From Ginglymostoma cirratum (lineage: Eukaryota): a stretch of DNA of 64,000 nucleotides. Made by a program: the position numbers and the translations under genes. The stretch is from contig JAHRHZ010000140.1 in the NCBI GenBank assembly GCA_024137785.1, forward strand, positions 20,944,783-21,008,782. The letters run 5' to 3'. Below, piece by piece: positions 1-64,000 of this stretch. The notes beneath the pieces were generated by a model. It saw only the letters and a list, made by a program, of their open reading frames with translations. It was not told the DNA's origin and searched no databases. Each line of letters starts with the position of its first letter. The stretch's first letter is position 1.

Positions 1-95
1 AGTAAATAAACACTCAAGTAATTTTATGCACCTTAAGTAGTTTATGATTGGAAAATGCAATGAATGAATTGACCCTCATTCTATTTCTTGTGTAG

Positions 96-203
96 CTCAA
101 GTACAAAGAAGCTTACCATAGTCAAGTGAAAGGCCATTATGAAGGAGTCGGTATGGACAGCCGCACACTGCATTGTATGAAGGTTGGAAGCTTAACAAGT
201 GAT
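96..203 (+). CDS. NRAP: NRAP exon (simple repeat), 36 aa
   Basis: tag|LKYKEAYHSQVKGHYEGVGMDSRTLHCMKVGSLTSD|gtaagt. Confidence 0.93.
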
Positions 204-1499
204 GTAAGTAGAAATGAAAGTATTAAAGGTACAAACTGATTTTTAAATTCACTATTGTGATGCTTTTGTCAAGTAATGATCTTTGATTCAAGTAGGGCCA
301 ATCGAATTTGTGATCTTCTAGTTGTAACATTCTAAGCCCTACAGTATATAACTGATCAGAGCTATAAAACATTTCAAGAGATTAATTTTGTGTATCAAGA
401 GATACTCATTTTGATGTTGACTTGTGCTGCTAATTAGACGACGAACTAACTCAGAAGTGAATTATGGTCTGTAGCACTCATGGCAAGCTGGCATTTGTGT
501 AATAGTCCCTTTTTTAAATACAATCAAAATCCATTCACTGTAGCAAATGCAAGTCCAAGTATTGCATCATTGCTGCTAATTTGCTAGATGGTATGGATTA
601 ATCGTTGTTAGCAGCTATCTATGTAGTTGATCAGAATAAGCTGCATGTGTATTATGCTAGAACCTATTTCTTGCTATGTTAAAAAGGGTATTCAATCTGC
701 AGAGATCACCTTTCTAGCCACAGATGCATACATATCTTTCAATAACAGTTTTGGCCTACACTCCTTACCTCAACTTAATGGTTACCTTACCAAACAATAA
801 TGCAACTAATTGGCATGAATCTTTATCTATTTAACTGATTAGATTATGTCAGACTGAAGGTGTTACGCTTAATTTTGTAATGTATGCGTCACACTTGCGC
901 TTGGATGGTTCAAATTTAATCTTCTAGAAGGGAGACAAATCCAAACAGCTCACCAAAATTGTACCAGCTACATAAAGAAATATCCAATAATAAACAACTG
1001 GTTGGATATAAAAACCGTCCATTCTGAAAGATGCAGAAAAAAAGTATCTGTACCAAGGGAATTCAATTTTTTTTAGCCTGCGAACTGAATGCAGGCTGAA
1101 AAAGATGTAAAGGCATGAGCAATCTCCAAAAATGTTTCAATTTACTGAAAAATTACCCTTCTGAGGATTCTGTTTGTAGGTTTGTTTATGAATTTTGAGG
1201 TATCTGGGCTTGTGATTGGCTCAGAGACTATTGTCTAGACTCCTAAGTAATTAATTTCCGGCATGCTCATGTGGAGCTGAATGTTAATCTGTACACTAGC
1301 AATCCTCAGCTATAAATGTTCCACCTGCTCTGAAGCATCTCAATGAGGCTCAAGTCCAATCCTGTTACCATCTCTCACATCACATTGCCAACTTATTTAC
1401 AATATTACCACGTCATCACAGTGATTAACAATTAATGACAACAATAGAGCTGCCACAAAATACTCAAAATAAACACTATTTTTCTTTAGAAATATTTGT

Positions 1500-2960
1500 A
1501 ATGGACTGACAGATTTTGTATTTGCACTTCAGCAATATTTCTCTTCTACTTAGTGAAACAATGTATGTGAAAAGTTTTACATTTGCAGGTTTTGTCAGGG
1601 CTTCCCATGTCTATGCGAACGTGTAATTTAGAATCGATAGAGATAGTATATTGACAATTGCTCCCGTGTTAATCTGAGATGTGAATAGTCACCAATTTTA
1701 TGAAGATGGATCATTTGAATCATTGCAAACACTTCAGACAGTATGTTAATGTTATCAATCTCAATGTCAATGTAAAACATGTATTCACCACTCCCTGTCT
1801 CATCCCATACATAAGCAGATTCAGGTTTGTCGATCATGTATTGTAGCTTGAAGATACTCCTTGTTTTGTGGTCTGTTTGGATTGGTATATGGCCCTTTGG
1901 AGCTGTATTAGATTTTGCTTAAATGCATTGCCTCTGTCAATGGCTTTTTCTGCCATATACCTTGTAAAAATGATTGAAGGCTGAGCATTTTCTTTGTATG
2001 TGCAATCCACAGATCTTGCTATGTTTGGATGATCTAATCATTATGTCCACTGTTGAGTTTGTGTATAGGACTTGGGTAAGCTTAGTTGCAAGGAGCATTT
2101 CATAATTACACCAGTCCTGCAAGTATTTGATGCTAAAAATCTTCAGGTTGTCTAGCAAATAGTTTTGGAGAGCTTCAATCACTTACTCAACAATTCATTT
2201 CAATCACTGTCCATCCAAACAAAAAGCACTTTCTTTGCATCTGCTCACACAGTCTATTCAATTAATAGGCTCTGTCTAAATGTCATGAATCCCAGTTAAT
2301 TACAGAAGTTTAATGTTACTTCGAGTTGGTTTTCTAGTATGGTTCATGTCTTTTGGGGATCTTTTTAGCTTCTGGGCTAATAATCATGATGTGTTATGTC
2401 TGCATCGACCTTCATTCCCAATTGCCAAGCAAATCTTCATGGCTTGTTTTACTGCAGTGGACACATGGAAATCTCAAATGCATAGTTGTAAACACTGTTC
2501 AAGCAATTAAATTCTGTTAGGAGGTCTGATATGTCCCAACTTGAACTAGGGATTTTGTGACATTCTAACAATGTGCCTTCGATCTTCCCTTGCTATCACA
2601 CTGTAATCACTTACTTTCCTCAAGACTATGATTGTTCCGTCTTTCTGCTGTTTGTGTTACTTCATAAGAGTTGATTATTTCGATTATATCTTGACCGAAC
2701 TTCTTGGCAATACCTCCGAATCAGGGTGCACTCCATATCTTCTGTTCTGTGCTTTCCTGATTAATTGAAATCTCTTCTCAGAATCTTTTGTTATGACGAT
2801 TGAAAATGCTTTCACTTCTGAGTTAGATTACTGCTTGATCAACTATAGCTCTCGATAATGTGTCTGTGTTGATCTGCGTTTTACCTGTGATGTATGTAGT
2901 TGTGTAATGATAACATATTCCTCTGATTCTGAAATGTTGTATACATAAAGGCACCAACTT
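1500..2960 (-). mobile_element. Decayed gag-like retroelement relic (copy 1)
   Basis: The minus-frame peptide KICGLHIQRKCSAFNHFYKVYGRKSH resembles the Cys/His knuckle region of Ty3/Gypsy gag. A ~60 bp block at ~2516-2577 is shared with 17259-17322. Ends approximate. Confidence 0.5.
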
Positions 2961-3104
2961 TCAGTATGTCTCTAATTGGGAGTCTTCTGAATTCTCTGTG
3001 TATTTTTTGTAATGACACAAGTATGTTGTTAGAATGGTCTTACCACCACTGCCACTATTGTTTATCATTTGGTTCCAGTTTGAATAATCTTTGGATTTTT
3101 AAAA

Positions 3105-3650
3105 ATTCAATTCACGGGATGTGGGTGTTTCTGGCAGGGCTAATATTTATTGCCTGTCCCTGGTTGCCTTTGAGAAGATGGCGTGCTGTCTTCTTGACTG
3201 ACAAAGTCCATTGGGTGTAGGTTGACCCACTGTGTGTTGGGGAGAGTGTTCTGGAATTTTAACCCAGTGATAGTGAAGGGATGGTGATATATTTTCAAGT
3301 CAGGATGGTGATTTTGGAGGGGAACTTGCAGGTGGTACTGCTCCCATGAATTGGTTGATATTGTCCTTCTAGATGATGGTGATTGTAAGTTTGGAAAATG
3401 CTGTTTTAGGAGCCTTGGTGAATTTCTACAGTGCATTTGTAAGTGTTACACATTGCATGTCAGTGGTAGAGGCAGTGAATGTTTGTGGATGTGGTGCCAA
3501 TCAAGCAGGCTGCTTTGCCCTAGATGGTGCCAAATTTCTTGAGTATTGGAGCTGCACTTATCCAGCTGAGTATTCCATCACAGTCTTGACTTATGGTGGG
3601 TAGGCTTTTGGGAGTCAGGAGGTGAGTAACTCACTGCAGGACTCCTGTTG
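3105..3650 (-). mobile_element. CR1/L2-superfamily LINE 3' fragment
   Basis: Minus-frame MHCRNSPRLLKQHFPN...WEQYHLQVPLQ; homologous to 13620-14490; frameshifted. Confidence 0.8.
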
Positions 3651-3989
3651 TTTAGCTTGTGGCCTATGCTATTGGGAAGATTTCCTGTCATCTATGAATG
3701 ACAAAGGTCTGGTTCCAAAGGTTTCTTCAAAACTTCCTATTTGCATTATTTTACATTCTCGTGCTCTCTCTCTCCCGCACTCTCTCTCAGAGGTTGCTCC
3801 TTCTCTCTCCTCAGATTCTTACTCATGTCTGTTCCTTCATCACCATCTCATTACTTTACAAGGATGACATCCTGGAACGGTATATTAGCATTTACAAAGC
3901 TTGACTCTGGCTGCTGTGTTAGAACTAGCATTGGTGCAATAGATTCCTTCAATGTCATCACAGGCCCAGGAGAATGATAAGGCTGCAAA

Positions 3990-4480
3990 CTCTCCCCATT
4001 CCTTTTCTTCTTGGCGATCAAATTCAGAACAAGGAAGGTGATGGTGGGTTCAGACTTGACTTTGGCATCCTGCAGCAGCAGTATCACTGGCTGGCAGTCC
4101 TGGATTTTGTAGATGCCATCATTTGCTGGCCAAAGAATTTTGCATCCTCCAAAATGTGATGGCCAGTCTTGAGTAGCAGTGACAAGGTTAGTCTGGGGTC
4201 AGCTATGAGAAGACCAAGACAATGATGATAGGATGGCAACAAAGCCTCCCGTCCCTATTATGCAATTGAACATCTGGCACTTTCTTTATCTAGGAAGCAT
4301 CAGCTGTAAGGAGAGTGCTGTAGAAATTGATATCTATCTAAGAATTAGCAAAGCAGCATCAATCATCCAGTGGTTTTATATGTTCTGGCATTGAACACTG
4401 CCAACATAGCTATGAAGCTGTGACTCTATATATCTAGTGTAACACCAATCACAATCTATGCCATTAAGACACTAATGAGC
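3990..4480 (+). mobile_element. RTE-clade LINE reverse transcriptase relic
   Basis: Decayed LAVLDFVDAI (cf. LDFADDI) and EIDIYLRISKAAS (cf. DIxxRIGKA) motifs. Confidence 0.55.
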
Positions 4481-4714
4481 TAAATAGTTGTTTTCTGTGA
4501 CGTAAATACTCCCTAATAGTTCAATTTGCCTGTTGTCAATTCATCTCAAACTGACTTTAGCAAGGTACAACAACTTGAGACCTTAAAGGGATGCATCAAG
4601 TTACACACAGAAAAATAAAACATTGTACCTTCCCTGGTATATTGCTTCTATCCTTATCAAGTAGCTTGTCCTCTGACTTAACATGGGCAGTAAGACTGAA
4701 TGTCCAATAATGGA

Positions 4715-4997
4715 TATATTCAAAGCCATTTTACATGCGAACCTCCCACTGTGTAAAAAAAATTTGCCCCCCATGTCTTTTTAAAACCTCTCCTCTCACC
4801 TTGAAAATGTGTCTCCTAGTCTTGAAATCCCCAATTCTAAGGAGAAGACAACTACCATTAATTCTATCTATACCTCTCATTATTTTATAAACTTCTATCA
4901 GGATGCCAGTCAACCTCCTACGCTCCAGTGGAAAAAAGTCCCAGCCTATCCAACCTTTCTTTATAACTCAAACCTTCCATACCTGGCAACATATCTC
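4715..4997 (-). mobile_element. CR1 (HER1-like) LINE fragment
   Basis: LIEVYKIMRGIDR...KTRRHIFKVRGE, typical of the CR1 ORF2 C-terminus. Confidence 0.85.
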
Positions 4998-7900
4998 AAG
5001 ATTTATGTGAATTGTACAATTTCCAATTCAGTTTCACAGTAAAAGAAAATTTTAAAATACTGTCAGCAATGACCATGACCAGCATTTCTTTGTTTAGTGT
5101 GAACAGCTTCTCAAACCCCCAGCCATGATGTTCGCCACTCTTCGCTACCTCCCCAAACACGCCATCTCCAACAGACTCCACCTCCCTCCACTATCATCAG
5201 AGAATGTGTGTTGCCCTCAATTAACTCCCCACCCCCATCACAGATGTTGTTGACCCCCTCCCTCAACACCCACAACAGTGATAAGCGACTCCCTCAGCCT
5301 TGACAACATTGAACCTCCCTCCCTTACTCCTTACTGCCTCACCCTACAAAAACACCCCCACCCACCTCTCCTTCTTCCCCACTCAATGGCAGCTCTTCTG
5401 GCACTAGCTGGACAGGAGCCATAGATTTTCGAAGGTGAGTGGGGGAGGCGATCTGAGAATGCTGGCGAATGGGGTGACCCCTGTCCATGGTTTGTGTTAG
5501 GGAGGCAAGTGTGCTGGTGTTAAAGGGTGATCATTGTTCATTGGGTAGGGTTGGGGAGGAGTGAGCACAGTCTGTGGTTTGGAAGTGAGGAGAATGATTA
5601 GCACTGTCAGTGGTTATGGGCTGCAGGGCTTCTGTGGCTCAGGGCTGAGGGAGGTGGAAGATGAACATTGTCTAAGGTTTGGACAAGGGGTGGAAGCTAT
5701 CTGTGGTTTGGTGGGGAAGGGCTGATAACTGCTATCTGGGTATTCAGAGGGGAGTTTGTGAACATTATAGAGTGTGGAAGGTGGACATAAAAGTCACAGG
5801 GATTGTACATTGCTGGAGTGCTTTGATAAGTACTGATTTACTTAGAGTTAAATTGCTTAGCAGGCTTTAAACCTGCTTTTAAAAGCCCTAAATAAATCGG
5901 TCTAAAAACCAGGTTATGTATTTGGCAAATGGCCCAAATCTTCATGGTTTCGGTTAATCATGGAATAATCAAGGCAGAATTACACCAGCAATCAGAACTT
6001 CAGACTTCCTGCATAACTACTTGTGTAAGCTTGTGTGGGTCCCATAGTCTATCCATGATGTAAATCAAGTCAGACGCCTCTCCCAAATTTGGAACATTTG
6101 GGCCAATAATTTATTCCCCTCATTTTAAACCCTTGCCTTTGGCACATGTAATTTAAAGTACTTTTCATGCAGTTCAAATAAATGCAACATTTTAATACAA
6201 TTTCTCAACTTTGTAATCTACTTTAAACTTGTAATCCACTGTCGAAGCATGAATCAATTTGGTTTTTTTATTTTAAATTATTACATATATATACTTTTTG
6301 TGATTTTTAATTGTTTTTCCATTTTTGTAAATCACAAGTCATGTCAGAGAATGTCGCCTTCATTTTGATTTTCACCTTTATTTCTCTTGACCAAAAAAAA
6401 ATCTATCAAAAGAAGGGTTCTACTCAATTGTATTCGAATAGAAATGGTCCACAAAATGTAGTTGCCATTAGATGTTACAGTGCAGTCCAGTATATGCTGC
6501 TCAAAGGCTTGTGTTTGTGGCTAATGGTGGACAAACTGTTTAAACTGTGCATTACATTTCCACTTGCTTGCAGACTTTCCCTTGACTTTTGCACTGGATG
6601 GTGCAAATATTTAAATATCTATTTCTAGAGGGGATTTGTGATCTGTGAGAGCAAATTATATCTCTTTATCCAGTCGTATTCAAATCTGTATGAGGCGCCC
6701 GGAAGTGCAAGTTGGAACATTTAATTCAATGCTCAATAATGTAAAGGAAACAAAATAAAGGGCGAAAGAAAGACAGGGTTATGTGAGAAATGAAATAAAA
6801 TATTAAAGAAAGAAACCTTTCTTCATTTTTTTAAAATGTCCAACACTAATTTTTGAAGGAAAGCAACTCTACACTTGTAAGGTTGATTTTGTTGTGAGCA
6901 AGGACATTTGGCAGTAATTAAGATTTATCATGCTGTTTAAAATGAGCTTACGCTAGAATAGAGGTGCTGTAAACTTTTTTCTGACAGGTTGCTATCTAAA
7001 TATTAAGCACCTCAGATTGCATGTAGTTCCATGCATGTGAATGCCCAGTTTCTCATTGAGAATGTAATAGCAGAGCTCTTGGAGGACCAGGGCACTTCAT
7101 ACACTAAATCCCTGATTTCTGTTTCTGGCCAGCTTGTGCATATATGGTTGCCAGCAGTTACTGTTTAATTTCTTCTTTAATAATGGCGAGAACCGATAAC
7201 TGAAGTAAGTGTAACATAATCACATAATAGGTGCATCATTTCAGGAAAAAATTTTTAATCTTACCTGTTCCTTTTCCACATTGCTTTTGTCATTCCTCCT
7301 CTGTACATGTCGACCTGTCGACTTAGTCCAGATCGCGAGCATCACAGCCCTTCATATGTACTTCATGACCCATTCTGCTCAAGCAATGACCTGGCTCAAG
7401 CAACTACTTCAACATTATATATTCTAAGTCTTGATTAAAAATAAAAATGCACAGTCACAATATACTGTGAGAGTGTGAATGCGACAAAACCAAACCATTG
7501 CATTACAACTCCCAAAAATTATCATGTTATCCTATAATTCTCAAGTTCCCCTCTTTTTCTCCTGTATTAGCTCCAACTCCCAACTTTACCACTCCCTCCC
7601 AATCTCAGTTATACCCTCTCATGTTCAAGCCTGCAATCCTCAAGTACTTTTTCAGTTTGATAAGTTCATTACACTTAGGACTGAGAGCCCACACTCTAAT
7701 TATTATTGTTTGTATATTTTTATTTCAAACAATTGTTTAATTGTTCAGGGTCAGGCAGGTTGATTAGCAGTCATTAATGGTTAAAAGGATACTTCCTCAT
7801 TAATGATCAGAATTAATTTTCCATGAAGAATTTAATGGGTAATTAATAGCAAATACAGTACTTTCATGAAGTTAACAGGGAGATAATGTACAAAATTGTT

Positions 7901-8734
7901 GTTTTCATAAAGTCTAGCACGGTGGAAATTGTTCAGCAATCTGGGGCAATTTGCAATTCGTGGATGTTTCTTCTTGCCATAAATTACTACTAATCTGTGT
8001 AACTAGTAATGGTGGCTGACATTCTTTTCTGCAAATTTTAAGTTTATAATTTTAATTTTAAGTGCAGCAAGTGCACAATACTGGCAAGAATGTGACAGTT
8101 TTAGAGATACACACCAAAGCACAAATTTCCCAGTCCCACAGATCTGAGATGGATTCAGATTGGATCCCAGTTTAGTACAATTCCCAATGGAATTATCGGG
8201 TGGTGTTTAATGGAGGTGGTCCTGGAAAGCTGGTGAGTGCCTCAGTGTCACCACCCTCAGGAAAGGCCTACTGTAACTGGACAGTGGCAGGCCTTCCTTG
8301 GATCAAGGACCCTGGAGGTCAGAGGTCCCACCTCCCACGAGCTGCCAGCCAATCAGTGAACATTTGAACAGCAGCACCACTCAAGGCAGCAGTAGTTTCC
8401 GCTTGTACAACCTCTGCCTGCGGCCCAGTATCATTGTTGGATGCAGTTGAATGATCGTGAGAGGAGGGTGTTTCGAGGAGTAAGGAGGAGAGGAGGTGAT
8501 CGGCCGCAAGGGAGGCAGGGGTGGCTGTCAGGGGTCTCCACCTTCCTGATTCCGGGTCCCTCAATGGTGTACTAAGCCTCTTTGAACGTAGAAATCTTGG
8601 CCATTCTGGGAGTCCACGAGCAACTCCACTTGGAGAGCCTGCCATGTTGTGCACATGGTGAGTCCCACATGCATGGCTGCGTTCATAATCAGTGGTGGCA
8701 TATTGAGGCCCTTTTATGGGTGTTAATTGCCGAC

Positions 8735-9285
8735 TTTTTTTTCTTTTTCTTTTATTGACACGTGGACTGAAATATAGTGAAAAGCTTTGTTTATAAGTAA
8801 TACAGGCAGATCACAGCAAGAAAAAGATGGACAGATCAAAAAGACTTAGAGGCATACAGATTACATTGCAGGTTACATTATTTGAGGCTACAGCCCCTTC
8901 AACACTCTGATAACGGCCGGAAAAATGCAGTTCCTGAACCCGCTTGTGTGTGTGTTCAGGCTTCTGTATATTCTGCCTGTCGGAAGAGGTTGTAGGAGGT
9001 TATTACCAGGGTGTGATGGGTCTTTGATGATGTTGTCCACCTTTCCACGGCAGCGAGCCGTGAAAATAGGTTGCCTTCCATGATGGTCTGGGCTCTGCAC
9101 ACCACCTTCTGTAGTTTCTTATGGTCCTGCGCAGAGCAGTTGCCATACCAGGCTGTAATGCACCCAGACAGTATGCTTTCAATGGTGCATTCGTAGAAGT
9201 TGGTGAGGGACCTTGTGGAGATGCCAAATTTCCTGAGCCGCCCGAGGAAGAAGAGGCGTTGTTGTGTTTTCTTGACCGTATTGGC
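8735..9285 (-). mobile_element. Rex1/Babar-clade LINE 3' fragment
   Basis: IIKDPSHPGNNLLQPLPTGRIYRSL...RNCIFPAV and upstream GCITAWYGNC motif; interrupts a GC-richer repeat that resumes at ~9290. Confidence 0.8.
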
Positions 9286-10367
9286 GGAAGGTTGTTCACT
9301 AGCCTTCCTGCCATGGTGTTAATTGGATGGATGCACGTCAGTGCAGTGTCCCAACATGCCACCCTCCTGCCTGATTAAATGCCAGCTGCCATGGCGAAGG
9401 CATTAAAATCCCCTCATTCAATTAAATATAATGGTTTCCACCAGTCGCAAGTTTGGATGAGTTTTTAAAGCATAGTGGGAAAATCAAAGAAATCAAAAAA
9501 ATCACCCATAGGCAATTTCCTGCATTTTGTTGTGGCTGATTAGGGACGGGGTGTGTGTCTCTCCTCGGCTAGGAGAATTACTAAGGAGAGAGTACAAAGA
9601 CACAAAACAGGGAAGTGTTACTTCAGAAATTTGCTTTAAGTCATAAAAAGCTTTATGCTAATCTTGGGTATAATTTATTAGAAAGGGAATGAAGTGGTTT
9701 AAGTTTTGCTAGAATGGACATGTTGAGGTGTATCTATTTAGTTAGACATATGCACGGTTAAGGTTTCACAATTTGCTTACAAAGTTGTTGGAAGTGTGAG
9801 CTGATAATGGTACAGAGAGGACAAAAGGTCATCTAGGACAGTGCAAGCAGTGCATTTCCTTACCCACTGAGATGGAAACATTTGAGAAGTATTTTGTTTT
9901 TTAATCAACATGTTTGGATGTGTAATGATACTTGGTTGTGGCCGTCAGATCCTGCGGTAGGGCTTGAACTCAAATCTACCGGCCCTGATGTAGAGACATG
10001 ACCAGTGCACCACAGGACCCTGTTTTGTTGGGATTATGTCCTGTTGAATTGATAACATTTGATGTTCAGGTGACTTGAGTGGCATTACACAGCTGTGGCA
10101 TAGCCTGGGCCTTAGTGACATGCAATTTGAGAATAAACAGTGGTTCACTTGACTGAAACCAGTAAAGGTACAAACAGCCTAGTGTTTCACTGAGTGTATA
10201 TTCATATGCATGGACAGTCAAGCTCATTCCCCAGATAGACAGCTGGGTCAGAAGGTCAATACACTTTATAGTTTTGAAATGTTGTTCCAGTAATTTTACC
10301 TGTTGACTCTGTAAGAATTTAACTTTACCTTCAAAACACTGACTTTGTAATATTTCCTTTATTTTAG

Positions 10368-10472
10368 AGGAAGTATAAAGCAGATTTGGAGGGGGACGAA
10401 ATGCTTTGCTTTTATGCAGCTGACCAGGCACCTACGTATGAGACACTGAAGAAACTTGTCCCACTGAAAGAC
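10368..10472 (+). CDS. NRAP: NRAP exon (simple repeat), 35 aa
   Basis: tag|RKYKADLEGDEMLCFYAADQAPTYETLKKLVPLKD|gtaaga. Confidence 0.9.
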
Positions 10473-10882
10473 GTAAGACATTCGAATAATTCTTCCTCTG
10501 GATCCTACTTTTCATTAGACACTGTTTCTGTTAGGGCCTAGTTCAAACTGCCACCTTCTACCTCCCCAAGATGGCTGCTCCCCATGAGGTGAAATTAGAC
10601 AGCTATTTTCTTCAGACCACATCAACCAGAAAAACCATTGCTACTTGACAAACTCAGGAATTAACCTGGGACTTTCTAGTCTGTATGGTACAGTGCTGCA
10701 CCCTGAATTGCAACAATGTATAAACTGTTGGGTATGATTTTTAATAGGATTGTAATTATTTAAATAATTACAAACATACTTAATATTTAAATGAGTATAA
10801 AGCTGTTTAAACAGATCCCAGAGTAAATGAAGAGGCAAAACGCATTTAAGAAAAATCTTTTATCCGCCTGTTCAGTGCAGTA

Positions 10883-11117
10883 CAGGTAGTCCTGCCATAA
10901 CACGTTTCATTAACACGAATTGGCTGTAACACGATTGATGAATACTGGACACTGTTTAGATAATGCAAACTTTCTGTTGTACAGGTACAGGGAAATCGCT
11001 ATAGAAAATTGCTATAACGCACTATAGAAAATCACTGTAACACAATTTTCTATGGTGATTTTCTATAGCGCGAGGTCACATAAGAATGTGACTATCGTGT
11101 TGTAGGAAAACTATCTG
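10883..11117. mobile_element. Tc1/mariner (Tigger/MER6-like) MITE
   Basis: TA target duplication on both sides; imperfect TIRs caggtagtcctgccataacacg / cgtgttgtaggaaaactatctg (16/22); internal ctatagaaaa inverted repeats. Confidence 0.75.
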
Positions 11118-11255
11118 TATGGGAGTGCCTTGCCTTTCTGATGAGATGTTAAACTGTGCCCTTTATGTCTAGTCAAATGATGTAATCGATCCCATGCCAT
11201 TTTTCAAAGATTAAGGGACTTCTTCTTCAGTCCCCTGGCCAACATCTAAACAGAT

Positions 11256-11401
11256 GACAGAAATTGTTGGAGAAACTCAGCACATCTGGCAGCATCTGTG
11301 GAGAGAAAGCAAACTTAATGTTTTGAGTCCAGTGATGCTTCTTCAGAGCTCCAGTTCTGTTTTTGTTTCAGATCTTCAGAATTAGCAGTTTTTGTTTGTT
11401 T
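11256..11401 (-). mobile_element. Penelope-like short insertion, decayed hammerhead core, inverted tail
   Basis: 11-bp TSD tctaaacagat (11245-11255 / 11402-11412); shares the gcagcatctgtggag core with the other copies. Confidence 0.75.
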
Positions 11402-12139
11402 TCTAAACAGATTATCTGGTCAGGTAATGTTTGAGGGAGCTTGCTGTGTACCAATTGGCTGTGTTACGACAATGATGACTCTTCAGAAATTTTGTTTTGG
11501 CTGTTCAGTATTTTGGGACATCCAGTAGATGTGAAAGCTATGGCATAGGTGCAATCTTTTTCTTTTTATGGGGGTCTGTGACAAAGATACTATTGTTGAA
11601 ACTTTTTTTTAGAGAAATAAACTTGCTGACTAATTTGAGTTTTTCCCCTTTAACCAATAGGATACTTTGGATTAGCATGCCTTGTATTTGTGATGAATAT
11701 GAATCTACAAATGTAACAAAGCCACAGGAATGAGAGTTGGAGGGGATCTGTGTGAGTGTGGTTAACATAGCGAGTGGTATGCAGTTGAGATGTGATCTAT
11801 TTTTAGCTGCTGACAATATTTTTTAAACAGAATGGGTGATCTATTACAAAGTCACTTCGTTAATTTACCTTTAGAACAGCCTGTGGTTTAGCCAATGTTC
11901 TGTGGTGTTTATGTTGGGGAATGGGGGAAAACAGGCACCCCATTTAGTCAAATAAAATGTTGACATTTAAAATCAGTAATAATTAATGTGTGCTTCCTTC
12001 ACTCTTAACTAATGTGAGACTGCGAATGCGCATGGTTAACAGTTTCTGAAAATTTCAGTGGATCTTGGGACTTCTCTTTGATTCGGTATCAAAAGTTTTC
12101 TTTGCATATGGCCAGGCAAGTTGTTAAAGCTGTAAAAAT

Positions 12140-12775
12140 CTAAGATGTTATGTTTCACAAACAAGAGCATAACACACAGAATCAGAGGTATTGTTAAAAT
12201 TAATGCAAAGTATTTGCTAGATGACAGATGTAAAGTTTTTAGAACTTAAAATAGGCCACTACCACCTCCTATACCCCTGTCCCCACAAATCCACCTAGTC
12301 TTACAAAGGATGTTAAGACCATGGAACTGCTGAAGGGCAGTCTCACTCATATGATAGCAGCCAAGATTGGTTTTAGTTGGGAGGAGACATGAAGAAACAT
12401 TTTCTTTCATTGGAACAGCAAGTTTAAGAGGAAATCATAACAATGGCAAGAATTGAGCTGTTCAGACAGAGTGGATTCAGTAAAATTTCTCCCACTGGAA
12501 AGTCCATCCATAATTGAAGAATAAATTTTAAAAATCATCTCCAAAAGACTGAGGAGATTAGGAGGTTTTTTTTCTCTTCCGGAGCGTCGTTAGGATGTAA
12601 AAGCCTATCAGCAACAGTGGTGGAAACTAAATAGACATCAAAAGAGAAAAGGATAAATATCTGACAAAGGTAACTGTAAAGAACGGTGAATTGCGCTAAA
12701 TAGGCAACTGAGTCACATGGCTGCCGTAGGTGTGATGAGCCAAATGGCCTGTGATATGATGCCATCGTTCTGTCA
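12140..12775 (+). mobile_element. Old CR1 LINE 3' fragment
   Basis: Degenerate CR1 3' end (gatgagccaaatggcctg) and ORF2-like remnants. Confidence 0.5.
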
Positions 12776-12897
12776 TGACTTGGAGATTGTTTGGTTATGG
12801 AGTACTTCCATTAATTTTTTTTGATATTTATGTCTGGCGTCCATTGTCACAGTTTGAAATGACTCATTTTTATATATTATTTTACCTGTCCTTTTAG

Positions 12898-12996
12898 ATG
12901 TACTACAGACAACAAGTGGATAAGTTGAAGTATGCATCAGTAACAGACACGCCTGAGATAGTACAAGCAAGAATTAATGCACAGCAGCTAAGCAAT
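12898..12996 (+). CDS. NRAP: NRAP exon, super-repeat 1, 33 aa
   Basis: tag|MYYRQQVDKLKYASVTDTPEIVQARINAQQLSN|gtaagt. Confidence 0.94.
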
Positions 12997-13232
12997 GTAA
13001 GTCTCGAAAGTACCAAAATTAATATCAGGAAATGGGAAAGCATGCATTACCTAGGGTGGTACTGCCAAAAATGTGAATGAGTGATTGTTTTAAAATCGTT
13101 CCTTTTTTTTAATCTGAAACTAACTAAACTAAAGATATTTTAAAAGAGATATTGCAAAGGCACTCTTTAAGCACAGATTGATTTTCATTTCTGGCAAAGA
13201 TTTTTGGCAGGTAAAATGCACAAAGAGAAAGG

Positions 13233-13549
13233 TTAGAATTAGAATCCCTACAGTGTGGAAACAGGCCCTTCGGCCCAACAAGTCCACACCAACCCTCACA
13301 GCATCCCACCCAGACCTATCCCCCTAATCTACAAATCCCTGAACACTATGGACAATTTAGCATGTCCAATCCACCTAGCCTGCGTATCTTTGGACTGTGT
13401 GAGGAAACCGGAGCACCCGGAAGAAACCCACGCAGACACGGGGAGAATGTGCAAACTCCGCACAGACAGTCACCTGGGGCTGGAATCGAACCCAGGACCC
13501 TGGCGCTGTGAGGCTGCAGTGCTAACCGCTGAGCCACCATTACCGCCAC
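13233..13549 (-). mobile_element. HE1-like V-SINE (tRNA-derived)
   Basis: A box tggctcagcgg, B box ggttcgattcc, V-domain gtttgcacattctccccgtgtctgcgtgggtttc, CR1-like tail. Confidence 0.9.
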
Positions 13550-13619
13550 TATTTCTCAATTCAGTGGATATATTTAGTCTATTGTATTCTGTATGCGGTT
13601 TAGTTAACACAGTTTTAGT

Positions 13620-25972: not shown

Positions 25973-26865
25973 GTGAGAATGCAAACTGACTAGAACGAAA
26001 CATGTAATTTTCTGTTAATTGTGTGACTTTGGTCTTGACTGAATCATGTTCTCTGATAATAATTGTTCATGGATACACGTGAGCAATTATTTCTTAACTT
26101 GTAGGCAGTTAAAGCTCTGCCATCATAGCTGATAAATGGATTAGAATTGTGCATCTGTATTAGTAATTAGCACATTAGTGGGCTCACGTGAACAAAAGTG
26201 TGAAAGAGCTTACTTTAAATGCATTGGCACTTTAACAACATAGCAAGCCTGAGAAATGGTGTGCAAACATGTTACCGAGTTTCTTATTAATATTGCACAT
26301 TGTAGAAATGGATCACATTTCTGAGGGACTGACAAGATATCTTGTGATCCCTAGCCATGATACTGATACCACAATATGTGGCTGCAGGTTACTGGGGGCA
26401 ATAACCAGCATGAATTTATTGCATTATCTACCAGATTACCTTAACATGTGATACAAAATGTTATAGTTACTGGCAAACAATGAGCCAAGTAACAACTGAT
26501 ACAAGCTCTTAAATAGTCTGAGTGCCACTACCACACCATATTCCTGATATAAAATAAATAATTTTGGAATCCATGAACATTCTGTGGGTAAGAGAAAGTT
26601 CAGAACCTATGCAATGGTTAATAATTACTTGCCATAATATATTATCGGTTGAGAACAAACAGGAACAATTCTAAAATTGTTGAATTGCCAACAGCTGAAT
26701 GTTTGAGTATTAAAGTGAGTCACATCTGGAAGGTAATAAAGTTTGTCTGCATTAATGTCAAGTGTCTGTGAAGGATGGAGATATTTCTGCCTGTCAAAAC
26801 TGGCACAGGCCATAAGTGAGTTCAATTTCATGTTGTAAATAACATCCACAATGTGGATTAAGCAT

Positions 26866-27150
26866 TGATTCATAGAATCCCTACAGTGTGAAAGCAGGCC
26901 ATTTGGCCCATTGCTTCCAAACCGACCTTCCAAAGAGCATCCCACCCAGACCCGCTGTCCTATAACCCTGCATTTCCCGTGGCCAATCCACTAACCTGCA
27001 CATCTTTGGCAATGGGAGGAAACTGGAGCATCTGGGGGAAACCCACACAGAAATGGGGAGAATGTGCAAACTCCACATAGTCACCTGAGGGTGGAATTGA
27101 ACTTGGGTCTCTGGTGCTGAGACGCTACAATGCTAACCACTGAGCCACCT
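26866..27150 (-). mobile_element. HE1-like V-SINE
   Basis: Head ggtggctcagtggttagca, V-domain and CR1-like tail on the minus strand. Confidence 0.88.
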
Positions 27151-29048
27151 CACTGCTCAAAACAGCATCGCATGAGATCTAATACAATGCAGGGTAGATT
27201 TTAAATCGCTTCTGGACTGTAAATCTGGCTTTGCAGTTCAGGTTAAGAAAATGCTGTTGAAATAAAACAAGATAACTACAAAAATAATGGATGAGCACAG
27301 CAAGTCATTCAGTGTTTGAAAAAGAATGATAAGTTAATATTTCAGATGTGCCTTCATCGGTACAATCAATGTGGATACTATATGTGTCATAGCACAAGCA
27401 ATTTTAAAAAATACATTGGCTGCTATTGTGTTTTCAAATCCAGGATTGTGAAAAGCCAGTTGTTCAGGAAGTGACCTCTTGACTTGAATATCAACAATTG
27501 TTTTAATAGGTAATAGTTATTAAATTCTTTAGTTTACCAATATCCTGCCCAAGACCAATACTAAATTCAGAAAAGGATCAAACCAATTTATATTGCTCCA
27601 TGCATTGCCTTAACTAAGAAACAGGAACAGAGGCCTGATTGTATCACATGCTTTCATCTGAAAACAGCTAATGCAAATGGGGCTGATTGATCAAGTGTCA
27701 GAATTATTCATAAAAGATGGAGCTCCATTCGTAGGCATGAACAAAAAATGCACAAATATAGTTATACAGAGTCAGTGAACCTATTTTTGATTAAGATTTC
27801 AGTTTCATCCCAGAAAATTCTTTTTTATTTAAGAACAGTTGGAGATTTTTGGTGAAGCCACGTGATGACCATGAAATTACTTGTCCTTTGTGTAGCAGTT
27901 TAACCTGACAATAAATCTGGCTTGATGTTTCTCTTTGGTAATAAACATCAGTGACACACTGCCCTTAGCAATCCCTCAGCAACCTTTGTGTTGAAAGCTT
28001 GAGTTTGACAAGAGTTTATAAACCTAAAATGGCAAGGTGATTGACAGACAGATTAACTTGTCAGTCAAAGTGTGAGTGCTTGAATGAACCCTTTAATCCC
28101 CTCACCATAACCACGTCACCTTGTTTTGTTTTCTAGTCATTTGTTCACATTTCTTCTTCACCAGATTTCTGAAATCAAGTGATGTTTCCCCCATGCTTGT
28201 ATCTTCCACTGATTTCAATTTTAATAACCATTGTCTCATATGTGTTTTTCTGCACTTTATAAGCTCCTGTTCTTCTGTGCACATGGTTCTAAATTGCCTG
28301 TGGTAGTAAGGGAACTGTATTACACCAGGTGAACAGCCTTTGTGTGACAGGGTGTCCATAGTACTTTCCTGTTTACAGTAACTAGATACAGTATCCTGTG
28401 ATTTTAATCGAATGTTAATGGTTGAAAATAAATGATTGTCAAGGATCTAATCTCCCAAAGGCTGACATTTAGATGAATATTGAGATAACGCAAAAGACAT
28501 AATCAATGATATTAATGTGGGGTAAGCTGAATTTCCACCTTCATTTACTGCTTCAAATATAAGCTGGTGGAAATGCAAAATTTGTTCTGCCTTTCATCCG
28601 CCAATGGGCAATGAAGCTGTGCTACCAGCAAGCCCCTGGGTGACAATTTTTCTGTTCCAATTTCTCATAATATATTGTTGTTTATTCTACAGTGGCAGGC
28701 TGGTGAAAATTCTGTCACAAAATCAAATTATAACTATGTGAATAAAATATATATTTTTAAAATCTGAGAAGAGAATATTAAAATGAGCTACTTATTTAGT
28801 TGGTGGCAAACCAGGTCTCATCAACCAACATTAAATATTGAGTTTTGAATGAAACAATGTTGTCACTTCAGAAACAATTTTGAAGAAAAGGGAAGAAATT
28901 CTGATAGATAATTTTGTTTAATCGTAGTTTTAAAACTACACTATGTGTTGATTACTGTTTGTTTGATTAGACATGTATTGATGTTTGACTTGCTTTCAAT
29001 TCAAGTCCACTATTGTCAGAGATTAAATTGCACTCTTTCAACTGGCAG

Positions 29049-29147
29049 AGAAAGTACAGACAGAGAGTTGATGCGTTAAAATTCACAAGTGTGGCAGACA
29101 CTCCACAGATTATTCACGCCAAGAAAAGTCAAGATTTGCAAAGTGAT
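29049..29147 (+). CDS. NRAP: NRAP exon, SR2, 33 aa
   Basis: cag|RKYRQRVDALKFTSVADTPQIIHAKKSQDLQSD|gtgagt. Confidence 0.94.
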
Positions 29148-29429
29148 GTGAGTACTGCACTGGTGATGAGAGATCATTTATGAAAGAAACACTGTTTTCA
29201 AAGAGTGATGGGTGCCACCGTCATAAACAAAGCTGATCAAACTGGAAAAGTTTGAAAAAAAAATTGGAGTATTTACTTCTAAACATCTGATACTTTCAAA
29301 TTTTGTGGGTTCTCTTCCCTCTTCTTTTTTCGAAGCTTCAAACGTAAAATTCTTTGCAAGAGACAAGACACTTAGAAATGAATTTCTTCAAAACTGAGCC
29401 TAGTTAGTGCCAGTAGCTGTCCTTTCCAT

Positions 29430-29972
29430 CTATAGAACTAGAATATAAGGAAAATAGGAGTCATGTTTTACTTAGACAAAGCCTTGGTTAGACCACACCT
29501 GGAGTACCCACAAGCAGCCCTGGGCATAACACTTCAGAAAGTATACACTTGCCATGGAGGAGGTGTGGTTTACCAGCATAACACCCCAAGGCTTAAATTA
29601 TGAGAAGAAACTACAAAATTGTAGTATTCCATGGAATTTGGGGGTTAAGTGGGGATTTGATTGACTTCTTCAAAATATTAAGGGGCTTTGGGAATCTAGA
29701 ATTAGGAGGCATAGCCTAAATGATAACATCAGACTTTTTGGGAATGAAGTAAGGAAGCATTTGTGCAGTCTAAGGGTGATAGAAGTTTGGAACTCCCTTC
29801 TGCAAGTGGCAATTGATGCTAGATCAATTATTATTTTTCAATCTGAGATTAATAGAGTTTTGTGAACTATAAGCATTAAAGCATGCAGATCCAAAGCTGG
29901 TTTATGAAACCAGGTGAAAGATCAGCTGTGATCTCGTGAAGTGGCAAAAAGTCTGAATCACCTGTTCCTGTA
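29430..29972 (+). mobile_element. Old CR1 3' fragment
   Basis: gccttggttagaccacacctggagta (LVRPHLEY motif). Confidence 0.75.
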
Positions 29973-30787
29973 AATATATGATAAAATATCACAATTCAGT
30001 GCTGAATGTCATCGAAGAAGAATATGTAATTAAGAAACATATTACTGCAGATCTGTTGTATTTTATGTACTCATAATCTTTGCTCAATTATAAGAGAAAT
30101 TATTCATCACTGACACAAAGGAAAGGAAGCTACATACTGGAATCACTATATAAGTACATCTCGCTGCTAAAGGTGATTGTATCTGTTAAGTTGTTATATA
30201 TTATGGTTTGTTCTGCTCTCAGTGGGTGCTATGTTACTTTAGATATCAATATTCCAGGATCTTATGATGATTTGGAAACTTTAATCTTTTAAAAAAAAAG
30301 CATCTAGAAGCTACTAACTTAATTCTGCAAACTTTTGCCTTTCGAAATGTAAAGTTAAAAATCCTAGAGTCTATTCATATACTACGTAATAACTTTGAAT
30401 GATCTTTGAAGCATTTTTAATTTACTTAGTCATAATAGAGCTGTGAAGCTCTACCACACAAAGAAACAATTAAATATGATAAATGATAAAATCTGCTTTC
30501 TTTATAAACTGTTAATTTAAAAGTAGTTTTCACTCATTTGATTTTGCAGCTGCTATAACTTTGGAAGAATCAATATTGAAATACTATTGAAATCTTTTCA
30601 TGTTTCACAGTCTTGCATTGGGTTACTGCCATGGTTTGGATAATTACCCCTGTTGGTATTGAGAAATGTATTGTTAAAATCAAAAACTTATAAGTCCAAC
30701 ATCTTATCCAATATAAGAATTCATATGTAATAATTTAAAAAATTTCTTTGAGTCAAAAATTTTTCCTTGTTCTTCCACTTTGTGCAG

Positions 30788-30892
30788 ATAATATATAAGG
30801 CAACAGGTGAACAGAGTCTTCATCAGTACAACATCAGCAAAGATGAACCATTGTTCAGACAAGCCAAGGAAAATGCTAAGTATCTAAGTGAT
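30788..30892 (+). CDS. NRAP: NRAP exon, SR2, 35 aa
   Basis: cag|IIYKATGEQSLHQYNISKDEPLFRQAKENAKYLSD|gtaagt. Confidence 0.94.
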
Positions 30893-33214
30893 GTAAGTAA
30901 ACCATTTAATTAAACGTTGAGATTGTGGGGCAACGGTTCAGCTTTTGTAACATGTTATGTTAGTTGGGTACAATAGTTGACCTTTCTGCAAGGGAGGAAG
31001 CAAAGAAGTGACATTCAGTACCTCCTAAAAAACTGTGTTACTTTTGTTACTTGTTACTTGTTCTTGGGATATGAATGAATCTATCAAGGGCCCATATTGC
31101 CTCAATTCTTAGTTCTTCTTAGAAGGCAATACTATTGCAATACAGTGGCTTTGCTAAATTATTTTTGAAACCAATAAGAATCATTCACATGGTGTAGCTC
31201 TGGCTGAAATCAATAATAAGTATAACAGGTTCCCTTATCAACTTGTTAATCAGTTTAATATTTAAAATAATCGGGTACTAGTCCGCATCTAACCATGGTT
31301 GGATTTCAACTCTGATTTCTGCATTCCTACTTTTGGACTATAACCTGTTGTTCATGACTTAAAAAGAATTATGTGGTACAGCAGCATATCTTAAATTACC
31401 ATGAATATCTATCAGTCTGTAATTTGAAGTATCAAAGTATGCTTGAGGCAAAAAATGTATAAAGAAAAGCAGAGAAAACAATGACGAGAATATCTCTGTG
31501 AAGAGCTAGAATGAGGGGAAGACAAAGAGAAATATAAAGACAGGGAGATAAAAAATAATTTTGAGTAGGGAGACTGGCACATGGATGCATACAGAAGGAA
31601 TTTCTTTTAAATTGGCATTTCTTGGGCAACATCATGGAAGGTTAATAGGTCAAACTTTAAGAACCATATAAACTAAAATCATATCAAAATGTAAAAGTTT
31701 ATTTAGTGCATAAACCTTGTAAGACGGGTAACCTTAGACAAATAAATAAGTTTGGACACAGATGGATATGTCGCACAGGAAGATTGGAGAATTTGTCAAG
31801 GTGAGTTGCAACTCGTTACAAAGGTGAATAAAACAAAGTCCAAGAGCTGGATTTCCATCATACAGGTAGAAATTGAAAATCAGAAATTTTCCTGATATTC
31901 AGATCCTGAGTTTCCTGGAGGATGCCATCAGTAGACAGCAAGCCTGAGGTGGAGCCAGAGTCAGGTCGACGCAAAAGCAGCTGTGAAAGGAACTGTGCAC
32001 CTTTTGACCCCAAAAGTATTGGCCCTGTTTTTCAGATCAGTGTAAAGCCTCCTCACCTTCATCTATTTAAAACCCATACCACTTCACTCGATTCATCTTT
32101 CATCCCATCATATCCCTCCCTCCCTTCACCCCTCTCAAACCCCTGCCAATCCCACCTACCTAAAATCCAATGTTAAATTTTGGAGCTAGATTTAGCGAAC
32201 TCCTGCTGGGCATGGTTTTGGCAGAGGGCATGTAAAACGTTTGCTGGGTGCCTGGCTTATCCCCTCCCATGCACTTCTAACCTGTTCCCCAGAATAAAGG
32301 GAGTGGGTAAGTGCCCGTTAGGCTGCACTCCCTTTGGCCTTTTGAAGCCCTTAACTGCCCAATTAAATAGCAACAGAGGGCTTCAGTTATACTCCACTGC
32401 CTTTAAATTTCAGGTCAGTGGCCGAAAGGACAGAGTACAAAGATGGTGTGTTTTTGAAATAGCTTTTGCGTAGTACCCGAATGGTGGAGGTCAGGTGGCA
32501 GCACTCAGAGGGTGCTGTATCAGGCATTCCCCACATACCCCCAATCCTCCATGTTAGCCCTGCTAAACCCAGTCTTTCACCAATCCTCCCCCCCTCCCTA
32601 TGCTTCCCAAGAGTCCTGAGGTTGCCTTGCAGTTCCAGTAGTGCCCCCTGTTGAGTTCTGATGCTGCTAAGATGCTAAGGCTGTCAACCAGTTAGATTGG
32701 CTGGCAACTCTTGAGAGTGGGCCTACTTATCTGCTGATCCAATCGTCAGCCGATGCAGCCCACCTGGAATGGATTAGCATGCGGGGGGCAGGCTTTTTAA
32801 ATGTTAGCACAAACTGGCCTTCCAGCGAATTGTAGCCGTTCGGACACACATTGGCATAAGCCGGTCTGAAGAGTGAATTCTGAAAGGGATCCGCTGCTGA
32901 TTCACAGTTACTCCATCTGCAGAGCTGTGAAAACCCAGGAGCAATGGAGTAACCACGGCTCTACAGCAGCTGGTGTAATGGGGCATTGAGAAACTTCCCA
33001 TTGAAATTTCCCCCTCCCTCCGACTTTAAGTTGAGATGCAGGTCAGAGCCTCTTCTGTAAAATTCACTCATGAGATCTAGGTGTCACTGGCTGGGCCAGC
33101 ATTTATTGCCCGACCTTTAAACCCCTGATCATTTTGTTTCCGTTGGTGAATGATTTGAACTTTAATAAAATAACTTCTGCTCAAAACGTCTTTTATAATT
33201 TGTGTTTTATCAAG

Positions 33215-33322
33215 AAAATCTACAAAAGCGATTGGGAGGCTCAAAAAGAAAAGAACTTCGAATTACGGCTGGACACTATTGCAATTTTGGAAGCAAAGGC
33301 AAAACGAGATCTTGCAAGTGAT
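33215..33322 (+). CDS. NRAP: NRAP exon, SR2, 36 aa
   Basis: aag|KIYKSDWEAQKEKNFELRLDTIAILEAKAKRDLASD|gtaagt. Confidence 0.92.
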
Positions 33323-33399
33323 GTAAGTTGTATACTGTGATGCAACATCAAAATGGAAAGATGATGAGGATAACTGGAAAAACATTAACAAATTGTGCC

Positions 33400-33488
33400 G
33401 TAGAGATAACAAGGTGTAGAGCTGGATGAACACAGCAGGCCAAGCAGCATCAGAGGAGCAGGAAAGCAGACGTTTTGGGCCTAGACCC
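33400..33488 (-). mobile_element. Penelope-like short insertion truncated within hammerhead stem II
   Basis: Perfect 12-bp TSD acaaattgtgcc (33388-33399 / 33489-33500); close match to the reverse complement of 58958-59044. Confidence 0.85.
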
Positions 33489-34383
33489 ACAAATTGTGCC
33501 ATGTAGTTTTCAATTTCTATTTCTTAAAAATTTCAATTGGCATTACAATATCATCAGTAAAAGTGAATTGTTTAACATTCAGATTTGAGCGCACCAATTA
33601 GAAAAATAATGTGATCAATGTTGAATATTCCACAATGTATCTCAATAATATGATTGATTTTATTTTAATGTAAATGGCTAAGGTTTCACAGTTTTGTAGA
33701 ACTTTTGAATAAGAGTCAACCTGGCCAAAATTCTATTTAAAAAGTGTTTTGATTATATGATTGTATCATGTTAAAACCAAGTGTTGCATAAGAATTTGAC
33801 AAGAACAAAGGAAATGGGAAGATTAAAATCTGCATGCTTAAAATGTTTAACAAAGGGTGAAAAATTCTAGAAATACACTTGATCATTCAGCATGTGAAAG
33901 CCACTTTTAGGTTTAATTTGGGATGGGTGAACAGAACTCTGAACTGATTGGAGATTTGATTAATAAGTATCAAGTGAAACATGGATCTAGTGCTCCTTTT
34001 AAGATTAGGAAGATTGTACTTTCGGCTGACAGTAGGTGAAGACCAATAATCAAAAATGGGGAGGATTTTTATGAAGTTATTTATGCTTGAGAGAAGCTCT
34101 TCATCCCAAGTGATAGCCTTGTCACATTGCTTCACAGCACAGATAGTGTCATCTTTATGCCTGGAAAGAAGGACTTAGCTGTCAGTTGATGAACAACAGT
34201 AAAGAGTTCTCTAAAACTAGAGAATAAGTTCACACTTGCTTGGATAGATATTTTCTCTGATTTCATTACAATTGCTTTGCAAGTTTTCAGGCTTACGGTA
34301 TCTTTTCTCTTTTTAAGCAGTGTTAGACGAATAGCAAAGTTGCATAATTTGCCCATTAATCTCTCTATAAAATTTCTTAACAG

Positions 34384-34695
34384 GTCAAGTACAAGGAGAT
34401 GCATGAAAGGATAAAGGGCAAATTGATTGGGGTGAAGGATGTAATGGGTGACTCTCAGATGGCTCACTCTATCCAAGCTTCCAAGTTGCAGAGTGACCTT
34501 GAATACAAAAAGAAATCTGAAGCAACGAAAGCAAACATCCATCTTACAATGGATATGCTGGAATTGGTGCGTGCGAAACAAGCTCAGAGCCTGGCCACTG
34601 ACAGGGACTACAAGAAGAGATTCCATCAGTACACTGTCCTACCTGGAGATATGAAAATTGAATGGGCTAAGAAAGCATACGCTCTGCAAAGTAAT
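34384..34695 (+). CDS. NRAP: NRAP exon, SR2, 104 aa (three modules)
   Basis: cag|VKYKEMHERIKGKLIGVKDVMGDSQMAHS...EWAKKAYALQSN|gtaagc; 312 nt. Confidence 0.94.
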
Positions 34696-36033
34696 GTAAG
34701 CTTCGTGTTTGAGTCCAACAGTTGTCCTGTTTGATTACAGTAATACATTTCTATATAGTGTAAATAAGTTTCATTTAAATTCTATCTTGTTTTTGACTTC
34801 ACAGAATATTGTTGCGTTACAATGACATATTCAGCATGAAGCTCACTATATTAGATTTGATTTGCATCATATTTGAATAACATATTCTTGACATATTTGA
34901 ATCGCATTGAGCTAGTTACTAACTAGATATCTGTATAACAGATCTGATAGAAAATAGGAACAAAAACATCCAGAGCTGTAGTTCTACATGTGGAGGATCA
35001 GCAAGATGGGACACAGCAAAAGCCCACTCATTTACATTTCTGATGTATGCACGTTATTCCTGTGAGCAATACTCCCCATGCTCTGATTTCTCCAAAGAGC
35101 AGTCAAACCTCCTGTTTATGGGCCAATTATATGTAACCTTTTTTTTGGCTCAGCTTACCACATACACCAAACTCTGAAGCCTCATAAATGTTGACAGTAT
35201 TGAGATTACCCTGATAAAACATGGATTCAATTAAATAAGATTATAGGCTTTCAGTTTATTTAGAGTTTTCAGTTTTATTCCATTTTAAAGTCATCCAAAC
35301 TGGAAGCTGTAAGCCAGATAAAAGTCTGTTTTCTGCCTTGCAACATACTCTTGTCATCACATTATACAAATTCTGCCAGAGTATTAAAGCCAACTAATTC
35401 AGGAGTGCAGCTGGTGATGAAGTGCTGCTTATTATTTATACAGCGAGTTTTCTTAAAGTCTTTGCTTCAAGTCATGCCCATGACTCATTAAGTGTAGTCA
35501 TGCATCATTGAAGGCTGGAAAATAGTTACTTCATAAAGTTAAAGTAAATAGATAGAGCCAAGGTCTGCTGCCTTCTAATGCTGCATGTTCTGATAGTTGC
35601 CTGCTAATTCAATATTTGGTGCTATCTTGTTTCGAAAAGTACTATCATGTTTTGGAAGGCTAAATCTGAACATGAATCCTGGCCACAAGTACTAATAGGA
35701 GGGGGTGGGCCTGTTCTTGGGTATGCGAGAGATGTTATCCTTTTTGGCAATAATTTTAGCAAAAAAAATGGGCATATGCAGAAAACAGGAAATCTGATTT
35801 TGTACTCATGCCGATCATTTTGTTAAAGGTATCCTGACCTGGAGAAATGACAACTAATAGGTCTTCCAGTCTGAACTGACAGAAGAACATAAAAACGTGC
35901 AGGACATCCTCTGAGTCATTCTTCCAATCTTGGCAGCAGTATTTGTACCCCCAGAATAGTTGCTGCATTTATATTGGGTTTTGCAATCCTGTCAGAGAAT
36001 ATTAATATGCTTTTACTTTCCAAAATTTATCAG

Positions 36034-36138
36034 AACCAGTACAAGTCTGACTTGAATTGGATGCGTGGTGTGGGATGGATAACCAGTGGTTCTTTACATG
36101 CTGAACAGGCGAAGAAAGCAGGAGAACTGTTCAGTGAC
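36034..36138 (+). CDS. NRAP: NRAP exon, SR2, 35 aa, WMRGVGW motif
   Basis: cag|NQYKSDLNWMRGVGWITSGSLHAEQAKKAGELFSD|gtaagt. Confidence 0.94.
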
Positions 36139-37609
36139 GTAAGTGTAATGAATGCCTGTTGCCCCCATCAATTAGTAAACAGCCGTAGAGATTGTGGCTT
36201 GGAATTTGAGATCAGTTTGTTGCTGATCTTGAAGAAAGTTGCCTGCAAAGATCTTGCCATCTCCCTGATGTGGGTTTCACTTACCCCGACATTAATTTCC
36301 TGGCCCCAATGATAGGAGATCATTGATAGCCAGCAATCGTGACATTAATAAGCAACCCAGCAGTCAATCACATTAAAAGAATTCTGACAGTTCGAAACCA
36401 GAAGTTAAAAAAGCACAATTATTATCCACTTTTTAATTGTTTCTGAAAGAATTAAATGAATATTGGGACATGCAGATCAAAGCTGAAACGTAAAGTCTTT
36501 TAAAGAAACCCTAATTTAATAATCTATGTTCTATTTTCACAATGGAGAAGTATATTTGAAGGATAACAAAATCTAAGATTTTCTGGGCCAGTGAGGGAGA
36601 ATTCCTTCATCAAGGATTAGCGCAGCCTTAAAAGATAATTGCATACATTTATTTTATTCAATAAGGCAGGACTTTCTCAAGTTTTTGCAATGGAACTGAT
36701 AGTGTAAAGAGTAGAAGATCACATCAATTCTAGTGACTTCTGAGATTTTCAACTGCGACAGTGTGGGCAGTGCATCTTGTTGTGAAGCAGGAAATCACTG
36801 ATTGCAACTTTGGCTTTTCCACGTGTAACTACGTGTGTGCAGATGCCAGAGTTGTTTGAATTTTATGTAGTAAGGTTGAGAGTTTGTTGTTATTACCGTT
36901 GGAAATTCGAAGGTATTATGATTCCGCTTCCCATCCATGCTGCTTGCACAAGTTGTGGTAAATTAGCACATTGTATGAAATCTTACCCAAAGTAGCCACA
37001 AGACCAACTTGGTGTAGGAGATGGCAGAAATTGTACTTTATGCATTAATGATGCTTTTCCTAATTGGAAACTAGGCGGCTAAAATAAAAATTTAATCCAT
37101 TGCCTAGCACTGACCTCATTAAAACTAAAAATTCATTATTCCTTTTTGCCAGCCTAGCTTGACTCTGAAATGTTGTGGTTTCAAGCTCCTCTTCAGGGCT
37201 GTTGAGATGGTGCTGCATGGTTAAAAATGGTGTTCTTTGAACAAAATATGACACAGATGCCACATATACTTATTATTATGATAAAGGCTACCATTAAAGG
37301 CACTATGGCACTTCCAAGGCATGTGATGTCCTAAGTACTTTCTATGGCTTTTCCAACCCAACGATATATTTGAAGGCACTCTACAGAGAATGACACTTAT
37401 TTGTCCACTTAAAACAGGAAACAAAACATGAAAGTAAACTTATTGTATGACACATAATTTGAGACATTATAAATTAATTAGGTAGGTAAATGAATGCAAA
37501 TTGTTTTCTTATACATCAACAATATTTATCCTTGTAAAACCTCAGTTTAGTGGTTCCAGTTTGCATGTCACATATTCTCACATTTGCAATGTGATAATGC
37601 CCGAATAAT

Positions 37610-37872
37610 CTATTTTAATGATGTCATTTTGAGGGATAACTGTTGATCAGTGCACTAAGGGATAATTCACTACTTCTTTGAAATAGCATGGGATGTTCTA
37701 TGTATATTTGAGCAGACAGATAGGGCTTTGGTTTGCTATTGCCATATGAAAGATAGCAAGTTCAGCAGTGCAACATTGCCTCAGCATCAGGCTGGTGTAC
37801 CAACCCTGGGGGAATCGTGAACCCAGAAGGTAGTTCGGGAGAGAAAGTGCAATCAACTGAGCCACAGCTGAT
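37610..37872 (-). mobile_element. Degenerate Deu-SINE
   Basis: Reverse-complement Deu core (cttctttgaaatagcatgggat) and head actgagccacagctga. Confidence 0.6.
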
Positions 37873-37995
37873 ACTAAAATACAGAAAACTGTTTTCAGAA
37901 ACCTGTTGACTAGCAATGTCTGCTCAATAATGACTTTTATGTCAACCAATGTTTAGAGACACATTAATTCTCAATTTTAAATTTGTACTTAACAG

Positions 37996-38094
37996 AAGAA
38001 GTATCGTCAGCATCCATATTCCCTGAAATTTACAAGTGTTACTGACTCTCCTCAAATGATACAAGCCAAGATCAGTTATAACCAGGCTGTGGAT
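37996..38094 (+). CDS. NRAP: NRAP exon, SR3, 33 aa
   Basis: cag|KKYRQHPYSLKFTSVTDSPQMIQAKISYNQAVD|gtaagt. Confidence 0.93.
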
Positions 38095-38214
38095 GTAAGT
38101 CTCGTAATATTATTAATCTATCATCAACTTGTAACTGTAAATTTTTCTTTTCTCAAACATTCAGCTGTAAAAACATGAGTGTGGTGTCTAATGGTACTTC
38201 TACCTGCACAAGGA

Positions 38215-38760
38215 ACTTGTACAGAACATAAGGACATTGGAACAAGAGTAGGCAATTTAACATTTAGTATCCATCCTGTTATTTGGCGACCTAGATCCTT
38301 AGACTCCCCTTTTTCCCCATATTTCTTGTTACCTTTGGTTAACAAAAAATTTACTGATCTTAAAATGAGATAATTGGCCTGGCATGAATTGCTGTTTGTG
38401 GGAGACAGCTCCAGACTTTCATCGAAATAAAATGGCTCCCAACTTCACTCTAAAACAGATGTAGCTCTTCCCTTGTCCTCAAACCCCCAACCAGCTCCAA
38501 AAGTTATTACTTTGTATTTTCTCCCATTGTATTTTGAAAACTTCAATCAAATTGCCCCTTAACCCTCTATATTTGAGGGAATACAACCTTACCAAATCTT
38601 TCTTCATAATTTAACCCTTAGAATCCAAGTATAATTTTGGTAAGTCTGTGCTGCACTCTGTCCAAGGCTGGTATATTCTTCTCAAGATGTGTTTTGTGGA
38701 GTTGCTCGTGGGGCTCCAGGTTGATCTTACCTGGACTTTATATAGCTGTAGCACACCTTC
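38215..38760 (-). mobile_element. Old CR1 3' fragment
   Basis: Reverse-complement CR1 tail gaacataagg...gagtaggc; similar to 59340-59965. Confidence 0.65.
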
Positions 38761-40814
38761 AGAAATGATTCAATGATCTTATTGTATTCTATAGGTAGCG
38801 TACAACTTTATCCATATACTTATGTAAAATTTCTGTCATAGCTGACTCCCAGGGAATTACCCAGGAAGTTGAAGATTCCACTGGGCAATTCCTGTATGTT
38901 TGGAACTCTCCAAAAATGTCGATTTGAATTGGGGAATTTGGAGGGTTCCACTGCAGTGAAGTAAATAGTTGCTGAGGAAACAGAAGCCAAATTAAATACC
39001 TAATCTAAATCCCAAGTGACTGCTAAATTGAACTCCCTACTTGCCACATGTACCCCCAACTATACCTCCCCAGACCCTTACATCCAAGACCCTCACTTGC
39101 CACCTCCACCCCCTGGATACATTGAAATACTCCACCGCCAGACCTGAACCTGGCCACCCGGCTCCCCCTCCCATTTATTGCTGGGACTCACCAATCTCCC
39201 TGTACCTCTTGGGTCTAACACTTCTTTCTTCTTGTGCCCATGGAACCTGACATCTCCCATCTCTTTTCCCCCTCCCCCCTACCACCCTCGAGATCTGACA
39301 TCTCCCTTGCCTCCCCTCAGAAGCTGGTAAACCACTCCATCCCCCTAGCCCCTAGCTGCAAGGTCTGATATGCCAACTACCCCCAGGATTTGACACCTGG
39401 GCATCTGACACCTCCCTTTGTCCCATGGGACTTGACGATTGTTACTGACAGATCAAATGCATCTCCTGCTGTTGGGACTTTAGACACTCACACTGCCAAC
39501 CCCCCACCCCCACTGGACCTGAATCCCTTTGTACCTGGTATTCTACCCACCTAGCACCCTATCTCCTATGCATTGGCACATTTCCCTTGCAGCATCCTAA
39601 CCACACAAGTACCTTAGGAACTTAACCTTCCACTTGAGAGGTCTGAGTAGCAATTGGTAATGCTGGACATTTAAGTCACGGAATACAGAAAACCGTCTGC
39701 TGTGACAAAGGAGGCATGGTTTTCTGCCCCTGACTATGTTCTGCTCCATGAGGTACCTCTCTGAATGGGAGTACGGCTCCACGTTTCTGCGGGAACCTGA
39801 TCGGAACCTCCTGTCAGAAATTCGGAACTCTTTCGCTATGTTTAAACAAAAAATGGGATGGAGTGGCAATCGGCCTGTGATTGCCTGTCCTTGGAAAATC
39901 AGGCTCAGGTAAGATTGGTGGATACATTGGCCTTATGTCAATTGTGGCAGCCCAAATGTGTTAGCCTCTACGTATATTTTTCTGACAGGACAGTAGTCAA
40001 AGGAATCGCAATGTTGCTGGCCCAGTATGCGTTCCTGTGATTGCAGCAGGGTCACTTCACATATGGAAAATAGAGACTGGAGGCTTCTCTTTCCATCATT
40101 ATTATAGTTGCCTATGTATTCTGTAGATTGTGATTGTGAAAATCAAATGTTTTTGAAATGATTTGTTGATTACACAATAACATTCCCTAAACTGCTCACG
40201 TGCTTTTGTATTAGTGTTATGGTATGGTTGTATAAATTATTGAAGCTGTTCTATTGAAATGACACATCTCGTGTTAACTGACCCGATTTAATGGGAGGAA
40301 CCCTGGTAGCAGCTTCTAAATTGCGTACAGTCAACTGCAAAGTGTATGACCCATGTTGTATTTAAAAATTTACAATGAGTGTTAATTAAAAATTAAAATT
40401 ATGCTTCATTTATAAATGTGGAATTTACTGTAAACAGTGTTATTGCACAAATGTTGAATGCGCTCGTGTTGAATTCCTCATTCTGCTAATTTATTGGAGG
40501 TGTTAAACTGTTAATTTGAAATGGGTTAAAATTTTCCCCAAAATAGTGCAGAAATTAAACTAGTACAAATATTTTAAGCTTTCATTATTCATAATCAATT
40601 TCCAGGCTTGTGGCAACCTGCGCTTGAGTTGTTGGCAAGCAGGAAAAGGCATAATATGTTACTTATTTACTAACCTGACAGTGGGATGTGCACAATAGCA
40701 ATATTATCTGCATATTTCTCTCACAAGATCTCATACTGCTCCCACCCACCACCAATGTGAGGTGGTTTTGCCCTAGATACATATTAAAATAAAGCTTATT
40801 CTTTCATTTGACAG

Positions 40815-40919
40815 AGGCTATACAGAGAAGATGGAGAAAATGTAAAACATCACTACACGCTGACAAAGGACCTCCCAGAATTTCTGCAAGCTAAAACTAA
40901 TGCTATGAATATCAGCGAG
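40815..40919 (+). CDS. NRAP: NRAP exon, SR3, 35 aa
   Basis: cag|RLYREDGENVKHHYTLTKDLPEFLQAKTNAMNISE|gtgaga. Confidence 0.94.
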
Positions 40920-41469
40920 GTGAGACTCTGAAGAGAGTCTGTAGCTGTCATTATGTAACATTGGGTGGCTCGTTGATCTGAGAGCATTTACACTGTTATT
41001 ACTTGCTCCTGATTAATGTTACAGTAACTTTTTTAACAGCACCAAACATTTGATACATTCAAACTTAACATGAGATTGTAAAACAAATATTCTTCAACGG
41101 GCCAAAGTTCAAAATGGATTTAAGGATCAGCTTGTTGATCTACTCATAACTGTGTCACTAGCTTAGTTCATATAAACTAATAACAACATATCAGAGTAGA
41201 ATGAATGGTTCAATGCAAGTTGTTCTAATGGTAAGATTTGCGAATCATGTCTTATCTGTAGCCCTTGTGAGGAAAATCAGTGATGTGCAAGAGGCCAGAA
41301 ATGGAGAAATGCAGAATTCTTGGAAGATTGTGGGGCTGGAAGAGATTACAAGGATAGGGAAAGGCAAAGATGTGCACGCTTTTGAAAACAGCAGTGGGAA
41401 ATTTAGAATTTGAGGCCTTGAGGGATGGTAGCCAGTTTAGCTCAATAAACACAAGGATAAATATGACCA

Positions 41470-41565
41470 GGATAACAAGCATGGGGCTGGATGAACACAG
41501 CAGGTCAAGCAGCATCATAGGAGCAGGAAAACTTGACGTTTCGGGCCTAAACCCTTCATCAGAAA
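41470..41565 (-). mobile_element. Penelope-like short insertion with intact hammerhead core
   Basis: Homologous to 33400-33488 and 58945-59044; flanked by 14-bp inverted repeats. Confidence 0.8.
41535..41562 (-). ncRNA. Minimal type-I hammerhead ribozyme core (antisense)
   Basis: CUGAUGA-A-GGGU-uuag-GCCC-GAAA-CGUC; stem I AUUU/AAGU. Confidence 0.7.
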
Positions 41566-43009
41566 TGGTCATATTTATCAGAGATCAGTGCAAGTTATGT
41601 AATGGCAACAGAACTTTTGATGAGGTCAAGTTAATTGCAGATGTAATAGGCAGGCGGTGGCATTGTGATAATTTCACCAGGGCCCCAGACTAATCTCTGT
41701 TGACATATCCTGTTTAAATCCTGTCATGGCAGCTGATGATATATTTAGCAAGTCACTCAGTTTAAGGGCATTTAGGGAAGAGCCACAGGCACCCATGTTC
41801 CATGGAAGAAGTTAGAACTAATGCTTTGGAGATGTGGGTTCAAATATTATAGTTAAAATAAAAGAAAGGGCTTTTGGTGCTGTAACAGTAGCATCTCAAC
41901 CTTTAAGTTGGGAGCTGCAGGTTTAAGTCTTGTATAGAGTTCCTGAGACTAAGTTTGAAAAGAGAACTAATTAACCAGTAAGCAGAGGCAATGTTAGGGA
42001 AATAAAATGGAGGGTATTAGGCTGGAAATGAGCTTGGGGAGTGTTTCAGCTTCTAAAGTTATTAAACATTCGAAGGTATTTCACAGGAGTTTTATCAGGA
42101 TTCGTTGTCACAAAATTGGCAGTCTATTTCAGAGGAATGACTAAAGAGCTGAATTGAGAGTTGAAAGAATGTCGTATTTATTGATTGGAGCAGGATGTGT
42201 TTTCTTACTGAGATTCAGGCAGAGTAGAGGAAGTTTCACTCAGCATCTTGGATATGTAGGCCAGCTGCAGATAATGGCAAATGGAAAGTCTCCCATTTGG
42301 CAACACTTACATTTCTTACTTGACAAGCAGAAGATTTGCGAAAAGAAATATATTTTTAAAAATCATATGCATCCTCGAGTGAATCAATTTGCACTGGTGC
42401 AGAAGCGCAGGTGCACTAAAAAACTACTTGATCCCAGCTGCAGGACTGTAAAGGACAACAAATATTGAATGGCTTAAAAAAATGAACATAAAATTTTTTT
42501 GGCACAAGGTTCAAAGTGTGGTGAGAAGCAATAACTTGATTGTAGGCAAATTATCGTTTTCTCTGTTTTTACTGATTAGCTTGTTAGAAATTACTTCTTT
42601 TAATACATTGCCTTTATGCAGCTCCTCATTGGATAACTACATTCTCATTGGATCTATTTTGTTTGGATTTAATTTAATCTGAAATTGTAGTTGTGAGAAA
42701 TATTTTAAGCTGAAATTATTTTCAGTGATAGCTAAATGAAAGAAAATGAGCAAGAAACTACATATTGCAAGTTTGCCAGGTCTTGGTTTACCCTAATAAA
42801 AAGTTCACTTAGACACAATGGTAATATTTCATATAGGTGATGTGGGCCTTGCTAGCTAAGCAGCCAGTGAAAGTCCTGCCTTGCCTTTTGGTGAGAAGAC
42901 CCACTGCATTAATTGCCAGTCAGGCACTTACCTGCGTGACAAAGGGCCTACTCCCTGTCCAGGGCTGCAGATGCCACACGATCTGACGACTGTCACTCAG
43001 ATGTTAGCA

Positions 43010-43292
43010 TCTCTGTGTGCAGTTTGCGCATTCTCCTTGTGTCTTCATGGCTTTCCTCCAGGTGCTCCAGTTTCCTCCCACAGTTTAAACATGTGTGGGT
43101 TAGATGCATTGGCCATGTTAAATTGCCCATAGTGACCAGGGATGTTCTGGCTAGGTGGATTAGCCACTGGAAATGCAGGGTTACTGGGATAGGATAAGGG
43201 AGTGGGTCTGGGTGGGATGCTCTTTGGAGGGTCAGTGTAGACTCGGTGGGCTGAATGGCCTGCTTCGACGTTGTAGTCTGTTCTATTCTATT
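43010..43292 (+). mobile_element. HE1-like V-SINE lacking its head
   Basis: V-domain gtttgcgcattctcc...ggtgctccagtttcctccca plus tail. Confidence 0.85.
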
Positions 43293-44182
43293 TCTCACCA
43301 GAGCCACAGATGGGTGGGGGGAGAGGGAGGATGAGTGTGGTGGGGAAGAGGTGGTAGCTGCTGCTGGTTAGACACCAAAACAAGGCCCACAATTACCAAA
43401 ACAACCCAGGTCATGGACGAGTGATGGTAGGAGAGGGATCTTGGGGCAAGGGTTGCAATAAAGGAGACAGGGTGGTAGCAGCAAGACGTGGGGGTGGAGT
43501 GAGGGGTGTTTGCCTCTTGGGGGGGGGAACCCCACTTTCCTTCAACCAGACGCCCAGTACCTTGGAATGGGGGACCTCCGTCCCAGGCCCAGATGTCCTC
43601 AAGCAGCCCTGACAGGACCTTTTGCCTCCTTTTGGGCTTCTCACACGGTGAGACCCCTCCACTCTCACCAGCCCGTGAGTAACCGTGAGACCCTTAAGCC
43701 ATGAATGAATAGTTGGTATAACAGTCCAATTCTCAACACGCTTCAAACTAAATTAGAGAACAGATAAAACATCTACAGCACTGCTGGGGGGGATGGGGGC
43801 TTGTACAGGATGGTCTGCAGCTACACCCACACTGAGGCAGGTTAGGAGGGCTTTGAGATGTCTGAGAGACCATGCCCCACCCTGAGTTGCCATTGGGTGC
43901 CCACCGCTGAACATATAAAGTGGTCCTGGGCATTGCAGGGTACCAAAGACTGACTGGAAAAAAATCCCTGTCAGCTTCTTGCAAGGTGCTTATTTGATAA
44001 ATGGTTGTCAACCAAATGGGGGCAGGTATTCCAGGCAGTCATGAGCCCACCTCAACCTACAAAACCTCCCAGTTTGCTGAACGGCTACTTCTGTGCTGTG
44101 AGCCTCTATGAAATTAGAATTGTAAATGAAGCAATGGAATTGCGTCAGACACTTATTCCCGAAATTGTTTGTTGTTTCAAAG

Positions 44183-44290
44183 ATCCGCTACAGGGAGTCG
44201 TGGTCAAAATTACGGGATGGTGGTTATAAACTGCTTTTCGATGCAATTCCAGTCCAAGCTGCCAAAGCTTCCAGAGAAATTATTAGTGAT
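44183..44290 (+). CDS. NRAP: NRAP exon, SR3, 36 aa
   Basis: aag|IRYRESWSKLRDGGYKLLFDAIPVQAAKASREIISD|gtaagt. Confidence 0.94.
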
Positions 44291-45284
44291 GTAAGTATCA
44301 CTTCAAATAACTGCTCTGGAAATGATTGAAGTTCATATCTGGCTGAGGTGTAAATTGGGTGGAATTAAACCGTTTTTGTACTATTTTGAGTCATTGCTAA
44401 TCAAAGGCTGTTGATTGAACTATAGGAATTGAGCAATCTTAGGCATAGATTCTAGGTAAATTCCAGTTGTCTTTTCAAACTTACATTTTGAAGTCGTTAA
44501 AAAGATTTTTCTCTTGCTTGTTTGTCAGAGTTGATTATGTCAAGGTAACGGCTTGTTTTGGAACATTCTACTGACCTCCTAATACTGCATTTCTGTCATT
44601 ACGTGAATAATTATCATGTTTATTTTGATGTGACTGATTAACACACCAGAATGCAAAATGGAACTGTGTGTCAAATTGCAGATATCATAGGCTAAATAAC
44701 ATGCTTCTTACCAGTCACCAAGAAAGATTGCTTTTGATATTTTAATGAAGTCCACTTCTGGTTAAAATAAATCCATTCCCTAAGTTAGCCACTTTTGGTA
44801 TATGTTTCTTTCCTGCATTAAATTCCTTTCAGTCTTCATAGTTCACTTAACATTTGAAACAAGTTATTGAGGCCTTTGGCAGCACTTTGTAACCTCATTG
44901 GAATTTAATTTAAAACTCTGACATGTTTGACAGTATCTCCATGGGGACTTCAAACTCCTCTAAGATTTTTGGAAGTCACAGAACTTTCCAACTTAACAGA
45001 GCTGATTTCATTTTTAAATATTTCAGTATCCGTCCCTCAGAAATGCTATAATATTAACTCTATCTTCTGCAGTACCATTGTAGAGAGCCACAGAATTATG
45101 CAGAAAATGATTACTATTAATTAAAGTTATTATCTGGTCAAATCAAGGTAAAATTAGAGTTCAGAGTACTCACCTGATCTGTATATTACCTTGATATATT
45201 TTGAAAACTACTCTAGCCTTGAGTATTTGCTTTTAGATTTGCATTTCTTTTAAAATTTGCATTTATCACACTACTTATTTTTCT

Positions 45285-45600
45285 GCTCTTGGGATGTAGG
45301 CGCCATTGCCAAGGCCAACCTTTTTGGCCATTCCTGGATGTCATTCAGAAGGTGACAGGCAATCTTTGTGAGCCAATACAATCCATGTTTTGAAATTCTC
45401 CTAAACTGCTGTAAGGTAGATATTTGCAAGGTAGTGATCATTGAAGGAATGGTGTTGATGTATGTTCATGTAGGGATTGATATGACATGGCAGGAAACGT
45501 GGAGGTGATGGTGTTCCCAAGCAGTTATAGCCCTTGCCTATAGGTTCAGGATGAGCTGCCAAAGAAAACTTTGAGAATCGGTGCACTGCTGTACAGGTGA
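45285..45600 (-). mobile_element. Degenerate CR1/L2-superfamily 3' fragment
   Basis: gggatgtaggcgccattgcc...ggaggtgatggtgttccc, similar to the 3105 and 13620 copies. Confidence 0.6.
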
Positions 45601-46377
45601 ACATACAGAAAGAAAAGTTGTGAACTATATGTACAGCATGACATCACATTTTGGTCATCTTTAGAGATTTAAATTTGTCATTTTTATATTGAGCTTTGGT
45701 TAATCTGAGAGTAGAGTGTCTCAAATACTTCATTTAGCCATCAAGCTACTCGTGTCTAGCAGAGAATGTTTTTGTGTAAAATGTAAGTGCCAGGCTATCC
45801 TCTGATAACCGTGGTACCTTAATTGTCCCGGTTATTCTTATTGCTTGCCCCTCAGCAACACTTCTGATGGTAACACTCTAAAGGCTACTAACTCCATAGC
45901 AATGGGCTGTATCCACCTCCAGAACCCACAATTGTCTGTAACTGGAAGGCAAATGGAGGTGGCTTTGCAATTGGCCAGCTCACATTAGATCGCATTTGGT
46001 AGACTTGCCACTGCTGCAAGTGAGGGCAGGATCCAAAAATATTTTTCAAGTCAGGACAATTCGTCCTGAATTGTTCAACCTTTTAAAACAATGGTTCGGT
46101 TGTATGTTGTTAATTTTGAAATGTTTCATGCACTATTTGAAATCCCTCTTACAATTATTTTTCCACAATGTTAGGTGACTTATTTTAGTAAAATCCTACT
46201 AATGCCCCTGCTAAAATAATGGCAACAGAAATTTCAGATAAACATATTATGTACAACTGTCTCCTGGGATCACTGAAGCATGTCCTTTTAGTAAAATGAA
46301 GTATTTTACTAGCTCTGTGAAACAAAATTGTAATATTTCCTTGATCTTTGCCTCCTAACATGTGGTTTCTATCACAG

Positions 46378-46491
46378 TACAAATACAAAGAAGCATTCGA
46401 GAAGGCCAAAGGTCAGATGGTTGGAATACAAAAACTGGAAGATGATCTGAACATTTCTCATTCCGTTCATGCAGCCAGGCTCAATAGTGAT
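46378..46491 (+). CDS. NRAP: NRAP exon, SR3, 38 aa
   Basis: cag|YKYKEAFEKAKGQMVGIQKLEDDLNISHSVHAARLNSD|gtacgt. Confidence 0.93.
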
Positions 46492-47360
46492 GTACGTAGG
46501 AAAAGAACTTTAAATTGTTTTGAATTCATGTATTTTCAATCAAACGTGTAGTGTTGTCTATCATATAGCCAAGGCTGGAAGCTGTGTGGGGAAGCTATAC
46601 GATGTCATGACATCAATATTGTGCAAAATAAGACAAGAGTACAAGTTATTGCAGGATCCCATTTCATAATTCAGATTGTACTTCTGCTTTTGATCTAAAG
46701 TTGTCTGATATTGAAAGAAGTCATGGAGTTAACCATGTGCCTATAATCTTATACCAAGCAGCACTCAGTCATTGATCATCACTATAATTTTCTGAAACCA
46801 GTTGCATACTAAGCATGATGCATTTTAAATGTTTCTATTCAACACAAGCTCATTGGGAATAATGCCATGCAAGACCTTTATGTTTAGGTCATTGAATATT
46901 TCCACCCTGGCGTTCTTCTCTATCCCAGATCTAAGGGAGTTACAATTTCAAAGTTCATCATTAAGCTCTTCAATGTCTGGGCATGAATCAATGGAGGAAG
47001 AGAAGAATAAGGTGGAAGTCTTGGATACTGCCAGTCCTGCCTGTATTCTTGTGAAGACTTTACCTATTGTCCCTATTACAGGCCCAGCTCCTGATCCGTC
47101 TCTTTGGGGAAAGCCCAGTATTCTTGGAATAACATAATGGAGATGAAGACCAAACCTCATGAGTCTCCTTCCCCTTTCCCTTTACATAGTGCCTGAGAAT
47201 TAAATGTCTTATAACCTGTATTAAAATGAAATATCATTGTTGTAGAATTATTAATATATTGAGAACAAAAAATGTTCTGCATTATTATTTTTGTTAACAA
47301 ACATGCCTTTCATGAAAAATGTTTGTGAGTTGTCATTATTGCTTTCTGCTTTTAAACTAG

Positions 47361-47558
47361 TTGATGTACAGAAAAGATTTTGAGGAGACAAAGACTAACC
47401 TCCATCTACCTATGGATATGGTGAACCTTGTCCATGCTAAGAAAGCCCAAGCTTTAGCCAGTGACCAGAACTACAGACATGCCATCCATCATTATACGAC
47501 ACTACCCAATGACTTGAGAATGCAGTGGGCAAAGCATGCCTATGATCTACAGAGCGAG
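47361..47558 (+). CDS. NRAP: NRAP exon, SR3, 66 aa (two modules)
   Basis: tag|LMYRKDFEETKTNLHLPMDMVN...QWAKHAYDLQSE|gtaact. Confidence 0.94.
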
Positions 47559-48445
47559 GTAACTTTACAGTCACACTTTTCACTTTTTCTTTTATTGACA
47601 TTTCTCCCATTTTCATGATTCTCTTCTGAAGCACTGCATCGAGCTGTGGTGTAGGTTCATGGGTGTAGGCTGTCCTCTGAAGTATTGCCCAGATTATTTC
47701 TTTCTTATGTAAGCCTTTTTATCAAGTGGAAGTTGAGACCAGTTCTTTGCTAACTTTACCTGCATACATAGGTAGTTTCTCTGGCAAGCAATGGTTGGTG
47801 ACTGAGAACTGTAAAGCTCAATGATTTTTGTCCCTCCCTCTATAAAGCTGTAGTTACTGATTCAGGTGGGATTAATAGGCAAAGCTATAGTGGGAATTTT
47901 AACCACAGGCCTTTTGAATCTATACGCCAGCATGCTAAAACTGAAGAACTTAGTCTTTTATCTTGTAAAGTTTCCAACTCTGTTCACCATTTTATTAAAG
48001 CCTTAGCAAATAAATAGAAAATGTCTGACTACTGTTCATAGAAATTTGTAACACGCCTTAGAAAAGCACGAAACAAATAGAAGAACTGGAAGTAGGTAAA
48101 TTCATGAACTCCTTAAGATTATTTCCGCCTATGAATATAAAGCAATTTAGTGTTTGGTTGTTCCAGAGAACAGAGGCTTGCTGGAATTTGTAGGGGCAGA
48201 GCCTGTAATATTCTGATTCCAGAAGATAAGGTCACTGAATCGCAGAATTATCCCCCTGTACATTCACTGCTCTCAGGAGGGTAGCAACGATGTAAAGGCA
48301 TGGTTAAACAATATTCTTTTTCAAAATGTATAACTGCTGAGAAGCTACTGAATCTTGATTTACTAGTCATCCTATAATTTATTGAACGTATCATTTAGTA
48401 CACAGTGATAATGATCTTTATTAATAGTCTGCCTTATTTTAATAG

Positions 48446-48550
48446 AACCTTTACAGATCTGACCTAAATTTCATGAGAGGAGTGGCTTGGATTTCAACAG
48501 GGGCTTTGGGAATTGAAGGAGTGAAGAGAGCAACTGCCCTCATCAGTGAG
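48446..48550 (+). CDS. NRAP: NRAP exon, SR3, 35 aa, FMRGVAW motif
   Basis: tag|NLYRSDLNFMRGVAWISTGALGIEGVKRATALISE|gtgggc. Confidence 0.93.
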
Positions 48551-49573
48551 GTGGGCCATTTTTTTTATGGGGCCAGTTTTGTTTGCAGTACATGACATGT
48601 ACTCTCCCTGTTATTTTTGCCATGTCACCACATTCAGTAATTCACTTTCACGTGGAGTTAAAACAAATATGTTTGGGCAGAATTGAGTATCGTGTTATGA
48701 TTTTTCGAATGTGTTCTCCCAAGGAGAATTGGTTGAAACAAGAGTGACGTTTTTAAAGAAAAGTCAAACAATTTGCCCTTGAAAGAAAAATTAATTCAAG
48801 CATTCCCAAAAGGTTTTGGTTAATGAGTTTCTCGTGAAATAATATCCTCAAAGACTTCTTAGTTGTATCTGGGACTGGAATCACATGCATTATGTGCACC
48901 ACTGCCCTTCTAGATTGACCCATCTAGATTTATTCAGGTCTGTAGATGAGTTGTTAAATATATATCGGTTAGCAGTCACCAAAACATTTCAGGCTGCTCT
49001 CTGTCTGTCTTCCTGATGCATGTGGAAGCATTGGCATCTGATCAACTTGTTGGTGGTGGTTGGCGAGGGTGACAGGTGTCAACTCCAATATAGGTTCAAC
49101 TATAAAGTATCATGTGTAAGGGATGTAATGCAAACATTAAAAACAACTAATCCTTAAAGCCCTTCTGGAAGCTGGTATGTCACTCTCACTGGGGATGCCA
49201 CCCCCCAGTCTTATACCAAAATTCTGAATGACAGGGAATCTGTTGTCCTTGATAACCCATCGCCTCAGCCCTTGTCTCAACCTGGTTCCACTCCTAAGCA
49301 TCATTGGCATTTTATATATTGCACCGTACTCCCAACAAAAGTTTCCTGCATAACCCAGGAGCTGCATATCTGGGTCCTGACCAGGTTTTTGTATCCTAAT
49401 ATTTAGCCTATCTGTGTTGTCAATTTTAATTAATAATTGTGATTTTGAACAGCTGGTCTTGTAATAACAGTGTGTGGTTGGACTGCAGCAATGTGTTGAT
49501 ACAGTGGCAGAGAGTGGAATTAGGGAGTGGTTGAAATGCAATAAATGATTGCTTTCTGTTCTTTTTTTTTCAG

Positions 49574-49672
49574 AAGAAATATCGACAACATCCATATTCA
49601 CTAAGGTTTACGCAGGTGACAGATTCGCCTGACTTGACTCGCGCAAAATTGAGCAACATCATCGCCAATGAG
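49574..49672 (+). CDS. NRAP: NRAP exon, SR4, 33 aa
   Basis: cag|KKYRQHPYSLRFTQVTDSPDLTRAKLSNIIANE|gtatgt. Confidence 0.93.
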
Positions 49673-50447
49673 GTATGTTGATTTCTGGAACTTGATGGAA
49701 TTTCACTGTGGAAACCTCAGACCTAGAGAATCACAGAGAGACTCCTGTGGCATTTCCTCTCAAAACACTACTGCTTTCCAAACCAGAAATGGATGGCAAC
49801 AGCTGGTCAAACCTGGTTGCTGTGTTTTAAAAATAATCTTTATTATTGCCATTATGGCTGAATGAGTCAACCTTTCTTTATCTTCAAATTGAGGTGTTCT
49901 AGCAATTAATATTTCCTGAATCACTGTCTTAGCAGTGTATCAATGTTAAGATTGGCCCTATGACATGGGCAAACAGGAACAGAGATCTGAGATTGGTGGA
50001 GCTATAAAAGAACTCATTGCCTCACAGAATTTTAAATAAAGTGGTCTTTAAAATGTGACACAATGAGTCTTGGGAATCTGAGAACATTGCAGTGGGAGTT
50101 CTATGAACACTGAAGTTGGTTCTGGAATCCAGGTGGAGTAGGGATGTATTAAGGGTATGGTCTAGGTGTTTGAGAAGACTCAGGTAGGATAAGGATTGAG
50201 ATGTGGGGCCTAGTGTTAGGGGTGGTGCTGTGATTTGGCTGCATTGAAGAGAAGATCCTGGAGCAATTGGCATAATCAGAATCTAGAAATCTTGAGAATT
50301 ACTGACCTCTGTAATTATTGGTTGAAGAGGAAGTCTAAAAGAGTCTGTGGAAAGAAAAAAGAACAGACAATCTGCCACAAGAAGTGAAGTGGTTGAACAG
50401 GAAGTGTGCACTAAGTGCAGGACCCTTAATAAGAAATACCATTTATT

Positions 50448-50662
50448 TGACAAAGCGCTGGAGGATCTTAGCAAGTTTCGTAGCATCTGTGGAGAGAAAC
50501 AGAGTTTATTTTTCAAGTCCTGATATGACTCCGCTTCTAAGAAGAGTAACATTATACTCAAGACAATAACTTTGTTTCTCTCTCCACAGTTGCTGAGCGA
50601 CTTGCTGAGTTTTTCCAGCACTTTCTCTTTTCATTTCCAATCTCCAATGTTTGCAATATTCT
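50448..50662. mobile_element. Older fold-back Penelope-like insertion
   Basis: Inverted arms gctggaggatcttagcaagt...ctgtggagagaaacagagt / actttgtttctctctccacag...acttgctgagtttttccagc. Confidence 0.7.
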
Positions 50663-51329
50663 CTGAATCTGTGTATCTTTATATCTTCCTGATGGTGGCT
50701 TGATCTTTCTCTGTTTTTCTGCAAGATTCGTTTGTGCCCTGATGTCTGTACCCTAAGAGGTTTCTATCCCAACCTCACTGATGTTTTCTATCTGTGCCCA
50801 AATTTCTGTATATGACTCCTATTTTCAGTGCCCTCTGAGAAATTTTTCTGCGTCTTAAAGCCATTCAGTCTGTACCCTGCTGTTTCTTTGATTGCTGATC
50901 AGTTCATCTTTCACTGTAATTCTTGTGGGTTGCCAAGGGGTTTTTTTTCTCTGCTGTACTGTCTTTTTATTCTATTTGTGCTTCTATTTATCTTTCCTGA
51001 TGAATGGGAAGGAATGCCAACCAATACCAGCTTGTGGTTAGGATAGTTCATTGCCATCATCCTCTTTCCTTGACTGAATCTAAAGGCCAGTGGTAATGGA
51101 GTCTCTTTAACAAGAGAAGGCTTTTGTCCTAAACATGTAGCTTGTACCTAATAGTCATGATGCAATAAATTGCATCATTAAGATAAAAGACGTAGGATGT
51201 AGGTCTTCACCTTACAGGATCGATGCGCTTAGATCTTCCCATATATAAAGTAGTCAATATTGTGCATGCTATCCTACATGCAGTCTTACAAGTACTACAT
51301 TACCTCCAGACATTGTCTCATTAGTGAAG

Positions 51330-52555
51330 CATAGTTTTGTATTCAAATCTGCTTGTGATAAATGATAACTTTCTATTAGCTTTCCTAATTACTCTGTGTA
51401 TCTACATATTGAGCTTTTGTGATTCATGCACAAAGACAGCCATATCCCTCTGCATTTCGGAGCTCTCAAATCATTCACTGTTAAAATGGCATGCATTTTT
51501 TTCTAGTGTTTCTGCCAAAATGGAAAATTTAAATGCTTCCACATTTTACTCCATTTGCCACATCTTTGCCTTCTCACTTAACCTAACTTTTTTGGTTTTG
51601 TAACTGCCTTGTGTCCTATTCACAACTTACTTTTTATCTACCTTTGTGTCATCAGAATGTTTGGCAACCAGATCATCCATCCCTTCATCATAATCATCTG
51701 CGGCATGGTGGCTCAGTGGTTAGCACTGTTGCCTCACAGCACCAGGGACCCAGGTTTCATTTCGCCCTTGGTCGACTGTGTAAACTCCACACAGACATTC
51801 TCCCTGTGTCAGAGTGGGTTCCCACACGGTGCTCCAGTTTCCTCCTACAGTCCAAAGATGTGCAGCCTAGGTGGATTGGCCATGCTAAACTTCTCATAGT
51901 GTTCAGGGAGGTGTAGATTAGGTGCATTAGCCGTGGGAAAGGTAGAATTATAGGGAAAGGGTAGGGGGATGCTCTTCGGAGGATCAGTGTGGACTTGTTG
52001 GGCTGAATGGCCTGTTTCCACACTGTGGGGATTCTGTTGTTCTATTCTATAATATAATTACATAAATTGTAAACAGTTGAGGTCCTAATACAATCTCGAG
52101 CACTCATTAAATTTTGCAAACATGAAAATGACCCACTTATACCTACTTTCTGCTTCCTATTAGCTTGCCAATCATCCTTCCGTACCTATATACTACATAG
52201 TGAGCTTTTATTTTGCCCAATTATTTTTGATGTGGCATCTTTATCAAATGTCTCTTGGAAATCTAAGTACTTATCCAAGTGCCCTACTATAACTTATTCA
52301 ATTACAACCTCTAACGTTGCCCTATGATAGATGTTATGATTACTGGCCTGTAATTTCCAATTCTCTTTCTCACCTCCTTTTTGAATAAAGAAGTTACATT
52401 TTCTGCCTTCTAATGGTACTGTCCCCAAATCAAGGGATTTTTGGAAAACGAGAACCAATACATCAAGCATCTCTCAAGCTGTTTCTTTAAAGGTCCTGAA
52501 AGAAGGTCCGTCAGGACCTGAATATTTATCAACTCTCAACTTCAGCAATTTATGG
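51330..52555 (-). mobile_element. CR1 RT-domain relic interrupted by a V-SINE
   Basis: Minus-strand CR1-like stretches (tttgtgtcatcagaatgtttgg; ttatcaaatgtctcttggaaatc) on either side of the SINE. Confidence 0.6.
51700..52050 (+). mobile_element. HE1-like V-SINE
   Basis: ggtggctcagtggttagcactg...ccacactgtggggattct. Confidence 0.9.
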
Positions 52556-53421
52556 AGGATGGACGTAAAGCATTGGACTGAGTTTATAGAAAGTATTTTG
52601 GAGAAAAATAGATTAGAGACCAGGGGTAGGAGGCCTGCAACCAGGGCAGAGATGAACTTAAGAATCTATTTGTGAAGGAATAGCAACATGTGGCACACTT
52701 AGGGCAGGTCGAGGAGGGTTGCATGTTTTGGCAAGCTCATGGGAATGAAGGTCAGATTGTAAGTCAGGAGCAATACTGTAAGTGAGTTATTGAAAGGGAA
52801 AATGACAGTAGTTTCTGAGAGCATCAGAAGTCAGAAAAGCCATTCAACACACAATATAAAAGGAAAGTATATCAACAGATAAAATGCAAAAGATAAGTGC
52901 TAAGAGAAAGCCTTTCCCTTGTTAGCATGAGCCTGGCAGGAAGACATCAGCTTTCATTCGTATGCCACTCTGAGAAGGGAGGTTTTCATATTATGTCACC
53001 TCACAGAACCACAAGATGTATCAAGTAGATTATGGAATTTAGAGATCCAACTACTAGTTATATCATATAACAATCATGAATTTGTTAATGAAGTCAATTA
53101 CGTTTCTCAGCAGTTGTTTGCGTATTCGTTTACAAAGTTCTTGATATACAAAGTAAGGGCAAAATTTCAATGGCTCCTTTCTGAAATTGTTGCCTTGTTT
53201 GAATACAGTTGCATAAACTCTTCCAAATCCCAAATGGCTGGCTTTCCCACTAATTGTCATTAACTGTTGAATCCCCTTAGAGTGGAAATGATTACATTTA
53301 TTCTGAAGAGTTGTTTGCTAAATGCTTGTTATTGAGTTCTAAAGTATTTATGTTACTGAATGTTACTAGATAAAGGATTAACATGATGTACAGGTAAATA
53401 TTTTCATTTTTCATTTTTCAG

Positions 53422-53526
53422 CGCCTATATAAAGCTGCAGGAGAAAATGCCCAACATCATTATACTCCAATTGTTGGCTCACCCGAACATATTCGGGCAA
53501 GGATTAATTCATCAAATTTCAGTGAG
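53422..53526 (+). CDS. NRAP: NRAP exon, SR4, 35 aa
   Basis: cag|RLYKAAGENAQHHYTPIVGSPEHIRARINSSNFSE|gtaatg. Confidence 0.93.
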
Positions 53527-53617
53527 GTAATGTTTGTCTCTTCAGAATTGGACTGATTCTCTTTAAATTCTAATTTTCTTTATTTGTTGAATTTTTGTTC
53601 TGCACTTTTCTCTGCAG

Positions 53618-53725
53618 GTGAAGTACAAACAGTCATGGCTCAACCAACAAGCTCTTGGATACAAGCTGACACTCGAAGCCATTCCCTTCCAGAGTGCAAA
53701 AGCTTCCAGGCGAATAGCCAGTGAT
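53618..53725 (+). CDS. NRAP: NRAP exon, SR4, 36 aa
   Basis: cag|VKYKQSWLNQQALGYKLTLEAIPFQSAKASRRIASD|gtaaga. Confidence 0.94.
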
Positions 53726-55739
53726 GTAAGAGGGAATCTGATTTGATGTGTAAAGTATTCATGCTACTTGTATTTGTGGCCAGTTACTTTCAAGAAAGCT
53801 GGGGGAGACTTACAGTTTGGGTACTGTGTGGGTGTGATGCCAACAGTCTGGTGCAGGGTCAGGCCTAACATTTTAATTTTGATAAGCTGCCAAACAGGGT
53901 CATTACCTCAGCTTGCTACATTGGAACATAAATCAACTGGCTACTATATGCAGGCAGATAAGCTGGTAAGAGCTGTCTGGGAGTACAAGAAAGTCTGCAC
54001 CAAATTGGCCGCTCTAACATTGTATTCTGCACTCTGTTTTGTTACACTGATGCACTTATATAGTACTGTACAGCACATAAGACAACACTGTTCACTGTTC
54101 TTTGGTAAATGTGATGGTAACAAATGAAATGAAATGGACTCAAATGTCTATGGGGTATTCTCAATGACTCTCTTCCTCTTCTTGGGTCTTACAAGAAACT
54201 CTCTCTGAAATGATCATTTGGGAGAGGTCTTTAATGGGCCTTTCAACATGTGACAAGGAGAGTGATTAGCTTGTGCAATTCATACATTATCTTACCCCCC
54301 CCTCCCCCCACCATCCCATTTTCTTCTAGATACTTGCAGTTTGGATTTCACAACTGAAGTACCATCATACTTTGATTACCCACTTGTTTGTTTTGGCCAA
54401 GACACTCACATAAAGGGCGAAGAGTTGATGCCGCAGGGAAAGGTCCCTATCAGATTTTCAATAACTGGCACTTTTTTCAGGCAAGAGGTGGGATTACCAG
54501 TAGTTGGTGCCCTTCCCCCAGTTGTGCCGCAATTTATCTGAGGTGAAATAATTAAATACCAAACAGGTAACATCTTAAAGAAAGAAAATGATGTAAGATA
54601 AAAGTTTAACTTTCTCAATTGTTAACTTTAAATGACCATGGACAATTTATCAAGTTTAACAATCAGTTTACATCATTGTGTAATGTTCCTGTAATGATTT
54701 GAATATTGTATTAATTTTTGATTTGGAGTAATGGTGTAAAATATTAGCAGTATGGTTCCAGCATTTGTGATCATTGGCAAAGGAACGGGCCCACAGACTT
54801 TCTATGAGATTTCTACTCAAACTTTATTTTGTTAGAAATCTGTTTTGGATATTACAGTGCCCTCTTTCCAGTGTTTTGGATTTGTGAGGCCAGACCAAAC
54901 AGTGTGTATCTCCATAACCAATTAATTTGAAGAATTATTAATGAGATGTGTAGACTTTGAACCAGGAAGTTTAAAATTGAATATGTAATTTAATTAAAAT
55001 CATTTAATTTAATTAAAAATATTTAATTTAATTAACATAATTAAAAATTCTGCCCAATCATGTGCAGAAGGTGAACTGGTCAGAAGAAAGATAGGTTAAG
55101 TATGAGAGGGAAAATGCAAAGGGGCAGAAATAAAGCATTTGAAACAATTATTTATTTATTTTGTTTTCCAAAATCTCCAACAAAAAGGTAAGATTTGGAG
55201 TAGTGACATTCTTCACTTGTAATAGTTCATTTTTGTGGCAGATAGTTGTTTGGCAGTAATTAATAATCATCGCATCATTGGAATTTCATTTGCATTTTGT
55301 TAGAAAACCTCTATCATCTGGAGGGTTTACTGGGTTTTTGTCAAATAAGCACAGAAGTATCATGCACTTCCTTCTGTTTTAGTGTGTCTTTCAGCAAGGT
55401 AGTGTTAAAGTGAAGTTTCTGGAGGAGCAGGACAATAACTTCCTGATTTCTGCATTTATTTTGTGAGTGCAGGTGCCTGCGGATGTTTAAATTACTCTGT
55501 TTTTTATCACGGTAATCATTGATAGCCTCACCAATATTCATACTGCATATTTGCTGCATGCACCAAATTTGCCACATGTTAAAGGAACTATGCACATTAC
55601 AGCTGATACTTTGTTCATCAAAGTGGTGGATATGACCAGTGAGGCAATTTAAGCTAACTAGAGATTAAAATATCATCTGAACACCGTGGTAAATTCAGAA
55701 CTGATACTTTACCGTTTTGAAACAGACTCGATGACATAC

Positions 55740-57000
55740 TCAGTGTTGTTATTGAGGTGACCTAGTCATGCCAGGTTTTTGTTGATTAAGCTGACTGCTT
55801 GGTCCAATGGACCTCCATGTTGGACATTGGGCACTAACATCTCAGGTACTGCTCCATGGGCGCCATCTACTCCAACTGCATGTCCGTGAACAGTGGCATC
55901 TGACCTGTGCCAGCTTCTCCAAACTCTCATGGCACTTCTGTGACCCATTTCAAGGATGCTCCTGACTTCAGTACTGTATCTCAGGCTGCAGTGGTAACTC
56001 ACAGTAATGCTGCAGCAAAGACACTGTGTCCTCAGGGACATATAGCCAGCTCATGGACTGGACCAGGCTGCATTTCCAGGCTCCTTGTTATAGCACTCAC
56101 TCATTCTGAATCTACCAAAATGCTCACAGAATCCCTGTCCTTCATTGGCCTTTTGCATTTTTATCCCTTCAGCTAGTGACAACAGGCTCACCGTGTTGCT
56201 GTATTGCTGTTCTGTTTGGCACCAACAGAAAGCCAGGAAGCTTGTTGTGGTTGTCAGCGGTCATTTGTCAAGTCAAGAGTTAGGTGAGGGGCCAAGGCAC
56301 AGTAAGTCAAGTGCAACCTCTGATATCAACAGAGGGGCTTAGAGATGGTCAGGGTGGTCAGAGTCAGGGTCCTCTTCACACAAGGGGTAAGCAGCTGAAA
56401 GAAGGACAACACATCCCCTGTTTTGAGTTTTTCAGTCCTTTGCGGACTGTTTTCCTCCTGGAATGAGAGAGAAGCAGCTATTAAGGGAGATGAAATTTTG
56501 TGGCTCAGCTGTTATTTTTGGTGAAGGTGGGGAGATGTCCTGAGTGTGTGAGCAGACAGCACAGAGGGCAGGTGAGATTAATGGTGTCGGGGATTTGGGT
56601 TGGTGACAGTGAGGGAACCTCTACACAATAGTGAGAGAGTTAGACCATGAGCCTTGGGAGGTCGGTACAATAGTACAAAGAGAGAAGATGGTAGGACTTG
56701 CACTGGCAGTGGAGAAGACTATTGACCTACTTCATATGGTGCCCTGCATTCTTGCAGATAACTGAGACTGCTCTGAACCATCTGGCAACCTTGGGTCACA
56801 TGGTCTGATGTCATGACCTGTGTTAGTTCTGGGACAAGAGGACATCCAACATGAACCATTCCATCCAGCAGGACCTCTAGGTCCCTTCCTGCAAAGCTAG
56901 ACACAAAGTTTCCCTTGCCTTCCATCTTTGGGGCGAATGTCAGGAACTATGCAGGGCAACACTGGACTAACAGTGCTTGTCTGATTGCTCAATAGCCTTT
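55740..57000 (-). mobile_element. PIF/Harbinger-like transposon relic (Myb/SANT ORF remnant)
   Basis: Minus-frame SFAGRDLEVLLDG resembles the N-terminus of Harbinger Myb-like proteins; broken frame. Confidence 0.4.
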
Positions 57001-57146
57001 TAAAGATGGACACCAGTACCAGACATGCCAGTCAATTCTGGGATATCCTGGCAGTGGCAAGTTGTTTCAGGAATAGTGCATGGTAAGAAGGGGATAGAAT
57101 TGGACAAGATGGATGCAATAGGTATGGGGTAGGTAGTTAATGAGGC

Positions 57147-57250
57147 AATATAGACAAACAGGAGGCTGGAAGAACACAGCAAGCCAGGCAGCATCTGGAG
57201 GAAAGGAGAAGTCTCCGTTTCGGGTATTACCCTTCTTCAGGACTGGTCCG
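57147..57250 (-). mobile_element. Penelope-like short insertion
   Basis: Core CUGAAGA-A-GGGU-aau-ACCC-GAAAC with mutated cleavage triplet; TSD agttaaYgaggc (57135-57146 / 57251-57262, 11/12). Confidence 0.75.
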
Positions 57251-58044
57251 AGTTAACGAGGCGAGAAAAGTCACTAAGCCTTATGGTGAAAAACACTCCA
57301 AAAGAACTTGACACAATGTTCACTCTGCCAAAAAAGGAATAAAGATTCAACCAACAATGTTTGTCTGGGAAATGTTTCAATATTGATAATGTGACCCTAT
57401 TTGCTTAGTAACTCCAGTTATAAGATGGTGAATTCACATTATAGTCTGCATATGCAAATTTAATCATATTTTGTTCAAAAGCATTTAACCATCTGATAAC
57501 ATGAATTAAACGATATTGCTAATCCAGCAAAGGAGGGATCTAATGCTTAATAGATTTAAATTATCAGGTCATTTGAATTCTTATCTTATGATGGGTTTCT
57601 GCCTCATCCTGTCACGCTGACAAGCTGTGTGGTCAATAAGAACTAACCAGGAGTTCCGCCTATCCTTATTACCTGTTATGGGTGTATTGGAAAAGTTACA
57701 TGTTTGACCATCTACCTGCTTGGCTGTGTTGTGAATGCTCCCTCCCTGGCCAACAAGCCTTGGAGTGGGTCCTGAACCCAGAACTTCAGGCTTAGAGACA
57801 GTGGTGGGGGGAGCATTACCATTAAGTCTCAAGACCTCAAGTAAATTCATCGTCCTCTGGCAGCTTATAGCTGTAAATAAAGCAAATGCCTACATTACAG
57901 ATATCAACTTCTTCTTGTTTTAAAAGTTAGGTTAAAGGCAAGGTAACTACCTGATTAGAAATGTCTCAATATGTCACCTAACCTTCCAAACAAGAAAGAG
58001 AGAAGTTGCAAGTCTTTAAATAATGATATCCATTTTTCTTTCAG

Positions 58045-58356
58045 TATCAATACAAGAATACTTTTATAAAAGAGAGGGGAAAACATATTGGTGCTCGAAG
58101 CATTTTGGATGATCCTAAGATGTTACATTGCATGCAAATTGGCAAGTTACAAAGTGAAAAGTTGTACAAGAAAGAATCGCAAGACAGCAGGACGCAATTC
58201 CACTTAACAATGGATATGGTGAATCTGGTGCATGCTAAGAATGCCCAGGCTTTGGCCAGTGACTTGGGTTACAAAAAGTTGATTCATTCGTATACTGTTC
58301 TGCCGTATGACATGAAGATGGAATTGGCTAAAAAAGCCTATAATCAACAGAGTGAG
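58045..58356 (+). CDS. NRAP: NRAP exon, SR4, 104 aa (three modules)
   Basis: cag|YQYKNTFIKERGKHIGARSILDDPKMLHC...ELAKKAYNQQSE|gtaaat; 312 nt. Confidence 0.94.
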
Positions 58357-58537
58357 GTAAATGAGCATAACAGTTTTACCATTAAATTGATGTATATCAA
58401 GCTTCAGTTGGGGGAGGAGAGGGTGATAAGTGGGCAAAGAACTGGTCAACAACCATGGAAAAGAAACTTGGCGAAGGGTGCAAATCTAGCTGCCAATTTC
58501 CAGTCAGTGGATGTTTTTGTATCTTGTTTTCATACAG

Positions 58538-58642
58538 GTGCAATACAGGTCTGATCTAAACTTCCTCAAAGGTGTTGCATGGATGGCACAGGGCTCCCCA
58601 CAGATTGAGACAATGAAGAAAGCTGGTGAACTAATCAGTGAG
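58538..58642 (+). CDS. NRAP: NRAP exon, SR4, 35 aa, FLKGVAW motif
   Basis: cag|VQYRSDLNFLKGVAWMAQGSPQIETMKKAGELISE|gtaaga. Confidence 0.94.
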
Positions 58643-58711
58643 GTAAGATCTTTAATTGGTCAGGTGCCTATAGAGTCTCTTTTCAAAATGATTGATTGTT
58701 TTTGTTTCTAA

Positions 58712-59080
58712 GACAATACCTCAAGCCCCACCCCCAGCTCCTACCTACTAACCTCATCCCGCCCCCTTGACCTGTCCGTCCTCCCTGGACTGACCTATCT
58801 CCTCCCTACCTACACTCACCTTTACTGGCTCCATCCCCACCTCTTTGACTGGTCTGTCTCTTCTCCACCTATCTTCTCCTCTATCCATCTTCTATCTGCC
58901 TCCCCCGCTCTCCCTATTTATTTCAGAACCCCCTTCCCCTCCCCCATTTCTGAAGAAGGGTCTAGGCTCGAAATGTCAAGCTTTCCAGCTCCTCTGATGC
59001 TGCTTGGCCTGCTGTGTTCATCCAGCTCTACACCTTGTTATCTCAGATTCTCCAGCATCTGCAGTTCCTACTTTCTCTGA
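58712..59080 (+). mobile_element. Penelope-like element 3' region (pyrimidine-rich tract, hammerhead core, tail)
   Basis: Longest copy of the family; CT-rich leader, then ttctgaagaagggtctaggctcgaaatgtc...ccagcatctgcagttcc. Confidence 0.75.
58950..58977 (+). ncRNA. Minimal hammerhead ribozyme-like core (sense)
   Basis: CUGAAGA-A-GGGU-cuag-GCUC-GAAA-UGUC; two C>U changes that give wobble pairs. Confidence 0.55.
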
Positions 59081-59339
59081 AATGATGAGATTCTGTTAGC
59101 TTTCAGCCTGATTTCAAACAGGAGGAGCAGCAGACTTGTCAAAGAATAGTTCTGTGAGCTCCTTACCAACCTCTCCTGCTTTGATTACTATCATTCTGGG
59201 ATTTTCCAGAAAATTTAAGTTGACACCTCCCCCCCCCCAACCAAATTATTGTCCAGCTAAGCAGAGATGCAGTCTCCAAGGTAATGCCAGATTTCTGCCG
59301 AAGTGGAAAACCTCATCTGATTTTGTATTAAGCATGCAA

Positions 59340-59965
59340 CAAATCATAGGAACGCGAGTAGCCCATTCAGCCCCTCGAGCTATTCAGTGAGACCATGGCT
59401 GATCTGTGGCCTAACACTACACACCTACCTTTGGCCCATATCCCTTACTACCTGTGTTCAACAGAAATTTATCTATTTCAACTGATTCTAGCATACACGG
59501 TCATTTGTGGAAGAGAATACCAAACATCTACTGCCTTTTGTGTGTTCAAGTCCTTCCTAACAACTCTCCTGAAAGGTCTGACCCAAATTTTTCGACTATA
59601 CCTCCTAGTTCCAGAATTCCTAGCCAGTGGAAATAGTTAATCTTTATCTACTATATCTTGTGTCTCGTGTCCTGGAGACTTCAATCAGATCACCCCTTCA
59701 CCTCCTAAATTCCAGAGAAAATGACCCTAAACTGTATAATCTCTCCTGTTAATTTAACCCTGGAAGCCCAAGTATCATTCTTGTAAACCTATGTTTTACT
59801 TCCTCCAAGACCAATATATTCTTCCGAAGGCATGGTGCCCAGATCTGTTCACAGTGCTCCAAGTTGGTCTAACCAGGGTTTTTTTAAATATCTGCAGCAT
59901 AATTTCTGCATCCTTGTACTTCAGTCCTCTAGATATAAAGGCCAGCATTCCATTAGCTTTCTTGG
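59340..59965 (-). mobile_element. CR1 3' fragment
   Basis: KKANGMLAFISRGLKYKD...TLVRP on the minus strand; CR1 tail. Confidence 0.85.
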
Positions 59966-60261
59966 AATAAATGTTGACCAATATGTATTTTGTATGTTGT
60001 GGCAAGATACTGTCAAACTTAAATACATTGCAATGAAACCTCTGTAGTTTGTTGACATTGCTGAGACCACTTATTTGATTACTGGGCAGTAATTTTCCGA
60101 ATGGATTTACAACAAATATTTTGAAGACACAATATTCTAAACATTCTTGACTGGAGGTTCCTTTTCCAACACAGATGGGGAAGAGAGTCTGTCTTACACA
60201 TGTATAACTTTCTATTTTTTTCTGGATATTTAATTACATTCTCAATTTCTTTGTTCTGTAG

Positions 60262-60360
60262 AAAAAATACAGACAGCATCCTGATACCTTGAAGTATACA
60301 AGTGTGATTGACTCTGCAGATATCATCCACGCTAAGAACAGCTATCTGCAATGTAGCGAT
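60262..60360 (+). CDS. NRAP: NRAP exon, SR5, 33 aa
   Basis: tag|KKYRQHPDTLKYTSVIDSADIIHAKNSYLQCSD|gtatgt. Confidence 0.94.
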
Positions 60361-60714
60361 GTATGTTAAGGCAGAGCTTTGAAGTATCCTTTCATGTGGC
60401 AATTATGTATTAATATATATCTAAATGCCATCTTTGGATCAAAAAAATATTTCTGCATCAAAATAAGCTAACGTTATTTGATGCAAGTGTACCAATTAGT
60501 TTGGAGAACATACTATCCATCTCCTTTTCATTTCACTGTAGTATTGAAAACAGGTGGAAATCCATGATAGCTTTTCCATGTTCATTGATAATCTATAGGA
60601 GTGAGGAAGCAGGACTAAGACAGAGAAAGCATGCATTGTCAGATTCTGTGCTGACAGTAACTTCAGTAATTAGTATTTCTTCAATGTCCCTGTCCTCAAT
60701 CAGTTTGTGGTGAT

Positions 60715-60926
60715 TGTAATGAGGTCATCCAGGTGGGCATCATAGAATATTAGTTTCCTGACTGGAGCTATTAACCTGGTCCAATCAAGGAGCCCATGCT
60801 GACAGGTATAAACAGGAGTGTCAGAGGTTCTGTTCACTCTGAGAGCTGGCTCGGTGTCAAGGACTCTCCACGTGTAAATAAAGGGTGACTTGGTGATGGG
60901 GTACCAGCCTCTGAAGTTATTTCACA
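60715..60926 (+). mobile_element. Probable solo LTR
   Basis: TG...CA ends; CCAAT 60781, TATAAA 60807, AATAAA 60877; flanks gtgat/gttat (4/5). Confidence 0.55.
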
Positions 60927-62224
60927 GTTATATGATAAAGTAAAAGCCAACAAACAAAACAACATCTTCTGTCTTCCATGGTAAAAGTCTGAACCAAACT
61001 GTGTAGCATCGTGTGGGAGGGCAATGAGTCTGAAGTAATCAGTGGGCAATAGGTCTGAAGTTGATCTTATCTTGAGGGTGAATTGCAGGTACTCCTCCAC
61101 TTGGTACCCATGGAATTTAGCCCCATTGGTATACACCTGGTCTATGACTTCCCAATAATATGTTCTATTGATTCATACTACTTAGGCATTATGGATATTA
61201 ATTTAGGATTGAATTGGACATGTCTTATTGTGGATACGTGGCACCTTGTAATATTGGATGAATACCCTCAGCAACCATTGATCACTGGAGGCAGCTGCAA
61301 TTTCATGATTGTAATTTACAATAGGGAACTAATCATTGGGATAATTTGTATATGTTCAATAGATTATAGGCTAGTTGTTGACAACTGCTTAATTGCCCAT
61401 CAGGAAAGTTTTGAAACTTTATTGTCTGTTGGACTATCCCTGTCAATTTTAGTTAATTACATTGTGGACCAGCATCTGTCAGCTAGGTTAAAAGCATCTT
61501 CAAAAACTTGCACCTTGACTCCTGTAGCTATCAATTATTTGATAATTATATTTTTAAGCTTTGACCAGTTCTAATGGTTGCTGGGCTGAGTATTGGTTCT
61601 GCCCTGTATGGAGCTTCACGAGCTTCTTAGACAATCCTTGCACTTACATTTAGCAAAACAACTGCCAAATTGTATTTCTTCTACAATGTACTTACACATT
61701 TTCCAGGTTTATTTATCAGAATAATATGTATATTTTGAGAGCTACAGAAATATCCTGAATGGAAAGTTTAGAGCTGACAATAGCTTATTCCACAAATGTA
61801 CATTTAAGGCAAAATAGTTCCAAATATTTATCACTTGCCTACGAGTGAATATTTGGAACTATCGAGCAACATTTATATTACAACTTGGTTCTCCCTTTTT
61901 AAAGTGCAGTCAATGCATTTATTCTGCTAACTAACTACTGCGTGAGTCTGAGCAATGGGACGTTTCAATTTTCAGTTACTGGTATCTTAACACTCAATCA
62001 ACAAAAGCTGCTGTAATTTTACAGTATGCACCCTAAAATCTTAGAAGGAGAATTTATTTAGTACCTATTTGATCATTTTTTTAAAATCAAGTAAAAATCC
62101 ATATACTTTCATCTTTCTCTCACATGAATGTGCAATTGGCAACTACAGCTCTTACTAGGAGAGTGTAAAATAAAAGATTAGAAGTTTAAAAGGAAATCTA
62201 ATGGGATGATGCCTTCCTTTGCAG

Positions 62225-62329
62225 AGGTTGTACCGAGCCAGAAACACCCAGTCAATGCATAGGTGTACGATACCACCTGACCATCCTGATTTCAGGCGAG
62301 CCAGAATCAATGCTTACAACATTAGTGAT
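62225..62329 (+). CDS. NRAP: NRAP exon, SR5, 35 aa
   Basis: cag|RLYRARNTQSMHRCTIPPDHPDFRRARINAYNISD|gtaagt. Confidence 0.94.
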
Positions 62330-62413
62330 GTAAGTTGTTGGATTGACTGTAGATCGATCATGGTTACTTTTTGATCGATTTTAGTATTTTTTTTCCATTG
62401 TTTGTTGATTATT

Positions 62414-62459
62414 GTACATCAGTTTATAATTGCGTGGTACATCAGTTTATAATTGCGTG
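62414..62459. repeat. Perfect 23-bp tandem duplication
   Basis: gtacatcagtttataattgcgtg x2. Confidence 0.95.
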
Positions 62460-62510
62460 AATATTAGCAATTCGTTGATTAGCTGACGTCCCTTGTGCCA
62501 ACACCTGTAG

Positions 62511-62893
62511 CATGGTGGCTCAGTGGTTAGCACTGCTGTTTCTCAGCGTCAGGGACCTGGGTTTAAATCCAGCCTTGGGCAATTGTGTGAAGTTTGCAAA
62601 CTCTGTCCATATCTGCATGGATTTCATCGGGGGCGGGGTGGGGTGGGGGTCTCTTGTTTCTTCCCACAGTCCAAAGATGTGCAGGTTAACTGGATTGGCC
62701 ATGCTAAATTGCCTCATAGTGTCCAGGAGTGTGCAGGTTGGGTGGGTTAGCCATGGGAAATGCAGGGTTATAGGGAGAAGGTGGGAGGTTGGGGGGGGGA
62801 GTGTCAGAGTTGGATGCTCTTTGGAGGATCGGTGTGGACTTATGGGCCGAATGGCCTGCTTCCACATTGTAGAGATTCTGTGATTCTATGACT
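62511..62893 (+). mobile_element. HE1-like V-SINE
   Basis: tRNA-like head, V-domain, tail gggccgaatggcctgcttccacattgtagagattct. Confidence 0.9.
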
Positions 62894-63040
62894 TATTTAT
62901 GGAGTGAACTTGTGGTAGTATTTCTGCCCCTAAGTCTGAAGGTGCAGTGTGTGAACTCAGCTGCTGAGAAGTGGAGACTAGCGTTCTACCTTTAGAATTG
63001 TACGTTACATTCAGTTATAGGACTGGACTTAATAACTCAT

Positions 63041-63187
63041 ACACAATAAAAACCAAAAGAACTGCGGATGCTGTAAATCAAGAACAAAAAGAAAGTTGCT
63101 GGAAAAGTTCAGCAGGTCTGGCAGCATCTGTGAAGGAGAAAACAGAGTTAACGTTTCGGGTCCGGTGACCCTTCCTCAGAACGTAAT
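63041..63187 (-). mobile_element. Young Penelope-like short insertion with intact hammerhead core
   Basis: Perfect 14-bp TSD acttaataactcat (63027-63040 / 63188-63201); CpGs undecayed. Confidence 0.85.
63150..63179 (-). ncRNA. Minimal type-I hammerhead ribozyme core (antisense)
   Basis: CUGAGGA-A-GGGUC-accg-GACCC-GAAA-CGUU; stem I GUU/AAC. Confidence 0.72.
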
Positions 63188-64000
63188 ACTTAATAACTCA
63201 TGTTTGAAGGAGCAATGAGTCCAAAATGAAGCAGCTGGTCTAGCCACTACTGTCCCACTCACCCCAACCTGTCTGTTATATGAGGGTGGGCAGGGAAGGC
63301 ATTGGGCAGTTCACCTGCCCTGAAGCCTATTGAGGTCCTCAAGTGGTCAATTAATGTCAATTTAAGAGCCTCATTCTACTACCTCCATCCCTCTTTGCTG
63401 GGGTTTGCCTGCCAGATTTCGTCAATAGCCCAGACTGACTTCAGTCTGGCCTCCATTACCTTCTCTTCTTCAGGCTCTGGCTGTAGTCACAGCAGTGACT
63501 ATCACTCAGTTCTGGTACCGCAGGGACTATAGAGCCACTGAACAATCAGATTGGGTCTCAGCTGTCCAGGCTGGGACTTCCTCCCAGCTGGGTTAAGGGA
63601 AAATGCCCCACACTGAAACATCTTAAGGTTGTTCCTGATGGAGTGTCCCTGTGGGACACTTTGGTTTTGGGTGGGTGAATGGACCGATACCTGAATTTTC
63701 AGTTGTAGGGTGTCGGTGGTGTGGGATATGCGACTTTGTCCATAGTGTCATAAAGTCATTATGGAGTAGGAGGAGGCTAGCTGGCACATTGTTGTCAATG
63801 AAAGAGCTTGGGAACCACCCACACCATCCAACCCTATTGGCCAATGATTGTGGGCATGGAAGAAACATTCTTGCTTTGTCCTGCCAGATTGTTCTTTAGT
63901 CTGTGAATTCTTTCACTAGTTCCCCTATTCTCCCATGGAAGACTATGAAGATATGAAAACAATAACACCTGCGCATGCATGCAGAAGAGCTGAATTAGAA

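Follow-up and report, generated by a model that had tools for sequence, protein, structure and literature searches.

The introns of NRAP in the shark Ginglymostoma cirratum raise two questions: what kind of element are the many short, hammerhead-bearing repeats that they contain, and why do so many of these repeats begin at the same point? We address both in a window of 64,000 nt (contig JAHRHZ010000140.1 of assembly GCA_024137785.1, positions 20,944,783 to 21,008,782). NRAP was placed by exon matching, with whale shark NRAP 98% identical to one exon; its LIM exons were not found, and most of the flank directly upstream is masked. Searching with a profile made from seven window copies yielded 13 matches in the 64-kb window and none on reversed sequences, and all detected insertions sit between NRAP exons. 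Every one of the nine insertions named in the original prediction (11256, 22267, 25101, 33400, 41470, 50448, 57147, 58712 and 63041) was recovered, as were two of its three fainter candidates, near 24790 and 27295; the third, near 20130, had no profile match at E ≤ 1e-3 and stays on the list as a remnant seen by eye. An Rfam search of the window returned no hammerhead family at E ≤ 1, only four chance-level matches, and a CUGA..GAAA match at 10446, which overlaps an NRAP exon match, was rejected as chance.

On the evidence of their sequence, the repeats are the terminal 100-135 nt of Penelope-like elements (PLEs) that encode a reverse transcriptase (RT) and a GIY-YIG domain. This terminal piece consists of a minimal hammerhead, a body and an optional tail of about 35 nt, and copies reduced to it are called stubs below. 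The features of the window are as follows.

84 to 62329, plus strand: NRAP host gene, from first to last exon match in the window; the gene runs on to about 72,300.
11256 to 11352, minus strand: old stub related to family A, G12 lost (profile match).
20130 to 20185, minus strand: possible very old remnant, recognised by eye.
22267 to 22406, minus strand: tailed stub resembling family A, with decay in stems II and III; it is flanked by a 14-nt direct duplication (22253 and 22407).
24786 to 24827, minus strand: faint fragment, body only (profile, E 4.5e-4).
25100 to 25320, both strands: two decayed stubs placed head to head, a tailed minus arm (25100-25223) and a tail-less plus arm (25232-25320); 8-nt direct duplication at 25087 and 25321.
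27288 to 27362, minus strand: faint old copy (profile, E 2e-5).
33400 to 33488, minus strand: family-B stub beginning within stem II, without CUGA box; 12-nt direct duplication at 33388 and 33489.
41470 to 41565, minus strand: tail-less family-B stub whose minimal hammerhead is intact, with C3 at 41562 and the cut predicted between 41535 and 41534; its flanks carry a 14-nt inverted duplication (41456 and 41566).
50450 to 50670, both strands: old head-to-head pair with decayed cores, minus arm without tail, plus arm with tail.
57147 to 57245, minus strand: family-C stub, predicted inactive because U16.1 is mutated.
58718 to 59078, plus strand: 3' end of a family-B PLE, a 360-nt copy with 3' UTR, a hammerhead that has two C>U wobble changes (C3 is 58950 and the cut is predicted to follow 58977), body and tail (59045-59078).
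58915 to 58921, plus strand: TATA-like motif and putative promoter element; the predicted RNA start, A 58946 at the first base of stem I, lies 31 nt further downstream.
63041 to 63182, minus strand: tailed family-A stub whose minimal hammerhead is intact, with C3 at 63179 and the cut predicted between 63150 and 63149; it is flanked by a 14-nt direct duplication (63027 and 63188).

The Penelope origin suggested in the original prediction is supported by RT followed by a C-terminal GIY-YIG upstream of the repeat in families A, B, C and E. Pfam recognised RVT_1 in locus L017 and GIY-YIG in L019, two separate loci. A CNRRKCYTC-type motif lies between RT and endonuclease in the translations of L003, L016 and L019; it corresponds to the CX2-5CxxC linker finger that defines the Neptune clade and is common to Nematis too (PMC8557442). 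The arrangement is that of a pLTR: at 11 of 25 loci the sequence runs from the tail straight into the 5' region of the ORF, six of them with an upstream 3' UTR, and exact junctions of this kind number 1,341 genome-wide. Exact head-to-head junctions number 1,228 (control 0). The copy at 58718, previously taken for a mini-element, is 94-96% identical to copies that run on into GIY-YIG and RT. Of the intact family-B cores, roughly one in two continues on its upstream side into autonomous-element sequence (36,495 against 73,971, counted with slightly different patterns), a higher long share than our masked sample had suggested.

The parent families have the minimal type-I hammerhead anatomy that had been anticipated, with CUGANGA, GAAA, an NUH site, a palindromic stem III and an extra base after A9. 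A strict pattern of this kind gave 18 matches in a 1-Mb sample against none in its reverse. In the window, a fully intact core is found only at 41470 and 63041, both antisense to NRAP; the core at 58712 is wobble-changed, and the rest lack G12, stem III or the CUGA box. Structural constraint on pairing was likewise supported: among 16 hand-picked copies from about four lineages, stems I and II covary between families, with five pairs showing two-sided changes, and stem cells are paired in 91% of cases against 13-44% when slid. In one B subgroup, stem I is reduced to two contiguous pairs. The proposed AGGU/ACCU subfamily, by contrast, traces to one decayed arm and is absent from 124 intact cores. 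A broken-stem-II subfamily around copy 11256 was also rejected, decay being likelier because the bases concerned differ among its relatives. When 44-nt monomers were folded by minimum energy, families A and C adopted the hammerhead and B and E alternative folds, and self-dimer folds did not show a catalytic dimer; folding was thus uninformative.

Single copies decay at CpGs. In family B, G12 is changed in 24% of copies and the CpG bases of stem III in 17-19%, against roughly 0-4% for other core bases, and 18 of 74 copies keep an intact core. These patterns are best explained by a ribozyme that is constrained in the parent lineages and not in the intronic copies. The high density of the motifs, and the conserved intronic hammerheads known from amniotes, might suggest that the host keeps them to cut or regulate NRAP pre-mRNA. 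We consider this very improbable: the window (13 per 64 kb) is no denser than a genome sample (179 per 640 kb readable, or about one repeat per 3.6 kb), B copies lose the bases just named, both intact window copies are antisense, solo window copies are antisense to NRAP in eight cases and sense in one (p 0.02, one-sided), and a minimal hammerhead needs a partner to cut. The expected very high copy number is real, with 73,971 exact intact cores in family B, but the idea that these insertions seed introns with ribozymes was overstated, given CpG decay and the lack of any fully intact NRAP-sense core in the window.

The second question concerns the 5' ends, which we mapped relative to C3 in 110 stretches of 10 kb. 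About half of the copies have their first base 3-5 nt ahead of the ribozyme core. Among 78 unmasked family-B copies, 37 have 5' ends at -8 to 0, none at -13 to -9 and 19 further upstream; in family A, 15 of 36 fall at -8 to 0 and one lies upstream, while families C and E contributed one and five sampled copies. The first 100 intact B cores on contig C1 comprise 53 long, 6 masked and 41 short copies, and all 41 short ones match the parent for only 0-7 nt before C3. Copies starting at the ribozyme cut site (+27 to +32) are in no clear excess (1/78 in B, 4/36 in A). A TATA-like motif lies 29-31 nt upstream of the start point in all four families, outside the short copies. The best TATAWAW match within 200 nt is at -33 to -27 in 66/67 long copies of B, 16/17 of A, 9/10 of E and 4/5 of C, counts that are not four independent observations because the families are related; the family-C motif is weak (two mismatches).

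The same end occurs among copies that read past the tail. Of 50, 18 extend at least as far as the 5' edge of the ribozyme, and in 12 of the 18 the copy ends at -5 to +2 (two border masked bases); therefore, a template with that 5' end continues towards the ORF. Against an RNA start at this point, however, none of the 11 copies that get as far as the ribozyme region, among 25 found via the ORF 5' region, begins at -4, and just two long copies starting at -5 were seen (L260 and L261). The TATA-less internal promoter of D. virilis Penelope (PMC2377424) also counts against a TATA-driven start. On balance, the shared start likely marks the putative start of the element RNA and the point at which the enzyme runs off it. 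The short copies are probably run-off cDNAs from the 5' end of uncleaved element mRNA, a reading to which we assign a probability of about 0.68.

The same ends could instead arise from an RT stall at a C-rich tract, an endonuclease cut at ATT within the element's own pLTR, or a splice acceptor. Family B has a C-run and ATT exactly at its start, and the anole enzyme prefers 5'-ATT-3' (PMC11167929); families A, C and E have CAG there, and a D. virilis intron ends at helix I. An extra G before the start, the mark of a copied cap, is in no excess (8/42), which also speaks for an end other than an RNA start. Yet families A and B share the hot spot while A lacks ATT and a long C-run and B lacks AG, a stall caused by the ribozyme structure would be expected 3' of it, at about +28 or beyond, and neither stall, cut nor splice accounts for a TATA-like motif at constant spacing. 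We therefore regard this group of explanations as unlikely.

Less likely still is a SINE- or retrozyme-like family that propagates itself from master copies of its own and is mobilised in trans, an idea close to the separate non-coding family of the original prediction. A fixed 5' end would suit it, as would direct duplications, which flank 7 of the 19 solo copies examined and 1 of the 19 shuffled pairs; family A is nearly all short (1/36 extends upstream), internal PLE promoters exist, as in the TATA-less D. virilis Penelope (PMC2377424), and PLE-derived retrozymes have been described. Against it, all four families have ORF-linked copies, the stem II variants checked occur in long copies too, the putative TATA box lies outside the stub, and the same 5' end occurs in copies that continue towards the ORF. 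Moreover, tail-less stubs could not regenerate a tail, tandem arrays of one unit were not seen in the window, and the anole protein required RNA beyond its start sites (PMC11167929).

The 3' ends of the copies cluster at +90 to +95 and at +129 to +131, and the share with tail is alike in long (7/16) and short (14/38) copies. Among unmasked head-to-head pairs, exactly one arm carries the tail in 14 of 16 and both arms in none (binomial p 0.0015). In the window, direct flank duplications of 14, 14, 12 and 8 nt accompany the insertions at 63041, 22267, 33400 and 25101, and none of at least 8 nt was found at the other five sites tested. Two-unit tandems include sequence beyond the tail and look like template jumps. 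An extra-T junction scar is present in 6/41 short and 0/41 long copies; its absence from long copies does not favour sloppy strand transfer.

Under the run-off reading, a TATA box in the 3' UTR of an upstream partial copy would direct Pol II to initiate at an A that doubles as the opening base of hammerhead stem I. The element protein would nick target DNA and prime internally at either tail edge; in vitro, the anole Poseidon protein initiates internally at tail edges and extends both strands, uncleaved RNA is its main substrate and the template 5' end sets product length (PMC11167929). RT would then read through the uncut ribozyme and drop off the RNA 5' end after 100-135 nt, and the product might integrate alone, pair with a second cDNA primed from the other strand, or jump back onto the RNA just beyond the tail. 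Longer copies would need an upstream-continuous template, provided by tandem read-through, a circle or clean strand transfer. Stubs, having neither the TATA box nor the RNA that lies 3' of the tail, are predicted to be dead on arrival.

A more specific version, to which we give even odds, is that about half of shark Penelope insertions are strong-stop products: the mRNA would be capped, TATA-driven and begin exactly with stem I, and RT would set out within its 5' pLTR and run off after 100-135 nt, with a dimeric enzyme using two start sites on two target strands. If so, about a million intermediates of the PLE cycle would be preserved in the genome as they formed in vivo. Copying an element in full would then take a further step, by way of a circle, read-through or transfer to the 3' pLTR, and the ribozyme may act there. 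For the study of PLE transposition and of what the hammerhead does in it, the value of these observations lies in a testable link between a promoter motif, the first base of a ribozyme and the ends of about half of all insertions. The model places the RNA start with a precision of one or two bases and predicts a template that is uncleaved at its 5' ribozyme. In practical terms, ribozyme scans of shark genomes will return 10^5-10^6 motifs, most of them dead.

A search of the accessible literature found neither these repeats nor the 5' hot spot described. Abundance aside, the family is ordinary, because element type, ribozyme, tail and inverted ends have all been published. Minimal hammerheads occur in the pLTRs of metazoan PLEs, and, as far as the available text of Cervera and De la Peña (2014; PMC4209133) goes, they share with ours the type-I form, a loopless palindromic stem III, an extra base after A9, G10.1-C11.1 and a short stem I, as well as several families per genome and mostly single motifs, there ascribed to truncated PLEs. 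That text does not mention sharks or describe a fixed 5' end or a promoter link, and the shark copy number is far above its 4,000 (coelacanth) and 9,000 (Xenopus).

Non-LTR retrozymes, reported in one chondrichthyan, are likewise non-coding, with a type-I hammerhead and kinship to PLE pLTRs (PMC7229834; bioRxiv 10.64898/2026.07.22.740005). They are tandem 170-400-nt units with a hammerhead in each, whereas shark copies are solo or head-to-head, those in the window do not form tandem hammerhead units, and the stub sequence is contiguous with the ORF in long copies. Further parallels come from the anole Poseidon element PAc (Frangieh et al. 2024, PMC11167929), with two 3' ends at tail edges about 95-130 nt past the ribozyme, an uncleaved template and extension of both strands. 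Counting by eye on its printed template, we place a TATA-like run 30 nt before an Inr-like A, which in turn precedes the CUGA by 14 nt. Neither an RNA start nor a 5' hot spot in the genome is mapped in the available text; the ORF of PAc begins within stem II, where the shark families have no conserved start codon, and Penelope/Poseidon, which lacks the linker finger, is a different clade from the shark elements.

EN+ PLEs have a pLTR, an optional 30-40-bp tail and an inverted 5'-truncated copy, and TATA and Inr-like motifs were already noted in the pLTR of Adineta Pen2a (PMC8557442, PMC3846280). With them, the shark elements share RT followed by a C-terminal GIY-YIG, the CX2-5CxxC linker, partial tandems, head-to-head inversion, a tail at one end and 8-16-nt duplications. 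The published account of head-to-head copies invokes self-priming on an antisense template, and a tail on one arm fits two-strand priming equally well. Unlike the published EN+ PLEs, about half of the shark insertions are the last 100-135 nt alone, with one shared 5' end.

We find that the hammerhead-bearing repeats of the window derive from Penelope-like elements (PLEs), as the original prediction had proposed. Copies resembling 58712 (family B) run upstream into GIY-YIG and reverse transcriptase (RT) coding sequence whose linker carries a Neptune/Nematis-type CX4CxxC motif, as defined in PMC8557442, and the 63041 type (family A), the 57147 type (family C) and a fourth family (E) are likewise linked to RT or endonuclease sequence. 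In ORF-bearing copies, the optional ~35-nt 3' tail continues downstream into the 5' region of the ORF. Since ORF linkage lies upstream and the tail runs into the ORF downstream, the repeat is the end of a PLE terminal repeat (pLTR). Among the matches listed (P0121-P0240), the closest RT homologues are ~800-950 aa long and carry an RT and often GIY-YIG; many homologues lie on ~3-kb contigs of metagenome or run assemblies, about one PLE unit, which could include circular forms.

These end fragments, or stubs, are extremely abundant. In 100 10-kb stretches at round-number positions on contigs known from earlier matches (36% masked), 179 profile matches fell in 640 kb, or one per 3.6 kb. At this rate the readable sequence would hold 0.8 million copies, and the total would reach 1.2 million were the masked portions similar. 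Genome-wide, an exact pattern of the family B core in its intact form has 73,971 matches (control, 0). The very high copy number proposed earlier is thus borne out, but at this genomic rate the window is not unusually dense.

Copies share a preferred 5' end. Counting from C3, a core base of the hammerhead, 37 of 78 unmasked B copies in 110 sampled stretches start at -8 to 0, none at -13 to -9, 19 upstream of these positions and the remaining 22 within the core or beyond it. In family A, 15 of 36 copies start at -8 to 0 and 1 upstream. Of the intact B cores of a single contig, the first 100 include 50 that match the upstream pattern exactly (by pattern match alone), and inspection of the other 50 sequences revealed 3 long variants, 6 masked copies and 41 short copies, all 41 matching the parent for just 0-7 nt before C3. 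Across the genome, long copies make up about half of the intact B cores. Within 200 nt, the closest match to TATAWAW in long copies sits 27-33 nt upstream of the A at -4 in 66/67 B, 16/17 A, 9/10 E and 4/5 C copies. This A is the first base of hammerhead stem I; it agrees with the initiator consensus YYANWYY in families A, B and C and departs from it at one position in E.

We favor, at roughly two chances in three, a reading in which short copies are cDNAs: RT priming would occur in the 5' pLTR, at the edges of the tail, synthesis would pass the uncut ribozyme and end by run-off at the predicted mRNA 5' end, and priming on both target strands would yield head-to-head pairs. The 3' ends form two groups, near +95 and near +130, and exact head-to-head junctions number 1,228. 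The tail occurs in one arm in 14/16 unmasked pairs, in neither in 2/16 and in both in 0/16 (12 further pairs, masked or at an edge, were left out). Against run-off, no cap-G excess was found at the 5' junction, 0/11 ORF-linked copies reaching the ribozyme region start at -4 (the long copies at L260 and L261 start at -5), and an extra-T scar is found in no long copies versus 6/41 short ones. The hot spot may have a cause other than an RNA start, which we regard as unlikely, as it would leave the constant spacing of the TATA-like motif unexplained.

Copies joining the tail to the ORF also bear on the predicted RNA. Of 50 such junctions examined among 1,341, 47 reach only +158 to +503, being short pieces rather than full-length elements, and about 11, by eye, adjoin another copy starting at -6 to -3. 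Eighteen reach the ribozyme 5' edge or beyond, 12 of them stopping at -5 to +2. We read junction copies as template jumps on a predicted RNA with its 5' end at -4, running towards the ORF. Production of the short copies by SINE-like masters is less likely than another cause of the hot spot; each stub family tested is linked to coding sequence, and the shared 5' end recurs in copies that run on towards the ORF. Two-unit tandems, each a piece extending 30-370 nt beyond the tail plus a copy that begins at the hot spot or within the 3' UTR, occur at L221, L226, L231, L242, L243, L248, L269 and other loci.

The structural constraint suggested earlier holds between families and not for single copies. 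Across 16 hand-picked copies from about four lineages, stems I and II have 5 pairs with two-sided changes, and 91% of stem cells are paired versus 13-44% with partners slid; stem I is weak in one B subgroup. In B copies, G12 is changed in 24%, the stem III CpG bases in 17-19% and other core bases in 0-4%, and only 18/74 copies have intact cores. Individual copies are therefore not protected, and constraint on the predicted ribozyme acts in parent elements. Host use of intronic hammerheads is very improbable alongside this decay. The proposed AGGU/ACCU stem II variant came from a single decayed arm and is absent among 124 intact cores. Hammerhead dimer cleavage was reportedly described by Lunse et al. 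in 2017. A weak Rfam CPEB3 ribozyme match at 63843-63914 (24.6 bits, under the gathering score of 35) is probably due to chance.

All nine insertions named originally are present in the window. A profile built from seven of its copies gave 13 matches there and 0 on the reversed sequence; it matched the fainter copies at 24790 and 27295 with weak scores and did not match 20130. All copies are intronic by exon matches, in agreement with the assignment to NRAP introns; NRAP, on the + strand, was recognized by nebulin repeats and by an exon that shares 98% identity with whale shark NRAP. Exon matches at 84-230 and 10368-10517 show 70-80% identity to whale shark NRAP and later exons 84-100%; the low-identity matches may be alignments overrunning exon edges, or alternative exons. 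Only 41470 and 63041, both antisense to NRAP, retain an intact core; that of 58712 has wobble changes, and in the remaining copies G12, stem III or the CUGA box is gone. Solo copies are 8 antisense to 1 sense (one-sided p 0.02, small n). Family A carries a splice-acceptor-like pyrimidine tract plus CAG, which, if sense, could be under negative selection. The 41470 stub is flanked by a 14-nt duplication (41456-41469 and 41566-41579) that is inverted, not direct; a run-off cDNA possibly switched to the other target strand. A further high-scoring head-to-head pair lies just beyond the window in the last NRAP intron (L275, window-relative 68,870 and 69,023). Another dispersed repeat, ~300-350 nt with a tRNA-like head by eye, is probably a tRNA-derived shark SINE:

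13241-13540, second dispersed repeat
26861-27149, second dispersed repeat
43013-43293, second dispersed repeat
51695-52048, second dispersed repeat
62502-62890, second dispersed repeat

The kind of element is already known, and what is new is a very abundant shark family. A literature search, with Repbase and Dfam outside its scope, found no description of this stub family or its 5' hot spot, which together with the TATA-like motif offers a useful mechanistic lead. PMC4209133 describes minimal hammerheads of PLE pLTRs, dispersed as solitary motifs that stem from truncated elements, PMC8557442 and PMC3846280 describe PLE tails and inverted copies, and PMC3846280 also reports a pLTR with TATA and Inr-like motifs; D. 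virilis Penelope has an internal promoter without TATA (PMC2377424), and retrozymes form tandem arrays (PMC7229834; bioRxiv 10.64898/2026.07.22.740005). PMC11167929 reports matching in vitro behavior for an anole element and ties the optional tail to two internal RT start sites, which the two 3' ends of the shark stubs match; its printed anole template has a similar TATA-to-initiator spacing, counted by eye.
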